Assembly (NCBI GenBank): GCA_038063455.1 | Contig: JBBTVB010000002.1 | Coordinates: 65,296 to 129,295 of the forward strand | Direction of reading: 5' to 3' | Origin: Patescibacteria group bacterium | GTDB lineage: Bacteria > Patescibacteriota > Patescibacteriia > PEXW01 | DNA: 64,000 nucleotides | Shown here: piece by piece, positions 1 to 64,000 of the stretch | Layout of the letters: every line of letters starts with the position of its first letter | Numbering within the stretch: the stretch's first letter is position 1 | Notes under the pieces: generated by a model | Told to the model about the DNA's origin: nothing | Seen by the model: the letters and a program-made list of their open reading frames with translations, nothing else | The model's database searches: none | Program-made: the position numbers and the translations under genes

Positions 1-124
1 GCAGAACAAAGAAATGCAGACACAAAGGTTGTGACCAAGCAGCGACTGCGTATACTCTTGTGGACGAAAATTATGCCCCAAGGTACCGCTAGCGCTACCT
101 GCACACCGAGGAATCGTTCTTTCC

Positions 125-154
125 GAAGTGAACCATACTTGTATGGTTCACTTC
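125..154. repeat. perfect 14-bp-stem palindrome GAAGTGAACCATAC-TT-GTATGGTTCACTTC
   Basis: read directly; no T-run, function unknown. Confidence 0.5.
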
Positions 155-258
155 TCACTATAGTCCACGATGTTCGCTGACTACAGTGAGAAAAAACCAA
201 ATAACCAAAACTAACCAAAGCCCTACCTGGTATAACCATTGGTAGGCAAGGAGAACTT

Positions 259-615
259 GTGAAAGCAGTATTGAACATTCTTGCAATTTTGTGCCTTGTA
301 GTCGCCACGGCAGTGAGCAGCATCCGTTGGATAACCAGTGAGATGATCTTCGCAGAAGAGGAAGCCTACGGTCAATTGTTACGCACAGGGATAGAAATCC
401 CAGTGGACTACTACGTTAACTCACCTGCAGTTGATCAATATTTACAACCGGTGCACGACAGCTTTGTTGTTGCATTGGTGGAGCTTCCAAACGGATTTTT
501 TTACATCCTGCTGCTTGTGCTGCTGGGTTTTGGAGCAGCATTAAAATGGGCAGAAATTTATATTGTACAGCGGGATCGCAAAATCGAAAGTTTGACTAGC
601 GCAGCGCGATCCTGA
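259..615 (+). CDS. hypothetical small membrane protein (118 aa)
   Basis: GTG-start ORF from track; hydrophobic N- and C-terminal helices; hairpin plus T-run follows at about 650-685; no family recognised. Confidence 0.4.
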   Translation: MKAVLNILAILCLVVATAVSSIRWITSEMIFAEEEAYGQLLRTGIEIPVDYYVNSPAVDQYLQPVHDSFVVALVELPNGFFYILLLVLLGFGAALKWAEIYIVQRDRKIESLTSAARS

Positions 616-867
616 AAAGCGCAGCTAAACAGCTGGCATCTTACAAAAAGGAGTGGTTGTTCAAAACGACCACTCCTCCATTTTCAAGCTCACGAAAAAT
701 CGCGGGCTTGTTGTGGAACTATCACATTGACTCACACAGGGCTAGGGGCCTTGCCGGGCACCTGGGTTTACCCAGAGGTTCTGTAAGCATGTTGGGCACT
801 CTTTCCCCCGCTGTTCCAAGCCCGTCGTGAGGAAATAAAATAACAGTAAACACAAGTGAGGTAGGTT

Positions 868-1749
868 ATGGTTCGGCTCGTTTCCAACTCGAGGAAGAGT
901 AGGTTTGGGCTAAGTGCTAGCATCCTTCTGTTGATCCATGGAGTGGCCTACTGGCACGACATTCCCTTTGAGTTCCTGCGGCTTGCGGTGGCGTACAATA
1001 CCCTTCTGGCGTATTGGTTTCTTAGTCCACCGGCCGTAGACAAGAAGTTCGGCTTATCCGTTCTTCTGCTCGCGGCAGTCAATGCTTTGCTCTTGTGGTG
1101 GAATACCATTGATCCGCTGGTTGTGGACATGGTCCCGCTCCTGGGCATTCCCCTCTACTGGCGTATACCACATTCTTGGCGGGAAATCGTCTGGGTTCGA
1201 ATGGGTTTACTTGGACTGGCCTGCGCCTTCGTAGGCCCGCGGCTGCTTGTCTACCCACCGGAACGCTTAGGTTGGGGGGTACCTTGGCAGACGAATATCT
1301 GGCCTGTCCTTGGGGTGACCATCGTTGGTGTATGCGTGCTTGCCTTCTTTGCTCGCAGGCGTGGGCCAGTAAAGTGGTGGACCCTCAACATGGGGCTGTC
1401 ATTCTTAACCTATCCTGCACTAGGATTTTTACAGCAATTTCTGATGCTTTCGTACATTAATGTACGGCTGGAAGATTTGCATGTACACCCTGTAGCAACG
1501 GCAGCGATTACTTCATTAGTATTCATGTCTATCCACACCCAAAAAAGGTTCTGGCTAGGCACTGGCGCCATGGGTTTCTGCTTCTCGCTCTTGTTCCAGT
1601 ACCAACCAAACTTCCCGCTCTTTGGGATAATTCATGGTTGGGTGGCGACCTTATTCTACTACTGGTGGCTTCAAGAAGACCCAATTGGCGGTATACTCAA
1701 AGCAATACCAAAGGCAATAGAAAAGGTGAGGAGGAAAAATGTACGCTAA
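868..1749 (+). CDS. polytopic membrane protein (293 aa), possibly a degenerate CPBP/CAAX-type intramembrane protease
   Basis: many hydrophobic segments; C-terminal FMSIH and IIHGW resemble CPBP motifs 2 and 3, but no clear EExxxR motif. Confidence 0.5.
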   Translation: MVRLVSNSRKSRFGLSASILLLIHGVAYWHDIPFEFLRLAVAYNTLLAYWFLSPPAVDKKFGLSVLLLAAVNALLLWWNTIDPLVVDMVPLLGIPLYWRIPHSWREIVWVRMGLLGLACAFVGPRLLVYPPERLGWGVPWQTNIWPVLGVTIVGVCVLAFFARRRGPVKWWTLNMGLSFLTYPALGFLQQFLMLSYINVRLEDLHVHPVATAAITSLVFMSIHTQKRFWLGTGAMGFCFSLLFQYQPNFPLFGIIHGWVATLFYYWWLQEDPIGGILKAIPKAIEKVRRKNVR

Positions 1750-1879
1750 CGTGATTATGATTCTGGTGATTATCCTGCTGGTGATTGCTGGGGCAGTCAT
1801 CTACCACTATCAAAAGAAGGGCTGGCAAAAAGGCTTTCATCTTCCAGAAGAACGCAGGCCAAAAAAGAAACGGCGCTAG
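1739..1879 (+). CDS. small single-TM protein (46 aa, MYANVIMILVIILLVIAGAVIYHYQKKGW...KKKRR)
   Basis: ATG preceded by AGGTGAGGAGG Shine-Dalgarno; overlaps the end of the previous ORF; below the ORF-track size cut-off; terminator follows. Confidence 0.4.
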   Translation: MYANVIMILVIILLVIAGAVIYHYQKKGWQKGFHLPEERRPKKKRR

Positions 1880-1909
1880 TTACGCTTGCATAACTGCTCA
1901 TTTCGAAGG

Positions 1910-1941
1910 CCCGCTGCACTTGTTGCACGGGTCTTTTTTTG
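1910..1941 (+). terminator. rho-independent terminator
   Basis: CCCGCTGCA...TGCACGGG stem followed by TCTTTTTTT. Confidence 0.6.
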
Positions 1942-1984
1942 TATTGACCCAGCACCGCTTTGTGGTACGCAAAGTTGTGTTGGG

Positions 1985-2013
1985 TTGACAGTCCTGCGCA
2001 GTATGCCTATACT
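1985..2013 (+). promoter_or_regulatory. sigma70-like promoter TTGACA-N17-TATACT
   Basis: consensus -35 hexamer, 17-nt spacer, near-consensus -10; sits just after a terminator and before a small ORF. Confidence 0.55.
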
Positions 2014-2126
2014 TGAGGGCTTTCAAAAGAGATATCGTTCTTTCCCAACCTGACAACGCGAGTGGTCTGGCGATTTTCGTCGAACCGCTCGACTACACGC
2101 CATCTCACCATAACCTTAACGTCCAT

Positions 2127-2321
2127 ATGACGTTACCTACTGGTTTGGAGGCAATGGGAGCCGGTGCGGTGCTCATGGGTTTTGCCCTGGCGCGCCCACA
2201 CCGGCATGTTCGTCGGCGTCGCCATATCCTGGCGCCGATCGGGTTGCTCATTGAGCTCCTGTTTTTCTACGGTGGTGTTTCCCTCGCGTTGTTTGGTTTG
2301 ATGGGCCTCTACGGCCAATAG
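2127..2321 (+). CDS. small two-TM protein (64 aa from first ATG of ORF 2013..2321)
   Basis: in-frame ATG; two hydrophobic helices separated by an RHRHVRRRRH loop; own promoter and terminator. Confidence 0.35.
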   Translation: MTLPTGLEAMGAGAVLMGFALARPHRHVRRRRHILAPIGLLIELLFFYGGVSLALFGLMGLYGQ

Positions 2322-2328
2322 CTATACA

Positions 2329-2359
2329 CCCCTGGTCTTCGGATCAGGGGTTTTCTTTT
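2329..2359 (+). terminator. rho-independent terminator
   Basis: CCCCTG-gtcttcggat-CAGGGG followed by TTTTCTTTT. Confidence 0.65.
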
Positions 2360-2446
2360 ACGCGCCGCATTGTTCAGGATTGGGAATACCCGTATACTCC
2401 AGGTAGCCAGGTCGAAGTTCACTTTAAAACGAAAGGTAAAAAACAT

Positions 2447-2644
2447 ATGTTTACCATTGCATGTAAAGACTTGGGCGTTGAATGCCCGCACGTATCAACT
2501 GGCGAAACAAAAGAGGCTGCCCTCGCCGCCGGTATGGCACATGTCAAAGAAGTACACATGGCCGACCCGAAGGTCATGGAAATGATGACTATGCCAGAAG
2601 ACAAGATGATGGAATTGGGCATGAGCATGGTGAAAGAAGGCTAG
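2447..2644 (+). CDS. DUF1059-family small protein (65 aa)
   Basis: MFTIACKDLGVECPHVSTGETKEAALAAGMAHVKEVH fits the DUF1059 pattern (C-x-D-x-G-x-x-C ... GET-EE ... H). Confidence 0.75.
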   Translation: MFTIACKDLGVECPHVSTGETKEAALAAGMAHVKEVHMADPKVMEMMTMPEDKMMELGMSMVKEG

Positions 2645-2661
2645 CGTTCTCTCCCAAAAAA

Positions 2662-2695
2662 ATCCCCAGAACTACTGGGGATTTTTGATTTTCTT
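2662..2695. terminator. bidirectional rho-independent terminator
   Basis: ATCCCCAG-aacta-CTGGGGAT with an A-run upstream and TTTTGATTTT downstream. Confidence 0.7.
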
Positions 2696-2705
2696 TTGGA
2701 TTAGT

Positions 2706-2867
2706 CACCCGTTCGATTCCCCCAATCCGGGGCCCCCACGAAGTTGGCGCGCAACGCAGTGAGCACGACTTCGTGGGGTTAAGCGAGGCTTCGCATCGAG
2801 AGCGGAGCTTTTACCGGTCACGGCAAAACGCAGCTCGACGTGCGAAACGAGCTGGTAGCGCCAAGGG
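2706..2867 (-). repeat. tandem repeat copy 1 (162 nt; period 221 nt)
   Basis: 161/162 identical to 2927..3088 (only A2813 vs G3034); ends with the last 15 nt of tRNA-Glu (CCCTTGGCGCTACCA, minus strand). Confidence 0.95.
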
Positions 2868-2930
2868 CCTGCCTGCCGGCAGGCAGGGAATCGCCCCTGA
2901 CGGGGCCGGGGTGCTACGCATGCTCGCACC
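2853..2930 (-). pseudogene. tRNA-Glu remnant: 3' acceptor/CCA end retained, body replaced by three GC hairpins
   Basis: occupies the position of tRNA-Glu in the other repeat unit; keeps CCCTTGGCGCTACCA and a GGGAATCG-CCCC T-arm trace; 20-nt palindrome CCTGCCTGCCGGCAGGCAGG inserted at the acceptor/T-stem junction; no cloverleaf. Confidence 0.55.
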
Positions 2931-2933
2931 CGT
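2906..2933. repeat. G-first hairpin motif copy A (CCGGGGTGCT-N8-TCGCACCCGT)
   Basis: shares both arms with 17670..17698 and 18353..18380. Confidence 0.7.
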
Positions 2934-3088
2934 TCGATTCCCCCAATCCGGGGCCCCCACGAAGTTGGCGCGCAACGCAGTGAGCACGACTTCGTGGGGT
3001 TAAGCGAGGCTTCGCATCGAGAGCGGAGCTTTTGCCGGTCACGGCAAAACGCAGCTCGACGTGCGAAACGAGCTGGTAGCGCCAAGGG
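2927..3088 (-). repeat. tandem repeat copy 2 (162 nt), overlapping the 3' end of tRNA-Glu
   Basis: see copy 1; contains an 11-bp stem CCCCACGAAGT/ACTTCGTGGGG, TTTGCCG-GTCA-CGGCAAA, and a GTTCGATTCCCC segment that is an inverted copy of the tRNA-Glu T-arm. Confidence 0.95.
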
Positions 3089-3148
3089 GAATCGAACCCC
3101 TATTTCTTGGATGAGAACCAAGTGTCCTAACCGGTAGACGATGGCGCC
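3074..3148 (-). tRNA. tRNA-Glu (anticodon CUC), CCA encoded
   Basis: manual cloverleaf: GGCGCCA/TGGCGCT acceptor (G1-U72), GTCT/GGAC D-stem, CTTGG-TTCTCAT-CCAAG anticodon arm, AGGGG-TTCGATT-CCCCT T-arm, ACCA. Confidence 0.9.
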
Positions 3149-3243
3149 CTAATATCTAAAAACGTGCAAATATGAGCCTACCTAATTACTCCCTAAGTAT
3201 CAAGAGTTACAACTTCGCAGCTAATTTAACAATTTTTGCAGAA

Positions 3244-3486
3244 TTATGGCAACGCTCGGAGTGCCAATACGTAAACCAAAACAGACAAAACTTGTAAGGC
3301 AATAAAACTCATGATTGGTATCGTGACATTTAATACTGGTTCTAATGTATTAACAGAAGTGCGTTGGAGATTAATTTTAAGTACAAACAACGCTATAATG
3401 CTTAAAGGGTAAAGGGGGTACTGAAAAAAATTAATAATATTTTCAGCGATACTCTGTGAATCGCTACATCCAAGGCTGGCGTACAC
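3244..3486 (-). CDS. hypothetical membrane protein fragment (80 aa), in frame with 3541..3882 across one TAA
   Basis: AT-rich ORF; hydrophobic; the frame continues from the upstream ORF after a single stop. Confidence 0.3.
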   Translation of the reverse strand: MYASLGCSDSQSIAENIINFFQYPLYPLSIIALFVLKINLQRTSVNTLEPVLNVTIPIMSFIALQVLSVLVYVLALRALP

Positions 3487-3540
3487 AGGGTTGGCCCCAG
3501 TAATACTTGCAAAAAAATCAATTATGCTAAATGCACTAAC

Positions 3541-3882
3541 TTACGACTTACTCAATAGAAAAGGTAATACCATGATTATAATCGACATTCCTGCTAACCA
3601 ATAGACTATCGAAAGTACAGGAGACCACAAAATTTTGTACTTAGAAAAATACTCACGTAATTTTTTTCTTGGCCACAGAAGCCATAGAAGAATAAACCAT
3701 GCTACTGTTAGCATCAAAAAAAATACGCTTCCTGTCAAATAAGAAGGTGGGCAAGCAGTGGTATCGCCTACATTTTCAATAGTTAATCCGAAAACCTTAC
3801 TCGGAAACATTGTGACTCCTAATATGCAAAAGGAACTTAAAATAATTGTCTTTTGAGCTAACAAGAAATATTTATTAGTCAT
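3541..3882 (-). CDS. hypothetical membrane protein (113 aa)
   Basis: N-terminal signal/TM helix plus two further TM helices; AT-rich island next to tRNA-Glu. Confidence 0.45.
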   Translation of the reverse strand: MTNKYFLLAQKTIILSSFCILGVTMFPSKVFGLTIENVGDTTACPPSYLTGSVFFLMLTVAWFILLWLLWPRKKLREYFSKYKILWSPVLSIVYWLAGMSIIIMVLPFLLSKS

Positions 3883-3898
3883 ACAAATTTGTATTTTG

Positions 3899-4888
3899 TT
3901 ACAACTTCGCGGCCAGCTCTACCAGCCGGTTGGAATAGCCCCACTCGTTGTCGTACCACGCCAGTACGCGGACCAGGTTGCCGTTCACTTGGGTGGAGAG
4001 CCCATCCACAATGGCCGAGTGCGGATTGTCCACGATGTCTGACGATACTAAAGGTTCCATGGAAAATTCCATGATGTTCTTCAGCTTGGACTCTGCAGCT
4101 TTCTTGAGCGCGGCGTTTACTTCGGCGGCGTCGCGTGGCGCGCGCTTGGCAACGAACACAAAGTCGGTAATCGACCCGCAGGGCGTGGGCACGCGCAGGC
4201 TAATCCCCTGCATGCGGTCTTTTAACGTAGGCACGGTTTGAGCCGCGGCCTTGGTGGCGCCGGTGGTGGTGGGGATAATATTAAGCGCAGCCGATCGGGC
4301 GCGGCGCAAGTCTTTGTGCGGTAAATCGAGGATGCGCTGGTCGTTAGTATAGGAATGGATGGTATTCATCATGCCCCGTTCAATCCCGAACGTTTGCTCC
4401 ATAACCAATGCCACGGGCGAGAGGGAATTCGTGGTGCAGGAAGCATTGGAAATAACCTTGGGCTTGGTTTTGAGCACGTGGTCGTTCACGCCCAGCACCA
4501 CGGTTGCATCTGGGTCGTCGGCCGGGGCGGAAATAATGACTTGTTTAGCGCCAGCTTGCAGGTGCAGCGCCGCCTGGTCCCGCTTGGTAAACACGCCTGT
4601 GCATTCCAGCACCACATCAACTTTGAGTTTTGCCCATGGCAACTTGGTGGGATCTTTTTCCGCAAACACCTGCATGCTGTGCTTGCCAACAGTAATCGTC
4701 TGGCCTTTTACCTTCACGTCCTCAGCCAGCACACCATGCACCGAATCGTACTTCAACAGGTGCGCGTTAGTCGCCGCGTCAGTAAGGTCGTTTACCGCCA
4801 CAAAGGTTAATTTTGCATTGCGCAGGCCGGCACGAACCGCCATGCGGCCAATGCGACCAAAACCGTTAATTGCTACGCGGGTAGGCAT
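3899..4888 (-). CDS. gap: glyceraldehyde-3-phosphate dehydrogenase, type I
   Basis: INGFGRIGR NAD motif, SNASCTTN active-site motif, WYDNEWGYS C-terminus. Confidence 0.97.
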   Translation of the reverse strand: MPTRVAINGFGRIGRMAVRAGLRNAKLTFVAVNDLTDAATNAHLLKYDSVHGVLAEDVKVKGQTITVGKHSMQVFAEKDPTKLPWAKLKVDVVLECTGVFTKRDQAALHLQAGAKQVIISAPADDPDATVVLGVNDHVLKTKPKVISNASCTTNSLSPVALVMEQTFGIERGMMNTIHSYTNDQRILDLPHKDLRRARSAALNIIPTTTGATKAAAQTVPTLKDRMQGISLRVPTPCGSITDFVFVAKRAPRDAAEVNAALKKAAESKLKNIMEFSMEPLVSSDIVDNPHSAIVDGLSTQVNGNLVRVLAWYDNEWGYSNRLVELAAKL

Positions 4889-4909
4889 GTGTGTAGGGTA
4901 AAAGAAGAG

Positions 4910-5788
4910 TTAAATATTGGCTTTGCCGGTGCTACCAAGCGCGCGCAACTTGCTGGCGACCAGTTCTTGAATTGCAACCATGCCTGGCTTAAAAATAATG
5001 CGCGGATCATATGCATCGGGGTCGCTCTTTAGGGTATTACGCAGTGCATCGACAAAAGCTAGCTTGAGCTCAGTGTTCATGTTGACCACCCGGATGCCGT
5101 GCTGAATGGCTTCTTTCAAAGACGCGGCACTCACCCCAGAAGCGCCGTGCAGCACCAAGGGCGTGTGCGGAATAGCTTGGCCAATCTCATCCAGCCGATC
5201 CAGGTCCAGGCTGTGGGTAGCGCCTTTGCGCATTTTCACCACCCCGTGCACGTTCCCCACTGCCACGGCCAGGGTATCCACGCCCGTGTCGGCCACAAAC
5301 TTTTTGGCTTCTTCCGGCTTGGTCATAAACGGCTCGCGTTCGACTAGGGTCATGGCTTCTTCCAGACCTTTCACCACGCCGAGCTCCCCTTGCACCCACA
5401 CTTCTTTGCGGTGCGCGTAGTCCACGGCTTGCTTGGTAAGAATAACATTCTCTTGCATGGGCATGTCTGACGCATCAATCATGATGGAAGAAAACCCAGC
5501 TTGCACGCAGGCGGCCACGCTGCGGAACGACTTGCCGTGGTCCAGATGGAGCGCGACCGGAATTGCACCGGCTTCGTCCCGCGCCACGTGCTCGACAATG
5601 CTGGTGATGACTTTCAAACCAGCGTAGGCAATGGTATTTTCGGAAACTTGCAAAATGACTGGGGATTTTTCCTGCACGGCCGCGCGCACCACGGCCAGCG
5701 TGGTTTCCACATTCTCCACGTTAAAGGCGCCAACGGCGTAGTCGCGGGCGATGGCATCGTGTATGAGCTCTTTAATGTGCGTGAGCAT
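4910..5788 (-). CDS. fba: fructose-bisphosphate aldolase, class II
   Basis: GAFNV, HLDHG, VLHGASG motifs of class II FBA. Confidence 0.93.
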   Translation of the reverse strand: MLTHIKELIHDAIARDYAVGAFNVENVETTLAVVRAAVQEKSPVILQVSENTIAYAGLKVITSIVEHVARDEAGAIPVALHLDHGKSFRSVAACVQAGFSSIMIDASDMPMQENVILTKQAVDYAHRKEVWVQGELGVVKGLEEAMTLVEREPFMTKPEEAKKFVADTGVDTLAVAVGNVHGVVKMRKGATHSLDLDRLDEIGQAIPHTPLVLHGASGVSAASLKEAIQHGIRVVNMNTELKLAFVDALRNTLKSDPDAYDPRIIFKPGMVAIQELVASKLRALGSTGKANI

Positions 5789-5791
5789 AGG

Positions 5792-6541
5792 TTAAATGAG
5801 TTGCGTAATGAGCTGCTTGAACGTGGTGGGATTCAGGCTGGAGCCACCCACGAGCACGCCGGCGATGGCGTCGCTATCCACAAACGACGCAACGTTGATG
5901 GGCGTGGTGCTGCCGCCGTACAAAATCGGCACGCTGTCGGCACCAGTGGGCAGCACTTCGCGCAAGGTGCTGCGAATAATGCGCGCCATGGTAAATGCGT
6001 CACTAGGCTCGATAGACTGGCCGGTGCCAATGGCCCACACCGGTTCGTACGCCACAATCAGTGAAAGGGAGGGGAAAGCACTCAAGAGCTCCACCCCACG
6101 GGTAACTTGTTCCAGCACCACCACTTCGTGTTGCTGTTTGCTGCGCTGCTCGTAGGTTTCGCCCACGCAGAGCACGGGCGTAATGCCGTGGGCCACAGCC
6201 TGCTGCACCTTGCGACTAACGTCATGGTCGGTTTCGTGGAAGTGCGCGCGCCGCTCGGAGTGGCCGCACAGCACGACGCTACAGCCCAAATCGACGAGCA
6301 TATCCATGGAGGTCTCGCCCGTGAACGCGCCATGCTCTTCCCAGTGCGCGTTCTGTGCGCCCCAACGAATAGGTGTGCCGCGCAGAGCTTCGGCGACCGC
6401 TGGAATAACCGACGCCGCCGGGCAAATAGTCACGCTCGCCGAGTGCAGCAGCTGCTGGCCTTGCAGCAACGTATCCATGAACACCATAGCTTCTTTGCTA
6501 TTCATGTTCATTTTCCAATTGCCAATGACGATAGGCTTCAT
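5792..6541 (-). CDS. tpiA: triosephosphate isomerase
   Basis: GNWKMN, GHSERR, AYEPVWAIGTG motifs. Confidence 0.96.
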   Translation of the reverse strand: MKPIVIGNWKMNMNSKEAMVFMDTLLQGQQLLHSASVTICPAASVIPAVAEALRGTPIRWGAQNAHWEEHGAFTGETSMDMLVDLGCSVVLCGHSERRAHFHETDHDVSRKVQQAVAHGITPVLCVGETYEQRSKQQHEVVVLEQVTRGVELLSAFPSLSLIVAYEPVWAIGTGQSIEPSDAFTMARIIRSTLREVLPTGADSVPILYGGSTTPINVASFVDSDAIAGVLVGGSSLNPTTFKQLITQLI

Positions 6542-6642
6542 GATTTTGGAAGAGTTATAAGGATAAAGGAATGGAAGTAAGTAAGGTCAGAAGGTATGGA
6601 AGGAGGTGGGAATGCATCTTACTAGCATCCATCCCCATTACC

Positions 6643-7632
6643 TTATGACTTTACCACCTGCCAGACGTGTGCGCCAAAACCCCAGCGGAGCAACGCGTCG
6701 GCGTCGGCAAAACGGTCGTCCGACGTAGGCGACCCGAGCAACACGAGCAGGAGCTCGTGACCATCGACCTGCGCTTGCACCGCTAGGTTGTACCCGGCCT
6801 CATCGAGAAAACCGGTTTTTGCTGCAACAATGGTGTACCCCGAATCGTGCACGAGTTCGCTCGTGGTCTGCACCACAAAACTGCGGCTGCCAGTGCGTAC
6901 TCGATAACTCGTCTGGCCAGCAAATTCTCGAAGCGTCGGGTTGCTAAACGCAGTATGGGCCAGCACCGCAACATCCTGCGCCGAACCAACATTTCCCGCT
7001 GCTAGCCCAGAGCCCTCTACCACCTGCACAGTACGGGCGCCTTGGGCCACAGCAAACTGCTGTAACCGGCCGGCAAACAAACCTGCGGTCCGGGCCAACG
7101 CCAGCACCGCATTATTCGCGCTGCCAATAATACTGGCGGCGAGCAAGTCTTTGTAGGTCACCCGTTCTCCTACACGCACGTCCAGCTTGCTCACCCCAGT
7201 GCCGGGTTCCACCACGTTGGTAATGTCATTGGTATGGAAGTCAGCAGGAATAGTGTACGCGGCCTCGAGCCGTGGTGCCGTTGCCAGGTACGCGCTGGTG
7301 GTTATGAGTTTGGTAAGGCTTGCCAGTGGGCGCACGGCAGTACGGTTGCGTTCCCACACAATTGTTCCGGTTTCGACATCGAGCAAAATGCCAGCCGGGG
7401 CAGTAATCGTCGGGCTGGCCGCCGAGCCAGAGAGCCGCACGGGTGCCACCCACTGTTCGGCAAACGCACCCGCAACTGCTGGCTGGCTGCTCTGCAGTTG
7501 TGGGTAGGCAATAAAAACGTAACTCATAACCATACACGCCGACACCATGCCACCAACCATAAAGGTAGCAAGCGTAAGCAACACGTGGTTGCGTCTAGAC
7601 AGCGGGGAGATTTTCTTCTTGTGGGTTGGCAT
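6643..7632 (-). CDS. D-alanyl-D-alanine carboxypeptidase (serine peptidase S11, PBP5/6-like)
   Basis: N-terminal TM anchor; SLTK (SxxK), SAN (SxN) and KTG motifs. Confidence 0.85.
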   Translation of the reverse strand: MPTHKKKISPLSRRNHVLLTLATFMVGGMVSACMVMSYVFIAYPQLQSSQPAVAGAFAEQWVAPVRLSGSAASPTITAPAGILLDVETGTIVWERNRTAVRPLASLTKLITTSAYLATAPRLEAAYTIPADFHTNDITNVVEPGTGVSKLDVRVGERVTYKDLLAASIIGSANNAVLALARTAGLFAGRLQQFAVAQGARTVQVVEGSGLAAGNVGSAQDVAVLAHTAFSNPTLREFAGQTSYRVRTGSRSFVVQTTSELVHDSGYTIVAAKTGFLDEAGYNLAVQAQVDGHELLLVLLGSPTSDDRFADADALLRWGFGAHVWQVVKS

Positions 7633-8161
7633 CGGGGTTGAGCAGCTTCAATAAAGTTTCGTGGTCGTGAAGCTTGAGGTAGTCCGGGAGTTCGTCCACC
7701 TTGGCCAGGCCCAGGAAGCGGACAAAGTCGTGCGTTACCTGATATACGGTCGTGGCTTTGGTTTTGTCGTACGCAGCTTCCACCAAACCACGAATCAACA
7801 GGTTACGCAGGATGAGACTGCAGTTGACGCCGCGAATTTGCTCGAGCTCGGCTTTGGTCACCGGGCCGCGGTACGCCGCGATAGTGAGTGTTTCCAAGCT
7901 CGGCTTCGTCAGCTCGCTCGATACTTCTTCTTTCGCATAGGCCTGGGCCAGGCTGCGCACGTCTGGGTGCGTCACCATTTGGTAGCTGTCGCTTGCCTTC
8001 TGTAGAAGCAGGCCACTCGAACGAGATTCGTATTGCGTCACGAGCGCATCGGCGGCTTTTTCAACGTCAGTCTTTTTTGCCTCGGTGAGTTCGCAAAGTT
8101 TCTTTACCGAGAGCGGCCGGCCGGCCAGGAAGAGTAAAGCTTCAATTTTTTGCTCGAGCAT
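7595..8161 (-). CDS. scpB: segregation and condensation protein B
   Basis: KIEALLFLAGRPLSVKKL and RGPVTKAELEQIRGV winged-helix motifs; start taken at the ATG (the ORF-track start at 8206 is TTG). Confidence 0.85.
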   Translation of the reverse strand: MLEQKIEALLFLAGRPLSVKKLCELTEAKKTDVEKAADALVTQYESRSSGLLLQKASDSYQMVTHPDVRSLAQAYAKEEVSSELTKPSLETLTIAAYRGPVTKAELEQIRGVNCSLILRNLLIRGLVEAAYDKTKATTVYQVTHDFVRFLGLAKVDELPDYLKLHDHETLLKLLNPDANPQEENLPAV

Positions 8162-8168
8162 AAAAGGG

Positions 8169-8882
8169 TTAAATTGCAGGTGGCGAATCAAGGCGTTCGA
8201 TGGCAATATCCGTGAACAGCGCGCCTTGCTTGACCACGATCGTGCGCTGCTTCACCAGTTCCAGCAGGGCTAGGAAAGAGACAATAACGTCCGTCTTGGT
8301 TTTGGAATCTTTCATGATGTTGTGGAATGACACAATGGCTTTGTCTAAAATGAGCGCGCGGATGATTTCGATCTTCTCCGAAATACTCACGGTTTTTTCA
8401 ATAACGGCTTTGGGCAGGGCAATTACCGGTTCGATGTCGCGCAGCACGCTGAGGAAAAGCTCCCGCATGTCGCCCACGCCCAGGGCTTCGGGTGGCGAGA
8501 ATTTTTCTTCAATGAGCATGGCGGGTTTGCCGCGGCCAAACGTGAAACGGCGTTTGTGAATGATCTTGGCAATATTCCGCGACGCCTCTAAATACTCCTT
8601 GAAAATCTTCAGCTGCCGCTCCAAATCCGTGGCTTCTTCCGCACCTTCCACCGCCAACTGCGGCAGCAGGATGCGGGACTTGATGAGCAACAGTTTGGCC
8701 GCCACCACCAAGAAGTCGGCTAAATCTTCGGCGCTGATATTGTCGGCCTTTTCCAAGGCCTGCAGGTATTGCTCGGTAACGTGCGCCAACGCGACTTGGG
8801 AAATATCCAACTCCTCATGCTCTATGAGTTGGAGCAAGAGGTCGAGCGGGCCTTCGAACGTGTGGACTTTAACGTGGTGCAT
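8169..8882 (-). CDS. scpA: segregation and condensation protein A
   Basis: FEGPLDLLLQLIEHEELDI signature; adjacent to scpB. Confidence 0.9.
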   Translation of the reverse strand: MHHVKVHTFEGPLDLLLQLIEHEELDISQVALAHVTEQYLQALEKADNISAEDLADFLVVAAKLLLIKSRILLPQLAVEGAEEATDLERQLKIFKEYLEASRNIAKIIHKRRFTFGRGKPAMLIEEKFSPPEALGVGDMRELFLSVLRDIEPVIALPKAVIEKTVSISEKIEIIRALILDKAIVSFHNIMKDSKTKTDVIVSFLALLELVKQRTIVVKQGALFTDIAIERLDSPPAI

Positions 8883-9505
8883 TATTTGCGTCGCTTGGCT
8901 TTAAACTTTTGGGCCTTGCCCTGAACCCGAGCCCCGCCTTTGGCGGGATAAACTCCGCGAGTGGTTCGGGGTTTGCCTTTGCCTTTCTTGTGGACTTTTT
9001 TGGGTTTAGCCTTTACCGTCTGCCACTGCAACTTAATCGGAAACTTCTTGCCAATGTCACCAATGGTTGGTTCCACAAGCTTGAGGTAATCTTTGAGCTT
9101 CATGTTCACACTGTCCGTAAAGCTGCCCGCGGAAAAAAAGGCTTCTTTCATTTTTCCCAACGACTTGTCCGCAACCACTTCCACCTTGTGCAACGGGCCA
9201 AAGGGCGTCATGGCGCCGGGTTTTACCTTAAACTTAGTCTGCATGTCTTTTTCCTTGGCAATATCTACCTTCTTGGCTTTTAATAATTTCTTGAGTTTGC
9301 CAAAATCCAGTCGAAAATGCGCTGGCATGACCACCAGCATGTACTTCTGGTCTACCTTCACCAAGAGAGACTTCACCACTTGGTCCATGGTGAGTTTTAA
9401 GGTTTGCGCCAAGTCGTACACCGTGAATACCGTTTTGTGTGGGATCACGCTGTACTTGACCTTCGCAGCTTTCAAGTATTTCTCTAGAGACTTTGTAATC
9501 GCCAT
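8882..9505 (-). CDS. YbaK/EbsC-type aminoacyl-tRNA editing-domain protein with a Lys-rich C-terminal tail
   Basis: KSLLVK...MLVVMPA...PGAMTPFG resembles the YbaK/ProX deacylase fold; about 50-aa basic tail. Confidence 0.7.
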   Translation of the reverse strand: MAITKSLEKYLKAAKVKYSVIPHKTVFTVYDLAQTLKLTMDQVVKSLLVKVDQKYMLVVMPAHFRLDFGKLKKLLKAKKVDIAKEKDMQTKFKVKPGAMTPFGPLHKVEVVADKSLGKMKEAFFSAGSFTDSVNMKLKDYLKLVEPTIGDIGKKFPIKLQWQTVKAKPKKVHKKGKGKPRTTRGVYPAKGGARVQGKAQKFKAKRRK

Positions 9506-9524
9506 AGGTTTGGTGAGTTAAGAT

Positions 9525-9821
9525 TTATCGAAAAGGAATTTGCTGTTGCTTGCCTAGTAGGTTGCGAGCTGCACGTCTGCCTGCCGGGGAGAGGCGTACG
9601 CTCTCGATGAACCACTTTTTTGGTGTGCGGCGGCCAAAGCCGGTCAGGTAGCCGCGGTCAATGAGGCGTTCCAGCGATTTGGTAATGGCGCTCTGCTGGT
9701 CTTCAGCTTTCGGTGGCTTACTTTGTTTGGCGTAGAACTTTTTCAGTGCGCTGCGCTTGGTCACTACGCTATCCAGGCACTCCTTGAGCAGGAATTTTTG
9801 GAGCGGTGAAAGCGCAGTCAT
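9525..9821 (-). CDS. hypothetical basic protein (98 aa), possible winged-helix DNA-binding protein
   Basis: ORF with coding-like composition between conserved genes; SLERLIDRGYL motif; no family recognised. Confidence 0.5.
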   Translation of the reverse strand: MTALSPLQKFLLKECLDSVVTKRSALKKFYAKQSKPPKAEDQQSAITKSLERLIDRGYLTGFGRRTPKKWFIESVRLSPAGRRAARNLLGKQQQIPFR

Positions 9822-9825
9822 GTAT

Positions 9826-11217
9826 TTACTCCTTTTTTATCTGAATGTGCGCGTCGTCGAGTTGCTGTTGTGGTAAGGCGGACGGCGCACCCATCAACGG
9901 GTCGCGGGCATCGCCGGTCTTCGGCATGGCAATAACCTCGCGGATATTTTCCACGCCAGCCAGAATTGCCACCAGCCGGTCCAGGCCAAAGGCAATCCCC
10001 CCGTGCGGTGGCACGCCAAAGCTAAACGCCTTGAGCATGTGGCCAAAGCGTATGTCAGCTTCGTCCTTAGGAATACCCAGCACGTCAAAAACTTTTTGCT
10101 GCAGGGTAGGATTATGGATGCGGATGCTGCCGCCGGCAATTTCAAAGCCGTTGAGCGCCACGTCGTACTGCTTACCAAAGGCTTGCTCCAGTTGCACGGC
10201 ACCGGACAAAAAACCTTCGGGGTCTTTAGGTGAGGTGAATAAATGGTGCGTAGCGACTAACTTCTTCTCCGTCTCCGATTTCTCGAAAAGCGGAAAGTCC
10301 GTCACAAAGCAAAACGCTAGCTCGTTCGGATCGTTTTTGTCCTTACGCAAGTCCGGCTTGTCGGTTTTGTACTTTGATATTGCTTCCGCATACGTCAGCC
10401 GGAGGAAAGGCGTTTGGCTAATATGTTTCTCCGGCGCCACCTCTTTGACCAACGCCGTGAGCATTTTCTCGGCCAACGCGAGCAAGTCTTCTTCATCCAC
10501 AAAGCTCATTTCAATATCCAACTGCGTGAACTCGGGCTGGCGGTCGCCCCGCTGGTCTTCATCGCGGAAGCAGCGGGCAATTTGGAAGTAGCGTTCGACC
10601 CCGCCTACCATAAGCAACTGCTTGAACTGTTGCGGGCTTTGCGGCAGCACGTAGAATTTTCCAGGAAAATTGCGGGCAGGCACGATATACTCGCGCGCGC
10701 CTTCGGGCGTGCCTTTGGTCAGAATCGGCGTTTCCACTTCGACAAACTCTTGGCTGCGCAAAAAATCCCGCAAGCTTGCATTCACGTTTGAACGCAGCAC
10801 CAGGCGCTGCCGCATGGTTGGCCGACGCAAGTCCAGGTAGCGATGTTCTAAACGTAGCTCTTCGCCAGCGGCCGCAGCTTTTTCTTCGTTATTAATTTCA
10901 AACGGCGGGGTTTCGGCTGTGCTTAATACGGTAAGCGCACTGGCATGGATTTCCACCGAACCGGTTGGCAAATTCGGATTCGCGCCTTTGCCTTTGCGTT
11001 CCACCACGGTGCCGGTAATTTCCACCACAAACTCTGGGCGGATTTGATTGGCGGGTTCAGCCAGTGCGTCCATAAACAGCACTTGAATGAGTCCCGTCCG
11101 GTCGCGCAAATCAATAAACACCATCTTGCCCAAACGGCGATGGTTATGCACCCAGCCCTGGAGTTTTACCTCCTGGCCGATAAGTTTAGGTGTCTCAATA
11201 GCTAGAGTTCGTTTCAT
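9826..11217 (-). CDS. aspS: aspartate--tRNA ligase, bacterial-type sequence without the GAD insertion domain
   Basis: FRDEDQRGDRQPEFTQLDIEMSF motif 2, GGSIRIH, GLDRLV motif 3; start at the ATG with a GGGGGA SD (track start 11247 is TTG). Confidence 0.93.
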   Translation of the reverse strand: MKRTLAIETPKLIGQEVKLQGWVHNHRRLGKMVFIDLRDRTGLIQVLFMDALAEPANQIRPEFVVEITGTVVERKGKGANPNLPTGSVEIHASALTVLSTAETPPFEINNEEKAAAAGEELRLEHRYLDLRRPTMRQRLVLRSNVNASLRDFLRSQEFVEVETPILTKGTPEGAREYIVPARNFPGKFYVLPQSPQQFKQLLMVGGVERYFQIARCFRDEDQRGDRQPEFTQLDIEMSFVDEEDLLALAEKMLTALVKEVAPEKHISQTPFLRLTYAEAISKYKTDKPDLRKDKNDPNELAFCFVTDFPLFEKSETEKKLVATHHLFTSPKDPEGFLSGAVQLEQAFGKQYDVALNGFEIAGGSIRIHNPTLQQKVFDVLGIPKDEADIRFGHMLKAFSFGVPPHGGIAFGLDRLVAILAGVENIREVIAMPKTGDARDPLMGAPSALPQQQLDDAHIQIKKE

Positions 11218-11371
11218 AAAAGTTTCCCCCGAAGCTAACGTGAGCAAGACGCTTGGCAGCGTCGACGAGGCGTAGCAGCGGAGGCCGAAGCGTATGCAGG
11301 CATACGTTGAGGCCGAGCTGCAAGCCGCAGGCAGCTGCCGAGTGTCGCAGCAGAGATAAAGGTTTGAAAAA

Positions 11372-12664
11372 TCATGGAGTCAGCCTATTAATAAGACGCG
11401 GGAAAGGGATAGCTTCGCGGACATGGGCCAACCCGCACATCCAGCCGACCGTGCGTTCCAAGCCGATGCCAAAGCCGCTGTGCGGCACCGAACCAAATTT
11501 TCGCAAATCCAAGTACCACTCAAAATCTTTGCGATCGAGCTTGTGCTCTTCCAAGCGTTGAACGAGAAAATCATAGTCATCAATGCGCTGCGAACCGCCG
11601 ATAATTTCGCCAATGCCTTCCGGCGCCAGCAAGTCGGCGCACAGTGCGACCTTCGGGTTCTTCGGGTCCGGCTTCATATAGAATGCTTTGATCTCGGCCG
11701 GATAGTGCGTCACGAAAATCGGTCGGTCAAAGGCTTTGGTCAAAATCGTCTCGTCGTCGTTGCCCAAGTCCGTCCCCCACTCAATGTCCGAGCCGAGCTC
11801 TTTAAGCTTCACCAGCGCCTCGTCATACGTCATGCGCACAAACGGCGTCTGCGCTTTTTCTAAGGCGCTAATGTCCCGCTCCAACAGTTCCAGATCCGCG
11901 CGCCGCTCTTTGAGTACGGACTGGACAACGTGCATGATCATTTTTTCCTGCAAGGCCATGCTCTGCTCCAAGTCGGTAAACGCCATTTCTGCGTCCAGCA
12001 TCCAGAACTCGGTCAAATGGCGGCGGGTCTTGGATTTTTCGGCGCGGAACGTCGGGCCAAAGTCGTACACTTTACCGAGCGCCGACGCTAACGCTTCTAG
12101 ATACAATTGACCTGATTGAGAAAGATAGGCTTTTTGGCCAAAGTAATCAGTTTCAAAAAGTTCGGTCGTGCCTTCGCAGGACGTGGGTGTCAGGATGGGG
12201 GTGTCGGTGAGCACAAATCCTTCCTGCCGAAAAAATTCCCGCAACGCCCAAATAACCGTGTCTCGCACGCGCAAGACCGCGGCCTGCTTGGGCGTCCGAA
12301 TCCACAAGTGGCGCTGGTCCAGCAAAAAGTCTGGGCCGTGTTCCTTCTTGCCAATCGGGTACTCCTCGGCCTTTTGGATGAGCTCGACCTTGGTGGCCTG
12401 CAGCTCAAAACCGCCGGGTGAGCGCGGCTCGGCTTTGACCAGGCCGGTGACAATGACCGAGGACTCAATGGTGACTGCTTTTGCAGACGCAAAAACCGCC
12501 TCGCCCACGGCCTCATGCGACACGACGGCCTGCAGCAGGCCCGCGGAACCGTCCCGCAATTGCAGGAACGCAATCTTTCCACTGGAGCGCACGTTGGCCG
12601 CCCAGCCCTGGATAGTCACCTCTTTGCCGTCGAAGCCGGCAATGTCAGCAATCCGAACAATCAT
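11372..12664 (-). CDS. asnS: asparagine--tRNA ligase (430 aa)
   Basis: class IIb core; FRAEKS, GGSQRI, YLDLRKFGSVPHSGFGIGLER typical of AsnRS. Confidence 0.92.
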   Translation of the reverse strand: MIVRIADIAGFDGKEVTIQGWAANVRSSGKIAFLQLRDGSAGLLQAVVSHEAVGEAVFASAKAVTIESSVIVTGLVKAEPRSPGGFELQATKVELIQKAEEYPIGKKEHGPDFLLDQRHLWIRTPKQAAVLRVRDTVIWALREFFRQEGFVLTDTPILTPTSCEGTTELFETDYFGQKAYLSQSGQLYLEALASALGKVYDFGPTFRAEKSKTRRHLTEFWMLDAEMAFTDLEQSMALQEKMIMHVVQSVLKERRADLELLERDISALEKAQTPFVRMTYDEALVKLKELGSDIEWGTDLGNDDETILTKAFDRPIFVTHYPAEIKAFYMKPDPKNPKVALCADLLAPEGIGEIIGGSQRIDDYDFLVQRLEEHKLDRKDFEWYLDLRKFGSVPHSGFGIGLERTVGWMCGLAHVREAIPFPRLINRLTP

Positions 12665-12690
12665 GGCCTAAATATACTGATTTTTAGGCC
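12665..12690. other. hairpin GGCCTAAA-N10-TTTAGGCC abutting the asnS start codon
   Basis: 8-bp stem directly adjacent to the ATG (12662-12664); T-run only on the plus strand. Confidence 0.4.
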
Positions 12691-12700
12691 TTTTGGCAAA

Positions 12701-13768
12701 TTAAAAATGAATACCTTTATCTACAAAATTTTCGAGGAACTGAAGCTCATTTTGTGTTAATGGCTGGGCGGCTTTTGGATTCACGATAATAGCAGAGTCA
12801 TGAAGCTTAAGAGGTGTGTCAGTAGGCTGTACTAAGGTAAGAAGCACCACCGCACTAACTCGTGTCCATTTACCCGATGAGAGTTGATTGAAAATTACTC
12901 GATTCCACTCATCTTGCTGTTTCACTACACCGCTAATATCAAGAACAATGATACCCGGATGACTCTTCGGAAGTTGCTTTGCCTCTTCAGACATTTTTTG
13001 AAAAGCATAAGGGTCATCGACATGAATAATCGTTGTTGCTTTATGCATGGGAAGAGAACCTAATCTCAAAGAAGTACAATAAACCCTTGGTTGTGTTACA
13101 AAATTTTCTATATTTGGAAAGTCTCGAGGAAACTCAGCATCAGATGGAATGGCATGATAATGAATATCATTATTTACTTCAAAATATTTTCCAATTTTCG
13201 AATTGATAAGTTGTTTTTTAATAAATTCTACATTAACGTCTTTTGCTAAAATATTAACCGCCAAGACGCTATGGAGTTCGGGTTGTAGCTCGCTTAAAAA
13301 ATCTGCAAGTTCCTGAGCAACCATATCGGTTCGTCTCATTCCCTCAGACTTATTGCGTACAGAGAATTCAAAAAAGCATTCTCTTCTCTCAATCGAGACT
13401 ACTGCGTCAGGAATTTTATTGTCGATTTCAGGAAAAAATTTAGTAGGCTTTTGAAGACTCAATATACGAGATAAAAACAGCAACTCCATTTCTATGCTGT
13501 GTATTTTTGAAAAATCATCTAGTGATTTCCACTTCTCTAAAATACCTTCGGCTCCTGGTTCTAAATGAATGTTACACCAAGCATTCCAAACTGTTGCAGC
13601 ATACCTAACAATAACTGACGAACGATTGCCAGTTAAGTGATGAAATTCTAACCAATCCTTACTTAATAAGCTAGAAAGCCCATTTAGTGATTCAACGCCA
13701 CTTTGAATTTCTACGGGGTTTAGAGAGTTTATACCTAACTGTGCTACCGCCTCATTGGTATAAACCAT
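12701..13768 (-). CDS. hypothetical protein (355 aa), AT-rich ORFan
   Basis: long uninterrupted ORF at about 37% GC in a roughly 55% GC context; weak PD...E..(K)-like segment IPDAVVSIERRECFFEFSVRNK; no family recognised. Confidence 0.6.
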   Translation of the reverse strand: MVYTNEAVAQLGINSLNPVEIQSGVESLNGLSSLLSKDWLEFHHLTGNRSSVIVRYAATVWNAWCNIHLEPGAEGILEKWKSLDDFSKIHSIEMELLFLSRILSLQKPTKFFPEIDNKIPDAVVSIERRECFFEFSVRNKSEGMRRTDMVAQELADFLSELQPELHSVLAVNILAKDVNVEFIKKQLINSKIGKYFEVNNDIHYHAIPSDAEFPRDFPNIENFVTQPRVYCTSLRLGSLPMHKATTIIHVDDPYAFQKMSEEAKQLPKSHPGIIVLDISGVVKQQDEWNRVIFNQLSSGKWTRVSAVVLLTLVQPTDTPLKLHDSAIIVNPKAAQPLTQNELQFLENFVDKGIHF

Positions 13769-13809
13769 AGCCGTGAGATTTTTAGGGTAAGAGCAAAATT
13801 AACAAAGAA

Positions 13810-16479
13810 TTACGGCGTTACGTGCACCGGCTCCCGACGGCGGAACCAGAGCTTGCACAGCTCGACGACGCCCACAATTCCGAACCCGACCAAGACGATG
13901 AAGAGCCAATCGCTGGCACTCAAAGCCACCGTGCCGAAAATCCGCTGGCCAAACTCCGTGTGCACGGCGGCAATTTGCAAAAGAAGCGCCAAGGTTACGG
14001 ACCCAACCAATGTTGGGTTGGCCCACGGCCCAATGGAGGTGAGCGGCTGCCGCAGCGTGCGGATGGAAAAAACGTACATGAGTGAAGTAACGGCAATAGT
14101 GCAGAATGCCAAGGTACGCGCGTAGGCCAATTGCTCGCCTTCCAGCCACCCCAGACCGAACATGGCGAGGGCGATCAGGCCGACAATGAGGCTCAAGGTA
14201 ACAGTCATGAACCGTGTAAACGGCCCGACCAGCGGCCGCTTCGGGCTCATGGGCGGTTCATTTAAAATGCCGGGGTCGGCGGGTTCGCGCGTGAGCGCAA
14301 TAGTCGGCAGCGTGTCTGTAACCAAGTTGATCCACAAAATTTGTGCAGCCGTGAGCGGCAGCGGCCAGCCGAGTAGCAACCCGCCGACGATGAGCACGAG
14401 TTCGGCAAAACTGCCGGCCAGCAGGAACAAAATAACCCGCTTGATGTTGCGGAAAATCACCCGGCCCTCAAACACGGCCTGGGCAATGGTAGTTAAGCTA
14501 TTGTCGAGTAAAACGAGGTCGGACGCTTCCTTGGCCACGTCCGTGCCAGAGCCGAGGGCGATGCCGACATCGGCAGACTTGAGTGCCGGTGCATCGTTCA
14601 CACCGTCCCCCGTCATGGCCACCACTTCGCCGCGGGCTTGCCAGGCGTCAATGATGCGAAGTTTATCTTTCGGGCTCACGCGCGCGAATACGCGCACTAG
14701 GGCCACGCGTTCTTGCAACGCGTTTGCATCCAGCGCTTCTAGGTCGCGACCATCCATGACTTCGTCTTCCTGCGTGGTTAACCCCAGACCAGCAGCTATG
14801 GTACGTGCCGTGGCAATATTGTCACCGGTAAGCATTACTACTCGAATACCAGCACGATGCAGGGTAGCAATCGTTTCTGGCGCGTCGGCCCGCAGCGGGT
14901 CTTGAATCCCGACCACGCCGACCAGGACTAGGCCTTGTAAAGCGTCGGCTTCGGTCAACGGCAAAACCGGCGCGTGTTGCATGCGACGCTGGCCAATGGC
15001 AAGCGCGCGCAACCCCTGGCTGCTCATGTCCCGCACGCGGGCTTCAAACGCTGCGCGCCGTTCGGGCGTGAACGGCTGAGGCTTGCCGTCTTCTTCAATG
15101 GCCACCGCATGGGCCAGCAGCACTTCGGGTGCGCCTTTCACAAAAATAGCGTGGCCGTCGGCTTTGTGCTCGCAGGCCACGGCCATGTAGCGGCGGCTGG
15201 AATCAAACGGAATTTCGCCAATGCGGGTGTACTGGTTGCGGAGAGTCGGCAAGGCAAAACCTACTTCGGCTGCCGCGCGGACTAAAGCGCGTTCCGTAAG
15301 GTTGCCACGGATCTCCCACTCTTCCAGCGGGCTGTCAGGATTCGTAATTTCGGCATCCGAAGCCAGGGCGCCAATTTTCAGGACGAGTAATGCGCTTGGG
15401 TCCGGCTCCCCTGGATCGCGATGGGGGTGGTGGACGTCGCGGTCGTGCGTGAGAATTTTTACCACGCGCATGTAACCTTCGGTGACGGTGCCGGTCTTAT
15501 CCGTAGCAATGACAGTGACAGAACCTAAGGCTTCCGCCGCCAATAGTGACCGGGCCAAGGCGCGGATTTTGAGCATGTGCTGCATGCCAATAGCCAGAAT
15601 CACCGTAACCACCACGGCGAGGCCTTCGGGAATCGCAGCGACGGCAATGGCTACCGCAGTTGCGAACATTTGCTCGGCATCGTACAGGCGGAATATGCCG
15701 AATAAAAACACGAGGAGCGCAACCGTGAGCACAATAACCGTAAGCTGCCAGCTCAGTTTAATGAGTCGGCGCTGGAGCGGAGTCTTTTCTGTAATCGTGA
15801 GTTGCAGCAACTCTGCCACCTTGCCGAGCTCGGCGTGCATGCCCGTTGCCGTCACCACTGCAAACCCACGGCCGGCGGTTACCACGGTACCAGCAAAAAC
15901 CATATTGAGTTGTTCAGGAATGGTCACTGCTTCGGGCATGGCTTCGATTTGCTTGTTCACTGGTGCCGACTCACCCGTGAGCGTTGCTTCGTTAAGCTCG
16001 AGCGCGTGCTCTTCAATAAGCCGGGCGTCGGCCGCCACCTTCTGGCCGGCATGCAAAATGAGAATGTCGCCTGGCACCACCTCCGTGGATGGAATGTCGC
16101 GCTCGCGCCCATCGCGCAAAATTGTGGCCGTAAACGCCGCGACCTTTTGCAAAGCGGCCAAGGCCCGCTCGGCCCGGTTCTCTTGGAAAAACCCGACAAT
16201 AACGTTAAGGGCAATAGCGGCCAAAATAACACTGCCGTCCAAATGGTCGCCCAAGGCAAAACTCACGGCCGCAGCAATGAGCAGGATAATGACGAGGCTG
16301 CTTTCAAACTGTCGAGCGAGCGTCCGTAACGAATTCACCGCCTCGCGGTTGGGCAGTTCGTTGCGGCCATGTTGCTGCAAGCGGTGGTCGGCTTCCAACT
16401 GCGTCAAACCCCGCGTCGTGGCATCAACGTGGTGAAGAACGCTTTCAATATCTTGAGTTGCCGGTCGCACGGTAGGCAT
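13810..16479 (-). CDS. P-type cation-transporting ATPase, type II (Ca2+/SERCA-PMCA-like)
   Basis: TGES, PEGL, DKTGTVT, TGDN and [11 protein letters not shown] motifs; about 10 TM helices. Confidence 0.95.
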
Positions 16480-16509
16480 GCGTATAGTTTAGCATGCAGA
16501 AACCCCAAA

Positions 16510-17511
16510 CTAAGTTGAGCTACCCGGCTTTATTAGATTATTTACAATTTCGTAAAGAGGGCCTCCATCTCTTGATTCAGATTTTGTAATATAACCCGTA
16601 GGGAAGTGCCTAAACAAGGCTTCTGTGGCATGTTTTAACATGGCGTCACGAACTTCGGGTGCAGGGTTGGTGCCTAAAAAATCTTCGATCGTTTGTGCAA
16701 CATTTTTTCGATGCCTGCTAATTGCTTCAAGGTTCGATTGGATATTGTAATTTTTTGCACTAAATGCAATGGCATAACCAATCGCTGAGAGTAGCGCTAA
16801 TTTAACAAGGCCATATTGAAGAGTGAAGATTCCTCTATCGCTAAATAAGTATACATAAACATTAGCTCCCACTATGATGAAAAATGCCCAATAAAAATAA
16901 TTTCTAAACTTCAGCCACCTCGTAGCACTCTCCGTGTAGTCATTAGCTTGCTTAGCGAAATGGTGTGCTAGTTGTTTGGTTGCAACCTCACCCTTACCAG
17001 TTTCAATTAATTGCTTTTGGCTACCAAGCTCTTCAAGCTGTTGCTTTAGTTGAGTCGTTAATTCGTCGTACTGTTTTTTAGCTTGCAAAGCATCCTGACG
17101 TTCCTTTTGCAGCTCCTCTGCACTTTTACTTTTCAGGGCCAACTCTTGTCTCAGATAAACCAAATAATTTCTAAAGCTTTTAATAATACTATTGTGATGT
17201 TGTTTAATCTCATTCTCAATTCTGTCATGAACATCTTTCGCTCCTGCTTGTTGAATATCAAACTGCTCCAATTGTGTTAAGTACTGAACGAGCTGATTTT
17301 TGGCCGTGTCAATTTGATTGACTTCATCTAGTGTAAGACGAGTTTTATAATCTAAATTATCTAATTCTGTATAAAGTTTTTTTAATTCTTCAAGAATGGG
17401 CTCAACTGACTCGAAAGCCAAAGTACCTAAACGATCTCGATTCAATGCGATTGCTTTGATGTCTAAACTTGGTAAGTTTTCAGCGTTAATATCTTGTGGC
17501 ATATGTTTCAA
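16510..17511 (-). CDS. hypothetical coiled-coil protein with two C-terminal TM helices (333 aa), AT-rich ORFan
   Basis: about 190-aa heptad-rich N-terminal region, then WLKFRNYFYWAFFIIVGANVYVYLF and LVKLALLSAIGYAIAF helices; immediately downstream of the tRNA-Lys 3' end. Confidence 0.6.
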   Translation of the reverse strand: MKHMPQDINAENLPSLDIKAIALNRDRLGTLAFESVEPILEELKKLYTELDNLDYKTRLTLDEVNQIDTAKNQLVQYLTQLEQFDIQQAGAKDVHDRIENEIKQHHNSIIKSFRNYLVYLRQELALKSKSAEELQKERQDALQAKKQYDELTTQLKQQLEELGSQKQLIETGKGEVATKQLAHHFAKQANDYTESATRWLKFRNYFYWAFFIIVGANVYVYLFSDRGIFTLQYGLVKLALLSAIGYAIAFSAKNYNIQSNLEAISRHRKNVAQTIEDFLGTNPAPEVRDAMLKHATEALFRHFPTGYITKSESRDGGPLYEIVNNLIKPGSST

Positions 17512-17547
17512 GAAAACTCTTCTAAGAGTTGAAAGGGTATTATGGTC

Positions 17548-17623
17548 TGGTGGGTCCGCTGGGAATCGAACCCAGAACCTTGGGCTTAAAAGGCCCCTGC
17601 TCTACCAATTGAGCTACGAACCC
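17548..17623 (-). tRNA. tRNA-Lys (anticodon UUU), CCA encoded
   Basis: manual cloverleaf: GGGTTCG/CGGACCC acceptor, GCTC-AATTGGTA-GAGC D-arm, loop CTTTTAA, CTGGG-TTCGATT-CCCAG T-arm. Confidence 0.92.
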
Positions 17624-17659
17624 AGAATTATCCTCTACTTCTTAAATAAACCTTACCTA

Positions 17660-17728
17660 CCCTGCTCTTCCGGGGTGCTCCCGATGGGTCGCACCCGTCC
17701 CTATGGGACCCAATTGAGCTACGAACCC
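17660..17728 (-). pseudogene. 5' fragment of tRNA-Lys (nt 1 to about 30) with a 41-nt hairpin insertion in the D-loop
   Basis: 19 nt identical to the tRNA-Lys 5' end (GGGTTCGTAGCTCAATTGG), then the insert, then GAGCAGGG; no anticodon or T arm. Confidence 0.7.
17670..17698. repeat. G-first hairpin motif copy B (CCGGGGTGCTCCCGATGGGTCGCACCCGT)
   Basis: 27/28 identical to 18353..18380; nested stems GGGTGC/GCACCC and CCC/GGG. Confidence 0.85.
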
Positions 17729-17774
17729 ATAACGGGCCTATTGTGCACTAATTACGCTAAATATACAAGCTCTC

Positions 17775-18323
17775 CTACTTCCCGCCTTTTGCCTTTTCAA
17801 TAAGCTTCCAGAACACTTCCCGCGTGGTTTCCACGTCGGCTTTGGCGCGGTGAGCCAGGGGCTGCGGGATTTTAAGGTAGGCGGCCACTTTGCCTAAACT
17901 ATAACTCGGCATCAACAGGTATTTACGCGCGTAGGTAAGGGTGTCGACTAAAGCATTAGTAAGCTTTGGCAAACCTAGGCGCTCCAGGTGCGCGTTAATA
18001 AAGCCTATATCAAAATTGACGTTGTGCCCCACAATCGGACAATCGCCGATAAAGGCCACCAGCCCGGGAAAAACTTTTGAAGCGGCTTGGCCCTCTACCG
18101 CCAGGAGTTCGTTGCTAATGCCGTGCACGCGGACGACTTCCGGGTCCAAAATCCTGCCCGTCTCAATAAGGCTCACGTACTCCCCGACCACCAGCTTATC
18201 CTGGATTTTTTGGGCCGCCACTTCAATAACGTCATGGCCTTCCTCGGGTTTGAGGCCGGTGGTTTCGACGTCCAAGATAACGAGCGTTGGCGAAATGCTG
18301 GGCATAGATACGTAGAATAGCAT
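17775..18323 (-). CDS. DEDDh 3'-5' exonuclease (DnaQ/epsilon-like)
   Basis: ILDVETTGL (Exo I), GHNVNFDIGF (Exo II), HRAKADVETT (Exo III); start moved to the ATG at 18323 because the track N-terminus is translated repeat sequence. Confidence 0.85.
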   Translation of the reverse strand: MLFYVSMPSISPTLVILDVETTGLKPEEGHDVIEVAAQKIQDKLVVGEYVSLIETGRILDPEVVRVHGISNELLAVEGQAASKVFPGLVAFIGDCPIVGHNVNFDIGFINAHLERLGLPKLTNALVDTLTYARKYLLMPSYSLGKVAAYLKIPQPLAHRAKADVETTREVFWKLIEKAKGGK

Positions 18324-18352
18324 AACTGCACCTCTCCTGGTCGTTGACCATC

Positions 18353-18380
18353 CCGGGGTGCTCCCAATGGGTCGCACCCG
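18353..18380. repeat. G-first hairpin motif copy C, in the 5' leader of the exonuclease gene
   Basis: CCGGGGTGCTCCCAATGGGTCGCACCCG. Confidence 0.85.
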
Positions 18381-18562
18381 CCTGCGGCTCCTCTGAGAGG
18401 AGAGGACACTTGAACAAGCTATCTTCATTTACTTTTACAGACCTGAATATATGTAGAACGTCAGCCGGGGGTCTGGGGGTGGATCGCCGCGGGGCCGGGC
18501 ATCCAGGGTGCTCTGCCGTCCTACGGAGGCGACCGCGTCGAGCCACCTCCAGCAGTCTTTGG

Positions 18563-18594
18563 GCACCACCTTTTCTGCTGCCAGAAAAGGCGGT
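18563..18594. repeat. degenerate member of the CCCNGCACCACCTT palindrome family
   Basis: GCACCACCTTTTCTG-CTGC-CAGAAAAGGCGGT; 12 nt (GCACCACCTTTT) identical to the 41819 hairpin arm. Confidence 0.55.
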
Positions 18595-18652
18595 AAATGC
18601 GTGAATGACCAAAAGTAACCGATGAACATCACTGCGTCGTCACGTACAAATG

Positions 18653-18686
18653 CGAGATTCCTCGGTACCCTCGGAATGACAAAACG
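18653..18686. repeat. REP-like element CGAGATTCCTCGGTACCCTCGGAATGACAAAACG
   Basis: same ends as 21767..21811 and inverted relative to 21721..21748. Confidence 0.7.
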
Positions 18687-18754
18687 AGTGGATAGACTGG
18701 GGAAAGGTCCTGCCTTGCCCCGGCCCAGCAGCCCAAGTAAGATACAGAGACCCT

Positions 18755-20140
18755 ATGGCCGACAACCGCCAAACGCTGCCCGACAAAATCCCACCCCAAA
18801 ACCTGGATGCCGAACAGGCGTTGCTGGGCGCGTTGTTAATTGATAAGGATGCCATTATCAAGGTGGCCGACCTTATCCAGACGGCCGACTTCTACCGCGA
18901 CATTCATGGCAAGATCTACCAGGCCATGCAGGAGTTGTACGAAAAGCACGAACCCATCGATGTGGTTGGTTTATCGAACCGGCTCGAGGAGAAGAAGCAA
19001 CTGGAACTAGTCGGCGGCCTCTCTGCCCTAACTGCCTTGGCTAATACCGTGCCAACGGCCAGCAACGTAGTGAGCTATGCCAACATTGTGCAGCGCAAAG
19101 CCACCCTGCGGCGCTTGCTGCAGGCGGCGGGCGATATTACCAGCATTGGCTACCAGGAAAGCGAAGACGTGGAAAAATTGCTGGACGAAGCCGAGCAGTC
19201 CATTTTCTCGGTGTCACAACGCTACCTGCGCCAGAACTTTATTCCCATTCGCTCCGTGCTCTCAGAAGCATTTGAGCGCATTGACGAACTGCACAAAGGC
19301 GCGGGCAAGCTGCGCGGCATTACTTCTGGCTACCCAGACGTTGACCGGTTACTGGCCGGCTTCCAGAAAAGTGACTTGATTATTGTCGCCGCCCGGCCGG
19401 GTATGGGCAAAACGACACTGGCCTTGGACTTTGCGCGCCACGCGGCCACGAAGATGAAAGTGCCGGTGGGCATTTTCTCTTTGGAAATGTCCAAGGAACA
19501 ACTGGTAGACCGCATGCTCTGCGCCGAAGCCGAAGTGGACTTGTGGAAAATGCGCACGGGCAAACTCTCTGACCGGCCGGAAGACAATGACTTCCCCAAA
19601 ATCGGCCATGCCATGGGCGTGCTGTCCGAAGCGCAAATTTTTATTGACGACACCGCCACCAGCAACGTTATGATGATGCGTACCAAGGCCCGCCGCTTAC
19701 AAGCCGAGCATGGCCTAGGCATGATTGTGGTGGACTACTTGCAGCTTATGGAAGGCCGAGCGAACGTGGAAAACCGCGTGCAGGAAGTGGCGGAAATTAC
19801 CCGTGGCCTCAAGGCCATTGCCCGCGAGCTCAATATCCCGGTTATTGCCCTGTCCCAGCTCTCGCGCGCCGTGGAAAACCGCGAGAGTAAAATTCCGCAA
19901 CTGGCCGACCTGCGAGAATCCGGGTCCATCGAGCAAGACGCCGACGTGGTCATGTTCATTTACCGCCCGGCCATGTACGACCGCGACTCCGACCCCTTGA
20001 AAAAAGGCGTGGCCGAAATCCATGTCGCCAAACATCGCAACGGCCCCACCGGCCACATCGAACTCATTTTCAACGAAAATAAAGTCCGCTTCGAAAGCAA
20101 GGCCAGCGAGCAATTCGCTGGTCCAGCTCCCACCTACTAA
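18755..20140 (+). CDS. dnaB: replicative DNA helicase
   Basis: PPQNLDAEQALLGALL N-terminus, Walker A ARPGMGKT, IVVDYLQLM, SGSIEQDADVV. Confidence 0.97.
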   Translation: MADNRQTLPDKIPPQNLDAEQALLGALLIDKDAIIKVADLIQTADFYRDIHGKIYQAMQELYEKHEPIDVVGLSNRLEEKKQLELVGGLSALTALANTVPTASNVVSYANIVQRKATLRRLLQAAGDITSIGYQESEDVEKLLDEAEQSIFSVSQRYLRQNFIPIRSVLSEAFERIDELHKGAGKLRGITSGYPDVDRLLAGFQKSDLIIVAARPGMGKTTLALDFARHAATKMKVPVGIFSLEMSKEQLVDRMLCAEAEVDLWKMRTGKLSDRPEDNDFPKIGHAMGVLSEAQIFIDDTATSNVMMMRTKARRLQAEHGLGMIVVDYLQLMEGRANVENRVQEVAEITRGLKAIARELNIPVIALSQLSRAVENRESKIPQLADLRESGSIEQDADVVMFIYRPAMYDRDSDPLKKGVAEIHVAKHRNGPTGHIELIFNENKVRFESKASEQFAGPAPTY

Positions 20141-20152
20141 CCCCACGAATCT

Positions 20153-20443
20153 ATGTTTGAAAAGCTCAAGCAAATTAAGGACTACCGCGACCAGGCCAAA
20201 AAAATTCAAAGCGCGCTCAAAGATGAAAAGGTGGAAGGCAGCGGCGGCTGGGGCAAAGTCAAAGTGAGCATGGACGGCAACCAGGAAGTGCAGGATGTGG
20301 TCATTGCGCCGGAATTGCTCACAGCCAGCCGCGGCCCAGAGTTGCAAAAGGCGGTGAAGGATGCCGTAAACGAAGCAATTAAATCTGCTCAGAAAAAAAT
20401 GGCCAGCCGCGTAAAAGACATGGGCGGCCTGCCGCAACTCTAA
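20153..20443 (+). CDS. ybaB: YbaB/EbfC nucleoid-associated protein
   Basis: size, KVEGSGGWGKVKVSMDGNQEV pattern, position before recR. Confidence 0.88.
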   Translation: MFEKLKQIKDYRDQAKKIQSALKDEKVEGSGGWGKVKVSMDGNQEVQDVVIAPELLTASRGPELQKAVKDAVNEAIKSAQKKMASRVKDMGGLPQL

Positions 20444-20446
20444 AAC

Positions 20447-21052
20447 ATGCCCCGCTACGCCGACAGCATCCAGCGGCTCATCGACCAGCTCAACCGGCTG
20501 CCGGGTATTGGCCCAAAATCGGCAGAGCGCTTGGCGTTCCACTTAATTAAGGTAAATGCCGATTCGCGTGACCTACTGGTACGCGCTATTCAGGATGTCC
20601 ACACGAACGTCGTCCGCTGCGCGGTGTGCGGCCAGTGGGGCAACAAGACGCCCTGCCATATTTGCGGAGACCCCAAGCGCGACCCGGCGCAAATTTGCGT
20701 AGTGGCCGAGACGCAGGATTTGGCGGCCATTGAACGCACGCACGAATTTCATGGGGTATACCACGTGCTCAACGGCGTGCTGAACCCGCTCACCGGCGTG
20801 ACTGGGGACGATTTGAACGTAGCCAGCCTGGTGAGCCGCGTGCAAAAAACCGAACCGAGAGTGACCGAAGTTATCTTCGGCCTCAACCCGGACGTAGAGG
20901 GCGAGACCACCATGCTCTACCTGACCAAACTGCTGCGCCCGCTGGACGTAAAACTCACCCGCCTGGCGCGTGGCCTGCCGCTGGGTTCCAACCTCGAATA
21001 CGCGGACGAAGTAACTTTGGGCGATGCCCTGAAGGGGCGAAGGACGGTGTAA
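20447..21052 (+). CDS. recR: recombination protein RecR
   Basis: LPGIGPKSAERLAFH HhH motif, C4 zinc finger CAVCGQ...CHIC, Toprim region. Confidence 0.95.
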   Translation: MPRYADSIQRLIDQLNRLPGIGPKSAERLAFHLIKVNADSRDLLVRAIQDVHTNVVRCAVCGQWGNKTPCHICGDPKRDPAQICVVAETQDLAAIERTHEFHGVYHVLNGVLNPLTGVTGDDLNVASLVSRVQKTEPRVTEVIFGLNPDVEGETTMLYLTKLLRPLDVKLTRLARGLPLGSNLEYADEVTLGDALKGRRTV

Positions 21053-21054
21053 CA

Positions 21055-21159
21055 TGCATCCCTCCCTCTCCCTTTGGGAGAGGGTCTCGGGGTGAGAGAC
21101 CAACGAGACAAGACTCGTCTCTGGATCCCCTCACCTGCCCTTCGGGCATCCTCTCCCAG
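21055..21159. repeat. GC-rich hairpin cluster (CCCTCTCCC-TTT-GGGAGAGGG ... CCTCTCCC-AGA-GGGAGAGG)
   Basis: several 8-9-bp stems in the convergent recR/rplU spacer; same style as 61225..61310. Confidence 0.7.
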
Positions 21160-21265
21160 AGGGAGAGGATGATTCTGCATTTAGAAGGAACACATAACAA
21201 AACCGACAGAGCCGCCGCCGTTGGCGGGATAAACAAGCTCTGCCCCTACTTTCTATATCATATCC

Positions 21266-21580
21266 CTACCCGACGATCTTCTCGATCTTGATGGCCGTGT
21301 AGTGCTGGCGGTGGCCGATCTTGCGGTGCTTGCGGGTCTTAGATTTGTAGGTTTCTACGTACAGCTTCTTGCCCAGGCCATGAGAGACGACGATGGCTTC
21401 CACTTTGGCACCCGCAACCTTGGGCGTCCCGATTTTTGCGGCAGTCCCATCCACAACCAAGAGCGGTTCAAAAGTCATAGCGGCTTTCGGTTCGGCCACG
21501 AGTTTTTCAACTTTAAGTGTATCTCCCGGTTTCACGAGATATTGTTTGCCACCGGTGACGATTACTGCGTGCGTTGCCAT
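21266..21580 (-). CDS. rplU: 50S ribosomal protein L21
   Basis: AVIVTGGKQYLVKPGDTLKVEKL signature. Confidence 0.95.
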   Translation of the reverse strand: MATHAVIVTGGKQYLVKPGDTLKVEKLVAEPKAAMTFEPLLVVDGTAAKIGTPKVAGAKVEAIVVSHGLGKKLYVETYKSKTRKHRKIGHRQHYTAIKIEKIVG

Positions 21581-21720
21581 ACAAAAAGCCTGATTGCGAA
21601 GTAGAGTGAAAGTAGCACCAACCGGAGCCTAGGTCAAGGCCCGGTGAGCTGGCCCATAGCGTTGACCAAGCGCGGGCGGCCCTGCCCGCGCAGGTACAGG
21701 GGCCTGCGCTAGGGATTTTT

Positions 21721-21748
21721 GTCATCCCGAGTACCGACGAGGGATCTC
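21721..21748. repeat. REP-like element (inverted orientation) GTCATCCCGAGTACCGACGAGGGATCTC
   Basis: reverse-complement architecture of the GAGATxCCTC...TCGGxATGAC elements. Confidence 0.6.
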
Positions 21749-21766
21749 ACATTTTGTCTAAAAATT

Positions 21767-21811
21767 CGAGATTCCTCCCCTCGCTTACGCTCGGGGTCGG
21801 AATAACAAACG
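21767..21811. repeat. REP-like element CGAGATTCCTCCCCTCGCTTACGCTCGGGGTCGGAATAACAAACG
   Basis: shares CGAGATTCCTC...TCGGAAT.ACAAA.CG with 18653..18686. Confidence 0.7.
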
Positions 21812-21814
21812 GGG

Positions 21815-22315
21815 TTAGAGCAAAAACAACGGCCGGTTATTTTTGATGGTCACCATATCCCCTGGCTGCCAGCTGGCAGCCACTCCACTTGAAACTTCCA
21901 GCACCTGGCTGGCAGGATAGGCCGGACGGACCCGGGCTGGCTCCGCACCTTTCGCCGGTGGCGGGATATTGCGACTAATATCGATAATCTTGCCATCGTG
22001 TATCCAGACAATATCTAAAGAGAGGCGCATATCTTTCATCCAGAATTCGTAACTACCTGCCTCGGAAAATACAAAAAGCATGCCTTGCCCGGTCGGTAAA
22101 TTTCGGCGGCCGCTGAGCCCGCGGGCTTTTGCGTGGTTAGAGCGAGCAACCTCGACATGCATGTCCTGGCCCATGATGCTCACCGTCACCGAGCTGCCAA
22201 TGAGCCGCTGCCAGTAGTAGGGCGTGTAATCAGTAATCTCATCGCCACCCGTAACCCAGAAAAGGCCAAAGAGTATGACGCTGACGATGAGTAGGGTTAT
22301 GCGGCTAGGGTTCAT
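21815..22315 (-). CDS. DUF192-domain protein with N-terminal TM anchor
   Basis: ARGLSGR...GMLFVF...FWMKDMRLSLDIVWI pattern of DUF192/COG1430; start at the ATG giving MNPSRITLLIV. Confidence 0.78.
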   Translation of the reverse strand: MNPSRITLLIVSVILFGLFWVTGGDEITDYTPYYWQRLIGSSVTVSIMGQDMHVEVARSNHAKARGLSGRRNLPTGQGMLFVFSEAGSYEFWMKDMRLSLDIVWIHDGKIIDISRNIPPPAKGAEPARVRPAYPASQVLEVSSGVAASWQPGDMVTIKNNRPLFLL

Positions 22316-22468
22316 GGAAAGAGGGTGTTGACGGCTATGGGGTACAGGCGTAGTATAGAGTATTCGAAACAAAACCTTAAACCCAGCTACCTTGGAGGAG
22401 GTAGTTCGTTAAATAATTTTGTTCATTACAAACACAAGGACACAAACACTGAAAGGCTTACAAAGAGT

Positions 22469-22972
22469 ATGGAAGCTCTAGTACGGAAGAAACCAATCAA
22501 GGTTCCAGTATTCAATGGTGCAACAACGCAAATACGCATACAAAGCGTAGATGAAACACTTCATGAAGAATGTGCGGCTTTGATGGAGGAATTAACGAGT
22601 TGCGCATATCAGGAAGTCTTGGATACAGATGGGATTACGCGAATTCTTGGGCGGCTGCTTGATTACAACTTCCCGCGTAAAAAAATCAAAGAGTGCATAC
22701 TTTCTCGAATTTCATTCCAAGCCGCACTCAATCGTGGACTTTGCGTTGAAACAGGTAATCTTTTCATTGCCTGGGAACGAGTCGCAACGCATAAATTTTC
22801 AGAATGCATAAAATTTTCAGGGGGGGACATCCACGAAGCGATCCAGTTAGGAATTTCGAGCAGGGCAAAAATTGCTGACGAACTACGTTCGGAGCGAGGG
22901 GACAAAAAAATCATCTCAGAAGAAGAGCTTCGAAAAACACTACAAACACGAATTTTTCAACTTACCTCTTAG
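22469..22972 (+). CDS. hypothetical protein (167 aa from first ATG), AT-rich ORFan
   Basis: ORF 22325..22972 has no start codon after its SD-like GGAGGAGG until ATG 22469; no family recognised. Confidence 0.4.
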   Translation: MEALVRKKPIKVPVFNGATTQIRIQSVDETLHEECAALMEELTSCAYQEVLDTDGITRILGRLLDYNFPRKKIKECILSRISFQAALNRGLCVETGNLFIAWERVATHKFSECIKFSGGDIHEAIQLGISSRAKIADELRSERGDKKIISEEELRKTLQTRIFQLTS

Positions 22973-22989
22973 TTGAGGCTCAAGAGGTT

Positions 22990-23028
22990 AACCTCTATTC
23001 AGTTTTTCTGAATAGAGGTTCTTTTTTT
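22990..23028. terminator. bidirectional terminator, 13-bp stem
   Basis: AACCTCTATTCAG-ttttt-CTGAATAGAGGTT followed by CTTTTTTT. Confidence 0.75.
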
Positions 23029-24090
23029 ATACGCAATTACCACGGCCGTGGCCAGCAGTGCCATGACCAACCCAAGCGCTGCAAGCGCAAAAACTTTTTG
23101 CTCGCCGTGTGTCACCAGCGTAATGCTCCCAAAGACTGCTACCACGGTGTACAGCAGCAAGACGACCTGACGGTGCGAGAGGCCAATATCCAGCAAACGG
23201 AAATGCAAGTGACCCCGGTCGGCTTGCGTGGCTTTTCTGCGTCCGAAGAGTCGCCGCACAATAGACCAACCCACGTCGAGCGCCGGCAAACCCAGGATGA
23301 GTAATGCAGTAGCAATCTTCCCGCCAGCTAAAATCGAAAGCGTGCCGAGCATAAAACCGGTCCAGGTAGAGCCGCCTTCGCCGAGAAAGATTTTTGCCGG
23401 GTGCCAGTTCCAAATAAGAAAACCTGCGGCTGCGCCAGCCAATGCCATGGCCAGCACGGCAGTTTCTGGCTGTGCCACTTCCTGCCCCAAACTTACGGTG
23501 GCAATAATGATGCCGCCGATAGTGGTGATACCGGCGACCAAGCCATCCAGGCCGTCGAGTATCTTGGTGGTATAGGTTGTCGCGAGCAACCAAAGAATTG
23601 CAAAGATATCAGCCAGCAAAACGATTTTGTACGGTTCGCCGTTGTACTGAAACAGCGACCAGCTAATAGCATCTAACGTAAAGGTTCCGCCAAAGGGGTT
23701 GGTAATGTACGGGATGCCGATGCCGGAGGCGATGATAACCAATCCAGCCACAATGGGGAACCAAATCTGGCGACTCGGCCGCAAGTGCTTGCGATCATCC
23801 AGGTAGCCACCGACCATTAGTACAAAGCCAGCAAGCGTAATACCTACCAGGTGCTTAGGCAGCAAGAAACCGCCGAAGAGCTGATCGGTCGTAAGCGCAA
23901 CCACCCAAACCACCAAAGTGAACGCAAGGTAAGGTGCAATGCCACCGAGCAACGGAACCGGACGGTTATGTAGCTTACGACTACCGTCGGGGGCATCAAC
24001 TACCTTATGCCGTAACGCAAACCACCGCACTGCTGGGGTCAGCATCGCACTTGCAACCAAGGCTAGTAGAAAAATTGTAGCGGGCATCAT
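22999..24090 (-). CDS. glycosyltransferase family 4 polyprenyl-phosphate sugar-1-phosphate transferase (WecA/MraY family, WecA-like)
   Basis: about 10 TM helices; HNRPVPLLGGI and ILDGLDGLVAG motifs. Confidence 0.85.
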   Translation of the reverse strand: MMPATIFLLALVASAMLTPAVRWFALRHKVVDAPDGSRKLHNRPVPLLGGIAPYLAFTLVVWVVALTTDQLFGGFLLPKHLVGITLAGFVLMVGGYLDDRKHLRPSRQIWFPIVAGLVIIASGIGIPYITNPFGGTFTLDAISWSLFQYNGEPYKIVLLADIFAILWLLATTYTTKILDGLDGLVAGITTIGGIIIATVSLGQEVAQPETAVLAMALAGAAAGFLIWNWHPAKIFLGEGGSTWTGFMLGTLSILAGGKIATALLILGLPALDVGWSIVRRLFGRRKATQADRGHLHFRLLDIGLSHRQVVLLLYTVVAVFGSITLVTHGEQKVFALAALGLVMALLATAVVIAYKKRTSIQKN

Positions 24091-24479
24091 GCCTGCTGCG
24101 CTAGGTAGCTCTGCAAAATAAGCGTTGCGGCGTCAGCATCAACTGCACCATGCTTGCCGGCTTCCTGACGCAAGCGCGTTGCTTCGGTGCTGGTCAAACG
24201 CTCGTCGACCATATCTACCGGCACGGTTAAAATATGCTGTAAATCGGCGGCCACTTCCCGCACGCGACTGGTCTGCGCCGAGTCTTTGCCATCCAGGCTA
24301 AGCGGTAAACCCAACACGACTTTCTCAATGCGCTCGCTAACCACTACCGCTTGAATCGTTTCCAGGGCGTGGGCAAACCCGCGCACCGCCATAACTTTCC
24401 AGGGGAAAACCCACTGGCCATCTGGGCTGACGGCAAAGCCAATGCGCCGCTCACCCCAATCTACGCCGAGCAGCTTCAT
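24087..24479 (-). CDS. ruvX: Holliday junction resolvase-like RuvX/YqgF
   Basis: LLGVDWGERRIGFAVS N-terminus, size. Confidence 0.9.
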   Translation of the reverse strand: MKLLGVDWGERRIGFAVSPDGQWVFPWKVMAVRGFAHALETIQAVVVSERIEKVVLGLPLSLDGKDSAQTSRVREVAADLQHILTVPVDMVDERLTSTEATRLRQEAGKHGAVDADAATLILQSYLAQQA

Positions 24480-25219
24480 ATGGTAAGAATTTCGTAACCA
24501 CTCTCCGTAACCACCAAGGTGTGCTCGTAGTGGCTAGCCAAGCTGCCATCGGTGGTCACCACGGTCCACTTGTCTGGCGCGGTCTGCACCTGCCAGTGCC
24601 CCGCACTCACCATGGGCTCTACGGCAATAACCAGCCCGACAGGCAGCGCCGTACCAGTGCCCAGTTGACCGTAGTTCGGTACTTTCGGGTCTTCGTGCAC
24701 GGCATGGCCCACCCCGTGGCCAACGAGTGCGCGAATAACGCCAAAACCTTGCGCTTCCACGTAGGTTTGCACAGCATGACCAATATCACCAGTAGTAGCC
24801 CCGGCTTTTATAACTTTCAGCCCTTCTCGAAAAGCTTGCTCCGTAACCGTGATAAGTTTTTTCGCTTCCTTAGAAATTTTGCCAACGCCCACAGTGATGG
24901 CCGCATCCGTGAACAAATCTTGGTACTGCACGCCACAATCTAAACCAACAATGTCCCCTTCCTGAAAAATTTTGTCGCCGGGTATGCCGTGCACCACTTC
25001 GCTATTGACCGACACGCAGAGGGTGGCTGGAAAGCCTTCATAATTTTTAAAGGCCGGCACGCCACCTGCCTCGCGAATAGTCCTTTCGGCCAAGGTATCC
25101 AGATCTGCGGCCCGCGCGCCAGGCACTGCTGCTTTGCTGACGAGCTGTAAAACGTGTGCCAAAATCTTGCCGCCCTCCCGGAGGGTGGCGATTTCTTGCG
25201 GGGTCTTTACGCGCATCAT
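24476..25219 (-). CDS. map: methionine aminopeptidase, type I
   Basis: metal ligands in VHGIPG, GDIVGLD, GHGVGHAVHE, EHT. Confidence 0.95.
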   Translation of the reverse strand: MMRVKTPQEIATLREGGKILAHVLQLVSKAAVPGARAADLDTLAERTIREAGGVPAFKNYEGFPATLCVSVNSEVVHGIPGDKIFQEGDIVGLDCGVQYQDLFTDAAITVGVGKISKEAKKLITVTEQAFREGLKVIKAGATTGDIGHAVQTYVEAQGFGVIRALVGHGVGHAVHEDPKVPNYGQLGTGTALPVGLVIAVEPMVSAGHWQVQTAPDKWTVVTTDGSLASHYEHTLVVTESGYEILTI

Positions 25220-25896
25220 AGGTAGGGCACGATTGCGTGCAGGATATCGTTGAACACTGCCTGGATAGGCTGCTCGCCGCTCACGTCCAGCAGCTGCCCG
25301 CGCTCTTTATAGAAGGCCTTCAGGTCCAGGATGCGCTGGATGTAGGCATCGTAACGCTTCCCGGCAAGTTCCTCGGTGTCGTCGGGCCGATGCTGCAACT
25401 CCGAACCGCAAATGTGACAGTGATTGCCTTTGTAATCTGCATCCTGCGGGTGGAACACGATTTTGTCGTTGGGGCAGTACTTGCGCAAGGTCAAGCGGCG
25501 GATGGCTTCGGCCCGCACCACGTCGATAGAAATGGCAATGGGTTCGCGCATGTCGAATGTCGTAATCATTTTTTCCAGCGCAATGGCTTGGGGCGTGGAC
25601 AGCGGAAAGGCGTCAAATACAAAGCCAGTCTTGTGGTGCAAACGGGTAAGTTCGTGTTCGACCATTTCCAAAATGACATGGTCAGGCTGCGGGATGCCGC
25701 CGTCGTAGCGGGCTTTTACTTCGTCGGCAAAGGTCTCACCTTTGCCCGCGCGGGCATACACTGCGCGAATCAGGTCGCCGGTGCCCAGGTGGTACAACGA
25801 AAAACGCTCCTCTAGGAGCTGAGCTTGCGTGCCTTTCCCCGAGCCGGGCGGGCCGAGGAGCACCAAGTTCATCGGTCGAGGGTGTGCGGTATGCAT
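25216..25896 (-). CDS. adk: adenylate kinase (zinc-lid form)
   Basis: LLGPPGSGKGTQ P-loop, LID CPNDK...CHICG; start ambiguous (ATG 25896 or 25872; the track start at 25953 is less likely). Confidence 0.92.
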   Translation of the reverse strand: MHTAHPRPMNLVLLGPPGSGKGTQAQLLEERFSLYHLGTGDLIRAVYARAGKGETFADEVKARYDGGIPQPDHVILEMVEHELTRLHHKTGFVFDAFPLSTPQAIALEKMITTFDMREPIAISIDVVRAEAIRRLTLRKYCPNDKIVFHPQDADYKGNHCHICGSELQHRPDDTEELAGKRYDAYIQRILDLKAFYKERGQLLDVSGEQPIQAVFNDILHAIVPYL

Positions 25897-26011
25897 GTCG
25901 GTGACCTGGATACTATACAGGAGCTTTTTCAAACCACCAAATAGCGTTGACAAGCCAGGCCTATGATGCTAACGTGCGCTCACAAAACCTCTACCAACAA
26001 AGGAGTACCCC

Positions 26012-26560
26012 TTGAAAACCCAAGAGTTATGGCAACGCTACACGGCCTTTTGGCTATATGCTGCCCTACTCAAGCACGAAAAGCTACAAAAAATTGTCCT
26101 TCCCTGGTTCTGGGTGTACCACCCCACTCACGCCCCCATGCTTGTAAGTGCAATAAAGGCAGGAAGTCCCATAGGTAATGGTCTGGATGACAGCGTCCCA
26201 AGGTGTCTACTAGTCTACGTTCAGTCTGTAATGTGGGATCGCATTTTTAATGCTGTTACTGAACGAACAGACATGAGTGCTGGGAATTTAAAGAGCTTCC
26301 TCGACCAGGACGCCGACAAAGTTTACGAACTGACCTCTGAAGACGATACGCCGTGGGGTTTTAACGAGTATGTCTGTGCGGAAACCTCAAAAAACTCCCT
26401 AGCGGATTTACTTGCGGGCATCCCTGAAAAATCAAAGATTCCTCACCTACAACTCGCCTCACTTCTTGGAGAAAAATTTGCACGTGGCGTGCGGGTGCTG
26501 GCATTTGCAAAAGTAAGGACTCGTTCAGATATGACCGATGCCCTAACGTCACGTTTCTAA
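26012..26560 (+). CDS. hypothetical protein (182 aa), ORFan inserted between adk and secY on the opposite strand
   Basis: TTG start 6 nt after a strong AAAGGAG SD; own terminator; lower GC; no family recognised. Confidence 0.55.
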   Translation: MKTQELWQRYTAFWLYAALLKHEKLQKIVLPWFWVYHPTHAPMLVSAIKAGSPIGNGLDDSVPRCLLVYVQSVMWDRIFNAVTERTDMSAGNLKSFLDQDADKVYELTSEDDTPWGFNEYVCAETSKNSLADLLAGIPEKSKIPHLQLASLLGEKFARGVRVLAFAKVRTRSDMTDALTSRF

Positions 26561-26564
26561 CAAC

Positions 26565-26600
26565 AGCGCTCTGGCTAAACCAGGGCGCTATTATTTTTAT
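26565..26600 (+). terminator. rho-independent terminator
   Basis: AGCGCTCTGG-ctaaa-CCAGGGCGCT followed by ATTATTTTTAT. Confidence 0.7.
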
Positions 26601-26613
26601 ACAATAGGTACAA

Positions 26614-27900
26614 CTACTTGTAGAACGATTCGTAGTCCCGCATCACTAGCTGGGCTTGGATTTGCTTCACGCTTTCCAGCACCACGGAGACGACGATGAG
26701 CAAGCTGGTGCCGCCAATAGCGAGGCTCTGGGTATTGGTGGTGGACTGCATGATGGTCGGCAATACGGCAATGAGCCCCAGGAAGAGCGCGCCTGCCAGA
26801 ATGATACGGTTGGAAACGAAGCTCAGATACGCAGACGTAGATTGGCCGGGCCGAATGCCTGGAATAAAGCCGCCTTGCTTTTGCAAATTTTCGGCAATCT
26901 GGTTAGGTTGAAAAACCACAGCAGTGTAGAAGTAGGTAAAGGCGACGACCAGAATGAAATACATGATGCCGTAGATGGTCTGATTCTGAAAGGTAGTCTG
27001 TACCCACTGGGCCAGATTTGCTATCCAAGGCGTGCCGCTGCTGGTAAAGAACTGCGCGATCAGCGGGGGGAAAAGAATAATAGACACGGCGAAAATAATC
27101 GGGATGACGCCGGCTTGATTTACCCGCAACGGCAAGTGCGTGTCCACCCCGCCGCTGGCCGGCTGCGTGCCCACCACGTGGCGGGCGTAGGTAACCGGAA
27201 TATTACGCTGACCTTCGGTTACAAACACCACACCAGCAATGGTAATAATGCCCACCGCTAAAAAGGTAACGATAGTAAAGAGTTGCGAGGGATCGTACGT
27301 GGAAGCAAACTGCTGCACCGAGCTGGGCAGCTGTGCCACGATACCCGCAAAAATGATGAGTGAAATGCCGTTGCCGACTTTCTTCTCGTTGATAATTTCG
27401 CCAATCCACATAAGCAACATGGAACCGCCCACGATGCACGCAATGGCGGTAACGGTCTGGAAGGTGGTCAGTGAGCCGAGTACGCTTTGCGCGCCTTGCT
27501 GTTTGAGGAAGGTGAGCGTACCAAAGGCCTGCAGGATAGCCATGGGCACCGTGAGGTAGCGAGTGTACTGATTAATGCGGTTTTGGCCTTGCTCGCCCTC
27601 TTTCTGAATGGCTTCCAGCTTCGGCACAATCATCGTTAGCAGCTGCATGATAATCGAGGCCGTAATGTAGGGCCCCACACCGCTCATGACAATGGAAAAG
27701 TTCTGCAAGCCACCGCCGGAGAAGAGGTTAAGCAGGCCCAAAATTTGATTACCTTCCAGTAAGCGCTGTAAACCAGTTGGGTCGACGCCCGGGATAGGAA
27801 TGTGCGACAAAATGCGGAACACCACCAGCATGAGTAACACAAAAATCAGCGTGTGCCGAAGTTCACGCGTCTGCCAAATTTGACGTAAGCGGTCGATCAT
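26614..27900 (-). CDS. secY: preprotein translocase subunit SecY
   Basis: 10-TM SecY sequence; follows rplO. Confidence 0.97.
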   Translation of the reverse strand: MIDRLRQIWQTRELRHTLIFVLLMLVVFRILSHIPIPGVDPTGLQRLLEGNQILGLLNLFSGGGLQNFSIVMSGVGPYITASIIMQLLTMIVPKLEAIQKEGEQGQNRINQYTRYLTVPMAILQAFGTLTFLKQQGAQSVLGSLTTFQTVTAIACIVGGSMLLMWIGEIINEKKVGNGISLIIFAGIVAQLPSSVQQFASTYDPSQLFTIVTFLAVGIITIAGVVFVTEGQRNIPVTYARHVVGTQPASGGVDTHLPLRVNQAGVIPIIFAVSIILFPPLIAQFFTSSGTPWIANLAQWVQTTFQNQTIYGIMYFILVVAFTYFYTAVVFQPNQIAENLQKQGGFIPGIRPGQSTSAYLSFVSNRIILAGALFLGLIAVLPTIMQSTTNTQSLAIGGTSLLIVVSVVLESVKQIQAQLVMRDYESFYK

Positions 27901-28400
27901 TTCTTTGCCGCATCCAGCTTCTCCTGCTGGCGGCGGGGTTTAGGCTGGGTGGGCGGGGTTACAATAATTGCGGTGCCACCCGCGGCTTCGATTGCGGCTT
28001 TGGCGGTGACAGAAAAGGCGTGGGCGCTAACCTGGAGTGGGTGCGTGAGCTTACCATCGCCAAGAATCTTGACCCACTGGGCAGTTTTGACCAATTTATT
28101 ACGCAACAACAGCTCGGGCGTCACTTTTGCTTGCGCCGGAAAATGCGCGTCGAGCACAGAAAGGTTTACCACAGCGGCCGATGCGTGCAGGCTGCTAAAC
28201 CCGCGGGACTTGGGTAGCTGCATGAGCATCTGCTTGAGCCCACGCTTGCGGAGGTTCTTGCGACCACCGCTGCGGGCGCGCTGGCCTTTAATGCCTTTGC
28301 CGCTAAAGGTGCCGTGGCCAGAGGCGTTACCACGACCGCGACGGGGGTGGGTTTTACGGCTACCAGGGTTGGCTTTGAGATTTTCGAGTGACGTAGACAT
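27897..28400 (-). CDS. rplO: 50S ribosomal protein L15
   Basis: LKANPGSRK...GRGNASGHG signature; spc operon position. Confidence 0.95.
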   Translation of the reverse strand: MSTSLENLKANPGSRKTHPRRGRGNASGHGTFSGKGIKGQRARSGGRKNLRKRGLKQMLMQLPKSRGFSSLHASAAVVNLSVLDAHFPAQAKVTPELLLRNKLVKTAQWVKILGDGKLTHPLQVSAHAFSVTAKAAIEAAGGTAIIVTPPTQPKPRRQQEKLDAAKK

Positions 28401-28406
28401 ACAAGG

Positions 28407-28919
28407 TTAGGCTTTGGGTTTGGCCGAGGCGCGATTCTGCAATTTACCGAGTGCGAGAATAACCGCGTGGACGTTATTAATCTTGTTCTTGGAGCCAAGC
28501 ATTTTGCTGACGACGTCGCGAATACCCGCCATGCTCAGCACGGTGCGCGCAGCACCACCAGCAATGACGCCAGACCCTGGCGGCGCTGGCTTCAGCAAAA
28601 CGCGGGCGGCGCCAAACTTCAGGTTGATAGCGTGAGGAATGGTGCCCTTGTGCAGAGCCACGGTAATGAGGTGCTTCTTGGCGGCGCTCACGGCTTTTTC
28701 AACGGAGCCTTGCACGTCTGCGCCTTTGCCCAAGCCCATGCCAACGCGGCCTTTGCGGTCGCCGATTACCACGCACGCGCGGAAGCGCATGCGCTTGCCG
28801 CCGGCAACCACGCGCGTTACGCGGGCCAGGTCAATGGTCTTTTGGTCAAATTCAGACTTCTCGCGTTCGCGAGGGGGGCGACGGCCGCCGTGCTGTGGTC
28901 GAGAACCAAATGGGGGCAT
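28407..28919 (-). CDS. rpsE: 30S ribosomal protein S5
   Basis: RVTRVVAGGKRMRFRACVVIGD signature. Confidence 0.96.
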   Translation of the reverse strand: MPPFGSRPQHGGRRPPREREKSEFDQKTIDLARVTRVVAGGKRMRFRACVVIGDRKGRVGMGLGKGADVQGSVEKAVSAAKKHLITVALHKGTIPHAINLKFGAARVLLKPAPPGSGVIAGGAARTVLSMAGIRDVVSKMLGSKNKINNVHAVILALGKLQNRASAKPKA

Positions 28920-28934
28920 AGGGTGGAAAAAAAA

Positions 28935-29306
28935 TTAGAACTGGAGGCCGCCGGCGCGAGCGCTGTCTGCCAGCGCGCGAACGCGACCGTGGTAGCGGTA
29001 GCCGCCAACATCAAACACGACGGTAGTAATTTTTTTGGCAACCGCGAGTTCGGCGAGTAACTTCCCTACCGCTGCCGCTACAGCAACTTTCCGGGTTTGT
29101 TCGTTCCCTGCTTTTGGTTGGGTCATTAGCTGCTTGTCCGAAGCGGCAACTAGCGTTTTACCGGTGGCGTCATTAATAATTTGCGCGCTCACATGTTTGG
29201 CACTGCGAAAAACCGTTAGGCGGGGGCGGGCAGCGGTGCCGTGCACCTTGCTGCGGATGCGGCGGTGGCGGTGCTGGCGGCGAGTTGTGCGGGAGCGTGT
29301 AGGCAT
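28935..29306 (-). CDS. rplR: 50S ribosomal protein L18
   Basis: [32 protein letters not shown]. Confidence 0.95.
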
Positions 29307-29311
29307 ACGAT

Positions 29312-29863
29312 TTACTTGGCACCGGCGGCCTTCATGACCTTACCAGCCTTGCGACGAATGACCTCGCCTGCGTACTTAATGCCCTTGCCCTTGTACGGTT
29401 CCGGGGGTTTGAGGCGGCGGATGGTAGCAGCGACTTCGCCCACGGCTTGCTTGTCCACCCCTGACACTACAATAACATTCTTTTCAACAGTCAAGGTAAT
29501 GCCCGTGGGTGCAGCAAAATTGATTGGGTGGGAAAAGCCGAGATTCAGGAGCAAACCCGTGGGCTGCACAGCAGCTTTAAAACCCACGCCGGTAATTTCT
29601 AAACGTTTTTCAAAGCCTTTGCTCACACCTTCGACGGCGTTGGCCAGCAACTGGCGGCCCAGACCCCAGAGTGCGCGGTCGTTGCGATTGTCTGGCGATG
29701 GGACGTTGACCGTCGCAGTGCTACCTTCCACGGCAACGTTCATACGGTGGTGCAGCCGCAGGGCAATAGTGCCTTTCGGGCCCACGATGGTTACATCCGG
29801 AGCTTTCACCGTGATGGTAACGCCGCTAGGCAGGGGGATAGGTTGTTTGCCGATACGTGACAT
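29312..29863 (-). CDS. rplF: 50S ribosomal protein L6
   Basis: [23 protein letters not shown]. Confidence 0.96.
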
Positions 29864-29866
29864 AAA

Positions 29867-30250
29867 TTACGCGATGGTGCAGATAAGCTCGCCGCCGACG
29901 TGCGCCTTACGCGCTTCTTTGTCGGTGAGCATGCCTTGCGGGGTGGAAATAATTGCCATACCAATGCCGTTCTTCACGCGCGGGATTGCCCCGACAGAAA
30001 CATACAGTCGACGACCGGGCTTGGACTGGCGGGTAATTTCCTGGATGAACGATGTGCCATCCGGTTGAATTTTAAGCGTGACGGTAAACGTCCGCTTGTC
30101 CGGCGCGGGGATAGCAGCAGCCAGGTAGTGCTCGCGCACCAGCAGCGTCGCAATCGCAATGCGTTGCTTGGAGTATGGGATGGTGACGGTCCGGTGGCGA
30201 GCGAGGCCCGCGTTCCGGATCCGAGTGAGCATGTCAGCTATAGAGTCCAT
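29867..30250 (-). CDS. rpsH: 30S ribosomal protein S8
   Basis: [21 protein letters not shown]. Confidence 0.96.
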
Positions 30251-30267
30251 AGGATGTATACGTTGGT

Positions 30268-30453
30268 TTACCAGCTAGCTTTACGGAGACCAGGAATTTC
30301 GCCTTTGTTGGCCAGTTCGCGCACGCAGATGCGGCACATATCAAACTTGCGCATGTACGCCCGCGGCCGCCCACAACGCCAGCAACGCCGCACCGTCCGA
30401 GTGGAGAACTTGGGCTTACGCTGGGCTTTAACGATCATTGAACGCTTGGCCAT
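30268..30453 (-). CDS. rpsN: 30S ribosomal protein S14, zinc-binding type Z (61 aa)
   Basis: [20 protein letters not shown] zinc ribbon. Confidence 0.95.
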
Positions 30454-30458
30454 AGGGG

Positions 30459-31082
30459 TTAGACTTTCTTCTTCTTAAGCGGGGTGTTCTTACCGGGCTT
30501 GGCTGCAGGTTCATCGTCGGCATCCTCGACCGCGCGGAAGGGGAAACCCAAGGCTTGCAAGAGCGCGCGGCCAGCCGCTGGGTCTTTCGCGGTGGTGGCC
30601 ATAACAATTTCTAAACCGTGAATTTTTTCCACTTCGTCGGAACGAATTTCTGGGAAAGCCAGGTGCTCTTTAAAACCCAAGGTGTAGTTGCCCTGACGGT
30701 CGAAGGCGGTGGCCGAAATGCCGCGGAAATCGCGGACGCGGGGCAAGGCAACGTTAATGAGTTTGTCCAGGAATTCGTACATCCGCGTGCCGCGCAGTGT
30801 GACCTTGGCGCCGATGACCATCCCCTGTCGAATCTTGAAAGCAGAAATAGATTTCTTGGCTTTGGTTAAGACGGGCTTCTGGCCGGTGATACGCGAAAGT
30901 GTGGACACCACGGCTTCTTGCAACTTCGGATCTTTGACGCCGTCGCCAAAACCAGCATTGAGCACGACCTTCGTCATTGCCGGCACCGCGTGCAGGTTTT
31001 TTACATGCAACGACGCTTCGAGAGCCGGAATGGCTTTCGTACGGTAGTGCTGCAGCAGACGTGGGACGTTAGGCTTGGTCAT
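30459..31082 (-). CDS. rplE: 50S ribosomal protein L5 (with acidic/basic C-terminal tail)
   Basis: [15 protein letters not shown]..., [12 protein letters not shown]; start at ATG 31082, 4 nt after the rplX stop. Confidence 0.94.
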
Positions 31083-31086
31083 AGGG

Positions 31087-31395
31087 TTAGAATGCAGTCT
31101 TGCATTTTGCACACACGCGCTGCTTCTTGCCGTCAGCGGCAATATGCATGCTCATGCGTCGGGGTTTGCCGCACTTGCTGCATACCAGCATGACGTTAGA
31201 GGCATGCACCGGGGCGAAAAACGAAATCTTCTGGCCCTTCTCGTTGCCCCGACGGCTGCGAATGTGGCGGGTACGCTCGTTAATGCCTTCGACCACGACT
31301 AAATCCGTACTCGGAAAGACCTGGAGAATTTTCCCCTTTTTGCCGCGGCTGCGGCCGGTCGTCACGTACACGTTGTCGCCAGTCTTCAGTTGCAT
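31087..31395 (-). CDS. rplX: 50S ribosomal protein L24 with C-terminal CxxC...CxxC
   Basis: KOW motif GDNVYVTTGRSRGKKGKI; CSKCGKP...CAKCK. Confidence 0.94.
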   Translation of the reverse strand: MQLKTGDNVYVTTGRSRGKKGKILQVFPSTDLVVVEGINERTRHIRSRRGNEKGQKISFFAPVHASNVMLVCSKCGKPRRMSMHIAADGKKQRVCAKCKTAF

Positions 31396-31400
31396 ACGAG

Positions 31401-31772
31401 TTAGAGAACTTCGGGAGCGAGGGAGATGAGTTTGGTATAGCCACGGGCTTTGAGTTCGCGTGCCACCGGGCCAAAAATGCGCGTGCCTTTCGGGTCTTTC
31501 GATTTCATGTCTACAATGACTGCGGCATTGTCATCGAAACGAATGTACGTGCCGTCGGCGCGGCGGGTTTCTTTGCGGGATCGAATAATAACTGCGTGGT
31601 GCATTTCGCTTTTCTTGACCGAAGCGTGCGGAATTGCGGCTTTCACCACGACTTTTACCAGGTCGCCAATGCGCGCGTAGTGCTTTTTGTAGCCGCCCAG
31701 CACGGTAATCACTTCGAGGTCACGGGCCCCGGTGTTATCTGCAGCGACGAGTCTGGAACGAAGTTGCACCAT
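31401..31772 (-). CDS. rplN: 50S ribosomal protein L14
   Basis: ADNTGARDLEVITVLG, AAVIVD...PKGTRIFGPVAREL. Confidence 0.97.
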   Translation of the reverse strand: MVQLRSRLVAADNTGARDLEVITVLGGYKKHYARIGDLVKVVVKAAIPHASVKKSEMHHAVIIRSRKETRRADGTYIRFDDNAAVIVDMKSKDPKGTRIFGPVARELKARGYTKLISLAPEVL

Positions 31773-31775
31773 ATA

Positions 31776-32042
31776 TTACTTTGCGTCGGGAATAATGCGC
31801 CAGCGCTTGTGGCGGGAAATCGGTCGGCACTCTACAAATCGGACTTTTTGACCCACCGTGAACGTGCCGGTTGGCGCATCCACCTGGTACTTCTCGCTGG
31901 AGCGGTAACGCTTGCCGTAGCGCGGGTGCACAAGCACGCGGTCAACCCGCACCACGACGGTTTTGGTCATCTTGGCCGAAACCACGACGCCGGAAAATTC
32001 GCGAGGCTTTGCTGCGGTTGTGAGCGTAGGTTGAATCGTCAT
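31776..32042 (-). CDS. rpsQ: 30S ribosomal protein S17
   Basis: GVVVSAKMTKTVVVRVDR...HPRYGK. Confidence 0.95.
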   Translation of the reverse strand: MTIQPTLTTAAKPREFSGVVVSAKMTKTVVVRVDRVLVHPRYGKRYRSSEKYQVDAPTGTFTVGQKVRFVECRPISRHKRWRIIPDAK

Positions 32043-32047
32043 ATGCG

Positions 32048-32248
32048 TTAGGTCTTGGGGTTGCGGTTGGTCTGCTGCAACAGGGTCAGGACGCGGGCAA
32101 TTGCAGTACGCACTTCGCGAATTTCTCGCACATCTTTGTGCGCATCCTGCGCCACGCGGAACCGGAGGTCGCGCAGGCGTTCGCGGGCTTCCGCCAAAAT
32201 GGTGCGGAGCTCGGCGTCGGTTTTCTGTTGGAGTTCTTTCAGGGTCAT
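32048..32248 (-). CDS. rpmC: 50S ribosomal protein L29
   Basis: size, LRDLRFRVAQ pattern, operon position. Confidence 0.9.
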   Translation of the reverse strand: MTLKELQQKTDAELRTILAEARERLRDLRFRVAQDAHKDVREIREVRTAIARVLTLLQQTNRNPKT

Positions 32249-32254
32249 AGGAGC

Positions 32255-32671
32255 TTACACGGTGTCTGCCTTAGTGACAAACTTCGTCTTAACAGAGAGC
32301 TTGTAGGCGGCCAGCTGCATGGCTTGGCGAGCAACAACTTCGGTAACGCCATCGAGTTCGAACATAACGGTACCTGGTTTTACCACGGCAACGTAGTGGT
32401 CAACGGCGCCTTTACCGCCACCCATGCGGATTTCCGAACCTTTGATGGTAATGGGTTTGTCCGGGAACACGCGGATCCACACTTTGCCGCCGCGGGCCAG
32501 CAAGCGGGTAATAGCGCGCCGGGCGGCTTCAATTTGGCGGCCGCTTACCCAGTCGCCTTCCATAGCTTTCAAGCCATACGCCCCGAAGCTCACGCGGGTT
32601 TTCTGCGTGGCATTGCCGCGGATGCTGCCGCGGTGATGCTTTCGGTGTTTGACTTTCTTCGGGGTAAGCAT
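32255..32671 (-). CDS. rplP: 50S ribosomal protein L16
   Basis: [34 protein letters not shown]. Confidence 0.97.
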
Positions 32672-32677
32672 AAAAAG

Positions 32678-33337
32678 TTATTTCGGTTGCGCGTCAGCGC
32701 CTTTCTTCTGGAATATATCGCCACGATAGATCCACACTTTTACGCCAATCGCGCCGTAGGTGGTAAACGCTGCCCCGCGGCCAAAGTCGACATCGGCGCG
32801 CAAGGTTTGCAACGGCAGCTTGCCCCAGGTGAGGGCTTCGGTGCGAGCAATTTCCGCGCCATTCAACCGGCCGGCAACCATAACGCGCACGCCCTGGCCG
32901 CCACCCTTCTTCACTTGCTCAACAGATTGCTTGAGAATGCGGCGGAAAGGCAAACGCTTTTCCAGCTGCTCGATCATGTTCTGGGCTACCAGCTGGGCAA
33001 CGAGCGCCGGGTTGGCAACTTCTTGAATGTTTACTTTGAACTTGGTCTTGGGCGGCATCAGCTTTGCCAGCTCGACTTTTAAGTCTTCTACCCCGGCACC
33101 GCCGCGGCCAATGACGATACCTGGTTTCGCGGTAATAATAGTTATGGTCACAATGTTTCCCGAACGTTCAATTTCGGTGCGGGCAATGCCGGCCGCGCGT
33201 AACTTGATACGAATAAAGCGCTTAATGGTTACATCTTGCTGCAGCAACGCGCGGAAATCGCGTTTCGAAAACCACTTGGACGACCACTCTGTGGTTATCC
33301 CGAGACGCAACGCTGTTGGATGGACTTTATTTCCCAT
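32678..33337 (-). CDS. rpsC: 30S ribosomal protein S3
   Basis: MGNKVHPTALRLG, KH domain GIVIGRGG. Confidence 0.97.
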   Translation of the reverse strand: MGNKVHPTALRLGITTEWSSKWFSKRDFRALLQQDVTIKRFIRIKLRAAGIARTEIERSGNIVTITIITAKPGIVIGRGGAGVEDLKVELAKLMPPKTKFKVNIQEVANPALVAQLVAQNMIEQLEKRLPFRRILKQSVEQVKKGGGQGVRVMVAGRLNGAEIARTEALTWGKLPLQTLRADVDFGRGAAFTTYGAIGVKVWIYRGDIFQKKGADAQPK

Positions 33338-33339
33338 AT

Positions 33340-33780
33340 TTAGACAGAGGGAGTGGAAGTTTTTTCAGGAGTTGCTTTGGTCGTTGCTTTTGCAGCCTTT
33401 ACCGTTTCTGGCTTTGCTTTGATTGCAGCTTTCTTCACCTTCGGTGCGGGCGCATCTTTAACCGTGATCGTAATGTGTGAGGCATGCTTGAGAATGGGGT
33501 TGGCGCGGCCCATGGCTTTGGGCGTAAAGCGCTTGAGGCGGGGCGCCATATCCACCGTGACCGCGCTAATAACCAGCTGCTCGGGCGCCAGGTCGTGGTG
33601 TTGCTTCGCATTGGCAATGGCCGAGCGAAGCAGTATGCGAATTTGCGCGCTACTGCCTTTTGGCAGGTGGGTCAGGATATCCAGCGCCTGTGGTACGCGC
33701 TTGCCACGAAGCAACCCGGCAACCAGCCGAACTTTTCGGGGCGAAACGCGGTAATCACGAAGGGTGGCAGAGGCGTGCAT
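33340..33780 (-). CDS. rplV: 50S ribosomal protein L22 (Lys/Ala-rich C-terminal extension)
   Basis: YRVSPRKVRLVAGLLRGK, GRANPILKHASHITI. Confidence 0.95.
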   Translation of the reverse strand: MHASATLRDYRVSPRKVRLVAGLLRGKRVPQALDILTHLPKGSSAQIRILLRSAIANAKQHHDLAPEQLVISAVTVDMAPRLKRFTPKAMGRANPILKHASHITITVKDAPAPKVKKAAIKAKPETVKAAKATTKATPEKTSTPSV

Positions 33781-33785
33781 GGAGA

Positions 33786-34112
33786 TTATTTCTTAGCGGG
33801 TTCGGCGGGCTTGGGCGCAGCGGCGGCCGCAGCGGCCATTTCTGCATCCTTCTGCATTTTGCCGCCATGGCGAACGAATTTGCGAGTGGGTGAGAACTCC
33901 CCAAGCCGGTGACCAACCATGTTCTCGCTGACCGTAACGCTTATGTGATTCTTGCCGTTGTGCACGCCGAAGGTAAAACCGACCATTTCTGGGGTAATAA
34001 CCGACGCGCGCGACCAGGTTTTAATAACCGTCTTGTCGCCCACGCGAAGCTTCGAAAGCTTTTTGAGCAACTTGGGGTGGGTGAATGGGCCTTTGGAGAG
34101 GGATCGTGACAT
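33786..34112 (-). CDS. rpsS: 30S ribosomal protein S19 (poly-Ala C-terminal tail)
   Basis: [22 protein letters not shown]. Confidence 0.96.
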
Positions 34113-34115
34113 AAA

Positions 34116-34955
34116 TTATTTCTTGGGACGACGCTGCAAAATCGCGGTGTCGGAATATTTCCCCTTCTTGCGCGTCTTCACGCCCAAAGCGTTTTTGCCC
34201 CATGGGGTTTTGGGGTGCTTCATACCAATTGGCTGGTTACCTTCACCGCCGCCGTGCGGGTGGTCGACCGGGTTCATAACCTTACCACGGACAGTCGGGC
34301 GGAAACCCTTATGGCGCGTGCGACCGGCTTTGCCCAAGCGCACGTTGCCATGGTCGATGTTAGAAAGTTGACCGAGTGAGGCGCGGGCATCAGCAGGAAT
34401 AACGCGGATTTCACCCGACGGCATTTTCACTTGGGCAACATTCGCTTCTACGGCCATAATCACCGCGGACGAGCCCGCCGAGCGCACCGTGACACCACCG
34501 CGGCCGGGACGGAGTTCCAGGTTGTGAATTTGCATGCCCACGGGAATATCTTTTAGCGGCATGCGATTGCCGGTAGTGACTTCGACACGTTTGGTGGCGC
34601 TAATAATTTGCGCACCCGGTTTGAGGCCGGAAGGCGAGAGGATGTAGCACTTCTCACCGTCGGCATACTGCAAGAGGGCGATGTAGGCAGTGCGGTTTGG
34701 GTCGTACTCAATACCAACCACTGTGCCGGGCACATCCAATTTGCTTTGAATAAAATCGACATTGCGGATCATGCGCTTGGCGCCGCCGCCGCGATGGCGC
34801 GTGGTAATTTTTCCTTGGTTATTGCGGCCAGCCTGGCGTGGGCGTGGGCTCAGCAAAGACTTTTCGGGCGTGTCTTTGGTAACCTCGGCTTTCCAGCCGC
34901 GCACACCCGCATGGCGGCGGGCAGGGGTTGTCGGTTTGTAGAGGGTAAGGGCCAT
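34116..34955 (-). CDS. rplB: 50S ribosomal protein L2
   Basis: GRNNQGKITTRHRGGG, MNPVDHPHGGGEG. Confidence 0.97.
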   Translation of the reverse strand: MALTLYKPTTPARRHAGVRGWKAEVTKDTPEKSLLSPRPRQAGRNNQGKITTRHRGGGAKRMIRNVDFIQSKLDVPGTVVGIEYDPNRTAYIALLQYADGEKCYILSPSGLKPGAQIISATKRVEVTTGNRMPLKDIPVGMQIHNLELRPGRGGVTVRSAGSSAVIMAVEANVAQVKMPSGEIRVIPADARASLGQLSNIDHGNVRLGKAGRTRHKGFRPTVRGKVMNPVDHPHGGGEGNQPIGMKHPKTPWGKNALGVKTRKKGKYSDTAILQRRPKK

Positions 34956-34959
34956 AAAC

Positions 34960-35400
34960 TTAAGAAATGGAAATCGTCTTGCCGGCTGGGAGGGTGACCA
35001 CGGCTTTCTTCCAGGTTTTCTGCCGGCCCTGGGTGCGGCCGAAGCGCACCACTTTGCCGCGAACCACGCGGGTGGTCACGTGCACTGGGCGCACGCCGTA
35101 CACGGCGTAGACGGCTTCGCGAACTTCGATCTTGCTTACGGTCGCAGACACTGCGAAGACGTACTGGCCGCTAGCTTGCAAACGGGTAGATTTTTCGGTA
35201 AGCAACGGGCGCAACAGCACGCGGTGGGCGTGGCGGGTGTCGGTCTTGAGCACGCGGGGCGTTTCGGCCTTAGACTTTTCTTTGGCCTCGGCTGGCTTGT
35301 CCGCTTTTGCTTTCTCGGTTTTAGCATCGACAACATGCACCGGCTTTTTTACCGTATCGGTGGTGTCGTGCTTCTTGCGGAGTTTGTCGAAAAGTCCCAT
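34960..35400 (-). CDS. rplW: 50S ribosomal protein L23 with about 50-aa Lys-rich N-terminal extension
   Basis: VLLRPLLTEKS...YVFAV core; operon position. Confidence 0.9.
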   Translation of the reverse strand: MGLFDKLRKKHDTTDTVKKPVHVVDAKTEKAKADKPAEAKEKSKAETPRVLKTDTRHAHRVLLRPLLTEKSTRLQASGQYVFAVSATVSKIEVREAVYAVYGVRPVHVTTRVVRGKVVRFGRTQGRQKTWKKAVVTLPAGKTISIS

Positions 35401-35405
35401 ATGGT

Positions 35406-36059
35406 TTACTTCTTCTTGCCCTTCGCGAAGTAGGTGGCGGCAATAACCTCGAGGCTTGCCACCGGCAGCACCAGGCGGTGGGCGCGCATCACGTCGTACG
35501 CGTTCAAGCTGTCGGCACGGAGCACGGTAACGCGCTGCATGTTGCGCGTGGCGCGGACAATCATGCTGTCGTGCTTTGCGGGCACCAGCAGCGGCGTCCG
35601 TTCGGCATTGGTATTTTTTAGCAGGTTGACCACGGGCTTGGTCTTGCCGTCGGTTGGCAGGGCGTCGATAAGGCGAATTTGCTTTTCGGCAGCTTTAATC
35701 GAAAGGGCCATGGCCAACGCTTTGCGGCGCACTTGCACGTTCAATTTTCCAGTCCAGTTGCGGCCGGTGCGCGGACCAAAGATGACACCGCCACCGCGCC
35801 ATTGCGGGCTGCGGATGGAACCTTGGCGGGCTTGGCCGGTCCCCTTTTGCTTCCAGGGCTTGCGGCCACCACCACGGACTTCGGCTTTGGTCTTGGTGTG
35901 CGCCAAACCCAAGCGCTTGTTCGCTTGCTGCTGGACAGTAACCAAGTGCAGCAAACCGGTATCTGGCTTCTGGCCAAAAATCCGGCTATCCAACGTCACT
36001 TCGGACGTTTGTTTGCCGTCTGCACTGTAGACCGGGATGGTGAGGGTAGCGTCTGCCAT
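35406..36059 (-). CDS. rplD: 50S ribosomal protein L4
   Basis: RGGGRKPWKQKGTGQARQGSIRSPQWRGGG. Confidence 0.96.
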   Translation of the reverse strand: MADATLTIPVYSADGKQTSEVTLDSRIFGQKPDTGLLHLVTVQQQANKRLGLAHTKTKAEVRGGGRKPWKQKGTGQARQGSIRSPQWRGGGVIFGPRTGRNWTGKLNVQVRRKALAMALSIKAAEKQIRLIDALPTDGKTKPVVNLLKNTNAERTPLLVPAKHDSMIVRATRNMQRVTVLRADSLNAYDVMRAHRLVLPVASLEVIAATYFAKGKKK

Positions 36060-36067
36060 ACGAAAAG

Positions 36068-36673
36068 TTATACGGTTTGCAACAGGAGCAAGGCGCCGCG
36101 GGCACCCGGGACTGCGCCTTTGATTGCAATGAGGTGCTTGTCTGCTTCGACGTCGATAATCTCAAGATTTTTTACCGAGATGCGCGTGTCGCCCATATGG
36201 CCGGCCATGCGTCGGCCCTTAATAACGTGCTGGGGGAAAGTGGCGCCAATCGATCCAGGCATGCGCAGGTTGTCTTTGTGCCCGTGGCTAGCTGGGCCAC
36301 CGCGGAAACCATGGCGACGCACCACCCCTTGGAAACCCTTGCCTTTAGACGTGCCGGTTACTTTTACCAGATCGCCGGGCTTAAACGTGTCGGCGTTAAT
36401 GTGCGTGCCGCGTTCCATGCCCTTGGCATCGTCAATGCGGAACTCGCGCAAGTGCTGGTTACTTTTCAAATCTTTGGTATGGCCGGCGCGGGCTTTGCTG
36501 GGGTTCTTGGCCTCGCCCAAACCCAGCTGGATGGCGCTGTAGCCATCTTTGTCCTGGGTCTTCACTTGCGTGACGACGCACGGGCCGGCCTGCAACAGCG
36601 TCACGGGCACAACGTTGCCGTTGTCCTTAAAACGCTGGGTCATGCCGATTTTTTTCGCGAGGATGAAAGGCAT
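36068..36673 (-). CDS. rplC: 50S ribosomal protein L3
   Basis: [25 protein letters not shown]. Confidence 0.96.
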
Positions 36674-36704
36674 ATAAAAATAAAATCTGGCGAGATTGCC
36701 AGAT
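36674..36704 (-). terminator. terminator-like hairpin immediately upstream of the rplC ATG (candidate attenuator)
   Basis: minus strand reads ATCTGGC-aatctc-GCCAGAT then TTTATTTTTAT then ATG. Confidence 0.45.
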
Positions 36705-36829
36705 ACGTGATCCCGCAGGTGCGAGATGTAACGTGGCGAATCGTTATCGTGGGGCTTGGCGCATACCAGTACCTGTATTATGGGCCCCAGAACCTACTGC
36801 CAAAAACGCGAGTTGTCTGACCTTTGGAG

Positions 36830-36927
36830 TGCGGTCGGGTCCGCGCCCAGCGCCCCGAGCTTGCCACCGCCGACGGCGGGGTCCCGCTGTGGCGGCGATC
36901 GAGGGGGTAGGCAAGGACCTCACCGCA
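36830..36927 (-). promoter_or_regulatory. structured RNA domain in the rpsJ-rplC spacer (nested helices)
   Basis: TGCGGT/ACCGCA, GGTCC/GGACC, CTTGC/GCAAG, GCCAC/GTGGC and CCGCC-GAC-GGCGG helices nest without conflict; begins 5 nt after the rpsJ stop. Confidence 0.45.
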
Positions 36928-36932
36928 TTCAA

Positions 36933-37289
36933 CTACATTTTAATTTCCACGTCAACCCCCGCAGGCAAGTTAAGATTCATGAGCGCGTCCACGGTCTTTG
37001 GCGTGGGGTCCAGCAAGTCCAGCAAGCGCTTGTGCGTGCGCATCTCGTACTGCTCGCGAGAATTCTTATGCGCGAACGAAGAACGGATAACGGTAAAGCG
37101 ATTCTTCTCCGTAGGCAGCGGGATTGGCCCTTTCACTGTTGCCCCTGTGCGCTTGGCCGTTTCGATAATCGTCAGAATAGACTGGTCGATAATCTTGTGG
37201 TCATAGCCACGAATACGGATGCGGATACGCTGGTGCGTTTCCTCTTCCGGGGCGGCGACAACGGGTTGTTGGAGTTCTTCGGCAGTCAT
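36933..37289 (-). CDS. rpsJ: 30S ribosomal protein S10
   Basis: [35 protein letters not shown]. Confidence 0.96.
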
Positions 37290-37317
37290 GAAAGGGGCAA
37301 AGGTACGAAGGGATACA

Positions 37318-37352
37318 ACCTCGCCCCCGGAGCTTATCGGAGGGGGCGAGGT
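37318..37352 (-). terminator. 11-bp GC hairpin between tuf and rpsJ (weak T-run)
   Basis: ACCTCGCCCCC-N13-GGGGGCGAGGT. Confidence 0.4.
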
Positions 37353-37362
37353 CTAGGAAAAA

Positions 37363-38547
<1,185 letters not shown>

Positions 38548-38647
38548 GGTCGTAAACGTTAAGTGATAGATGAAGTTACGAAGGTATGGGAAAACTACAT
38601 TTCGAGGCAAAGGCGAGTATACCAAGGTGTTGCCATTACGTCAAATC

Positions 38648-40738
38648 CTACCTTGCGGCGGGCTGCCCGGCGGACTTTGCGATAATGCCTTCGGCAACGT
38701 TTCGAGGGGTTTCGGCGTAGTGGCTAAACTCCATGGAATAGGACGCCCGACCTTGGGTCATGGACCGAAGGGCAGTGGCGTAACCGAACATTTCGGCCAA
38801 GGGCACGTCGGCGTCGATAACCCGCATGTTGCCGCGGTCCCGCATTTCTTTAATTTGTGCTCGTTTGCTATTCAAATCACCAATCACGTCGCCCATGAAC
38901 GACTCGGGGGTAACTGCTTCCACTTTCATAATCGGCTCCAGTAAAATAGGTTTTGCCTTCTTAAAGGCAGCCTGAACAGCCATGGAACCGGCAATTTTAA
39001 AGGCCATTTCCGAAGAGTCCACATCGTGGTAGCTGCCGTCGGTAACTGTCACCTTGGCGTCAATAATGGGGAAACCGGCCAAAATGCCACGATCGAGGGC
39101 TTCCGCAATGCCGTTATTGATGGGCTTGATAAATTCTTTCGGGATAGCGCCGCCTTTGACGTCGTCCACAAATTCATAGCCTTTGCCTTTCTCATTGGGC
39201 TCAATGGTCACGGTGCAGTGCCCGTACTGGCCACGGCCGCCGGTCTGGCGGATGTACTTGCCTTCACCTTCGGCGCTGGCGGTAATGGTTTCTTTGTACG
39301 CCACCTGGGGTTTACCCACGTTGGCCTCCACTTTGAACTCACGCTTCATGCGGTCCACGATAATGTCCAAATGCAATTCACCCATGCCGGAAATGATGGT
39401 TTGGTTGGTTTCGTCGTTGAACTTCACGCGGAAGGTAGGATCTTCTTCAGCCAAACGCTGAATAGCCGTGCCCATTTTTTCCTGGTCGGCCTTGGTTTTG
39501 GGTTCGATCGCCAGGTCAATAACCGGCGTGGGGAAGACGATGGATTCGAGGATAACGTGGTGGTCAGGGTCGCAAATGGTGTGGCCGGTAAACGTCGTTT
39601 TTAGGCCGACAATGGCAGCAATTTCGCCGGCAAACACTTCCTGCACTTCTTCGCGATGGTTGGCATGCAGCCGGACAATACGACCCACGCGTTCTTTCTC
39701 GCCCGTGGTGGTGTTGTACACGTACGACCCAGACGTAAGCTTGCCGGCGTAGATGCGGAAAAAGGCCAGCTTGCCTACAAACGGGTCGGCAGCAATTTTA
39801 AAGACCAGGCCAGCAAAGGGCTTGGCGTCATCGGGCGGGCACATGATTTCTTCTCCCGTCTTGGGGTTTTTACCTTTCGCCGCTGGAATTTCGATCGGGT
39901 TTGGCAAGTAATCAACAACCGCGTCGAGCAGCAGCTGCACGCCTTTGTTCTTAAGCGCGGAACCGCACAAAACCGGCACGAGTGCGTTGGCGATGACGGC
40001 TTTGCGCAACGTGGCCTTGAGCTCTTCCATGGTCGGCTCTTTGCCGTCGAGGTACTGGTTCAACAGCTTCTCATCGTTCTCGACAATGGCTTCGATGAGT
40101 TTGTGGCGGTACTCTTCGACTTTCTCTTTCATGTCAGCCGGCACTTCGGTTTCTTGCACGTCTTTGCCCAGGTCGTCGTTGTAGATGTAGGCCTTGCGGG
40201 TGAAGAGGTCGATAACACCCAAGAAGGTCTCGGCTGCACCAATGGGCAGCTGCAATGGATGTGCGCGGGTGGTGAGGCGTTCGTGGATGCTCTTGAGGTC
40301 GTAGTAAAAATCCGCGCCCATGCGGTCCATTTTGTTGATAAAGCAAATGCGCGGCACGCCGAACTTTTCGGCTTGGTGCCACACGGTTTCGGACTGTGAC
40401 TCCACGCCAGCGACACCGTCAAAAACAACAACGCCGCCGTCGAGTACGCGCAAGCTGCGCTGCACTTCGACCGTGAAGTCAATGTGGCCTGGGGTGTCGA
40501 TAAGGTTAATTTGCTTGCCATTCCAGAAACAGGTGGTGGCCGCGGCGGTAATGGTGATGCCGCGTTCTTTTTCCTGCTCCATCCAGTCCATTTCGGCCGC
40601 GCCTTCGTGCACTTCGCCAATCTTGTGCTTCTTGCCCGTGTAAAACAAAATCCGCTCGGACACGGTGGTCTTGCCCGCGTCGATATGCGCGATAATCCCA
40701 ATGTTTCGAGTGTTTTCTAGGCTATATTCACGGGGCAT
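38648..40738 (-). CDS. fusA: elongation factor G
   Basis: [22 protein letters not shown], five-domain length. Confidence 0.97.
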
Positions 40739-40816
40739 ACAGTGTAGGAAAAAGGCTGGTTATAGAAATGGCGGCTCATGCGCCGCGAGATAAATGCCTA
40801 AAACGAAAAGGCGTGG

Positions 40817-41281
40817 CTAGGCAAAATGAGCAAATGCTCGGTTTGCTTCGGCCATTCGGTGAACATCAAGTTTTTTCTTGACCGCATCGCCTTCGTTATT
40901 CATAGCCGCCATAAGCTCGGCAGCCAACTTCTGCGCCATCGGCTTGCCTTTCTTGCCGCGGGCTGCTGCCAAAATCCAGCGGAAGGCCAAAGCTTGCCGG
41001 CGCTCGCCGCGAACTTCCATAGGCACTTGGTAGTTGGAGCCACCTACGCGCTTGGCTTTCACTTCGACCACTGGTGCAATGTTACGAATGGCCAGGTCAA
41101 AAGCTTCCAGCTGGGGCTTGCCGGTCTTCTCGTGCACGATATCGAGGGCTTGAAACACAATTTTCTGGGCCACAGTTTTCTTGCCGCGTTCCATAACGTA
41201 ATTGACGAACTTGGCCAACACCAAGCTCTTGTACTTGGGGTCAGGCAGAATCGTCCGTTTTGGAGCTTGTTTACCGCGCAT
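40817..41281 (-). CDS. rpsG: 30S ribosomal protein S7
   Basis: [30 protein letters not shown]. Confidence 0.96.
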
Positions 41282-41284
41282 ATA

Positions 41285-41701
41285 TTACGAAGGTTTCTTG
41301 GCGCCGTAGAGACTGCGACCTTGCTTGCGATTAGCCACGCCCTGGGTGTCGTACACGCCGCGGACAATGTGGTAGCGTACACCCGGCAAGTCTTTCACGC
41401 GGCCACCGCGGATGAGCACGATGGAGTGTTCCTGCAAGTTGTGGCCAATACCTGGGATGTAGGCCGTCACTTCCATGCCATTCGACAAACGGACACGCGC
41501 GATCTTGCGGAGGGCGGAGTTTGGCTTTTTCGGGGTGGTGGTCGTCACTTTTACGCACACGCCACGCTTAAACGGACTGCCGGCCGGGAGTTCGTGGCGG
41601 TAGCGCTTGAGCGCGTTAAGCACCGGCTGGAGGGCCGGGGTCTTGGACTTGCGGCGGGCGTTGAAGCGCCCTTTGCGTACGAGTTGATTAACGGTAGGCA
41701 T
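41285..41701 (-). CDS. rpsL: 30S ribosomal protein S12
   Basis: [37 protein letters not shown]. Confidence 0.97.
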
Positions 41702-41789
41702 TTTTAGGTAGAAGCAAATGACCGCGGTGGTGGCTGGCCCCGCTGTCGAATGAAACGTTGGGGAAAAACACGAGGTTCAAGCAGGTGAG

Positions 41790-41818
41790 AGCGTACCATG
41801 CTCCCCCGTCCACGTCAA
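41790..41818 (-). promoter_or_regulatory. candidate sigma70-like promoter of the str operon (TTGACG-N17-TACGCT)
   Basis: hexamers and 17-nt spacing read on the minus strand, about 85 nt upstream of rpsL. Confidence 0.4.
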
Positions 41819-41852
41819 CCCCGCACCACCTTTTCAAAAAGGTGGTGCGGGG
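41819..41852. repeat. palindromic hairpin CCCCGCACCACCTTTT-CA-AAAAGGTGGTGCGGGG
   Basis: perfect 16-nt arms; directly downstream of the M50 protease stop; family member. Confidence 0.9.
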
Positions 41853-41863
41853 TCAAGGCTGGG

Positions 41864-42493
41864 CTAGGGGGTAATCAACCGAAAAGCAAAACTCTCAACC
41901 GCTTGGAAAATTGGCCCGAGCACCGGCTGGCCAAACACGATAATAAACAGCAAGATGACAAAACCATAGCGCTGGATGGTTTCCACCAGCCCGACATATT
42001 GCTGGGGCAGCAACGTCAAGAGCTTGGAGCCGTCCAGCGGCGGGATCGGCAAGAGGTTGAAGAGCATAAGCACGACATTGAATTGCACCAAAAGTGCCAA
42101 AAACGTGAGCAAAAGGTTATCGACGGGCAAGTTGGCATACTGCAGCACTAGCCGCATGATAATCCCGAAAAAAACCAAGCCGAGCAGGTTGGATGCTGGG
42201 CCAGCTAGGGAAACGAGCGACGGCCCCCAACGCTTGGCTTTGAGGTTGTAGGGGTTAAACGGCACCGGCTTGCCCCAACCAAACCCAAACAGGACGAGGA
42301 CGAGAAACCCCATAGGGTCCACGTGCGAGAGCGGGTTAAGTGTGACGCGCCCTTCGAGGTCAGCGGTACTATCCCCTTGCAGTTTGGCCACCAGGGCGTG
42401 GCTAAATTCGTGGATGGTGATAGCGACGATGATTGCGGCTACCCAGGCCAGGGCAACCGCAGGATCGGAGAAAAGAATGTTGAGGAAGTTCAT
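41864..42493 (-). CDS. site-2 protease family (M50) zinc metalloprotease
   Basis: HEFSHALVA zinc motif in a TM helix, NLLPIPPLDG motif; start at ATG 42493 because the track N-terminus is translated hairpin. Confidence 0.85.
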   Translation of the reverse strand: MNFLNILFSDPAVALAWVAAIIVAITIHEFSHALVAKLQGDSTADLEGRVTLNPLSHVDPMGFLVLVLFGFGWGKPVPFNPYNLKAKRWGPSLVSLAGPASNLLGLVFFGIIMRLVLQYANLPVDNLLLTFLALLVQFNVVLMLFNLLPIPPLDGSKLLTLLPQQYVGLVETIQRYGFVILLFIIVFGQPVLGPIFQAVESFAFRLITP

Positions 42494-42502
42494 AAGAGGC
42501 TT

Positions 42503-42540
42503 GCCCAGCACCACTTTTTGAAAATAAAGTGGTGCTGGGC
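42503..42540. repeat. palindromic hairpin GCCCAGCACCACTT-N10-AAGTGGTGCTGGGC
   Basis: perfect 14-bp stem; 11 nt (CCCAGCACCAC) identical to the GIY-YIG inverted repeat. Confidence 0.9.
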
Positions 42541-42598
42541 TTGTCAGGATGAAGGGATTCTGGTAGGCTACGAACCACTGCACTCCCAACTATACCGT

Positions 42599-42778
42599 AT
42601 GGCCCGAACCTGCACCATCTGTGGACGCGGCAGCCTGAAAGGCAACCAGCGCAGCCACTCTAAAATCGCTACCATCAAACGGCAGCACGTCAACATTCAA
42701 ACCGTCTTCAAGGGCGGCGTGCGGGTTGATGCGTGCACGTCCTGCATCCGCACCGTAGCGCACCAAGCCAGTAAGTAG
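42599..42778 (+). CDS. rpmB: 50S ribosomal protein L28 (59 aa)
   Basis: MARTCTICGRGSLKGNQRSHSKIATIKRQHVNIQ...CTSCIR; internal ATG of track ORF 42323..42778. Confidence 0.9.
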   Translation: MARTCTICGRGSLKGNQRSHSKIATIKRQHVNIQTVFKGGVRVDACTSCIRTVAHQASK

Positions 42779-42797
42779 AAGCTAGTTGTTGCGTGCT

Positions 42798-42820
42798 CCG
42801 GCCAAAAGCCGGCTTTTTCT
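42798..42820 (+). terminator. rho-independent terminator
   Basis: CCGGC-caaaa-GCCGG followed by CTTTTTCTT. Confidence 0.55.
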
Positions 42821-42882
42821 TGACCAAAAATTACTAAAGCAGTAAGGTTGCTTGAAACAAAAAAACTGAAGGTGAGGTATAC

Positions 42883-43461
42883 ATGAACTCTTTCTGGAGT
42901 TGGATCGAAGAGTTCTTTGAAACTCATGATGATATTCCCCCCAAAGCCGTTAATGCAATTATCGCTGTTGGTTGTGACGTTTCAGCCGATGGTACTGGAC
43001 CGAGTCCCATGTCCCGCGCGATAGCTGAAAGAGTACTCGAACTTTCACAAACACATCCGAATAAGTGCATGATTTTTGCTGGTGGGTATCGTTACCCAGC
43101 GGCTAGTCAAAACCCATGCGAATCAGTGCACATGTATAACGTCATCAGTCGTCGCGCGCCAATTGCAGATATTCAGATAGAAACTGAAAGTAACCGGACG
43201 TATTTGAACGCTGACGAGACCTTAAAAATTATGCATAGTTTGAGCTATACGTCAGCAATTGTAGTTGCTCAGCAATGGCACGCGCGGCGCGTGCGGGCAA
43301 CGTTTCGAAAACGTTGGAAAGACAAAGGCATACGCATCTACGTAATCAAAGCCCGCTCAACCTATGGTGCTTGCTCGCAAAAACGGCTTCACCATTTCGT
43401 AAAGTTTGTTCTTTGGGACACCCTGGCCTACCTGTACGGGATTTTGAAGGGCTACAACTAG
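42883..43461 (+). CDS. DUF218/YdcF-like protein
   Basis: AIIAVG...IFAGGYRY...ESNRTYLNA...VVAQQWHARR matches the DUF218 (SanA/YdcF) pattern; GAAGGTGAGG SD. Confidence 0.65.
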   Translation: MNSFWSWIEEFFETHDDIPPKAVNAIIAVGCDVSADGTGPSPMSRAIAERVLELSQTHPNKCMIFAGGYRYPAASQNPCESVHMYNVISRRAPIADIQIETESNRTYLNADETLKIMHSLSYTSAIVVAQQWHARRVRATFRKRWKDKGIRIYVIKARSTYGACSQKRLHHFVKFVLWDTLAYLYGILKGYN

Positions 43462-43466
43462 GCCCT

Positions 43467-43503
43467 ACTGGCATCAATAATTTTGATGCCAGTATTTTTT
43501 ATT
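43467..43503. terminator. bidirectional terminator
   Basis: ACTGGCATCA-N7-TGATGCCAGT followed by ATTTTTTATT. Confidence 0.7.
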
Positions 43504-44242
43504 TGCCTAAAAATGCCACGAGCCCCTCGGGCCGAAGCAACGGCCAGTCGTGCACACCCGGCACCCGGTGGAGCGTCGCCTGCGGTATGGCAGCAACAAG
43601 CTCTTCGCCAACGCTCACGGGTACAAAGGTGTCCTGCTCGCCCCACAGAATGGTGACCGGCACCGAAATGTTCTTTGCTTCTTCGCGCACGTCAAGGTGC
43701 TTGCACTCATCCGCCAAACGAAAAAGGTCCCGCGTATTACGCGCAAGGTTGTAGCCAAAGGGCTTTACAACGTTCTGCATGTACTTGTGCGGTGCATGCG
43801 CAATATTCTGCAATTCTTTTTGCAGCCACTGCACGTTCCAGCCTGTAGCCGTGCGCGCAATTGGGGCGCCGAGCGGATCGATGAGGATAAGCTTGCGCAG
43901 CACCCCAGCCGGCAACTGTGCAGCTGCCACCATAGCCACCGCCCCGCCGAACGAATGGCCGACGAGAGTGGCGTCCTGCAAGCCGAGATGCAGAATCCAG
44001 TCTGAATATAATTTGCCAAAATCTTGCACCCCAAAATCTGGTCGTGGCATGGCTTGGGATTTGCCGTGCCCGACGAGGGAGGGTGTGTACACATGGTGTT
44101 GCTGCGCGAGTAACTCACGAAGATGCCGCGTGCCGCCAGCATGCACGCTCCAACCGTGCAAAAAGACCAACGGCTCCCCTGCCCCAGCGCTATAGCTGTG
44201 GATGTGCAGACCGTTGACGTGGTGGGAGTGCTCGGTGTGCAT
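43499..44242 (-). CDS. alpha/beta-fold hydrolase
   Basis: HGW oxyanion region, GHSFGG nucleophile elbow, C-terminal HD..P. Confidence 0.8.
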   Translation of the reverse strand: MHTEHSHHVNGLHIHSYSAGAGEPLVFLHGWSVHAGGTRHLRELLAQQHHVYTPSLVGHGKSQAMPRPDFGVQDFGKLYSDWILHLGLQDATLVGHSFGGAVAMVAAAQLPAGVLRKLILIDPLGAPIARTATGWNVQWLQKELQNIAHAPHKYMQNVVKPFGYNLARNTRDLFRLADECKHLDVREEAKNISVPVTILWGEQDTFVPVSVGEELVAAIPQATLHRVPGVHDWPLLRPEGLVAFLGK

Positions 44243-44329
44243 GTCTTTATCTTACAGGCCTTGACGTTGATACACCACTATGGCAGTCTCAAACAAAACC
44301 ATAACCAAACCCAGAATGGAGAACAGGTC

Positions 44330-45052
44330 ATGTCAAATGTACTTGAACAAAATGCCATACAGAAACTAGCGGAAAGACTGCGAGACCAAACGGGTCAGCC
44401 AGTACTTATCTTGGTAGAATGCCAAGTGCCATCGGAAACTGAAGAATTTTTTTCTCCTCGCGTGCCGCTAGATAGAAAAAGTGACTCTTTAGACAATGTA
44501 CGAGGCAAAGCTTTTGGTGTACTGAATGGTGAAACGCTAACTGTGGACAACGAAAATCATCCAGGATTACTTGGCATACCAGTATCGTGCTGTAGCACAA
44601 AGATGAACTTGCGTGATGATATTACTGTTCAGCATGGTCATTTCTGGCTAAGCGGAATTGGCAAAGACCTCATGGTAAATAGCAACACCTATGCCACCGT
44701 ACTCATCGGCGCACAAGAAATAGGCGAATGGTTACATGAAAACCGTCACCATCCCTTCTCGCGAACCTCTAAAGAATTACTGGAAATATGCGCTCTGGCA
44801 CGAAGGCTACAAGTCAGCCTCCAACAATGGGGGCCTATATATAGTGTCGTTGAAAAAACAGTCAAAAGGCTGCGGGCTGATGCCGAAGAAAGTAAACGTA
44901 CACTTCATGAATCTGCAATGAAAATGCTCGGGGAGACAAAAAAAGTGAATTTCTCCGCAATTGACAGCTATTCAGAGATCAGTAAAGATGTACTACAACT
45001 TACGGGTGAAGCGCTCCCTAAGTTGGAACTGCAGCTCACCTTGACTACGTAA
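44330..45052 (+). CDS. hypothetical protein (240 aa), lower-GC ORFan
   Basis: ATG after a GGAGAA SD; no family recognised. Confidence 0.5.
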   Translation: MSNVLEQNAIQKLAERLRDQTGQPVLILVECQVPSETEEFFSPRVPLDRKSDSLDNVRGKAFGVLNGETLTVDNENHPGLLGIPVSCCSTKMNLRDDITVQHGHFWLSGIGKDLMVNSNTYATVLIGAQEIGEWLHENRHHPFSRTSKELLEICALARRLQVSLQQWGPIYSVVEKTVKRLRADAEESKRTLHESAMKMLGETKKVNFSAIDSYSEISKDVLQLTGEALPKLELQLTLTT

Positions 45053-45075
45053 AAAACCAAAACATTGCCTTGCCT

Positions 45076-45104
45076 AGAGGCCGACTAATACTCGGCCTCT
45101 TTTG
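45076..45104 (+). terminator. rho-independent terminator
   Basis: AGAGGCCGA-ctaatac-TCGGCCTCT followed by TTT. Confidence 0.65.
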
Positions 45105-45111
45105 CTATACT
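45103..45111 (+). promoter_or_regulatory. extended -10 promoter TGCTATACT; predicts a leaderless transcript
   Basis: TGnTATACT; the ATG at 45118 lies 7 nt after the -10. Confidence 0.45.
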
Positions 45112-45117
45112 CAGACT

Positions 45118-45585
45118 ATGCCCAACAAGTTGCTTACCTTAGTCCTTCCCTTGTCAGATAGTCGCCTGCTCTTAGGCATGAAAAAACGTGGATTTGGTGC
45201 TGGTCGCTGGAATGGGTTTGGTGGCAAGGTGGAAGCGGGAGAAAGCATCGAAGCCGGAGCCAAACGGGAAATACAGGAAGAGGCCGGCATAATTGTTCAT
45301 ACGCTGCATGCGGTTGGCGTGTTGCTGTTTAGCTTTGCAGGCCAAGAACAAACATTGGAAGTGCACGTTTTTACCGCAACCACATGGCAAGGCGAGCCGC
45401 AAGAAACCGAAGAAATGCGGCCGCAGTGGTTTGACTTTGACGCTATCCCGTACCAAGAAATGTGGTTGGATGACAAACACTGGCTGCCACTGGTGCTCGA
45501 TGGGAAACACATTCGCGGAATTTTCCATTTTCAAGATCAACAACACTTACTTTCATACCAGGTTGAAGTTGTACCCACTCTATGA
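45118..45585 (+). CDS. NUDIX hydrolase, MutT/MTH1-like
   Basis: GFGAGRWNGFGGKVEAGESIEAGAKREIQEEAGI Nudix box; the track start at 45070 is a TTG inside the terminator. Confidence 0.88.
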   Translation: MPNKLLTLVLPLSDSRLLLGMKKRGFGAGRWNGFGGKVEAGESIEAGAKREIQEEAGIIVHTLHAVGVLLFSFAGQEQTLEVHVFTATTWQGEPQETEEMRPQWFDFDAIPYQEMWLDDKHWLPLVLDGKHIRGIFHFQDQQHLLSYQVEVVPTL

Positions 45586-46040
45586 CTATACCCATGTGGC
45601 CGCTTATACCGTTCACGCTTATCACCGCCAGCCTGCACGCCTGGATGGAAATTGAAATTGAAGGACCGCATGGCTGGGCATCAAAACTTCCAACTGCACC
45701 TTTTGATAATGCAATTACGCGTATTCTGTTTGGCTCCCCGATTACGCGCTACCACGTGGCCATGGCCCTTACCATCCTGTCCTTTGCGCATATTCCGATC
45801 CTCTTCGTCCAGCCATGGTCAGTGGCAAATGAACTCATCATTGTCGGCTACACCATCTTGCACCTGACGCTGGAAGACTTTTTGTGGTTTGTCTTTAACC
45901 CGGCGTTCGGACTGCGCAAATTCAAACGCGAGCATATCTGGTGGCACAAGCGCTGGTTTCTCAAGCTGCCGCTGGGGTACTGGCTGGCCACGCCCATTGC
46001 CGTCTTCTTGATTTTGGTGGGCATGGATAAAATTTTATGA
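45582..46040 (+). CDS. hypothetical membrane protein (152 aa)
   Basis: 4 hydrophobic helices; ATGA overlaps on both sides imply an operon with the neighbours. Confidence 0.55.
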   Translation: MTIPMWPLIPFTLITASLHAWMEIEIEGPHGWASKLPTAPFDNAITRILFGSPITRYHVAMALTILSFAHIPILFVQPWSVANELIIVGYTILHLTLEDFLWFVFNPAFGLRKFKREHIWWHKRWFLKLPLGYWLATPIAVFLILVGMDKIL

Positions 46041-47284
46041 CCAAGAATACCCGCTCAGTACTTATCGTTGGCAGCATTGTTGTGCTTGCAGCAGCGGGCT
46101 ATGGCGCGTACTTTGCCTACCGCAATTTGCGCGGGGCCGGCCCGGCGATTAAACCGCTGTCGGCTGACATTACCGAACTGCTCAATGTCAACACATCTGG
46201 CAACACCAATACCAGCACAAATGTCAGCACGCAAGTGACGCGCAACACGACCGGCTTCCCACTCACGCTCCCAGCAGGGTACAGCATTCGCGTGCTGGAA
46301 AAAAACCTGCCCAGTGCTCGCGACATTGCCTTGGATAGCAATGGCAATGTCTGGGTGAGCCAGCTTGCAGAGGGTAAAGTAGTACGTTTGGATATGCAGA
46401 ATGACAGCGTAACGAAAAAAAATGAAGTATTTACCGGCCTGGGCAACCCGCACGGTTTGGCGTTTGATCCGGCTGACCCGAAGATGCTGTACGTTGCGCA
46501 GGAACGCAGCCTCTCCCGCGCTGAGGTGAGCGAGCCGACGCCGAAGTTGCAAAAAATTCTGGACTTGCCCAACGGCAACAACCACAACCGCCGAACCTTA
46601 GCTTTTGGTCCGGATGGCAAGTTGTACGTAAGCATTGGCTCAACCTGTAACGTGTGTAAGGAAGACGATGCACGGAGTGCGACGGTCTATTCCCTCAACA
46701 AAGATGGTAGCGACTTCAAGGTTTTTGCTACCGGCCTGCGCAATGCAGCGTTCTTAGCCATCCGCCCGGCCGACGGTAAACTCTGGGCCACAGAAAATGG
46801 CCGCGACCTTATTGGCGACGATATCCCGCCGGATGAAGTGAACATTGTGGAACACGGCAAGTTCTACGGTTGGCCGTACTGCTACGGCAAGAATGTTCAG
46901 GATACCAGCTTTGACCGCTCGAGCAGCGCCAAGGAGCGTTGCACCAGTGCCACACCGTCGCACATTAATCTGCAGGCTCACTCTGCACCACTGGGCTTAG
47001 CCTTTATTCCCGATACCGAGGCCTGGCCCGCTGATTGGCGCGGGGACTTGCTGGTCGCTTTCCATGGTTCCTGGAATCGGACAGACCCAACGGGTTACAT
47101 GCTCGTACGCATCGATATCAACGCGGATGGGTCAGCAGGTGAAACCTATACGTTCATTTCCGGCTGGCTTACCAAGGCTGGTGGCGCGCTGGGCCGGCCG
47201 GTGGACGTACTGCCGACGGAGGATGGGAAGCTCTATATCACTGACGATAAAGCTGGCCTGGTGTACATCGTGGAAAAATCCTAA
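46037..47284 (+). CDS. PQQ-dependent sugar (glucose/sorbosone) dehydrogenase-like beta-propeller, membrane-anchored
   Basis: GLGNPHGLAFDP, LAFGPDGKLYVSIGS, ENGRDLIGDDIPPDEVN, GWPYCYG motifs. Confidence 0.8.
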   Translation: MTKNTRSVLIVGSIVVLAAAGYGAYFAYRNLRGAGPAIKPLSADITELLNVNTSGNTNTSTNVSTQVTRNTTGFPLTLPAGYSIRVLEKNLPSARDIALDSNGNVWVSQLAEGKVVRLDMQNDSVTKKNEVFTGLGNPHGLAFDPADPKMLYVAQERSLSRAEVSEPTPKLQKILDLPNGNNHNRRTLAFGPDGKLYVSIGSTCNVCKEDDARSATVYSLNKDGSDFKVFATGLRNAAFLAIRPADGKLWATENGRDLIGDDIPPDEVNIVEHGKFYGWPYCYGKNVQDTSFDRSSSAKERCTSATPSHINLQAHSAPLGLAFIPDTEAWPADWRGDLLVAFHGSWNRTDPTGYMLVRIDINADGSAGETYTFISGWLTKAGGALGRPVDVLPTEDGKLYITDDKAGLVYIVEKS

Positions 47285-47307
47285 CATGGGTTTACTTTGC
47301 TGAGTCA

Positions 47308-47336
47308 CTGGGGTACAATGCCCCAGCTTTTCTTTC
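47308..47336 (+). terminator. rho-independent terminator
   Basis: CTGGGG-tacaatg-CCCCAG followed by CTTTTCTTTC. Confidence 0.6.
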
Positions 47337-47388
47337 ACTTTGTGTGTCTGGGTCGGGGTGTGGCGCAGTTGGTAGCGCGCTTGCATGG

Positions 47389-47420
47389 CCCCGCACCATT
47401 CGCTCCGCTTAGGTGCGGGG
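47389..47420. repeat. hairpin H1 CCCCGCACC-N14-GGTGCGGGG inside the anticodon loop of the outer tRNA-Pro copy
   Basis: perfect 9-bp stem; arms identical to H2 and to the first 9 nt of the 41819 hairpin. Confidence 0.9.
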
Positions 47421-47450
47421 TATAGGTGCAAGATTCTCATCTCGCTGGGT

Positions 47451-47523
47451 CGGGGTATAGCGCAGTTGGTAGCGCGCTTGCATGGGGTGCAAGAGGCCGC
47501 CGGTTCAAGTCCGGCTACCCCGA
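47451..47523 (+). tRNA. tRNA-Pro (anticodon GGG); CCA not encoded (ACCC)
   Basis: manual cloverleaf: CGGGGTA/TACCCCG, GCGC-AGTTGGTA-GCGC, CTTGC-ATGGGGT-GCAAG, GCCGG-TTCAAGT-CCGGC; embedded in an 18-bp leader/trailer helix (47440-47457 with 47516-47533). Confidence 0.9.
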
Positions 47524-47550
47524 CCCAGCGAGAGGCAGTGTTCAAGCCTG

Positions 47551-47582
47551 CCCCGCACCCGAGCGTAGTGAGTGGTGCGGGG
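47551..47582. repeat. hairpin H2 CCCCGCACC-N14-GGTGCGGGG between the T-arm and 3' acceptor strand of the outer copy
   Basis: perfect 9-bp stem; its loop is 9/14 identical to the reverse complement of the H1 loop. Confidence 0.9.
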
Positions 47583-47679
47583 GTCCCGCCACCCCGACCC
47601 AGACATGGAAGGCAATGCCAAAAAAATTACACGACTGCTTGTCGCTTACAGGATAAATACTCTACAGTAGGAACAGCCT

Positions 47680-48834
47680 ATGTCTGAAACCCACCCAATC
47701 CCAGAGGTGAAAAGGGTCGAAAGCGAACAAGAAAAAGCCGAAAGGCATGCGCGGGAACTTGCTGATTTTTTTCAGGAGATGCAAGAGCATGGCCTGGCGC
47801 CCGAAGCCATGTACCAGCACGGGAAAACCTACGCAGCGAACGAAAACGGTACGGTGGGTACACTCGACCGGCCGTTCGGTGTTTTCCGCGTGGCCGAAGA
47901 GCACCAGCGCGTGGTCGGCTCCAAAGAACGGGCAATTTATAAAACCCAAATGGAATCCAAAACCGGAGCGGGTATCGACCGGGAAGTGGCCTTTTATCAA
48001 AAATTCCTTCCCCAGGTCCAGGCCGCCCTGTCTCCGGAAGTCCGCGAGGGCCTGGCTTTTCCAAAATTGTTAAAGGTATTTGAAAAGGAAGGTAAGGCAA
48101 AAGCCATCCTGCTCTCCGAGCTCCAAGGCGACCTCCTGGGGGTCCATGATTTTGGCTACGAGGGGAAAGCCACGACTGCAGATTTTCAAAGAATTATTGA
48201 GCTAGTGCGGGCCGTGCAAAAAATTTCCCCGGCAGAATTGCAGGCCGCATCTCCTTCCACGAAATCCATTGATCATGCGAACAGTGAAGCGGAGTGGCTA
48301 AGCCAGGATAAAGTCGACCTCATTGGGAAGCAGCTGGGTGAAGGCTACGATACCAAAAGCCTACAGGTCATTACCGAAGCGGAGAAGTCTATCCGCCAGC
48401 AGCCCGAACGCGTACTTTCGGAGGATGTCTTCCAAACCAATCTCATGGTGTTGCCGGATGGGCGGACCGCTTCTTTTGACTGGGAGCGTCTGGAAATCGG
48501 CACCAACCCGGGGCACGACTACGCCAAGTTTGCTTCCCGCATGTGGACCGAACCCGAAAAGCAGCGGGAGTTTATTCGCATGACGCTTGCCGCGAACCAA
48601 GATACCCCCGGGTTCAAAGCCATGTTCAAGTCGAACCTGCTGGCGACAGAGTACAGCCACCTCTTCCGCCACTATGCCGGCATTGTCGAGCGGGCAGAAG
48701 CTGACCCGAGTCGCTATGCCAATCGACCGCAATTACTAGCCGAGGCAGAACAAGCAGCGCCGGCACTCAAACAAGCAATCGCCGAACTACTTGATGACAC
48801 CGGCCCCTGGGCGGAAGAAAAACTTCCAGAATGA
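47680..48834 (+). CDS. protein-kinase-like phosphotransferase (APH/choline-kinase family-like)
   Basis: SEDVFQTNLMV (xxDxxxxN catalytic loop) and SFDWERLEIG..PGHDYAKF resemble the APH family; the usual catalytic His is Ser. Confidence 0.55.
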   Translation: MSETHPIPEVKRVESEQEKAERHARELADFFQEMQEHGLAPEAMYQHGKTYAANENGTVGTLDRPFGVFRVAEEHQRVVGSKERAIYKTQMESKTGAGIDREVAFYQKFLPQVQAALSPEVREGLAFPKLLKVFEKEGKAKAILLSELQGDLLGVHDFGYEGKATTADFQRIIELVRAVQKISPAELQAASPSTKSIDHANSEAEWLSQDKVDLIGKQLGEGYDTKSLQVITEAEKSIRQQPERVLSEDVFQTNLMVLPDGRTASFDWERLEIGTNPGHDYAKFASRMWTEPEKQREFIRMTLAANQDTPGFKAMFKSNLLATEYSHLFRHYAGIVERAEADPSRYANRPQLLAEAEQAAPALKQAIAELLDDTGPWAEEKLPE

Positions 48835-48856
48835 GCAGCCTAAGCAATAAAACAAA

Positions 48857-48885
48857 ATACCGCAGCATATGCCGCGGTATTTTTT
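48857..48885. terminator. bidirectional terminator
   Basis: ATACCGC-N10-GCGGTAT flanked by an A-run and TTTTT. Confidence 0.65.
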
Positions 48886-48897
48886 GGTAAAAATTCT

Positions 48898-49494
48898 TTA
48901 GAACTGAATGTCCTCTTCCATGCGCTTGTAGGCATGGATCTCGTCTGGGCTGAACCAATTCTTGATTTCATTCTCGGCTTCTTCTGGGGTTTCGGAGGCG
49001 TGCACGATATTGTGGACGCTGCGCTTTTCTTTGTTCGCTGCGGCTGCCGAATCAACGGAGTAGTCACCACGGAGCGTACCCATCTCGGCCAGGTATGGCA
49101 TGGTCGGGCCGGCAATTTTGCGAATCATGTCGACGGCGTGCACGCCTTGCACCACCATTTTGACCACCGGACCACTAGTCATGAAGTCGAGTAACCAGCC
49201 GCGTACCATTTTGCCAATCTCGAGCAAGTCAGTGGTGCCGAGTTCGGCCATCATATCGTAGCCGTACTTCTCGTAGGTCTTCGCGGTTTTCTCGCCGACG
49301 CGGCGGGTCCAGGTTTCGTCCTTGGGGTAGTGGTTGTCCATCTCTTCCCGCTTGGCCCAAATCATTTTGAGGGCAATAACTTTAAGGCCGCGCTGTTCGA
49401 AGCGGCTAATAATTTCGCCAATGAGTCCGCGCTTCACGCCATCGGGCTTGACCAAAACAACGGTGCGCTCTTCGCGTGGGTGGGTGGTGGCCAT
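48898..49494 (-). CDS. ndk: nucleoside diphosphate kinase, long form (198 aa)
   Basis: ERTVVLVKPDGV, FMTSGPVV, NIVHAS catalytic His; about 35-aa insertion relative to 140-150-aa Ndk. Confidence 0.88.
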   Translation of the reverse strand: MATTHPREERTVVLVKPDGVKRGLIGEIISRFEQRGLKVIALKMIWAKREEMDNHYPKDETWTRRVGEKTAKTYEKYGYDMMAELGTTDLLEIGKMVRGWLLDFMTSGPVVKMVVQGVHAVDMIRKIAGPTMPYLAEMGTLRGDYSVDSAAAANKEKRSVHNIVHASETPEEAENEIKNWFSPDEIHAYKRMEEDIQF

Positions 49495-49499
49495 AAAAA

Positions 49500-49880
49500 T
49501 TACTTCGCTAAAAGGGTCTTGACCTTATCAACAATGGCGGCTGGTGTAAAGTTGGTCTTGATAAAATAGTCGGTGGCGCCCAAAGCGCGGCCTTTTTGGA
49601 CGTCTTCTTCCTGGCCCAGGTTAGTGAGCATGACAATAGGTGTCTGCTTAAAGGCAGCGTCTGCGCGCAGCTGCTCCAACACTTGGAAGCCGTCCATTTT
49701 GGGCATGATGATATCCAGCAGGATAATATCGGGTGACATTTTTTTGACCAGCGCAATACCAGCTGCCCCGTCGGCGGCATGCTGCAGGTCGTAGCCTTCC
49801 TTGGTGAACTTGGTGGTGTACATCTCGGCAATTAGCGGGTCGTCCTCGATGAGGGCGACAGTGATTTTTTTATCGGCCAT
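49500..49880 (-). CDS. stand-alone response regulator receiver domain (CheY-like)
   Basis: IEDD, LLDIIMPKMDG phospho-acceptor Asp, MLTN, DYFIK; start at ATG 49880. Confidence 0.88.
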   Translation of the reverse strand: MADKKITVALIEDDPLIAEMYTTKFTKEGYDLQHAADGAAGIALVKKMSPDIILLDIIMPKMDGFQVLEQLRADAAFKQTPIVMLTNLGQEEDVQKGRALGATDYFIKTNFTPAAIVDKVKTLLAK

Positions 49881-49919
49881 ATGGGTAATGCTACCAGCGG
49901 GCTGCGGAAAAGGCAATAT

Positions 49920-51389
49920 TTACTGGGCTGGTGCAGCCAGATTCCGAATCCCACTCTCGCCTTCGAACGCAGCAGCGACCTGGAATAGTGAGTCTTCCCG
50001 GTAGCGCGCGGCTATAAACTGTCCACCCACTGGTAGGTGCTGGCTAAAGCCAATGGGCATAGACATCGCTGGCAGGTTAGCGATATTGGCCGGTACGGTA
50101 AAAATGTCGGACAAGTACATGGTCAGCGGGTCGTTAAACTTCGCACCCAAGGGAAAGGCCACCGAGGGCGACGTGGGCCCGAACAGCACATCAACACTGG
50201 CAAAAACCTTGTCGAATTCCTGCGCAATGACGGCTTGTAGTGTTTGTGCGCGATGGTAGAACTGGCCTGCATAGCCTTTGGACAGCGCGTACGTGCCCAG
50301 CAGGATTCGTCGTTGGGGCTCTGCGCCAAAAGTCGCGCCGCGAACCCGCTGAGTATACGCAGCAAAGTCCTCTTTCGGCTCGGGTACGAGTGCGGTGCCG
50401 AAACGCAAGCCATCGTAGCGTGCTAAGTTCGAACTGGCTTCACTGGTAACCATGACCGCGTACATGGCTAAGCAGTCTTCAATGTGCGTAACTTGCACGG
50501 GCACAATAGTTGCGCCAGCGTGCTCCATAATGCGTACTGCATCAGCGACCCGTTCGGCCACCCCGGGGTCAACCCCTGCCATCTGCGCATCGGGGAGCAC
50601 GCCCACGCGCAGCCCTTTAAAACCCTTCTGCAGCACCGCGGCATCAACATGCGGCGCATCAATGGTTGTAGCATCGGCTGCATCCGGGCCGGCAATAGTC
50701 TGAAAAACCGTAAGGGCATCAGCGACAGTTCTTGCAAACGGCCCCACTTGGTCGAGCGATGAGGCCAGGGCAATAAGCCCGGCGCGCGAGACCCGGCCGT
50801 AGGTGGGCTTGAGCCCAACCAGGCCGCAAAAACTTGCGGGTTGGCGAATGGAGCCGCCGGTGTCCGACCCCAATGCTACCAGCACTTCTTCGGCTGACAC
50901 TGCGGCAGCTGACCCGCCAGAAGAGCCGCCGGGCACACGTGTCGCATCCCAGGGGTTCGTGGTTTTTTGAAAGGCCGAATTCTCGGTGGACGAACCCATG
51001 GCAAATTCGTCGAGATTCGTCTTGCCCAGAATAACCGCACCGGCGTCCAGCAAACGCTGCACTGCAGTGGCAGTATATGGTGCGATATAATTTTCCAAGG
51101 CTTGAGAGCCAGCAGTTGTGCGCGTGCCCGCTAGGCAAAGATTGTCTTTAATGGCCATCGGTACGCCAAAAAGCCCGCTGGGTTTTTCGCCGGCGGCCAA
51201 CCGTTTGTCTAGTGCTTCGGCACGCTCAATTGCGGTGCTGGCCAAAACGGAAAGGAAAGCTTTCACCTTGCCGTCGCGGTGGGTGATGGCATCCAGGTAC
51301 GCACCGGTCACGGCTTCCACACTCAAGCTACCACTCGCGTACGCGGCGTGCAGGTCGGCAATGGTCAGGCGTTTAATATCCATACTCAA
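49920..51389 (-). CDS. gatA: Asp-tRNA(Asn)/Glu-tRNA(Gln) amidotransferase subunit A
   Basis: amidase signature GGSSGGSAAAV, KDN; overlaps gatC. Confidence 0.95.
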   Translation of the reverse strand: MSMDIKRLTIADLHAAYASGSLSVEAVTGAYLDAITHRDGKVKAFLSVLASTAIERAEALDKRLAAGEKPSGLFGVPMAIKDNLCLAGTRTTAGSQALENYIAPYTATAVQRLLDAGAVILGKTNLDEFAMGSSTENSAFQKTTNPWDATRVPGGSSGGSAAAVSAEEVLVALGSDTGGSIRQPASFCGLVGLKPTYGRVSRAGLIALASSLDQVGPFARTVADALTVFQTIAGPDAADATTIDAPHVDAAVLQKGFKGLRVGVLPDAQMAGVDPGVAERVADAVRIMEHAGATIVPVQVTHIEDCLAMYAVMVTSEASSNLARYDGLRFGTALVPEPKEDFAAYTQRVRGATFGAEPQRRILLGTYALSKGYAGQFYHRAQTLQAVIAQEFDKVFASVDVLFGPTSPSVAFPLGAKFNDPLTMYLSDIFTVPANIANLPAMSMPIGFSQHLPVGGQFIAARYREDSLFQVAAAFEGESGIRNLAAPAQ

Positions 51390-51670
51390 GCAATTGGCGG
51401 GCTCACAATAAACCGCCCCTCGCGCTTGGACGCTTGCGCGGTTACCACGTCGGCGTCCACAGGTCGCACCATGTCCTCGCGCAGGTGGTTGGCAGGAAGA
51501 GGAATACGGTTTGCTGCTGTAGTCGGCACGCTCGAACCCGCCTGGTTGAGCCGTTCGGTGTATGCCACGATACGCGAAAGTTGCTCAGCATAGGCGTGCC
51601 GTTGCTCGGGGGAAAGGTGAAGCCGCCCCAAGGCGCCGAGTTTTGCAATGTCTTCGTCCGAGAGGTGCAT
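51386..51670 (-). CDS. gatC: Asp-tRNA(Asn)/Glu-tRNA(Gln) amidotransferase subunit C
   Basis: DIAKLGALGRLHLSPEQ pattern; ATGA overlap with gatA; start at ATG 51670, 4 nt after the ligA stop. Confidence 0.85.
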   Translation of the reverse strand: MHLSDEDIAKLGALGRLHLSPEQRHAYAEQLSRIVAYTERLNQAGSSVPTTAANRIPLPANHLREDMVRPVDADVVTAQASKREGRFIVSPPIA

Positions 51671-51674
51671 AGGG

Positions 51675-54564
<2,890 letters not shown>

Positions 54565-54651
54565 AATTGTGAAACGACGCGCACGCTACCTGCCCGCCAT
54601 TGCCGAGCGCCAGGCGAAGGCAGGCGGGGAGAGCGTGCGCTTGGGCATGTT

Positions 54652-54698
54652 TAAAAAACCAAGCGCAGGTCTCCGTGCCTGCGCTTGAAAGTATTTTT
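54652..54698. terminator. bidirectional terminator (stronger on the minus strand) ending the minor-pilin operon
   Basis: CAAGCGCAGG-N8-CCTGCGCTTG; on the minus strand followed by GTTTTTTAAA. Confidence 0.65.
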
Positions 54699-54738
54699 CC
54701 ACCGAGCGCACCCACAGAGAGGTACGCTCGGGCTTATC

Positions 54739-56028
54739 TTACGGGCAGTAATTCTCGTCCGCAGTGCTAAAGGCCGGGCGGGTGAGGAGTTCGTACTGGA
54801 TTAAAGCCCTCGGCGCTGGTGGGATATTTGCAAAAGTAATATTGTAGCTGCTCGTAAATGTATACGGATCTCGGATTATACATGTCGAGGCATTTAGCGC
54901 GCCGACGCTCTTTGCAGCAGTATTACCTGCAGCAACAGTGAGCGACGTTTCATCCCAGCCATCATTATCTGATATAAGCCGGATGTAATACTGGCAAGAG
55001 CCAGTTGCGCAACCGGTAAATGGATCTTCTGGTGTGGTTGGTATGGGGCTATTAGGCGGCACAGGCACAGAAAACGGTCCATACCGCTTCAAATCTTGGG
55101 CAATGGTAATAGGTATTTCTTTTTCTAAATTACTTTCGCTATAGATAAGAAAGTCGAACAAGCCACTAAGCGGCAAAGACCAAGGGAAGAGCGCAGAAAG
55201 GGCCTGCTTCTGCCCAGCTGCGCTACTAATAGATTTAAGTCGGATTTGTGAGTTCACGTCTGGCGAGGTAAAAACGCGTAAATTTTTAACACTGCCAGTT
55301 GTGCCAACCTGCAACGGAGTTATACGTATGCGAAACCCAGCAAATGCGCCTGTTGGACTATAGTTTGGATAAAATTGTGTTATAGGAACCGAAAAACCAT
55401 TGCTACCTGTAATACCATTATCAACGCATGTTTGATCATGAAAACTACTATAACTCACGTACACCTTTTGTGTCCTCGAAAGTTTCAATGAAGTGTCCCA
55501 AGCCACCCAACTTACTTCAAGTACTTCATCATGGGTTGCATCTTCGCCTTCAGCGCAAAGCCGTAGGGTCGGCGCAGAAAAATCAGTCCCACCAGTATTT
55601 AGAGAATCATCAACGTTGTAGAGCTCTATAAATACGCTTTGATTTTCTTTCAACTGCGGCGGGATCGAGACGGCACTACTGGCCTCTTGGCTGGTTGCGA
55701 GCAGCGATGCAGCCGGGATGCCACACGTCCCACCCGTACAAAAGTATTCCTCGTACTCATTGTCTGCCCCAACTGGCAGTGCTGCATCTGTTAACTCCGC
55801 AATGGCTTCGCTTAACTTACCAGATTTGAGGGTATTTATTTTATTCAAACCTAGCTCAATCCCCGACTCTGCACCGTAGTAGCCTTGGTGCCCTTCGCGG
55901 ACCACGCTATTAATGCGCACCTGGAACACCAGCACGGTGGTAAGCGTGATGCCAATAGCCACCACTGCCGACATAATCATGATGGCAAGGATTAGCGTTA
56001 TGCCTTTGCGGGTGTGCTTACGGGACAT
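54739..56028 (-). CDS. PilX-like minor pilin / pilus assembly protein (429 aa)
   Basis: N-terminus KGITLILAIMIMSAVVAIGITL...YGAESGIELGL resembles the PilX_N domain; last gene of a FimU-PilV-PilW-PilX-ordered operon. Confidence 0.7.
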   Translation of the reverse strand: MSRKHTRKGITLILAIMIMSAVVAIGITLTTVLVFQVRINSVVREGHQGYYGAESGIELGLNKINTLKSGKLSEAIAELTDAALPVGADNEYEEYFCTGGTCGIPAASLLATSQEASSAVSIPPQLKENQSVFIELYNVDDSLNTGGTDFSAPTLRLCAEGEDATHDEVLEVSWVAWDTSLKLSRTQKVYVSYSSFHDQTCVDNGITGSNGFSVPITQFYPNYSPTGAFAGFRIRITPLQVGTTGSVKNLRVFTSPDVNSQIRLKSISSAAGQKQALSALFPWSLPLSGLFDFLIYSESNLEKEIPITIAQDLKRYGPFSVPVPPNSPIPTTPEDPFTGCATGSCQYYIRLISDNDGWDETSLTVAAGNTAAKSVGALNASTCIIRDPYTFTSSYNITFANIPPAPRALIQYELLTRPAFSTADENYCP

Positions 56029-56818
56029 ACGAATTTAACCGATCAAGATTTTTGAAAAGTCGGCTGGCAACCGTGGTCTGAAACGTTTGGCTAATGGTTT
56101 GCTGGTTGCTGGTGCGGGACATTTTGAAACTAAAAGTGACGCGCGGGTGCAAGGGCGCAACATCACCATATTTTTGGGGGTAGCAATAGCAAGTACCGCC
56201 GCGCTCGTTTATGCACGTGGAGTCTGCAGGGTCGAGACAAATGGTCCCCCACCGGCAGGAGGCATCACTAGGTATTATGATTGGCGCAGTTGTGGTGCCA
56301 CATACTTGCGCAGCTTGCGCGGCAAAAGGGTCTTCGGTTGGGGCAATGGTAAAGGTAAAGTTTACAACTTCAAGGATGTCGGGAGATATTTTTTCCCAAT
56401 CAGTAAAAGAGCTACAACCCGCAGAGGTGACCGGTGTCGTCAATACTAATCGTTCAACAATTTCGTTATTAAGTCGATAAAGAATTTGCTCGTTTACCGC
56501 ATTCCGCAACACCAAGCAATCATCATTTCCTGCTTGACTTGAGAGCTCGCTAAAAAGTTTTTTCTGGGTTGTCAAGGGTGCGGTGGCGTAGTATTCGTAA
56601 TCAATGCTCCCTTCGCGCACATCTTTAGCAACCTGTTCCATAACTGACCGTGCGTCGTTCTGGAGTTCCTGCTGGTTGAGTGTACGACGCTGCTGCTGCA
56701 CGAAAATAATGAACAGGTTAACAGCCATAACCGTCGTAATTGAAAACACGGCAACCGCGACAAGAACCTCAATCAGCGTAAACCCTTGTGTGTGGCGCTT
56801 AGATGGAAATCCAGTCAT
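56018..56818 (-). CDS. PilW-like minor pilin (prepilin-type N-terminal methylation motif)
   Basis: QG|FTLIEVLVAVAVF; ARSVMEQVAKDVREGS; overlaps both neighbours. Confidence 0.75.
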   Translation of the reverse strand: MTGFPSKRHTQGFTLIEVLVAVAVFSITTVMAVNLFIIFVQQQRRTLNQQELQNDARSVMEQVAKDVREGSIDYEYYATAPLTTQKKLFSELSSQAGNDDCLVLRNAVNEQILYRLNNEIVERLVLTTPVTSAGCSSFTDWEKISPDILEVVNFTFTIAPTEDPFAAQAAQVCGTTTAPIIIPSDASCRWGTICLDPADSTCINERGGTCYCYPQKYGDVAPLHPRVTFSFKMSRTSNQQTISQTFQTTVASRLFKNLDRLNSYVP

Positions 56819-57962
56819 ATAAAAACTCTTGATATCGCGCTTTGGTGCTGCTCGTAGGGGTCGGCCAGCGTACTTCACTAGAAACCAGAACACCGACATG
56901 GCTTATTGAATCTAGATCCCAATCTTCAGCAACTTCTCCGCTGCCATTATTTGCGGAAATATAATCAAAACAATTAAAAGCATTATCCGCGTCAATAACC
57001 AATTCCACCGTTTGCAAAGTTGGGACCGACTTGGTTCCTCGACAAATGGCCTGCATGCTAACAACACGGTAGTACTTCGTCTGTTTGTAGCCAGTGATAT
57101 TGCTCAAATTCTGGACGTACGTAGTTTCAGCATTATCTGTGTATACTTGCGCCCGGGTGTCCAACCAAATTGGGTCTTGAGGGTATATGCCAGTGGTACC
57201 GTCGGCGGTGAGCGTGCTATAAAAATCTAATTTGCCATTGACTTTACCAGATGCCCCAGCAAGCGTTGGGTAACCAAATCCAAACTGAAAAGTATTTAGG
57301 TAAAACTGGTTTACGAGGTACGTTACGTCAATAATATCGGCGCCACCTTCGCCATTATAATCACAATCTGTTGGTCCTTCAGTCATGCAATAGGCTCCGC
57401 TTGCGTCACAGTACTGACCACGGGTAATATCGGTTGGTGCACCCATACAGGCGGGTGGTGGCCCCCAGCCAGTTTCAAAAAGGTAATTAACGAAAGCATC
57501 GAGGTCGCATGCCAGCGCTGCTTCCGGTGTTACTCCTGGCCCATAGGTAAAGGCTGACCCATCAAAACTTTGGTCATTGTTTTCCGTAGTCCGAGTTGCG
57601 GTATTTTCAATGAGCGAACGTTGCTTACACACGCCACCCGTAACCTCGCCAAGATTGTAATTGCGTAAGTAGCTTTCCGGATTACTACTCTTCAACACTT
57701 CACTGTGCAAATATTTATACCAATTGGTCTTGGGGTCATCCACCTTACGCATAGAAGCGGAATTCCGCAGGCTGTACGCCAACTCCAAACCTTCGCGTGC
57801 TAGATTTTGTGCAACAATTCTATCTTGGTTCGCGCGGCCAAGGTTGATACTGGTGTTGAGCAGCACGAGCGTGCCAACCACCCCCGTCAGAATAACCCCG
57901 ATAGCAATAATACTCTCGAGCAAAGCGGTTCCGCGGCGTTTTTTAGAATTGGCAATCGGCAT
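56799..57962 (-). CDS. PilV-like minor pilin (387 aa) with a dockerin/EF-hand-like Ca-binding loop
   Basis: RRG|TALLESIIAIGV (Glu5); AQNLAREGLELAYSLRN; DCDYNGEGGADIIDVTYLVNQFYL. Confidence 0.72.
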   Translation of the reverse strand: MPIANSKKRRGTALLESIIAIGVILTGVVGTLVLLNTSINLGRANQDRIVAQNLAREGLELAYSLRNSASMRKVDDPKTNWYKYLHSEVLKSSNPESYLRNYNLGEVTGGVCKQRSLIENTATRTTENNDQSFDGSAFTYGPGVTPEAALACDLDAFVNYLFETGWGPPPACMGAPTDITRGQYCDASGAYCMTEGPTDCDYNGEGGADIIDVTYLVNQFYLNTFQFGFGYPTLAGASGKVNGKLDFYSTLTADGTTGIYPQDPIWLDTRAQVYTDNAETTYVQNLSNITGYKQTKYYRVVSMQAICRGTKSVPTLQTVELVIDADNAFNCFDYISANNGSGEVAEDWDLDSISHVGVLVSSEVRWPTPTSSTKARYQEFLYDWISI

Positions 57963-58911
57963 CTAGATCTTGTGTTATAACCCCGTCCTTGGTCACGCGC
58001 ACCACGCGGCAATCTTGATTTGGGCGGGTAACCAGACCAAGCATGAAGCGGGCTTCTTTCCAGGGAACATCGGCGCCCAGCCCACCAACCGCAGTGAAAG
58101 GCGTGTGCGTGCTGACGTTGTCCGAGATAACAATGGAGCGACCATCAGGCGTAGGGAAGTGCACCGCAACTTGCAGCGGATAATTTGGATCAACACCACC
58201 GATCGGGCTTGGGGCGGGCTCAGGAGATATTCCCTTCCACGGTGCACCGCCTACGTTGCAACTCACCTTTCCACCCGTGGTGTCTTGCAAGCTCAAGTCA
58301 ACGAGCGTGACTTTTGGGTCGAACGTAAACGTTTCTGCTATTGTATCACCTTTATGGCGTCCACCGCTGCCGTAGCCGTCACTGCTAAAAATATGATCCA
58401 TGGTGGTGTCCACGCCCGCAAACCCATTGTCTTGAGGCATCGGCCAATTTTCAGACTCCAGCCAATTAAACGGGAAGCAATCCCCCTTGCACTGCACGCG
58501 GTCGGCAAACAGGTAGTACTGGCTGCGGTTGGGCCAATGGTTATTTTCAAATGTCGCCCCCGTGCTGCAGCTGGCAAATAGCCCAAAGCCGCCGCTCGGA
58601 GTGCTTACCGTACACGTCGACCCCGGCGTAATTGCTGCACACTCGGCATTACTCGAGCACTTTGTATCGTCATTGGTAAGCGTGCAATACCCAGCAACCG
58701 CGCCGCCTGCGGTATTCTCTTGCGCAAGACGTAAGCGGGACATCAGCAGCGTGGCTTCACGAGAAAGGACGCTGTCATCATTACTGCGCCGGTAGTTAGC
58801 CAGGATAAGCCCGAGCAATGCAATAAAAATCCCAGCCGAAACAAGAACTTCAAGCAACGAGAAGCCCTGCGGAGGTTTTTTCATTTGCCTAGTCAAAGAT
58901 GCAGTCGGCAT
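57943..58911 (-). CDS. FimT/FimU (GspH)-like minor pilin, Cys-rich (322 aa)
   Basis: PQG|FSLLEVLVSAGIF; LLMSRLRLAQE; paralogue of the next gene. Confidence 0.75.
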   Translation of the reverse strand: MPTASLTRQMKKPPQGFSLLEVLVSAGIFIALLGLILANYRRSNDDSVLSREATLLMSRLRLAQENTAGGAVAGYCTLTNDDTKCSSNAECAAITPGSTCTVSTPSGGFGLFASCSTGATFENNHWPNRSQYYLFADRVQCKGDCFPFNWLESENWPMPQDNGFAGVDTTMDHIFSSDGYGSGGRHKGDTIAETFTFDPKVTLVDLSLQDTTGGKVSCNVGGAPWKGISPEPAPSPIGGVDPNYPLQVAVHFPTPDGRSIVISDNVSTHTPFTAVGGLGADVPWKEARFMLGLVTRPNQDCRVVRVTKDGVITQDLDADCQF

Positions 58912-60367
58912 CGGTCCGTTGAGAAACCACGCCAGCGCGGGTCATGGTCACGACGTGGCAATCGCTATTTGGACGTTTGACGAGCCCGAGCATTACATCG
59001 GCACTCACCCAGGCATTATTTGGATCCGGATCCGAACCAGCACCAGGTGGATTAATAGCAATATTATCGGTGAGCATCACGCTCCGTCCGTCGGGTGGTA
59101 TAAAACGAATTGCGACTTGCAACGGATAGTTATTTGGGACAAGTGAATTGCCAGCGGTACTGACCGTTTTGCCACGCCATGGAGTACCACCGCCGGGATT
59201 ATCGCCTGATGTACATCGAAAAATTTTACCTGTTCCTGTAGCCCCAGGCACTGCATTTTGCGAAACCAGCTGCAAATCTTTTACCACAACTTTAGGGTCA
59301 AGTACGTACCGTTCTTGTGCTGTATCCCCTTTTTGGCCTTTGGACCCGCTCGGTGCGCCCCACAAGAATGTAAAGGCACTTACAATTCCATCTGACCCAA
59401 TTGCGGTGTCATCAAATGCGCCAAGTGCGGCCGTTTGCCGAGGCGGAAAGCACAATGTCGGCGCGCTTGCACTGGCGGATCCACAGGTGCGACGTTCTGC
59501 AAACAGTCCATACATTGACGCTCCATTTGTGAGAAATGGATATTCGGTTTCATCATATCCACCAGGCTTGGTATACCCTCCGGGGCATGCAAGCGAAATA
59601 ACAAAACCACCAGTCGGCGTTTCATTGCCAGTTGGGCATACCCCATTCAAGCCGGTCCCACCTGGGCAGCAATTTCTTGCAATATTATTGTTCGGATCAC
59701 AAGAGTATCTGCACGTACCGCCATTTGCACAGTCGCCATCAACTGAACATTGCCGATACGGATCATTGCTGCATACTAATGATGTTGTGGCATTAACGCA
59801 GCTATTTCCTGGGCCACATTCGGTTCCAAGTGGGCACGCTTTGAGTAGATCATTGCTGCAAACTCTGGGGCCATTCCCTGTACAACTTGTGCCCGTGAAA
59901 TGATAGCAATACCCAAACGTCTTGCCCGAATTTGCTTCTTCTTGCGCAAAGCGGATTCGCGACATGAGCAAACTTGTCTCTTTGTTGAGCGCGCTATCAT
60001 CACCGCCGCGGTAGTAATTTGCCAACACAAAGGCGAGTAGGCCAACCGAAATACCTACGGCAATGATAACCTCTATGAGTGTAAACCCAGCACCACCTTG
60101 CTTATTACTCTTCTTTGATGAAGACAACGTGAGTCGTTTTTTCAACTCACGTAAAGCATTGCCATTGTGTTTAAGATTATGCTCACGCATACGTGCTAAG
60201 GATTCCTCATGAAATGCCTCGTAATACTGCAATTGCCATGGTCTGTAACGTTTAGTTGAAAAACTTTTGCCGTCGTTGTGCTCTTTAACCCTACGCTTGA
60301 GGTCCTTAGTCGAGCCTATGTATGATTCATTACTACTAAGACTTCTTAAATAATACACGTAGTACAT
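58889..60367 (-). CDS. continuous ORF: GIY-YIG nuclease domain read through into a FimT/FimU-like, Cys-rich minor pilin
   Basis: from ATG 60367 there is no stop until 58889; GIY-YIG (YVY...YIG...R...E) then KQGGAG|FTLIEVIIAVG; the pilin part could also start at TTG 60127 (leader MSSSKKSNKQGGAG). Confidence 0.7.
   Translation of the reverse strand: MYYVYYLRSLSSNESYIGSTKDLKRRVKEHNDGKSFSTKRYRPWQLQYYEAFHEESLARMREHNLKHNGNALRELKKRLTLSSSKKSNKQGGAGFTLIEVIIAVGISVGLLAFVLANYYRGGDDSALNKETSLLMSRIRFAQEEANSGKTFGYCYHFTGTSCTGNGPRVCSNDLLKACPLGTECGPGNSCVNATTSLVCSNDPYRQCSVDGDCANGGTCRYSCDPNNNIARNCCPGGTGLNGVCPTGNETPTGGFVISLACPGGYTKPGGYDETEYPFLTNGASMYGLFAERRTCGSASASAPTLCFPPRQTAALGAFDDTAIGSDGIVSAFTFLWGAPSGSKGQKGDTAQERYVLDPKVVVKDLQLVSQNAVPGATGTGKIFRCTSGDNPGGGTPWRGKTVSTAGNSLVPNNYPLQVAIRFIPPDGRSVMLTDNIAINPPGAGSDPDPNNAWVSADVMLGLVKRPNSDCHVVTMTRAGVVSQRTDADCIFD
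60085..60101. repeat. inverted repeat arm ACCCAGCACCACCTTGC (encodes the prepilin leader end QGGAG|F on the minus strand)
   Basis: perfect reverse complement of 60368..60384. Confidence 0.95.
60131..60367 (-). other. GIY-YIG (COG2827/YhbQ-like URI) nuclease module
   Basis: MYYVYYLRSLSSNESYIGSTKDLKRRVKEHNDGKSFSTKRYRPWQLQYYEAFHEESLARMREHNLK matches the small stand-alone GIY-YIG family pattern. Confidence 0.85.
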
Positions 60368-60384
60368 GCAAGGTGGTGCTGGGT
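60368..60384. repeat. inverted repeat arm GCAAGGTGGTGCTGGGT
   Basis: perfect reverse complement of 60085..60101; lies between the pilD stop and the GIY-YIG ATG. Confidence 0.95.
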
Positions 60385-60395
60385 GAAGCCTTTTT

Positions 60396-61196
60396 TCATA
60401 GTCCAATAAGCTGTTTATACCAGTCTACCACGCTGGGCCCAAAAATGAACGCCAAAATGCCGGCTGCCCCAAGGAACACGCCAAATGGTAGCTGACTCTT
60501 GAGCTTGACCTTCCCGCGCACTAGCAAGGTTGCCGCCCATACGCTGCCGCTGAGATACGAGGCAAAAAGCGCCAAGATGACCCCCGGGAAACCCAGATAG
60601 GCACCCAGCACAGCGCCAATGCGGATATCCCCGCTCCCCACCCACTTGCCGCGGGAAAAAAACCACTGCAGCCAAAACCAGGCCGCGCCAATGGCTATAG
60701 CTAGCAGCAGGCTAAGCAGTTGCGAATTTGCGTTTGACGATGCGCCCGTAAAGATACGAATAAGTTGTAGTGCAGTCAGCACGCCCAGGGTCGGCAGGCT
60801 AATGCTATCTGGCACAATTTTGTGGCGGCCGTCGATGAAGGCCAGTACCAGCAGGCTGCACGCACCAATGGCACCAATAAAAAAGTCCATATCTAGCCCG
60901 TGCTGCAGGTACAAGAGTACAAAAATAGCAGCGGTAAGCGTCTCAACAATAATGTACTGCGGGCTCAACGGTTTATGGCAGTACCGGCAGCGTCCCCGAA
61001 AAAAAAGGTAGCTAAAAATCGGCACGAGATCTAAAGGTTGTAACACTTTTTTACAGTGCATGCAGCGGGAGCGCTGCTTGGGCCCTAAAAACTTGCGACC
61101 TTTGGGCAACCGAAAAATGACAACATTTAAAAAGCTGCCGATGATGGCGCCGAGCAAGAAGAGGAAAATTGCGATGAATGGGTTTAAAAAATTCAT
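60396..61196 (-). CDS. pilD: prepilin peptidase / N-methyltransferase (A24 family)
   Basis: N-terminal CxxC...CxxC (CMHCKK...CRYCHK), multiple TM helices, DGR and GSGD aspartate motifs. Confidence 0.9.
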   Translation of the reverse strand: MNFLNPFIAIFLFLLGAIIGSFLNVVIFRLPKGRKFLGPKQRSRCMHCKKVLQPLDLVPIFSYLFFRGRCRYCHKPLSPQYIIVETLTAAIFVLLYLQHGLDMDFFIGAIGACSLLVLAFIDGRHKIVPDSISLPTLGVLTALQLIRIFTGASSNANSQLLSLLLAIAIGAAWFWLQWFFSRGKWVGSGDIRIGAVLGAYLGFPGVILALFASYLSGSVWAATLLVRGKVKLKSQLPFGVFLGAAGILAFIFGPSVVDWYKQLIGL

Positions 61197-61224
61197 GTAC
61201 GTTTTCTGCTATACCCCACCTACG

Positions 61225-61310
61225 CCTCCCCTCCGAGAGGGGAGGATATTTATTCATTTCCCCTCCTCTCGGAGGAGGGGTGTCCACCGTAGCTTCCAGC
61301 GAAGGTGGAC
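61225..61310. repeat. three consecutive GC hairpins
   Basis: CCTCCCCTC-CGA-GAGGGGAGG, CCCCTCCTC-TCG-GAGGAGGGG, GTCCACC-N15-GGTGGAC in the spacer between a pilin-like gene and pilD. Confidence 0.85.
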
Positions 61311-61322
61311 GGGGTGGTTAAA

Positions 61323-61742
61323 CTACTTAATCCCCGCCGGGCTAAGCGTATGCTTCCCGGCAGCAAAGGTAGAAGTCCCGCGTTCCAAAGAAAAACTAAT
61401 TTCGTACGTGCTTGCATCTGGTACTTTAGTCACAACGTAATCGACCGTCTGCGGATCCCGCAGCGCAGCAATGCCTTTTACATCCTGGGCCAAATTGCAG
61501 GTGCGAACGGGAGCGTTTACGGTTGCACAGCCATTTTGCGCCGCCCCGGCATAGCTCGAGGTTCGATTAAAAAGCAGCAAAAACCCCACCTGCAGACGCG
61601 CCATATCGGCTACACGCTGGGCGTCCCGAGTTTTTGCCCGTTCTGTACCAATGGTGCGCAAGCCAACAAAAATAACCACTAAAAACGCTAGACTGACGAA
61701 CACGATGCTGACCATGGAAATGCCTTTACGTTGCATACGCAT
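61323..61742 (-). CDS. pilin-like protein lacking Phe1/Glu5 (139 aa)
   Basis: QRKG|ISMVSIVFVSLAFLVVIFVG then TERAKTRDAQRVADMARLQ, the pilin alpha-1 pattern; start at ATG 61742. Confidence 0.6.
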   Translation of the reverse strand: MRMQRKGISMVSIVFVSLAFLVVIFVGLRTIGTERAKTRDAQRVADMARLQVGFLLLFNRTSSYAGAAQNGCATVNAPVRTCNLAQDVKGIAALRDPQTVDYVVTKVPDASTYEISFSLERGTSTFAAGKHTLSPAGIK

Positions 61743-61758
61743 AGTATACACAAATGCT

Positions 61759-63339
61759 CTACTCTTGTTTATCAAGGAACTCTACCCGATCGCGCAATTT
61801 CTGCAGCTGTTGCAAAAAGACTGGGTTAGGCACATCACCCGCGGTCGGGTTGGCAGGATAGCGCGCCAAGCCTTCCAAGAGGACTGCCCGGGCCTCGGCA
61901 GTCTTCTTTTGCTTGGCATACACGTCCGAAAAAAGAAGATAAACTTCCAGAGAAAAATACGGGTCGCGGTCCAAGGTCTCTCGGTACAAACGCTCGGCAT
62001 CGGCATTGTGGCCTTGGGAAAAAGCGACTCGGGCGCCAATTTGACGGGCAAACGCGTCGTGCCGGTTCCAATCGTAGGCCAGACGTGCCTGCTTAGCAGC
62101 TTCATCCAGTTCTTTACTCTGATAATTATTTAGCCACAAGGATTCGGCATAGGCGCGGCGTTGCTCGGGGTCGGGGTCGAATCGCAAAGAAAACGCATAC
62201 AAACTTGCGGCTTTTTTTGTATCCCCAGAGAGCGCCATGCGTTCGGCCGCGGCAAACCGGTTGAGGCCCAGCCCCATAACAAGTGCTTGTGCAGCAATAA
62301 GGGTACTCAAACTTATACTTACTACGCGGAAATACCTGCGGGTGTCCCCACCGCGGATTTCTACAGTCGGCAAGGGTGCAGCGCACAGGCCCAGCAAAAC
62401 CCACCAACCAAACCAGACACCCGGGTATTGCCACACATTCGCTACCCAGCAGAGCGCTTGCGAAACGCCCACTGCAGCAAGCATGACAATTTTTGTACGA
62501 CGAGAACGTCCCCGCAGGGCCAGCAGTGTTGTGGCAAGGATGGCAATGAGCATGAGTGTGCCAAAAATACCAAAGCTACTCACTATATCTAACACTGTAC
62601 TCGGGGCACGGTCTGCTAGCACACTCGGGACCAGCGCGCTCACAAGATATTCATACGTGGCATTGTCAGCTCCCACTCCAAATCCTGCATTCGACGTGGC
62701 CATGCTGGCAAAAGCTTGGGTCAGTACCGCCGTCTGCTGCCAATCCTGCTGAATCCGGATATAAAAACTTGGCAATACAAAAGGGGCAATGCACACCACA
62801 ACCGCAAACAAAAGTATACAATTTTTCCAAAACGCTTGACGCTTTAGCAACATGAACCCCGCAACCAGAGATGGCACAGCCAACGCCGCTAAGGCCACTG
62901 GGTCTTTTGCCACGGCCGGCACCCAAGAAATGGGCAGACTCGTGTGCGTTGCAAGCATGGCCCACCCTACCCAAAGAACGCCAAGGAGAAGCATGCCAAC
63001 CTGCAACACTTGCCGATGATCTTGGGCCAGGGTGCGCACGGCCATAAAAACCACGAGGCCAATAGCCACCACCAGCCACCCCAGGCTGGCGGCGTACACA
63101 TTCCCGGCAAACAGCGTGCTTACGAGCGTACCTGCGAGAGCAAGCCAGGCCCAAAATTCTGGCTCACGCCAGGAGAAGGGCTTTTTTTGCAAGTAGTGCA
63201 AAGCCCAGGTTAACGGCAACACTAAAAAACCCACCACAACGTGTGGCCACTTGTTGGTAAAATCTGGCACGCCGCTTAACACGGCGGCACCGATGAGTAA
63301 AAACCCCACAATCGCCCAGTAACGAAGATACGTCATCAT
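61759..63339 (-). CDS. polytopic membrane protein with C-terminal TPR repeats, O-antigen ligase/pilin O-oligosaccharyltransferase-like
   Basis: about 11 TM helices followed by TPR-like repeats (GDTKKAASLYAFSLRFDP..., HNADAERLYRETLDRDP...); located between two pilin genes. Confidence 0.55.
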   Translation of the reverse strand: MMTYLRYWAIVGFLLIGAAVLSGVPDFTNKWPHVVVGFLVLPLTWALHYLQKKPFSWREPEFWAWLALAGTLVSTLFAGNVYAASLGWLVVAIGLVVFMAVRTLAQDHRQVLQVGMLLLGVLWVGWAMLATHTSLPISWVPAVAKDPVALAALAVPSLVAGFMLLKRQAFWKNCILLFAVVVCIAPFVLPSFYIRIQQDWQQTAVLTQAFASMATSNAGFGVGADNATYEYLVSALVPSVLADRAPSTVLDIVSSFGIFGTLMLIAILATTLLALRGRSRRTKIVMLAAVGVSQALCWVANVWQYPGVWFGWWVLLGLCAAPLPTVEIRGGDTRRYFRVVSISLSTLIAAQALVMGLGLNRFAAAERMALSGDTKKAASLYAFSLRFDPDPEQRRAYAESLWLNNYQSKELDEAAKQARLAYDWNRHDAFARQIGARVAFSQGHNADAERLYRETLDRDPYFSLEVYLLFSDVYAKQKKTAEARAVLLEGLARYPANPTAGDVPNPVFLQQLQKLRDRVEFLDKQE

Positions 63340-63343
63340 ACCC

Positions 63344-63904
63344 CTAGTTGCACGGTGTAACTAGGTTGGTTGGCTCTTCTTGGGCCGCGGTGGCCGTGGA
63401 TCGAAAAACCCACAAACCTTTCGACGTATCCGCGGGGCGTTCCAGCCCACTAATGAGCGCGTACGCGGTGGCCGAGGTTTGAGCAGTGTTGCCCTCTCCC
63501 ACGCACGACACATACCAATACTCTTGCTGTAAAACACCCGAACCTACAACCGGCGCGGGCGGTAAATGTGTGACAAAGTTTGACTGGCCAACAAGGGTGG
63601 TATACAAAACACAGGCCGGGCAACCATTAGCGTCTGCACGTTCGCCTGCTTGGGTGGCGCCTGTATTCCAAGTGAGCACGCCGGCAAGCGAAGAATCTGG
63701 GTAGGTGCTGTTTTTCGAATCGTAGTACAGCGCCAAGCCGGTAGATAGTTGTTTAATATCGCTCTTTCGGGTTATGTCCCGAGCTTTTTCCCGCGTACCG
63801 TTGAGCGCAATAAGGCCGATTGCCGAAAGAATACCAATAATGGCAATGACCACCAACAGCTCTACCAAGGTAAACCCCGACCGGGAACGAACGTATGAAG
63901 ACAT
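63344..63904 (-). CDS. type IV pilin (likely major subunit, 186 aa)
   Basis: RSG|FTLVELLVVIAIIGILSAIGLIALNGTREKARDITRKSDI canonical class III signal and alpha-1 helix. Confidence 0.88.
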   Translation of the reverse strand: MSSYVRSRSGFTLVELLVVIAIIGILSAIGLIALNGTREKARDITRKSDIKQLSTGLALYYDSKNSTYPDSSLAGVLTWNTGATQAGERADANGCPACVLYTTLVGQSNFVTHLPPAPVVGSGVLQQEYWYVSCVGEGNTAQTSATAYALISGLERPADTSKGLWVFRSTATAAQEEPTNLVTPCN

Positions 63905-63945
63905 AGAGAATAGCAGCTAACCCAAACGACGTGATAACTGCTTGC

Positions 63946-63954
63946 AGTATAGCA
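63946..63954 (-). promoter_or_regulatory. extended -10 promoter TGCTATACT upstream of the pilin gene
   Basis: the same 15-mer CTCTTTTGCTATACT as at 45097-45111, again directly after a terminator hairpin. Confidence 0.4.
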
Positions 63955-63978
63955 AAAGAGCGCCATTGGCGCTCTTTT
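63954..63978. terminator. bidirectional terminator
   Basis: AAAAGAGCGCC-att-GGCGCTCTTTT. Confidence 0.65.
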
Positions 63979-64000
63979 GCAGAAAACCAGAAAACACTAA

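Follow-up and report, generated by a model that had tools for sequence, protein, structure and literature searches.

What lies directly downstream of the tRNA-Glu(CUC) gene of a Patescibacteria group bacterium, where two 162-nt segments, spaced 221 nt apart, differ from each other at one base? Finishing of the tRNA 3' end in bacteria that encode CCA and possess very few RNases is poorly understood, and Patescibacteria have a strongly reduced RNA-processing machinery. In the stretch of 64,000 nt analyzed here (contig JBBTVB010000002.1; hereafter the window), the original prediction had placed this repeat beside tRNA-Glu, on which a repeat search agrees. It had also read the trailer as a structured RNA on the tRNA-sense strand, whose two copies arose from a recent duplication or conversion event, and both of these readings are supported by the present analysis. 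By contrast, two further proposals, that the element is local to tRNA-Glu and that a 59-nt segment within it is the decayed remnant of a tRNA, did not hold up. We report herein that the trailer, termed R (~124 nt in this locus), is a copy of an apparently undescribed two-domain structured-RNA family, members of which abut the CCA of at least 19 tRNA species in relatives. In our estimate, the probability that R represents a real RNA family selected for its structure is about 0.9. The 59-nt segment, termed X, is a conserved module and not a product of decay.

Organization of the tRNA-Glu locus

On the minus strand, the locus consists of tRNA-Glu(CUC), R, X, a second R, the truncated start of a further X module, and a terminator, in that order (Table 1). 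The predicted fold of the minus strand between 2700 and 3076 has an energy of -188.7 kcal/mol (z = -4.66 versus shuffles). The 12-nt inverted copy of the T-arm (GGGGAATCGAAC / GTTCGATTCCCC) was recovered as inverted-repeat pairs, and the inverted-repeat search also returned an 11-bp stem (CCCCACGAAGT/ACTTCGTGGGG), both as described in the original prediction. Moreover, the stems named there are real and covary in relatives, according to a covariation test of the alignment, and the bidirectional terminator placed downstream was found as a hairpin. The one base that distinguishes the two repeats had been taken for the repair of an A-C mismatch; on the RNA-sense (minus) strand, it is instead the difference between a G-C and a G·U pair. 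An open reading frame (ORF) of 138 aa (2705-3121) overlies the locus, and a look-up of this ORF returned no record.

Table 1. Coordinates of the features at the tRNA-Glu locus
Feature	Position	Strand	Evidence or remark
tRNA-Glu(CUC) with encoded CCA	3074..3148	-	ARAGORN; Rfam RF00005, 61.4 bits (gathering threshold 29)
Last 21 nt of tRNA-Glu, C56-A76, the stretch copied in X	3074-3094	-	
162-nt direct repeat	2706-2867 and 2927-3088		repeat search of the window; 99% identical, 1 mismatch (A at 2813, G at 3034), 221-nt spacing
R copy 1, proximal trailer RNA, G variant at 3034	2950..3073	-	covariance model R1 2947-3076, 116.3 bits, E 2.7e-27
R copy 1, G+1, directly 3' of CCA	3073	-	
R copy 1, domain 1, a long irregular hairpin; apical stem	3030-3049	-	
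R copy 1, junction AGCCUCGCUU	3002-3011	-	
R copy 1, domain 2 hairpin, tail GCCCC	arms 2989-2999 and 2955-2965	-	
Linker GGAUUG, 6 nt, R copy 1 to X module	2944..2949	-	sequence
X segment a, GGGGAATCGAAC, reverse complement of tRNA G53-C64	2932..2943	-	inverted repeat
X hairpin HP1, GGGUGC-GAGCAUGCGUA-GCACCC	2909..2931	-	kept in L084, L087, L093 and L104, with compensatory changes
X hairpin HP2, GGCCCC-GUCA-GGGGC	2893..2907	-	
20-nt palindromic insertion splitting the copied tRNA 3' end after C63	2866..2885	-	absent from X of L084 and L087
Perfect palindrome, 20 nt	2868-2887		inverted-repeat search
X segment b, direct copy of tRNA-Glu C56-A76 (CGAUUCCC...CUUGGCGCUACCA), split by the palindrome	2853..2892	-	
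R copy 2, distal trailer RNA, A at 2813	2729..2852	-	covariance model R1 2726-2855, 116.3 bits, E 2.8e-27
R copy 2, apical stem, G·U there from A at 2813	2809-2828	-	
a' (GGGGGAAUCGAACGGGUG), downstream of R copy 2; truncated start of another X module	2706..2723	-	
Bidirectional terminator-like hairpin, common to the convergent DUF1059 gene	2658..2686	.	terminator scan
DUF1059 gene, convergent	2447-2644	+	

The X module comprises an inverted copy of the cognate T-arm (segment a), two GC hairpins, and a direct copy of the last 21 nt of the tRNA (segment b). The source of segment a, tRNA G53-C64, is the T-loop together with the 3' strand of the T-stem, and the segment is able to pair with GATTCCCC of segment b, which ends in CCA and is directly followed by R copy 2. 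X is the most conserved part of the locus, its core being identical at 40/41 positions in a distant relative (L084; L numbers denote loci) in which the flanking trailer is only 70% identical. X-type modules with matching sequence occur beside Glu, Gly, Gln, His, and Ala tRNAs. At five tRNA species, segments a and b follow the identity of the adjacent tRNA, and an exact 21-nt copy of C56-A76 is likewise present at five (20 nt in the case of Gly-GCC). The suffix common to the tRNA and segment b is 21 nt in L084 and L087; in the window, only 15 nt are copied contiguously because the palindromic insert interrupts segment b. This palindrome is an extra of the window, missing from X of both relatives; it is perfect and 20 nt long, as the original prediction stated, but comparison with the relatives puts its insertion point inside the 3' strand of the T-stem, after C63, 1-2 nt off the acceptor/T-stem junction to which it had been assigned. 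The truncated start, a', which forms the end of the 162-nt repeat, has a counterpart behind R in L087 (GGAACCGAACGGGTGCGA) and a degenerate form in L084 and L091.

Neither ARAGORN nor Rfam calls a tRNA on X (2853-2943) in the window, L084, or L087. We rejected X as a tRNA or tRNA pseudogene, since it bears no recognizable homology to a tRNA body (acceptor 5' strand, D-arm, anticodon arm), only its last 21 nt (direct) and 12 nt (inverted) being tRNA-derived, and also as a split tRNA 3' half: the leader complements its own T-arm, not a separate 5' half, and an intact tRNA-Glu adjoins. A metagenome scan with a 21-mer from X gave no matches because HP2 varies.

Structure and distribution of the R family

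Related loci were gathered by a strict sequence-pattern scan of metagenomes, which returned 35 loci, 31 of them genuine; conservation at the positions of the pattern is inflated by this choice. A covariance model detected 46 copies of R, scoring up to 150 bits, in 265 kb of the pattern-found loci, and only two in the window, at 116 bits each, while in 885 kb taken from 80 unrelated genomes no score exceeded 16 bits. One match at 42726-42772 (13.7 bits) falls at the end of a coding ORF and was discarded as chance. Homologues of R with conserved structure are present in related genomes. R measures 125-150 nt across the family; the lengths of individual copies, from 130 to 155 nt, have no multiple-of-three bias, which argues against coding. 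At Rfam 15 gathering thresholds, the window contains three tRNAs only; permissive Rfam scans of the locus and of L100 gave nothing on R, and literature searches retrieved no description of the motif. A search of genome contigs with GAPDH found relatives at 59% identity or less only.

The fold predicted by RNAalifold has 29 pairs, 15 of them with compensatory changes. In the MAFFT alignment, 97.2% of cells are paired, compared with 84.0% in shuffles (none of 500 reaches the observed value), and 113 cells are changed on both sides, compared with 27.5 expected. Controls with slid alignments gave 35-55% paired. Almost all copies keep the full fold; some are without domain 1 (L097 9807-9880). Two U·G pairs, present without variation in 33/33 copies, and the G-C versus G·U difference on the minus strand of the window both indicate an RNA in the tRNA sense. 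Several positions outside the search pattern that are predicted to be unpaired are also invariant, for example in a UC internal loop by the junction and in UNC/UNC loops in domain 1; RNAs that make tertiary or protein contacts typically have such a signature. The end of R, GGGG-ACCCC, gives way to A-rich or mixed sequence. An intrinsic terminator was rejected, as no U tract follows the hairpin and the terminator scan calls only the hairpin further downstream (Table 1). A possible pairing of the GCGCCA loop of domain 2 with the acceptor 3' strand of tRNA-Glu was dismissed as a coincidence, since tRNAs whose acceptor stems are unrelated are followed by this loop as well.

At 24 of the 54 tRNAs in related loci, representing 19 anticodons and 12 amino acids, the encoded CCA is immediately followed by the start of R, in every case on the strand of the tRNA. 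At a further 18, R lies no more than 400 nt downstream, in many cases with an X-type module in between that itself ends in the CCA of the tRNA. The other 12 are without R, as are tRNA-Lys and tRNA-Pro of the window, and R is therefore not generally required. Six copies have no detected tRNA in the preceding 400 nt; of these, two are truncated at contig ends, and one lies behind a degenerate tRNA-Gln 3' end. At the tRNA-Glu locus, a full R is found in six sampled lineages (the window, L084, L087, L091, L099, and L102) and a partial R in L126, even though neighboring proteins are only 45-62% identical across the R-retaining lineages.

Proposed role and competing readings

We tentatively propose, as the likeliest reading although at somewhat less than even odds, that R has a cis-acting role in the maturation or protection of the tRNA 3' end. 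R would act in cis on the tRNA transcript: its modeled fold would put A76 and G+1 at the base of domain 1 (A76:U, G+1:C, C+2:G), and an endonucleolytic cut exactly at CCA|G would free a tRNA with an intact CCA end. It is solely from the position of R that we infer cleavage at CCA|G. The cutter could be an RNase that recognizes the conserved fold; self-cleavage appears less likely, and indeed improbable. Recognition of the RNase P type is attractive because it would leave a 3'-OH and because the domain 2 helix is then followed by ACCC, resembling the 4.5S RNA precursor. As a long shot, R could represent a new class of RNA, catalytic or ribozyme-guiding, that makes the mature CCA end of cellular tRNAs, either by cleaving itself at CCA|G or by presenting this junction to RNase P; if the latter, one enzyme would finish both tRNA ends in reduced genomes. 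R matches none of the ribozyme models in Rfam. In a bolder variant, R could spread by joining to tRNA 3' ends and copying back into DNA, which would explain both the identical junction at ~20 tRNAs and the presence of tRNA 3'-end copies in X modules.

Alternatively, R and the X hairpin cassettes may be selfish interspersed elements (MITE-, REP/BOX-, or retro-type) that insert at, or propagate along, tRNA 3' ends, a reading that we consider unlikely but that is the chief competitor of the maturation model. The structure would then serve its own propagation and not the tRNA, and the 221-bp tandem would be a by-product of recombination. R is multicopy within contigs, and an identical domain 1 is combined with different domain 2 stems at different tRNAs; such mosaics imply frequent conversion or mobility, as for a selfish repeat. 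Likewise, R follows tRNA-Lys or tRNA-Pro in L117, L103, L105, and L107 and does not follow Lys(UUU) or Pro(GGG) of the window, although the anticodons differ. The 21-nt direct and the inverted target copies in X have the look of an insertion footprint, the 20-nt perfect palindrome is a lineage-specific insertion, and truncated copies resembling tRNAs (L107, L112, and window 17651-17728) harbor GC-rich hairpin modules of a similar kind at D-, anticodon-, and T-loop positions. However, all 24 junctions are at one exact nucleotide after CCA, with R in the tRNA orientation every time; compensatory changes greatly exceed expectation, and the full fold persists in almost every copy, whereas old selfish copies would be expected to decay. 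Retention of R at the tRNA-Glu locus in divergent lineages also speaks against this alternative. Moreover, neither terminal inverted repeats nor a conserved left end were seen for R; X is flanked by an inverted pair, albeit one derived from the local tRNA and not the element's own. No transposase, integrase, or reverse transcriptase lies beside the copies examined, and scans of viral contigs with the X and R patterns gave no matches.

X, and perhaps R, might instead be the products themselves, processed and released as trans-acting small RNAs, a possibility to which we give little credence. With its 3' acceptor strand, CCA, and anti-T-arm, X could mimic or bind the cognate tRNA, or could act as a decoy for enzymes or toxins that recognize tRNA 3' ends. 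The core of X is nearly invariant in distant relatives whose flanks diverge, as such a function would favor; segments a and b track the adjacent tRNA at five tRNA species, but this match could equally reflect the making of the module at the DNA level. By eye, the spacer between the tRNA and X contains a hairpin and a T-rich run in L084, L087, L093, L104, and L118, hinting at a separate transcript; a terminator there, plausible by eye, is nonetheless not called by terminator or promoter scans. Furthermore, a second public assembly of the same population, L001 (GCA_964364675.1), is without X altogether.

L001 also bears on the origin of the tandem, being identical to the window over 6.8 kb and containing exactly one unit. 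Recent unequal recombination between modules accounts best for the 221-bp period. We infer that unequal homologous recombination or gene conversion between a and a', b and b, or R and R would have produced the tandem, and the same recombination, or assembly collapse, would account for the one-unit version of L001. It is very unlikely that the two-copy arrangement is an assembly artefact, with the true genome holding one unit as in L001 and X reads coming from elsewhere: L001 is 100% identical on both sides yet has one unit, and contigs of relatives break inside the locus (L083, L084, L090, L091, and L127), so the locus is hard to assemble, but an assembler cannot invent X, which lies between tRNA-Glu and R in L084 and L087 as well, and X of the window is unlike theirs (palindrome, different HP2) and carries the window's own R on both sides. 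Loss of a 221-bp loop with 162 nt repeated is the usual short-read collapse, which makes the one-unit version the likelier artefact, and more than one copy per locus is a frequent arrangement in the R family (L092, L097, L098, L100, and L110).

To return to the proposed role at the tRNA 3' end, R is conserved, covarying, and located exactly at many tRNA CCA ends, and as such is a testable candidate for a new mechanism of 3'-end maturation. If selfish, it would be an unusually precise tRNA-end-targeting bacterial repeat. In either case, R/X modules break short-read assemblies and are annotated as hypothetical proteins, and a covariance model of the R family would therefore improve annotation. 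A 169-aa gene is called over tRNA-X-R in L087 and L089.

Comparison with known systems

The 4.5S RNA precursor, a non-tRNA substrate of RNase P, has a hairpin with ACCC behind it. Domain 2 of R resembles this in forming a long hairpin that is closed by CCCC/GGGG and has A-CCC(C) as its tail. Other spacer modules in these loci consist of a hairpin with ACCA behind it, and G+1 of R is paired to C; the ACCC tail of R, however, comes after domain 2 and not after the helix at CCA|G.

Integrases that target the T-loop typically duplicate the block from the T-loop to CCA of a tRNA, and CIME-like remnants devoid of an integrase exist. Such att sites and X have in common that the tRNA 3' end is exactly repeated in direct orientation (in X, 21 nt, from C56 to CCA), which makes the scar of a tRNA-targeting element, as originally suggested, a possible reading of the X module. 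Unlike att sites, only 95-205 nt of non-coding hairpins lie between the repeats, in the window together with one R, and no integrase does. In addition, the two-hairpin cassette of X has an extra inverted T-arm copy and occurs at no fewer than five tRNA species, the repeat matching the local tRNA each time; the repeat is therefore derived from the target and not carried by the element.

With REP/BIME, BOX, Correia, and Rickettsia palindromic elements, R shares a high copy number, GC-rich hairpins, a modular and mosaic make-up, and transcription together with neighboring genes, but it differs from these interspersed repeats in its fixed junction at the CCA end, its fixed orientation, its invariant unpaired bases, and its strong compensatory variation. 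Small structured inserts at D-, anticodon-, and T-loop positions and separate tRNA fragments are also known from the mobile tRNA introns and split tRNA genes of archaea (summarized in PMC10714607). In the present loci, however, the hosts are bacterial, no 5' acceptor strand is present in the interrupted copies, and the corresponding tRNA has an intact gene next to them; neither a bulge-helix-bulge motif nor a trans-joining leader was found, the leader of X being complementary to its own T-arm.

Two other candidates were set aside. TIGR arrays (PMC12045711) do not fit, as the variable arms of domain 2 complement each other and are not independent guides, and R is dispersed. For a two-piece (permuted) tmRNA or permuted tRNA-like RNA, ARAGORN finds no tmRNA, the acceptor strand belongs to tRNA-Glu and has G at position 70, versus the alanine-type G3:U70, the terminator ~40-60 nt after R leaves no room for a tag frame, and the GCGCCA loop that would act as the acceptor 5' strand also follows tRNAs with unrelated acceptor stems.

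To our knowledge, the only comparable case is that of the theta ribozymes, which are confined to phages. These minimal HDV-like ribozymes lie directly 3' of tRNAs in gut phages and have been proposed to process the trailer (PMC10879173). Like them, R is a structured RNA directly downstream of a tRNA, on the same strand, for which processing of the 3' trailer in cis is proposed. An HDV-like fold was rejected for R, since hand mapping gave no complementary P1 3' strand and no model matched, and a search of the window region and three R copies of L100 with HDV-like and other ribozyme models of Rfam (E up to 10) had no match; hairpin- or hammerhead-type loops at the junction were rejected by eye, the conserved loop bases not matching. 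Unlike theta ribozymes, R is 125-150 nt long and has two independent hairpin domains in place of a nested double pseudoknot, and it resides in cellular genomes of Patescibacteria and not on phage contigs. Finally, only 4.5% of theta-associated tRNAs encode CCA (PMC10879173), whereas R abuts an encoded CCA.

The tRNA-Glu locus and its 221-bp period

A repeat search confirmed the original prediction of two near-identical 162-nt segments at tRNA-Glu, the sole difference being an A at 2813 versus a G at 3034. Each segment comprises 15 nt from the 3' end of the tRNA (or of its copy in X, a 59-nt hairpin module), the core of R, a structured trailer RNA of ~124 nt, and the initial 18 nt of X. Read 5' to 3' along the minus strand, the locus runs tRNA body, R, X, R, an 18-nt stub, and a terminator. 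The GC content over 2706-3088 is 0.65, vs. 0.535 for the whole window, and the minus strand of 2700-3076 folds at -188.7 kcal/mol (z = -4.66 vs. shuffles). Every stem predicted earlier was found in an inverted-repeat search. The genes around the locus, coding for DUF1059, GAPDH, a class II aldolase, triose-phosphate isomerase and an S11 peptidase, are ordinary, and one neighbor protein has a 100% identical counterpart in a MAG labeled 'Patescibacteria group bacterium'.

Features of the tRNA-Glu locus, X modules and tRNA-like copies
Feature	Locus	Positions	Strand	Remarks
Direct repeat	window	2706-2867; 2927-3088		162 nt, 99% identical, spacing 221 nt
R copies	window	2950-3073; 2729-2852	minus
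tRNA-Glu(CUC)	window	3074-3148	minus	ARAGORN and Rfam
Terminator	window	2658-2686		end of tRNA-Glu locus layout
Palindromic insertion in X	window	2866-2885		20 nt
64-aa membrane-protein gene	window	2127-2321
DUF1059 gene and its terminator	window	2447-2644; 2328-2351		insertion relative to L083, L084 and L091; gene at 2447-2644
AT-rich island	window	3150-3900		GC 0.32-0.40
Small ORFs in island	window	3244-3486; 3541-3882	minus
Stop-free ORF over tRNA-X-R	window	2705-3121	minus
Stop-free ORF over tRNA-X-R	L087, L088, L089	438-947
tRNA-Lys	window	17548-17623
tRNA-Lys 5' pseudo-copy	window	17651-17728	minus	just upstream of gene
tRNA-Pro	window	47450-47527
tRNA-Pro 3' pseudo-copy	window	47528-47600	plus	directly downstream of gene
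tRNA-Val-like copy	L112	1301-1561
tRNA-Val-like copy	L107	14056-14172
X design at tRNA-Glu	window, L084, L087
X design at Gly-CCC	L093
X design at tRNA-Gln	L118
X design at tRNA-His	L122
X design at Ala-UGC	L104

The long ORFs across tRNA, X and R, over which a 169-aa 'gene' is annotated in two relatives (L087 and L089), are almost certainly spurious calls due to GC-rich structured RNA. The AT-rich island between tRNA-Glu and the GAPDH gene is absent from L087 and L102, where R directly adjoins the GAPDH stop codon. The DUF1059 gene with its terminator is an insertion relative to L083, L084 and L091, where the terminator of the 64-aa membrane-protein gene is directly followed by the end of R.

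An exact-match search with the DUF1059 protein retrieved a 418-kb contig (L001, GCA_964364675.1). Over 6.8 kb its sequence equals that of the window except for the one SNP, but it carries a single unit of terminator, stub, R and tRNA, without X. One population is thus represented by two public assemblies with a difference of exactly 221 bp. That the two-copy version is correct, or that the population is mixed, is the more likely state, because X is real sequence, relatives have an X module at the same place, and the loss of a loop with 162 repeated nt is the usual form of short-read collapse. Short-read contigs of five relatives (L083, L084, L090, L091 and L127) break within the locus, in the T-loop, at ACC/A, inside X or inside R; the locus is therefore hard to assemble, and repeat-induced assembly breaks would fit this pattern.

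An R with a truncated X start (a') behind it also occurs in L087, and in a degenerate form in L084 and L091; thus, X-R-X arrangements are old. We infer that the 221-bp period arose by unequal recombination between short repeats and between R copies: exchange at a/a', b/b (a being the inverted T-arm copy and b the direct tRNA 3'-end copy in X) or the R copies would convert tRNA-spacer-X-R-a' into tRNA-R-X-R, and could also delete back to tRNA-R-a', the L001 state. The 161/162 identity dates the latest exchange of this kind, or a conversion, to the recent past.

A structured trailer at encoded CCA ends

A metagenome search with a pattern of the positions invariant in four lineages matched 35 loci, several sharing a contig and 4 being chance matches in coding DNA. 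By ARAGORN, the matches lie 3' of a wide variety of tRNAs and share their strand; in the extracted sequences, the first nucleotide of R directly follows the encoded CCA (...NCCA/GCUCGUUUCG). Among the 54 tRNAs of related loci, 24, spanning 19 anticodons and 12 amino acids, have R exactly at the CCA; 18 more have it within 400 nt, and 12 have none. A covariance model of R found only the two R copies in the 64-kb window (116 bits, E about 1e-27) and 46 copies in 40 related loci (265 kb; up to 150 bits), with no match above 16 bits in 80 unrelated genomes (885 kb). No Rfam 15 family covers R, a literature search found no description of the motif, and R was absent from the viral contigs searched. 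R appears to belong to an undescribed RNA family.

In a MAFFT alignment of 33 R copies, not fitted to structure, RNAalifold predicted 29 pairs and showed compensatory changes at 15. Paired cells amounted to 97.2%, vs. 84.0 ± 0.7% in shuffles (0/500 reached 97.2%) and only 35-55% in slid controls, and 113 cells were changed on both sides, vs. 27.5 expected. RNAalifold on four sequences had already given 16 compensatory pairs. The 11-bp stem of the original prediction shows complete sequence turnover between lineages with pairing kept (CCCCACGAAGT/ACTTCGTGGGG, CCCCACCGACG/CGTCGGCGGGG, CTCACGAATG/CATTCGTGAG and CCCCAAACATT/AATGTTTGGGG). The earlier reading of a structured trailer RNA is upheld.

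Domain 1 consists of P1, where A76, G+1 and C+2 pair with G-C-U of the invariant AGCCUCGCUU, a UC/CUC internal loop, a 9-bp helix with an invariant U·G pair, and an apical part that varies. Domain 2, CCCC-A-(6-7 variable bp)-C-GUGC...GCGC-CA-(variable)-U-GGGG, holds a second invariant U·G pair, and the element ends in an ACCC(C) tail. Outside the forced pattern positions, the invariant unpaired bases include UC (columns 6-7) and, within domain 1, UNC/UNC. The invariant U·G pairs, together with the window SNP (G-C vs. G·U on the minus strand), make the tRNA sense the functional strand. The copies are 130-155 nt long, and their lengths follow no codon periodicity.

Syntenic contigs were anchored on a lineage-specific 293-aa protein and the highly conserved 64-aa membrane protein. 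In L084, 44 nt of spacer separate tRNA-Glu from a 71-nt X module, behind which come an R-like trailer and a terminator; L087, L088 and L089 share this order with the whole block inverted relative to flanking genes (in the L087 lineage, the 64-aa and GAPDH genes), unlike the window, L084 and L091. R is also kept in L091 and L083. Domain 1 (the first ~75 nt) is identical between L084 and L087, although most positions of their domain 2 stems differ; in sample Ga0172379, copies from different tRNAs are mosaic in the same way. This pattern suggests recombination or conversion between R copies.

The X module and related hairpin inserts

X had been taken for a remnant of the tRNA. This does not hold: R is 70% identical between L084 and the window, whereas the X core matches at 40/41 positions, making X the best-conserved part of the locus rather than a decayed tRNA. 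The palindromic insertion sets the window's X apart from other X modules. An X-type module often precedes R where R is not directly at the tRNA. The design comprises a 10-12-nt reverse complement of the local tRNA's G53-C64, hairpins HP1 (GGGUGC...GCACCC) and HP2 (GGCCCC...GGGGC), and an exact direct copy of that tRNA's last 21 nt (C56-A76). At Gly-GCC (L097), the 3'-end copy is only 20 nt, and there is no inverted copy of at least 7 nt. Six aligned modules have 94.6% of their cells paired; compensatory changes occur at 7 pairs, including 3 in the a:b helix, which tracks tRNA identity. The 21-nt repeat resembles a T-loop-class att duplication, but X has no integrase, its interior is tiny, and the repeat is target-derived.

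Hairpins of the same types sit at D-, anticodon- and T-loop sites of tRNA-like copies that are truncated at the 5' end and precede R (L107 and L112), and they recur in the window. The two tRNA-Val-like copies, neither called by ARAGORN, lie 3' of intact tRNA-Val genes and are followed by R; both have D-loop inserts, L112 also has anticodon- and T-loop inserts, and the L107 copy has no matching 5' acceptor strand. Mirroring the tRNA-Glu case, the tRNA-Lys pseudo-copy in the window repeats the gene's first 19 nt, carries two D-loop GC hairpins, GTCCCATAGGGAC and GGGTGCGACCCATCGGGAGCACCC, and the 3' part of the D-stem, and is then truncated; GGGTGCGACCCATCGGGAGCACCC has identical counterparts in L107 and a similar one in L118. 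The tRNA-Pro pseudo-copy contains a T-arm-like GGCAG-TGTTCAAGC-CTGCC and a second GC hairpin, and ends in ACCCCGACCCA, a repeat of the tRNA's own 3' end (...GA-CCCA, not plain CCA); no R follows it. Further recurrent modules precede R in spacers after tRNA-Ser, tRNA-Cys and tRNA-Ala (L097, L106, L110 and L114), including GCCTTCGC...GCGAAGGC, TGTCCTCC...GGAGGACA, the repeat ...GAGGAGTGGTTCAGGGCAGC, and a 7-bp hairpin followed by ACCA or GCCA, an acceptor-stem-like microhelix. Several families of small structured repeats appear to surround tRNAs in these genomes.

Possible roles of R

With its fold, strand, fixed CCA/G junction, multicopy distribution and long-term retention at tRNA-Glu established, R may act in cis to make or protect the CCA 3' end, the role that we favor and to which we give a probability of about 45%. 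The trailer would keep A76 sequestered where domain 1 begins, at its base, and the tRNA would be freed by endonucleolytic cleavage at a precise site. RNase P-type recognition of the junction is an attractive possibility, because it would produce a 3'-OH end, the first nucleotide of R (G+1) pairs with C, ACCC follows the domain 2 helix, and nearby spacer modules are hairpins followed by ACCA. The 4.5S RNA precursor likewise has a helix followed by ACCC. Self-cleavage, with theta ribozymes as a precedent, is possible; however, R matches no known ribozyme among the Rfam models, and a cyclic phosphate would be left.

The main rival, a selfish repeat targeting tRNA ends, is rather unlikely. The mosaic R copies, the lack of R at the window's tRNA-Lys and tRNA-Pro, and hairpin insertion as a wider phenomenon around tRNAs speak for it. 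It is improbable that R represents a new RNA that catalyzes tRNA 3'-end formation or guides an RNase in it, and slightly more so that X acts in trans. Among known systems, theta ribozymes are like R in placement (PMC10879173), but R differs from them in fold, host and CCA context.

Follow-up and report, generated by a model that had tools for sequence, protein, structure and literature searches.

The three tRNA loci of a 64,000-nt stretch of DNA, hereafter called the window, are local examples of an architecture that extends across several Patescibacteria (Kerfeldbacteria-like) genomes. In this arrangement, a functional tRNA gene is nested in, or adjacent to, what is left of a second copy of that tRNA, and members of repeated GC-rich hairpin families occupy the loops of the broken copy. 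The pattern reaches beyond the three loci on which the earlier note was based, to 27 of 43 tRNAs in loci of related metagenome-assembled genomes (MAGs), in a sample that consists entirely of MAGs and metagenome contigs and is biased because the loci were found via the hairpin itself. An intact companion of the same tRNA is present in every case examined, including all five metagenome loci that were selected only by a D-loop hairpin. No description of a lineage-wide, ordered tRNA-hairpin pattern was found in the literature searched.

ARAGORN and Rfam identify exactly three intact tRNAs in the window, tRNA-Glu(CTC), tRNA-Lys(TTT), and tRNA-Pro(GGG), each with a partial copy on the same strand within 250 nt. 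Together with the fragment alignments, these searches bear out the earlier claims that damaged duplicates with hairpins occur at all three loci, and that an intact copy of the same isoacceptor lies within 250 nt of each. No further tRNA-like fragments were found in the window beyond the Glu, Lys, and Pro loci. The three-locus observation is real and far above chance. The pattern of hairpin hpA, CCGGGGTGCT-N8/9-TCGCACCCG, occurs three times in the window versus 0.16 expected, and the 3′ half of the Pro locus is matched base for base in the independent assembly L089. The host is bacterial, as indicated by DnaB and a bacterial ribosomal operon.

The intact tRNA-Glu(CTC) gene (3074–3148, minus strand; Rfam tRNA score 61.4 bits) is accompanied by a 3′ fragment composed of nucleotides 56–76 (2853–2893, minus strand). 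The fragment is divided into pieces 2853–2867 and 2888–2893 by the perfect 20-nt palindrome CCTGCCTGCCGGCAGGCAGG (2868–2887), a clean insert in the T-stem 3′ strand, the deletion of which yields exactly GATTCCCCTTGG. The palindrome is present in two of six orthologous Glu loci, those of the window and L061, and absent from L010, L029, L036, and L056. The fragment is preceded by hpA in the T-loop context (CCGGGGTGCTACGCATGCTCGCACCCG; 2906–2932, plus strand), which forms a double hairpin together with the small GC hairpin GCCCCGTCAGGGGC (2893–2906, minus strand), and by invT (2932–2944, minus strand). Inverted k-mer matches identify invT as an inverted copy of tRNA-Glu positions 53–64, comprising the T-loop and T-stem 3′ strand, and it pairs with CGATTCCC of the fragment to form helix 1 of the T-loop module. 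A 221-nt tandem repeat encloses the fragment (2706–2867 and 2927–3088 are 99% identical); this repeat, hpA, and invT had been overlooked in the earlier note. The end of the tandem array contains a second invT and a truncated first arm of hpA (GGGGGAATCGAACGGGTG; 2706–2723, minus strand). Two copies of element U are located on the minus strand at 2949–3072 (nhmmer E = 1.4e-26) and, in the 162-nt direct repeat D1, at 2728–2851 (E = 4.2e-26). Both the tRNA-Glu unit and the convergent upstream gene end at a bidirectional terminator-like hairpin (2658–2686).

A 3′ tRNA fragment downstream of an intact gene is reportedly the classic att duplication. The loci could be scars of integration and excision by integrases at tRNA genes, either att-site duplications or shrunken cis-mobilizable elements, later colonized by REP-like hairpins, which we consider quite improbable. 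As in att-site duplications, segments that begin in the T-loop or the anticodon loop and end at CCA are directly repeated downstream of the intact gene, and units accumulate in tandem, here in arrays of 1.9 units. However, only 110–220 nt, free of ORFs, separate the repeats, and integrase and cargo are absent. 3′-replacing integrases do not yield upstream 5′ fragments or nested copies, both of which occur here. An inverted T-arm copy and hairpins are present at the junction, and the hpA-type T-loop fragments are without a full core site, lacking the T-stem 5′ strand and T54-T55 expected in attR. Neither hpA nor U has a match in IMG/VR.

At the Lys locus, the intact tRNA-Lys(TTT) gene (17548–17623, minus strand; ARAGORN and Rfam) is adjacent to a 5′ fragment (17660–17728, minus strand) composed of nucleotides 1–19 (17710–17728) and 21–29 (17660–17668). 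A 41-nt double hairpin (17669–17709) is positioned in the D-loop of the fragment after G18G19, in place of U20, with hpA in the D-loop context (17670–17697, plus strand) adjoining the small hairpin GTCCCTATGGGAC (17697–17709). The same 5′-fragment arrangement is present in L100, whereas L014 has instead a 3′ fragment with other hairpins. Flanking spacers of the window and L100 are unalignable, yet hpA is identical at 27 of 28 positions and only about three differences separate the 28-nt tRNA fragments, which fits selection on the module and gene conversion equally. Another hpA (18353–18380), with flanking small hairpins, lies within a CCTCTCC/GGAGAGG stem (18331–18408, plus strand) that has no tRNA. 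Located upstream of an RNase T-like exonuclease gene, this hpA site is also conserved in L014 at the orthologous position.

The hairpins are more than random palindromes. hpA recurs as a module in several Patescibacteria MAGs; the loci of one, JBBTRU, contain at least nine exact copies, and several are found in four others. An intact tRNA lies within 250 nt of 25 of 34 hpA copies, versus 7.8% of sequence expected (p about 6e-21), and all 25 tRNA-near copies are on the strand opposite to the tRNA (p about 6e-8). The hairpins have fixed positions in the cloverleaf, namely the D-loop after G18G19, the anticodon loop, and the T-loop between positions 55 and 56, and clean insertions at defined positions occur in at least seven tRNA identities. 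The small GC-rich palindromes are clean insertions in tRNA-derived sequence and belong to repeated families, in agreement with the earlier proposal that small palindromes insert into tRNA genes. Interruptions of the D-, anticodon, and T-loops, with GC-rich complementary sequences flanking the halves, recall the non-canonical introns and split or permuted tRNA genes of archaea. The interrupted copies might similarly be functional genes with hairpins removed from the RNA, but this reading is disfavored and highly improbable. An intact gene always adjoins, and the interrupted copies are incomplete, missing for example the acceptor 5′ strand or T-arm, and carry disruptive substitutions. By inspection, the insert hairpins are self-contained, with no bulge-helix-bulge motif and none of the exon pairing that it needs, and the organism is bacterial.

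At the Pro locus, the intact inner tRNA-Pro(GGG) gene (47450–47527, plus strand; ARAGORN and Rfam) is bracketed by the inverted repeats TCTCGCTGGGT and ACCCAGCGAGA and nested in an outer copy on the same strand. The outer copy begins with the 5′ flank CTGGGT and nucleotides 1–35 (47348–47388). Over these 41 nt it shares 95% identity with the inner gene and matches exactly the 5′ half of the intact tRNA-Pro in the relative L084. A clean 36-nt insert in the outer anticodon loop (47389–47424), formed by hairpin hpB1 (CCCCGCACC-N14-GGTGCGGGG) and TATA, is followed by the remaining outer anticodon arm GGTGCAAGA and the left inverted-repeat flank of the inner gene (47425–47449). The right flank and the outer T-arm remnant GGCAGTGTTCAAGCCTG (47523–47550) precede hairpin hpB2 (47551–47582), an inverted relative of hpB1, to which it corresponds in 9 of 14 loop positions as matched by eye. 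hpB2 is orthologous to the T-loop hairpin of the L082 3′ fragment. The outer T-stem 3′ strand, acceptor 3′ strand, and flank (GTCCCGC CACCCCG ACCCAG; 47583–47602, the latter two at 47590–47602) are identical to the intact gene and the fragment of L082. The inner gene is derived relative to the outer copy and the relatives, with the acceptor pair A7-T66, A9, and a different T-stem. A hairpin of the hpB family (ACCCCGCACCACC...GGTGGTGCGGGGT; 41818–41853) is also located in an ordinary intergenic spacer, and the family is therefore not exclusive to tRNAs.

Removal of the inner gene and its inverted-repeat flanks leaves a contiguous outer tRNA not only in the window Pro locus, but also in L033 Tyr, L080/L062 Val, L071 Lys, L011 Thr, L079 Thr, L054 Phe, and L102 Ser. 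Stems of the outer copies stay paired through compensatory differences from the inner copy, as in the acceptor of L080 Val (GGACGAT/ATCGTCC versus GGGCGCG/CGCGCCC), the anticodon stem of L101 Val (CCACA/TGTGG versus TTACA/TGTAA), and the T-stem of L052. This pairing, and the identity of the window's outer Pro sequence to the intact gene of L084 and L082, indicate that the outer copies were once working genes. The fragments are what is left of older tRNA copies. The tRNA-derived parts show decay in L016, L052, L071, and L100. Fragments and hairpins are common to genomes only 72–78% identical in the neighboring GAPDH gene. The earlier note had held that fragments unchanged across distant relatives would be ancient and not linked to the hairpins; they are indeed shared, but not unchanged, and the link to the hairpins is kept. 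Its suggestion that duplication rescues function is not supported in its simple form, as it leaves unexplained that the intact gene is nested in a split outer copy with inverted-repeat flanks, outer copies such as L080 Val and L101 Val have different, compensated sequences, the outer Pro copy matches the intact gene of relatives, an inverted T-arm copy lies beside hpA, and the hairpins are fixed in strand and cloverleaf position. Nesting or replacement fits better than duplication as rescue.

We tentatively propose, with a little less than even confidence, that hairpin-bounded cassettes are copied at the DNA level into tRNA-gene loops in a strand-specific, structure-directed manner, and that the larger cassettes carry a replacement tRNA or part of one. 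In favor of this proposal are the clean insertions at defined positions, the repeated and tRNA-linked hpA, the nesting, the signs that outer copies once worked, the decay of tRNA-derived parts, the maintained pairing of the T-loop module and the Pro locus, and a turnover of modules, as seen in the uneven presence of the 20-nt palindrome, the differing hpA loop subfamilies, the 5′ or 3′ fragments at Lys loci, and the inversion of the Pro locus. The recipient loops would belong to DNA itself able to form hairpins, and the route would be insertion or fold-back/template-switch copying by an enzyme with no gene found nearby. Small cassettes of 20–50 nt (the 20-nt palindrome, hpA with a GNA-triloop mini-hairpin, and hpB) would land in the D-loop after G19, in the anticodon loop, or in the T-loop between positions 55 and 56. 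Large cassettes would take one of three forms: an entire tRNA gene flanked by inverted repeats, the 3′ part of a tRNA accompanied by element U or a terminator-like hairpin, or a 5′ part joined to an AT-rich spacer. Since large cassettes carry a tRNA gene or part, their insertion would replace the interrupted gene. The displaced outer pieces would no longer be tRNA genes, and the fragments would remain in the tRNA transcription unit as leader and trailer. Re-copying or gene conversion may keep the hairpins uniform. No transposase, integrase, HUH nuclease, or reverse transcriptase is present among the Pfam-assigned called genes of the window and its flanks (about 9 kb left and 7 kb right), where many small ORFs have no Pfam assignment. 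The hairpin and cassette insertions have no consistent target-site duplications. invT would need templated inverted copying beyond plain insertion. The persistence of modules at orthologous sites in genomes of 72–78% GAPDH identity speaks against cassette copying, and the fixed strand and G19/C56 sites of hpA also fit a role at the RNA level.

It is also possible, although unlikely, that the loci arose without a dedicated element. Highly stable GC hairpins and cloverleaf arms would stall replication, and fold-back or serial template switching (quasi-palindrome copying) would make direct and inverted partial copies and nested palindromes grow around tRNA genes, with selection only keeping one intact copy. 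In agreement with such an origin, invT exactly repeats the neighboring T-arm in inverted form, over a variable length (10–15 nt), and always matches the local tRNA; neither target duplications nor a nearby enzyme gene were found. Folding of the Pro locus yields a single long, imperfect palindrome (z = −12), in which hpB1 resembles inverted hpB2 on the opposite arm. The window and L082 have this locus in opposite orientations, and the breakpoints fall within the extended inverted repeat of the acceptor. However, many tRNAs and genomes show identical module order and breakpoints (19/20 and 55/56), a degree of reproducibility not expected of error-prone switching. Identical hpA sequences occur at unlinked sites, and the compensated differences between inner and outer copies point to import or replacement rather than local copying.

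Element U is a conserved structured trailer of about 124–135 nt that begins right after ...CCA-G, directly 3′ of many tRNA ends. Its RNAalifold fold (alignment A1) contains 35 pairs, 23 of them with compensatory changes. The T-loop module is 93% paired, versus at most 50% in slid controls; eight of its pairs show compensatory change, and its outer helix tracks the neighboring tRNA. This covariation favors a reading that we hold to be somewhat unlikely, in which partial tRNA copies, hpA, and U are functional RNA modules, selected as parts of pre-tRNA leaders and trailers, and their tRNA origin is history rather than a sign of debris. They might form long stems for leader-trailer processing, act as protein-binding hairpins placed at the elbow of the tRNA, or give rise to a small RNA from the trailer. 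Modules are kept at orthologous sites while spacers have diverged beyond alignment, and the hpA orientation is fixed relative to the tRNA, as such a role would predict. In established tRNA structure, G19 and C56, next to which the hpA sites lie (after the former and before the latter), pair with each other at the elbow. Promoter-like sites are present only upstream of the outer Pro copy and of tRNA-Glu, and a terminator ends the Glu array; the fragments are therefore probably co-transcribed. In the predicted fold of the Pro locus, the tRNA caps one continuous stem of −175 kcal/mol. Nevertheless, the non-tRNA hpA copies of L065 and L027 have the opposite orientation relative to the upstream gene, so that one RNA orientation could not serve all copies. 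The tRNA-derived parts decay, truncation points vary, and arrangements differ among close relatives. The hairpin subfamily switches at orthologous sites, as does the hpA loop subfamily among orthologues, and there is no matching Rfam family. On the tRNA-sense strand, the loops of the small hairpins read C-GNA-G, a motif best known as an ultra-stable DNA mini-hairpin.

The hairpins resemble the REP/BIME and REPIN sequences with RAYT transposases of Enterobacteria and Pseudomonas in being short, GC-rich, imperfect palindromes with many copies per genome, extragenic, clustered, vertically persistent, and sometimes at orthologous sites. Unlike those, they occupy fixed sites in the loops of tRNA-derived cloverleaves, keep a single orientation with respect to the tRNA, occur together with partial or nested tRNA copies, and have no conserved GTAG head; no RAYT was identified in the part of the genome covered. 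Mitochondrial GC clusters, Allomyces double-hairpin elements, and sponge repetitive hairpin-forming elements are likewise GC-rich hairpins, single or double, with the look of mobile elements, and in small genomes they invade intergenic DNA as well as structural-RNA genes; in mitochondria, tRNA pseudogenes also adjoin functional copies. The loci described here differ in belonging to a bacterial chromosome, in having inserts at defined tRNA loop positions and whole tRNA genes nested in tRNA genes, and in the 135-nt conserved trailer element. Rickettsia palindromic elements also reside inside genes of a reduced genome, including RNA genes. The genes bearing them stay functional, whereas in the present loci the invaded copy is broken and function rests with a second, intact one.

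Three intact tRNA genes were recognized in the window by ARAGORN and Rfam: tRNA-Glu(CTC) (3074-3148, minus strand), tRNA-Lys(TTT) (17548-17623, minus strand), and tRNA-Pro(GGG) (47450-47527, plus strand). The earlier note had described every tRNA locus of the window as an intact gene paired with a palindrome-interrupted duplicate, and a partial copy indeed accompanies the intact tRNA at all three loci, on the same strand and at most 250 nt away. The window contains no further tRNA-like fragments beyond these loci, and no tRNAs are present in the additional flanks of 9 kb to the left and 7 kb to the right. Read in the tRNA direction, the Glu locus is composed of tRNA-Glu, a conserved, structured trailer of about 135 nt termed element U (2949-3072), the sequence invT, which copies tRNA positions 53-64 in inverted orientation (2932-2944), a hairpin of the GC-rich family hpA (2906-2932), a small GC hairpin (2893-2906), and a tRNA 3' segment of nucleotides 56-76 (2853-2893). 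A second copy of element U (2728-2851), a second invT with half of hpA (2706-2723), and a bidirectional terminator (2658-2686) complete the locus. It represents a 221-nt unit repeated 1.9 times, the first copy of which starts within the working tRNA gene. The 3' segment carries a perfect 20-nt palindrome, cleanly inserted into the T-stem (2868-2887).

The fragment at the Lys locus comprises tRNA positions 1-19 and 21-29 and is located 36 nt upstream of the gene. A 41-nt double hairpin, formed by a small hairpin and hpA, follows its G18G19 and replaces U20. At the Pro locus, the intact inner gene is nested within a broken outer copy. The 5' side of the outer copy consists of the flank CTGGGT, nucleotides 1-35, a clean 36-nt insertion of hairpin hpB1 in the anticodon loop, and the remainder of the anticodon arm. 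The inner gene is bounded by inverted repeats TCTCGCTGGGT and ACCCAGCGAGA. Downstream of it, a T-arm remnant precedes hairpin hpB2, behind which the outer acceptor 3' strand and its flank ACCCAG complete the locus. As a whole, the 260-nt stretch is predicted to form a single extended, imperfect palindrome tipped by the tRNA (-175.5 kcal/mol, z = -12), and the 3' half of the locus is reproduced exactly by an independent assembly. A low-coverage contig from Hainich (L090:1-215, compared with window 47230-47450), in which the downstream protein is identical, retains the inner tRNA-Pro and all sequence 3' of it; its upstream sequence is wholly different and has no outer 5' copy. The difference reflects either rearrangement between strains or chimeric assembly.

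The hpA family was searched for as the pattern CCGGGGTGCT-N8/9-TCGCACCCG in one genome per species. The 64-kb window has three copies versus 0.16 expected, the loci of MAG JBBTRU have at least nine exact copies, and several more come from four further MAGs; all copies are non-coding. The hairpin is repeated in a few Patescibacteria/Kerfeldbacteria MAGs (JBBTRU, JBGSPR, CAIPSZ, JAUYFT, JBBTRK, and MHKF01) and also in some MAGs labelled otherwise, while GC-rich Actinomycetota and other taxa gave single, chance-like matches. A chance or assembly artefact was rejected, as the pattern count is far above that of shuffled sequences, independent assemblies repeat the loci, and unrelated MAG projects share the architecture. 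The second family, hpB, also forms ordinary intergenic hairpins, such as that at 41818-41853. More GC-rich hairpin clusters occupy spacers at 21064-21168, 21670-21691, 21863-21882, 42503-42540, and 61225-61280; among them are hairpins of the CCTCTCC family, another perfect 20-nt palindrome (TGGCTGCCAGCTGGCAGCCA), and a hairpin of the CAGCACCAC family. Since these clusters are positioned in ordinary intergenic spacers, the hairpin repeats are genome-wide and not confined to tRNA loci.

In the MAGs with repeated matches, hpA occurs in three contexts. The T-loop context consists, in order, of an intact tRNA, a terminator-like hairpin or element U, invT, hpA, the small hairpin, nucleotides 56-76 of the same tRNA as the intact gene, and element U. 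The D-loop context is a 5' tRNA part with the small hairpin and hpA behind G18G19. The third context has no tRNA, and hpA and small hairpins are enclosed in a CCTCTCC/GGAGAGG stem, as at window 18331-18408. This last module (plus strand) is positioned about 45 nt upstream of the start of an RNase T-like exonuclease gene and recurs at this site in a relative with about 79% identity in the exonuclease gene (L014:150-232). Similar tRNA-free modules are located at 3' UTR-like positions in two other comparison loci, L027 and L065.

In a dataset of MAGs and metagenome contigs whose loci were chosen through the hairpin, 25 of the 34 hpA copies have an intact tRNA no more than 250 nt away, compared with 7.8% of the sequence as a whole (p about 6e-21). 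The tRNA-proximal copies follow a strict strand rule, with 25/25 on the strand opposite the tRNA (p about 6e-8). Same-strand self-matches, defined as at least 12 nt and at most 400 nt away, accompany 27 of 43 intact tRNAs from the hairpin-selected loci and the window versus 1/8 in control loci; the positive tRNAs include mere bystanders of an hpA match. All five metagenome loci chosen by the D-loop module alone have an adjacent intact gene of the same isoacceptor, two of the five being Hainich contigs already represented as L080 and L033.

The positions of the inserts were found by mapping the fragments onto the adjoining intact gene. The hairpins are clean insertions at fixed loop positions: after GG of the D-loop in Lys-TTT, Lys-CTT, three Tyr, and Val copies, in the anticodon loop of the window Pro and L052 Tyr copies, and between T-loop positions 55 and 56 in L052. 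T-stem inserts are present in the Glu fragments of the window and L061, and the outer Phe copy of L054 is interrupted at positions 23/28, the junction of the D-arm and anticodon stem, by an insert that includes the inner gene. T-loop modules have hpA placed immediately before C56. G19 and C56 are paired partners in the elbow of folded tRNA, and this pairing may be relevant to where hpA is placed. The inserts are 18-54 nt long, and their junctions have either an ambiguous overlap of 0-3 nt or a small deletion, as with the replaced U20 and a lost anticodon GGT.

It is hardly credible that the interrupted copies are intron-containing or split genes, because they are incomplete and an intact gene is always adjacent. 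In contrast to archaeal tRNA introns, inspection of the predicted folds showed neither a bulge-helix-bulge nor an exon-intron helix, the insert hairpins being self-contained, and the interrupted copies are truncated or decayed. A group I intron in a tRNA exceeds 200 nt, has a conserved P1-P9 core, and resides in the anticodon loop; the inserts differ from it in size and have no Rfam intron match at E<=5. We tentatively propose instead that hairpin-bounded cassettes are copied at the DNA level in a structure-directed manner, the larger ones bringing a replacement tRNA or part of one. Strand-specific copying, performed by an enzyme, would place the cassettes into loops of hairpin-forming DNA. 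The proposal builds on the fixed insertion positions, the multi-copy families, and the strand rule of hpA.

It also builds on intact genes nested in inverted repeats. Nesting was found at the window Pro locus and in L033 (Tyr), L080/L062 (Val), L071 (Lys), L011 and L079 (Thr), L054 (Phe), and L102 (Ser). Inverted repeats of 10-20 bp flank the inner tRNA cassettes; once the inner gene is taken out along with them, a contiguous outer tRNA is restored, with an exact join in L033 (GGGGCA|GACTG). The outer copies differ from the inner ones yet keep their stem pairing, in the acceptor of L080 (GGACGAT/ATCGTCC versus GGGCGCG/CGCGCCC), the anticodon stem of L101 (CCACA/TGTGG versus TTACA/TGTAA), and the T-stem of L052 (GTAGG/CCTAC versus GAAGG/CCTTC), and were therefore once working genes. 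L079 contains a Thr(TGT) inner gene within a Thr(GGT)-type outer copy. The upstream sequence of the 5' fragments is unlike the spacer preceding the intact gene, and a simple tandem duplication was rejected as their source. In L054:7500-7830, a complex array of tRNA-Phe pieces with repeated anticodon-arm fragments (GGACTGAAAA) surrounds the intact tRNA-Phe, which lies between TCCCGCA...TGCGGGA inverted repeats.

Relatives of the Pro locus were found via the neighboring PQQ-dehydrogenase gene. L084 (64% amino-acid identity) has an intact tRNA-Pro with a 5' half identical to the outer copy of the window, as well as a T-arm fragment and a 5' fragment of 12 nt. In L082 and L083 (81% amino-acid identity in the neighboring gene), the Pro locus is inverted relative to the window (L082:4352-4549 and L083:1781-1980 versus window 47348-47603), and the breakpoints are concealed in a 13-bp extended acceptor inverted repeat, CTGGGTCGGGGTG. 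The intact tRNA-Pro of these two loci has the T-stem and acceptor of the window's outer type, and their 3' fragment carries an orthologue of hpB2 in its T-loop. The inner Pro gene of the window therefore departs from the type shared by its relatives; it has a compensated change at A7-T66, and differs at A9 and in the T-stem.

The modules are both long-lived and rearranged, as orthologs of the Glu and Lys loci show. Six genomes with 72-78% nucleotide identity in GAPDH share synteny at the GAPDH-tRNA-Glu locus, and all six retain the succession of invT, hpA, small hairpin, and nucleotides 56-76 downstream of tRNA-Glu. The spacer behind tRNA-Glu is occupied by element U in the window and L029 and by terminator-like hairpins in the others, and the loop subfamily of hpA varies. 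The 20-nt palindrome, present among the six in the window and L061 only, is a lineage-specific gain of a single hairpin. The tRNA T-arm is divergent in L036 and L056, where the fragment and invT both match the change; invT is a templated inverted copy of the local T-arm. The Lys(TTT) 5' fragment is common to the window and L100: their spacers are unalignable, the intact tRNA is identical at 75/76 positions and hpA at 27/28, the small hairpin has another sequence yet still folds as a hairpin, and the 28-nt fragment has about three differences. L014, a closer relative judged by its flanking genes (79-80% identity), has a T-loop-type 3' fragment and other hairpins at Lys(TTT). Template switching during replication, with no element involved, would account for invT and for palindrome growth; it leaves the reproducibility of the modules unexplained, and we consider it distinctly improbable. 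The single-hairpin gain and the templated T-arm copies are observations on which the proposed copying of cassettes also draws.

The three helices of 15 T-loop modules are 93% paired, compared with 34-50% when the 3' partners are slid, and eight pairs are changed on both sides. The helix of invT and the 3' strand of the T-arm covaries with the neighboring tRNA, and the hpA copy at the L025 Gln gene has a compensated change from U-A to C-G. Element U gave 14 matches at E below 1e-15, copies outside the window including L013:4146-4285, L040:1366-1504, L055:3725-3853, and others in L100 and L101. It starts right behind the ...CCA-G of an intact tRNA (Glu, Arg, Ser, Gly, or Lys) or of a tRNA 3' fragment. 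RNAalifold delineated two covarying domains comprising 35 pairs, of which 23 show compensatory changes, and the motifs CTCGTT, AGCCTC, and CGTGCTC...GCGCC are invariant. The GCGCCA motif is conserved regardless of the tRNA, and a role of element U as a tRNA-specific partner was rejected. Neither U nor the hpA modules have a match in Rfam 15, where no sequence but the three tRNAs passes the gathering score and permissive scans are at chance level; a twister-sister match at 47482-47554 scored 19.7 bits, below its gathering score of 34, and was taken as noise. Possibly, element U is a tRNA-trailer RNA that has not been described before. Another recurrent trailer of tRNAs, CCA-TGAACCACTC...GGGTTCATGG-CAAGCC, incorporates the encoded CCA end into its hairpin stem. 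It is found at L014:1073-1110 and 1257-1305, at L011:6365-6400, and downstream of tRNA-Gly in L025 and L076, and has been duplicated along with 3' fragments.

Promoter-like sites were detected upstream of tRNA-Glu and the outer Pro copy only, and the fragments are therefore probably part of tRNA transcripts. The promoter scan found nothing at the Lys locus, where the AT-rich spacer is our guess for a promoter. Such co-transcription, together with persistence and covariation, supports the reading that the modules are leader and trailer RNA structures under selection. We regard this explanation as quite unlikely in view of the decay and rearrangement of the modules and the opposite orientation of hpA in non-tRNA contexts.

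The closest known systems are REP/REPIN sequences, mitochondrial GC and double-hairpin elements, Rickettsia palindromic elements, tRNA att-site duplications, and archaeal interrupted tRNAs. Each has some features in common with the loci described here, and for each at least one tested defining feature fails. REP/REPIN sequences are short imperfect palindromes, mostly extragenic and present in many copies per genome, with a conserved GTAG-type head recognized by RAYT, a Y1 HUH protein encoded by a single-copy gene. The hpA hairpin is likewise a multi-copy extragenic palindrome, but its consensus CCGGGGTGCT..TCGCACCCG has no invariant GTAG, which occurs in one loop subfamily only. The inverted-repeat-bounded inner tRNA cassettes, and the hairpins, themselves inverted repeats, resemble MITEs, although the junctions show no target-site duplication of fixed length.

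The 21-nt direct repeat of nucleotides 56-76, found at the Glu locus and in many relatives, is similar to an att remnant, and such 3' repeats are the only part of the data that integrase scars would fit. The repeats are however 110-220 nt apart with no credible ORF between them, and neither hpA nor U has a true match in IMG/VR, so that no attP was recognized there. Att remnants duplicate 3' segments only, whereas 5' fragments occur upstream of intact Lys, Tyr, Val, and Thr genes, and copies are nested. Integrase scars are thus a very improbable explanation. The IMG/VR search gave no matches for hpA and three for the U pattern; because none of the three has a tRNA and the one inspected (L097) is AT-rich, they were treated as chance, and a phage or integrative-element origin has no support from this database. 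The Pfam-assigned genes of the window and flanks are housekeeping genes, including a ribosomal operon, DnaB, RecR, glycolysis, and type IV pilus genes, next to many small ORFs without assignment; no transposase, integrase, reverse transcriptase, or HUH protein is among them. A 492-aa protein encoded at 58889-60406 (minus strand), within a type IV pilus and prepilin peptidase cluster, carries a GIY-YIG nuclease domain at its N terminus (E=3e-14), the rest of the protein being unassigned. It might conceivably be a structure-specific nuclease; nothing ties it to the hairpins.

We would place the architecture among palindromic repeat elements that target genes, and there is a real chance that it represents a new type of tRNA-gene-replacing element. 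No description of nested or hairpin-invaded tRNA genes was found in the limited collection of literature searched. We further speculate, while considering it rather unlikely, that Patescibacteria possess a previously unrecognized system, directed by structure, for inserting hairpin-bounded cassettes into tRNA genes at the loops of the cloverleaf. Such a system would act on DNA or through RNA, its cassettes would be anything from a 20-nt palindrome to an entire replacement tRNA gene, and its preferred sites would be the elbow positions (after G19 and before C56) and the anticodon loop. Genes for tRNAs would be replaced serially, in the manner of Russian dolls, and element U and hpA would be functional RNA or DNA components. 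Routine invasion and replacement by cassettes would constitute a new mode of turnover of the most conserved genes, in reduced symbiotic bacteria, and would suggest a new targeting rule for selfish DNA, defined by the loops of the folded cloverleaf and not by a sequence motif. Both hpA, with its fixed strand and position, and element U, with its covariation-supported structure at tRNA 3' ends, offer testable objects.

The loci also matter for annotation, since interrupted copies escape tRNA scanners. In L082 as in L083, the contig terminates within the tRNA-Pro repeat, and such loci therefore break assemblies. Outside Patescibacteria, the AT-rich genome of a Candidatus Endomicrobiellum (L032) contains an hpA-pattern match at 2387-2413 and a tRNA-Ser at 3660-3746 whose flanks carry self-matches, which represents either a chance match or the same phenomenon in another reduced symbiont.

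Follow-up and report, generated by a model that had tools for sequence, protein, structure and literature searches.

A lineage-specific hairpin repeat in partial tRNA gene copies of a small patescibacterial genome, a candidate selfish module

In fungal mitochondria, mobile GIY-YIG ORFs insert into genes and bring with them a duplicated gene end, and double-hairpin elements and GC clusters are found in the same genomes. Rickettsia palindromic elements (RPE) are lineage-specific palindromic repeats that may lie in frame in coding genes and then add a peptide segment, and REP sequences have a GTAG-type 5' tetranucleotide as one of their features. Phage T4 SegB is reported to be a free-standing GIY-YIG homing endonuclease whose gene lies among tRNA genes and whose cleavage drives preferential inheritance; GIY-YIG cleavage in a tRNA gene region is also reported to drive segmental amplification (PMC2330249, PMC13096335). 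Integrating elements are reported to leave partial tRNA genes behind as att duplications (PMC9897764). In the literature that we searched, which comprised few subscription journals and no supplements, we found neither a description of the motif reported here nor one of GIY-YIG cassettes with partial tRNA duplication.

We analyzed a 64,000-nt stretch of DNA from a Patescibacteria group bacterium (the window; contig JBBTVB010000002.1, genome G000). The original prediction, which was made from the sequence, had claimed two near-identical copies of a 28-nt hairpin motif as well as a variant with the same outer arms and a different core, and all of these can be read in the window. Copy 1, CCGGGGTGCTCCCGATGGGTCGCACCCG, lies at 17670-17697, copy 2 at 18353-18380 repeats it with a single G>A change (27/28 identical), and the relative with the diverged core is located at 2906-2932. 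Copies 1 and 2 are direct repeats 683 nt apart and stand singly, not as inverted pairs. The pattern GGGGTGC-N6-20-GCACCC matches three times in the window, compared with a mean of 0.04 in shuffled sequences, none of 100 of which reached three matches. The assembly is backed by one public contig spanning 17577-18644 with 7 differences, and among the public contigs from two DNA runs, both of which agree with the assembly, no allele lacking a hairpin unit was found.

Copy 1 is part of a broken tRNA gene. The intact tRNA-Lys(UUU) gene (17548-17623, minus strand; ARAGORN and Rfam tRNA model, 72 bits) is separated by a 36-nt spacer devoid of ORFs and A+T-rich by eye (17624-17659) from a partial copy on the same strand. 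The proximal part of this copy (17710-17728, repeat family D3) comprises tRNA positions 1-19 and is identical to the gene in 19/19 nt, and the preceding base is likewise common to the intact gene. A 40-nt insert follows after G18-G19 of the D-loop and consists of a small hairpin, GTCCC-ATA-GGGAC (17697-17709), which was compared with the cassettes described below, and of motif copy 1, which reads CGGGTGCGACCCATCGGGAGCACCCCGG in the tRNA sense and whose folding is supported by stem covariation in the family. Beyond the insert, the distal part (17660-17669, repeat family D9) continues with AA and GAGCAGGG (17667-17660), corresponding to the 3' strand of the D-stem plus the beginning of the anticodon stem, and the copy ends at about position 29. 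The predicted break in a tRNA-Lys copy, with its exact 5' repeat, its D-loop insert of motif plus second hairpin and its short distance to the intact gene, was hence confirmed. A tRNA intron, be it of group I or of bulge-helix-bulge type, was rejected in view of this end point and of the absence of a group I or any other Rfam match besides tRNAs. The idea that the spacer represents the remnant 3' end of a GIY-YIG gene was dropped, as the sequence is too short to test.

A second broken copy accompanies the intact tRNA-Glu(CUC) gene (3074-3148, minus strand; ARAGORN and Rfam). Here, the 3' end of the tRNA and its trailer are tandemly duplicated (2706-3088, minus strand, repeat family D1) as two 162-nt copies, 2706-2867 and 2927-3088, which are 99% identical and 221 nt apart, and the distal copy terminates within the motif. 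The tRNA-Glu remnant (2853-2944, minus strand) belongs to the T-loop class and reads, on the minus strand, GGGGGAATCGAA, the variant motif, CCCCGTCAGGGG, CGATTCC, the hairpin CTGCCTGCCGGCAGGCAG and CCCTTGGCGCTACCA. On the plus strand, a 36-nt partial 5' copy of tRNA-Pro(GGG) (47353-47388, 94% identical) lies 62 nt upstream of the intact gene (47450-47527) and is followed by a CCCCGC..GCGGGG hairpin at the anticodon; it represents the same phenomenon as the Lys and Glu pieces with a different hairpin. As in att duplications, a partial tRNA copy is situated beside an intact tRNA gene. Unlike in att duplications, the two lie 35-330 nt from each other without an intervening integrase, 5' pieces are found as often as 3' pieces, and hairpins interrupt the pieces at loop positions. 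An att duplication by a tyrosine integrase was rejected because no integrase-bearing element lies between tRNA and partial copy; no integrase was found at the motif loci, and the sole PF00589 gene of the genome, encoding a tyrosine recombinase, is located elsewhere (C2:217667-218203).

The 850-kb genome harbors 12 copies of the motif family, 10 of them within 7 substitutions and two with a diverged core. Nine of the 12 lie within 350 nt of a tRNA gene, a number that did not exceed 4 in 20,000 random placements, and all nine share one orientation relative to the tRNA. The genome-wide count thus bears out the predicted dispersed structured repeat preferentially tied to tRNA fragments; the motif is neither restricted to the window sites nor are these ordinary conserved leaders or terminators. 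Three contexts were observed, namely the D-loop and the T-loop of partial tRNA copies and, as the third, the loop of a CT/GA-armed hairpin, the last including the copy upstream of an exonuclease gene and one copy in frame in a protein. In the majority of cases the motif sits in a dead partial tRNA copy beside an intact gene, either in its D-loop, right behind G18-G19, or in its T-loop, and the motif never occurs without a second small GC hairpin as partner. An interpretation of the CT/GA arms as permuted tRNA-Ser acceptor strands was dropped, since only 7 nt match. The motif is present in 7/7 genomes of the genus and 2/2 of its sister genus, but in 0/3 genomes of another genus of the family and 0/49 of other families (0/52 in the rest of the class searched), and a reversed-pattern control gave no match across the genomes searched. 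Read by eye, about 20 of 40 copies in relatives sit in tRNA pieces, and these share the same orientation. Viral contigs yielded no match to a 24-nt pattern, and metagenome contigs 38 matches, of which 11 duplicate known loci and 17 are new copies that by eye fall into 6 D-loop, 3 T-loop and 8 CT/GA-type hairpins; the other 10 reside in native coding sequence of an MraW-family methyltransferase gene and were taken as chance resemblance. The 28 nt make up one hairpin module within a lineage-specific family of small nested-hairpin DNA inserts found in one genus and its sister genus of small-genome groundwater bacteria.

We assessed covariation and conservation on 44 distinct 34-mers from 9 genomes. 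In this set, 93.4% of cells are paired, three of the six outer pairs have changed on both sides (11 cells), and none of 500 shuffles reached the observed outer-stem covariation. No change is seen in the closing G-C and C-G pairs or at 7 of the 12 loop positions, and three further loop positions are conserved to at least 90%. A GGA variant present in 18/44 sequences produces a C.A mismatch on the tRNA-sense strand, where the opposite strand would have a G.U pair. Folding z-scores of only -1.0 to -1.8 are not distinctive, and Rfam recognized tRNAs alone, both in the window and at 11 other loci. An intrinsic terminator was rejected, as no T run follows the hairpin at any copy examined and one copy is placed inside an ORF.

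Comparison of strains showed that motif copies are present or absent at orthologous sites in relatives, as the original prediction had suggested one should look for. The 5' Lys piece is missing at the orthologous sites of G003, G004 and G005 and present in metagenome contig L207, and two loci (L062 and L037) are filled in a relative and empty in G000. A clean target-site duplication was not seen when filled and empty sites were compared. The in-frame copy (C2:167330-167410) lies in a protein linker within a 478-aa ORF and is the only coding insertion seen in this genome; the corresponding peptide occurs in G000 and G005 and is absent from G001 and G003. This one case of an in-frame insertion lacking in some orthologues resembles RPE, from which the unit differs in that it is shorter (28-nt core, 75-81-nt unit), resides mostly in tRNA pieces and occurs in unrelated organisms. 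A copy in the D-loop of a tRNA-Tyr piece is shared by G000 and five of the six other genomes of the genus (G001, G003-G006), which fits long-term retention or function as well as selfishness.

Partial tRNA copies are not limited to loci with the motif. For at least 13 of the 44 tRNA genes of this genome, partial copies are found in the neighborhood, and of its four small GIY-YIG ORFs, three are bordered on one side by a 5' tRNA piece with a hairpin and on the other by the intact tRNA. In other genomes of the class, 24 of 29 loci possess a same-strand tRNA after the GIY-YIG ORF and 15 an exact 5' copy of that tRNA before it. A single-protein query against named records returned 74 loci, mostly from Patescibacteria and also from Bacteroidota and Omnitrophota, with a tRNA just downstream in 34, a 5' copy in 22 and a tRNA just upstream in 19. 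Of the 36 loci that have a 5' copy, 31 lose the match to the tRNA at positions 11-27 and 27 show a perfect hairpin of 5 bp or more that begins no farther than 4 nt from the break, while the insert begins with TCCC, CCCC or CCCG in 21. Versions on the 3' side that contain an ORF exist as well (L081, L085). The 85-aa GIY-YIG proteins comprise the catalytic domain only (Pfam). Judged by their layout, the partial tRNA copies seem to be the footprint of a GIY-YIG system that is far wider in the class and extends to other phyla.

The window Lys piece shares the layout of these cassettes, with its fully matching 5' end directly followed by GTCCC-ATA-GGGAC and its polymorphic presence. This hairpin is an abbreviated version of the (T/C)CCCGCC..GGCGGG(A/G) hairpin that occupies the same place in GIY-YIG/tRNA cassettes of many lineages. 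Concerning a homing-type cassette, the ORF between tRNA piece and intact tRNA is missing at the Lys locus, with its 36-nt spacer, and between the Glu gene and its remnant, and is found at three other loci of this genome and at many elsewhere. Because neither window locus contains a GIY-YIG ORF, their link to the nuclease is one of shared architecture; the tRNA-Lys piece would be an ORF-less version of the cassette, and the tRNA-Glu remnant probably its T-loop, 3'-side counterpart. As with SegB, a GIY-YIG gene is lodged in or among tRNA genes, and segmental amplification would fit the tandem partial tRNA duplications. Unlike SegB, the ORFs found here are of about 85 aa, encode a putative nuclease with the catalytic domain only and lie on a bacterial chromosome, within a tRNA gene that a partial duplication restores; moreover, the displaced tRNA piece has hairpins in its loops, and the window loci are without any ORF. 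The combination of a nuclease ORF with a partial duplication of the invaded gene, and of small GC-rich double hairpins that spread also into RNA genes, is reminiscent of fungal mitochondria, although the likeness is one of layout only and concerns a bacterial chromosome instead of an organelle and tRNA genes instead of protein genes.

Our main reading, to which we assign a probability of roughly 0.5, is that the motif is a lineage-specific hairpin module of selfish DNA that invades tRNA genes. As it occurs also in CT/GA-armed hairpins, the module does not act like a regulator of its neighbors but like selfish DNA that is either mobile or introduced by copying during repair. In such a scenario, a nuclease would cut or nick the DNA of tRNA genes or hairpins at loop-coding positions, repair might then duplicate part of the tRNA gene and copy in hairpin modules from other loci, and the inserted hairpins would ruin both the fold of the tRNA and the target site and would interrupt the homology to the intact copy, whereby the duplication would be stabilized.

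The copy at 18353-18380 had been taken by the original prediction for a leader element of the adjacent DEDD/DnaQ-family 3'-5' exonuclease gene (17775-18305, minus strand; Pfam PF00929, 92.5 bits; NCBIfam; orthologues), and a cis-regulatory leader or a hairpin sequestering the Shine-Dalgarno sequence would agree with a GGAGAGG located 7 nt before the first in-frame ATG and able to pair with CCTCTCC. However, the putative ribosome-binding site AGGAGAGG turned out to be the 3' arm of a 75-nt 'class 2' repeat unit (18331-18405, minus strand), which on the plus strand reads CCTCTCC, a small hairpin, motif copy 2, CCTGCGGCTCC, TCTGAGA and GGAGAGG, and the same arms flank such copies elsewhere. A foreign contig aligning to exactly 18331-18405 backs the limits of the unit, which recurs in this genome at the in-frame site in contig C2 and around C6:134345-134420, and which is thus known from an ORF as well as from other intergenic DNA. 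The whole unit is present upstream of the gene in G000 and G004 and gone upstream of its orthologue in G005 (85% identical) and G003. We set the start of the gene at the ATG kept in relatives (18305), the second in frame, 8 nt before which lies a -10-like TATTCT box; for this reason, the unit is probably located outside the mRNA. A role in expression of the exonuclease is therefore highly improbable. Nor do relatives support any meaning of the flanking of the gene on both sides, which the original prediction had pointed out: G004 has the upstream copy only and G005 neither. In the closest relative, both flanking copies are missing. An exonuclease carried as cargo between two direct repeats was rejected, as relatives have the gene without the repeats. 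The exonuclease gene is a neighbor of the repeat and no part of it.

A functional RNA would explain the strict orientation and the conserved loop equally well, and this counts against the main reading. In that case, the two hairpins, with the D-stem, an extended T-stem or the CT/GA stem closing them off, would form a three- or four-way junction in tRNA-locus transcripts and serve processing, stability or protein binding. Besides the covarying stems, the fixed orientation to the tRNA sense strand in every tRNA-piece copy and the widely kept Tyr copy, compensatory changes in the partner-hairpin stems between orthologues and hairpins at the same D-loop position across phyla speak for such a module. 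Yet it matches no Rfam family, its folding scores are unremarkable, one copy is in frame within a coding sequence, copies are missing at orthologous sites in close relatives, and on the transcribed, tRNA-sense strand the inner stem is disrupted by the C.A variant; we thus regard a functional RNA as unlikely, and doubtful to a like degree are particular roles such as guiding cleavage by RNase or shielding the GIY-YIG mRNA at its 5' end. A passive repair scar, with palindromes arising by fold-back (snap-back) synthesis or template switching at tRNA-gene breaks and shared by gene conversion without any self-moving element, would account for the occurrence of tandem partial duplications and of nearly always perfect stems. 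It would also explain why, in T-loop copies, the left arm is perfectly complementary, read in reverse, to the T-loop and stem of the particular tRNA beside it (Asp, GAAGGGAATCG/CGATTCCCTTC; Lys-CUU, GGGATTCG/CGAATCCC; L055, CGGGATTT/AAATCCCG). This complementarity is unexplained by simple insertion and counts against the main reading. Local fold-back, however, is unable to create the same sequence anew each time, and the same 28 nt with a conserved 12-nt loop are found at more than 50 places in 9 genomes within unrelated flanks, including non-tRNA sites, making a mere scar rather improbable. The motif also resembles REP/REPIN sequences moved by RAYT or IS200/IS605-type single-strand transposases in being a short, GC-rich, imperfect palindrome that is dispersed (12 copies), lineage-specific and strand-biased. 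Unlike these, it shows a preference for tRNA pieces, stands singly without inverted pairs and lacks the conserved GTAG-type 5' tetranucleotide; no Y1 (RAYT) transposase was detected in the 87%-complete genome G000 (PF01797, 0 matches at E<=0.1), where the best TnpB-like similarity reached only 15 bits. Membership in REP/REPIN-RAYT was rejected on these grounds, and a REP-like element is very hard to reconcile with the data.

Going beyond the selfish module of the main reading, we tentatively propose, as a conjecture that is itself rather unlikely, that the modules serve a mobile system guided by structure as its handles, in the form of DNA or RNA. In it, domain-only GIY-YIG nucleases, to which no DNA-binding domain is attached, would recognize extruded stem-loops, namely the cloverleaf arms of tRNA genes and the conserved (T/C)CCCGCC hairpins of the cassette itself, cut at the loops and drive both autonomous cassettes with an ORF and non-autonomous hairpin-only units, among them the 28-nt motif family, into tRNA genes and other hairpin loops. 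If true, this would constitute a previously undescribed class of bacterial selfish elements that targets the shape of tRNA genes, extends from Patescibacteria into Bacteroidota and further phyla and reshapes the tRNA loci of very small genomes. In genomes below 1 Mb, nearly all tRNA genes are single-copy and essential, and the hairpin-studded partial copies at so many of those found here suggest that a selfish process is actively at work on the tRNA genes of streamlined, host-dependent bacteria. For annotation and assembly, such units matter in that tRNA pseudo-copies are miscalled, contigs break at repeats and peptide segments are added to proteins. The nuclease could serve as a reagent, provided that it recognizes structure. 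The cassettes may also explain the role of the very common, uncharacterized 85-aa GIY-YIG genes. A GIY-YIG profile matched 137 of 151 genomes, a figure that includes the GIY-YIG domain of UvrC and hence is no count of small ORFs; one of the five profile matches in G000 is a 511-aa UvrC-like frame.

Two near-identical copies of the 28-nt hairpin motif lie at the exonuclease gene as originally noted, namely CCGGGGTGCTCCCGATGGGTCGCACCCG at 17670-17697 and a copy at 18353-18380 that differs by one G>A, and the variant at 2906-2932 indeed shares the outer arms and differs in the core. A search for the outer arms with a free core of 6-20 nt gave three matches in the window against a mean of 0.04 in shuffled sequences, and none of 100 shuffles reached three. 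The tRNA-Lys(UUU) gene (17548-17623, minus strand) is preceded on its own strand by 19 nt identical to tRNA positions 1-19 (17728-17710), the hairpin GTCCC-ATA-GGGAC, the motif, AA-GAGCAGGG (17669-17660), which is the distal part of the tRNA-Lys piece, and a 36-nt spacer. Given this order on the minus strand, the motif-bearing insert lies in the D-loop of the partial tRNA-Lys, directly after G18-G19, in line with the original observation. A single public contig covers 17577-18644 with 7 differences; hence, the Lys/exonuclease arrangement is not an assembly artefact.

The motif defines a repeat family whose stem is genuine; this hairpin family is lineage-specific, oriented and covarying. Counted genome-wide, the window's own genome (G000; 850,625 nt in six contigs, C1-C6, 87% complete) contains 10 copies with at most 7 substitutions and two with a diverged core, located at tRNA-Glu (window 2906) and tRNA-Ala. 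Relatives were searched with a degenerate motif pattern allowing one mismatch. The motif was found in all seven genomes of the own genus (4-14 copies per genome) and both of the sister genus, in none of the three from a third genus of the family and in none of 49 from other families of the class, and the reversed pattern used as a control gave no match in any genome. We fetched 40 of the relatives' 44 copies, leaving out three of G008 and one of G010. In 44 distinct 34-mers, 93.4% of cells were paired compared to 31-50% in slid controls, and two-sided changes occurred in three of the six outer pairs (11 cells; e.g. T-A to C-G, GGG/CCC to GCC/GGC and GCT/AGC), a covariation reached by none of 500 shuffles. 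The closing G-C and C-G pairs never vary, nor do 7 of the 12 loop positions, and three more positions in the loop reach at least 90% conservation. The inner CCC/GGG stem received no covariation support in this set; on the tRNA-sense strand, 18 of the 44 sequences have C.A as its first pair, which on the opposite strand would read G.U. Ten metagenome contigs (L188, L189, L192, L193, L200, L204, L209, L210, L219 and L221) also matched a 24-nt pattern inside the coding part of an MraW-family methyltransferase gene (peptide ..ARPIGST..). The arms of these matches are incompletely paired, and we took them as chance resemblance.

The family is concentrated in partial tRNA copies. The expectation that it lies preferentially near tRNA genes was borne out, with 9 of 12 G000 copies at most 350 nt away and a maximum of 4 over 20,000 random placements. 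By eye, we assigned the copies to three contexts. In the D class, a second, small GC hairpin followed by the motif lies within the D-loop of a partial tRNA copy (Tyr, Lys-UUU and Thr-UGU in G000; about 12 of the 40 copies in relatives). Besides G000, five of the genus's six other genomes have the Tyr copy (G001, G003-G006). T-class loci begin with the tRNA's own T-loop and 3' T-stem in reverse complement (e.g. GGGAATCGAA), followed by the motif, the small hairpin and, in sense orientation, the tRNA from C56 of the T-loop to the acceptor strand and CCA (Asp with two copies, Lys-CUU, Gly-CCC, Glu and Ala in G000; 8 of 40 in relatives). In several T-class cases it is the partial copy, not the intact gene, that is followed by the native trailer GCTCGTTTCGC; this suggests that the 3' part of the intact gene is the newer DNA at such loci. 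Class 2 units consist of CCTCTCC, about 18 nt including GCC-GNA-GGC, the motif, the small hairpin and GGAGAGG (three in G000, including 18331-18405; about 20 of 40 in relatives). All copies within tRNA pieces share the same orientation relative to the tRNA. Near-complete second copies of tRNA-Val(GAC) (L208, a metagenome contig) and tRNA-Tyr (L053, from G001), lacking only the first ~9 nt, directly follow the intact gene. Their D-loops hold the hairpin pair, so that displaced 3' copies, and not just 5' pieces, can be marked by the module.

Orthologous sites show gain and loss of the motif, in one case as an in-frame insertion into a coding sequence. The exonuclease is of the DEDD/DnaQ family (PF00929, 92.5 bits) and its adjacency to dnaB is retained in relatives, at which locus the presence of the motif varies. 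Both copies are absent from G005 (85% identical), G004 (79%) has the upstream unit and lacks the 5' Lys piece, and G003 (70%) has neither within an intergenic region of only ~110 nt. The Lys D-loop copy is also present in metagenome contig L207. The supposed ribosome-binding site of the exonuclease, GGAGAGG, turned out to be the 3' arm of the repeat unit, and G003, G004 and G005 have the second ATG (18305) as their common start codon, with a TATTCT/TACCAT-type box, a putative promoter element, 8 nt before it. As the unit is absent from the G005 and G003 orthologues and the shared start is the second ATG, a leader function is unsupported, and we rejected the motif as a regulator of the exonuclease. 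The in-frame class 2 unit (C2:167330-167410) lies in a Pro/Ala-rich linker of a 478-aa ORF (C2:166793-168229) and its extra peptide occurs in G000 and G005 but not in G001 or G003. The same linker (columns 270-400 of the protein alignment A1) holds other extra segments in G004 and G006, and peptides such as PSPPPEGGRG resemble translated CT/GA hairpins; in-frame hairpin insertions may thus recur in this protein. Two loci from relatives hold units that the orthologous G000 sites lack: a 164-nt composite insert in L062, whose flanks abut in G000, and a second case in L037; no clear target duplication was visible between these filled sites and the empty G000 sites. TACGAAT-like heptamer runs precede several class 2 units (L030, L036, L037, L039 and L043, from G004 and G005), and the empty orthologous G000 site has a shorter run.

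At least 13 of the 44 G000 tRNA genes have their own partial copy within ~50-330 nt on the same strand, among them all three in the window (Glu, Lys and Pro). The tRNA-Pro(GGG) locus (47353-47420) shows the same layout without the 28-nt motif: a 36-nt partial 5' copy, 94% identical and reaching the anticodon (47353-47388), a CCCCGC..GCGGGG hairpin, a spacer and the intact gene (47450-47527). This partial-copy architecture recurs around GIY-YIG genes in many lineages. At Gln-CUG, Ser-GGA and Trp in G000, an 81-87-aa GIY-YIG ORF (PF01541 only) stands between a preceding 5' tRNA piece, whose D- or anticodon loop bears GC hairpins, and the intact tRNA. A fourth small ORF (C1:46035-46304) lies away from tRNA, upstream of what is presumably infC, and may be a fixed copy, since L083 and L101 from other families share its placement. 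With a profile of these four ORFs, the 29 best loci elsewhere in the class comprised 24 with a same-strand tRNA after the ORF (21 within 65 nt) and 15 with an exact copy (≥12 nt) of that tRNA's 5' end before it. Among 74 loci from named records (mostly Patescibacteria lineages, also Bacteroidota, Omnitrophota and Ignavibacteriales), the respective numbers were 34 and 22, and 19, a category counted in this sample only, had a tRNA just upstream of the ORF. Of the 36 loci with a 5' copy, 31 lose identity at tRNA positions 11-27, 27 have a perfect hairpin (≥5 bp) that begins at most 4 nt from the break, and 21 have an insert starting with TCCC, CCCC or CCCG. Since break position, hairpin and insert start recur over these loci, a (T/C)CCCGCC-N4-GGCGGG(A/G) hairpin at the D-loop break is conserved across phyla, and the window's GTCCC-ATA-GGGAC is one of its short forms. 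In 3'-side versions (L081, L085) the tRNA comes first, then the ORF and then a 3' piece whose hairpins lie at the T-arm.

The motif repeat is real and unusual, and is best seen as a hairpin module, at the level of one genus, of a colonisation of tRNA genes by small GIY-YIG genes and their hairpins that is widespread and apparently undescribed. The window loci would be ORF-less derivatives, or non-autonomous relatives, of GIY-YIG cassettes, in which a GIY-YIG nuclease may have made the breaks and hairpins may have been copied in during repair, stabilising the duplication. Systems for comparison are Rickettsia palindromic elements (RPE), REP elements with their RAYT transposases, and the GC clusters and double-hairpin elements of mitochondria. 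Neither RAYT nor TnpB was found in G000, and its single tyrosine recombinase gene lies elsewhere in the genome. Full-text literature searches yielded no published description of the GIY-YIG/partial-tRNA architecture or the motif. In the sections concerned, a GIY-YIG protein is merely listed among transferred genes (PMC12455944), terminators are treated (10.64898/2026.10.21.760802), partial tRNA genes are traced to integrating elements or CRISPR activity (PMC9897764) and T4 SegB is covered (PMC2330249, PMC13096335).

Fragments of tRNA are also found at G000 contig ends: C1 and C5 start with Val/Ile/Met-like fragments, and C3 and C4 end in Glu-like ones. The assembly seems to break at these repeated tRNA pieces. 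Directly downstream of tRNA-Lys, a 333-aa ORF (16510-17511) without a Pfam match above cut-off looks A+T-rich by eye against the 53% G+C genome and may be foreign DNA at this tRNA. A second repeat (window 18540-18620) is centred on the hairpin ACCACCTTTTCTG-CTGC-CAGAAAAGGCGGT, with an 80-nt copy, 95% identical, at C2:42749-42828, shorter ones at C2:199434, C2:20232 and C6:34426 and many in relatives. Two types of trailer recur after the tRNA CCA end throughout G000 (e.g. window 3073-3063): one like the native trailer of the T-class loci after ~9 tRNAs, and TGAACCACTCAC after 5, which together with CCA begins a CCATGAACC..GGTTCATGG hairpin family seen in other lineages too.
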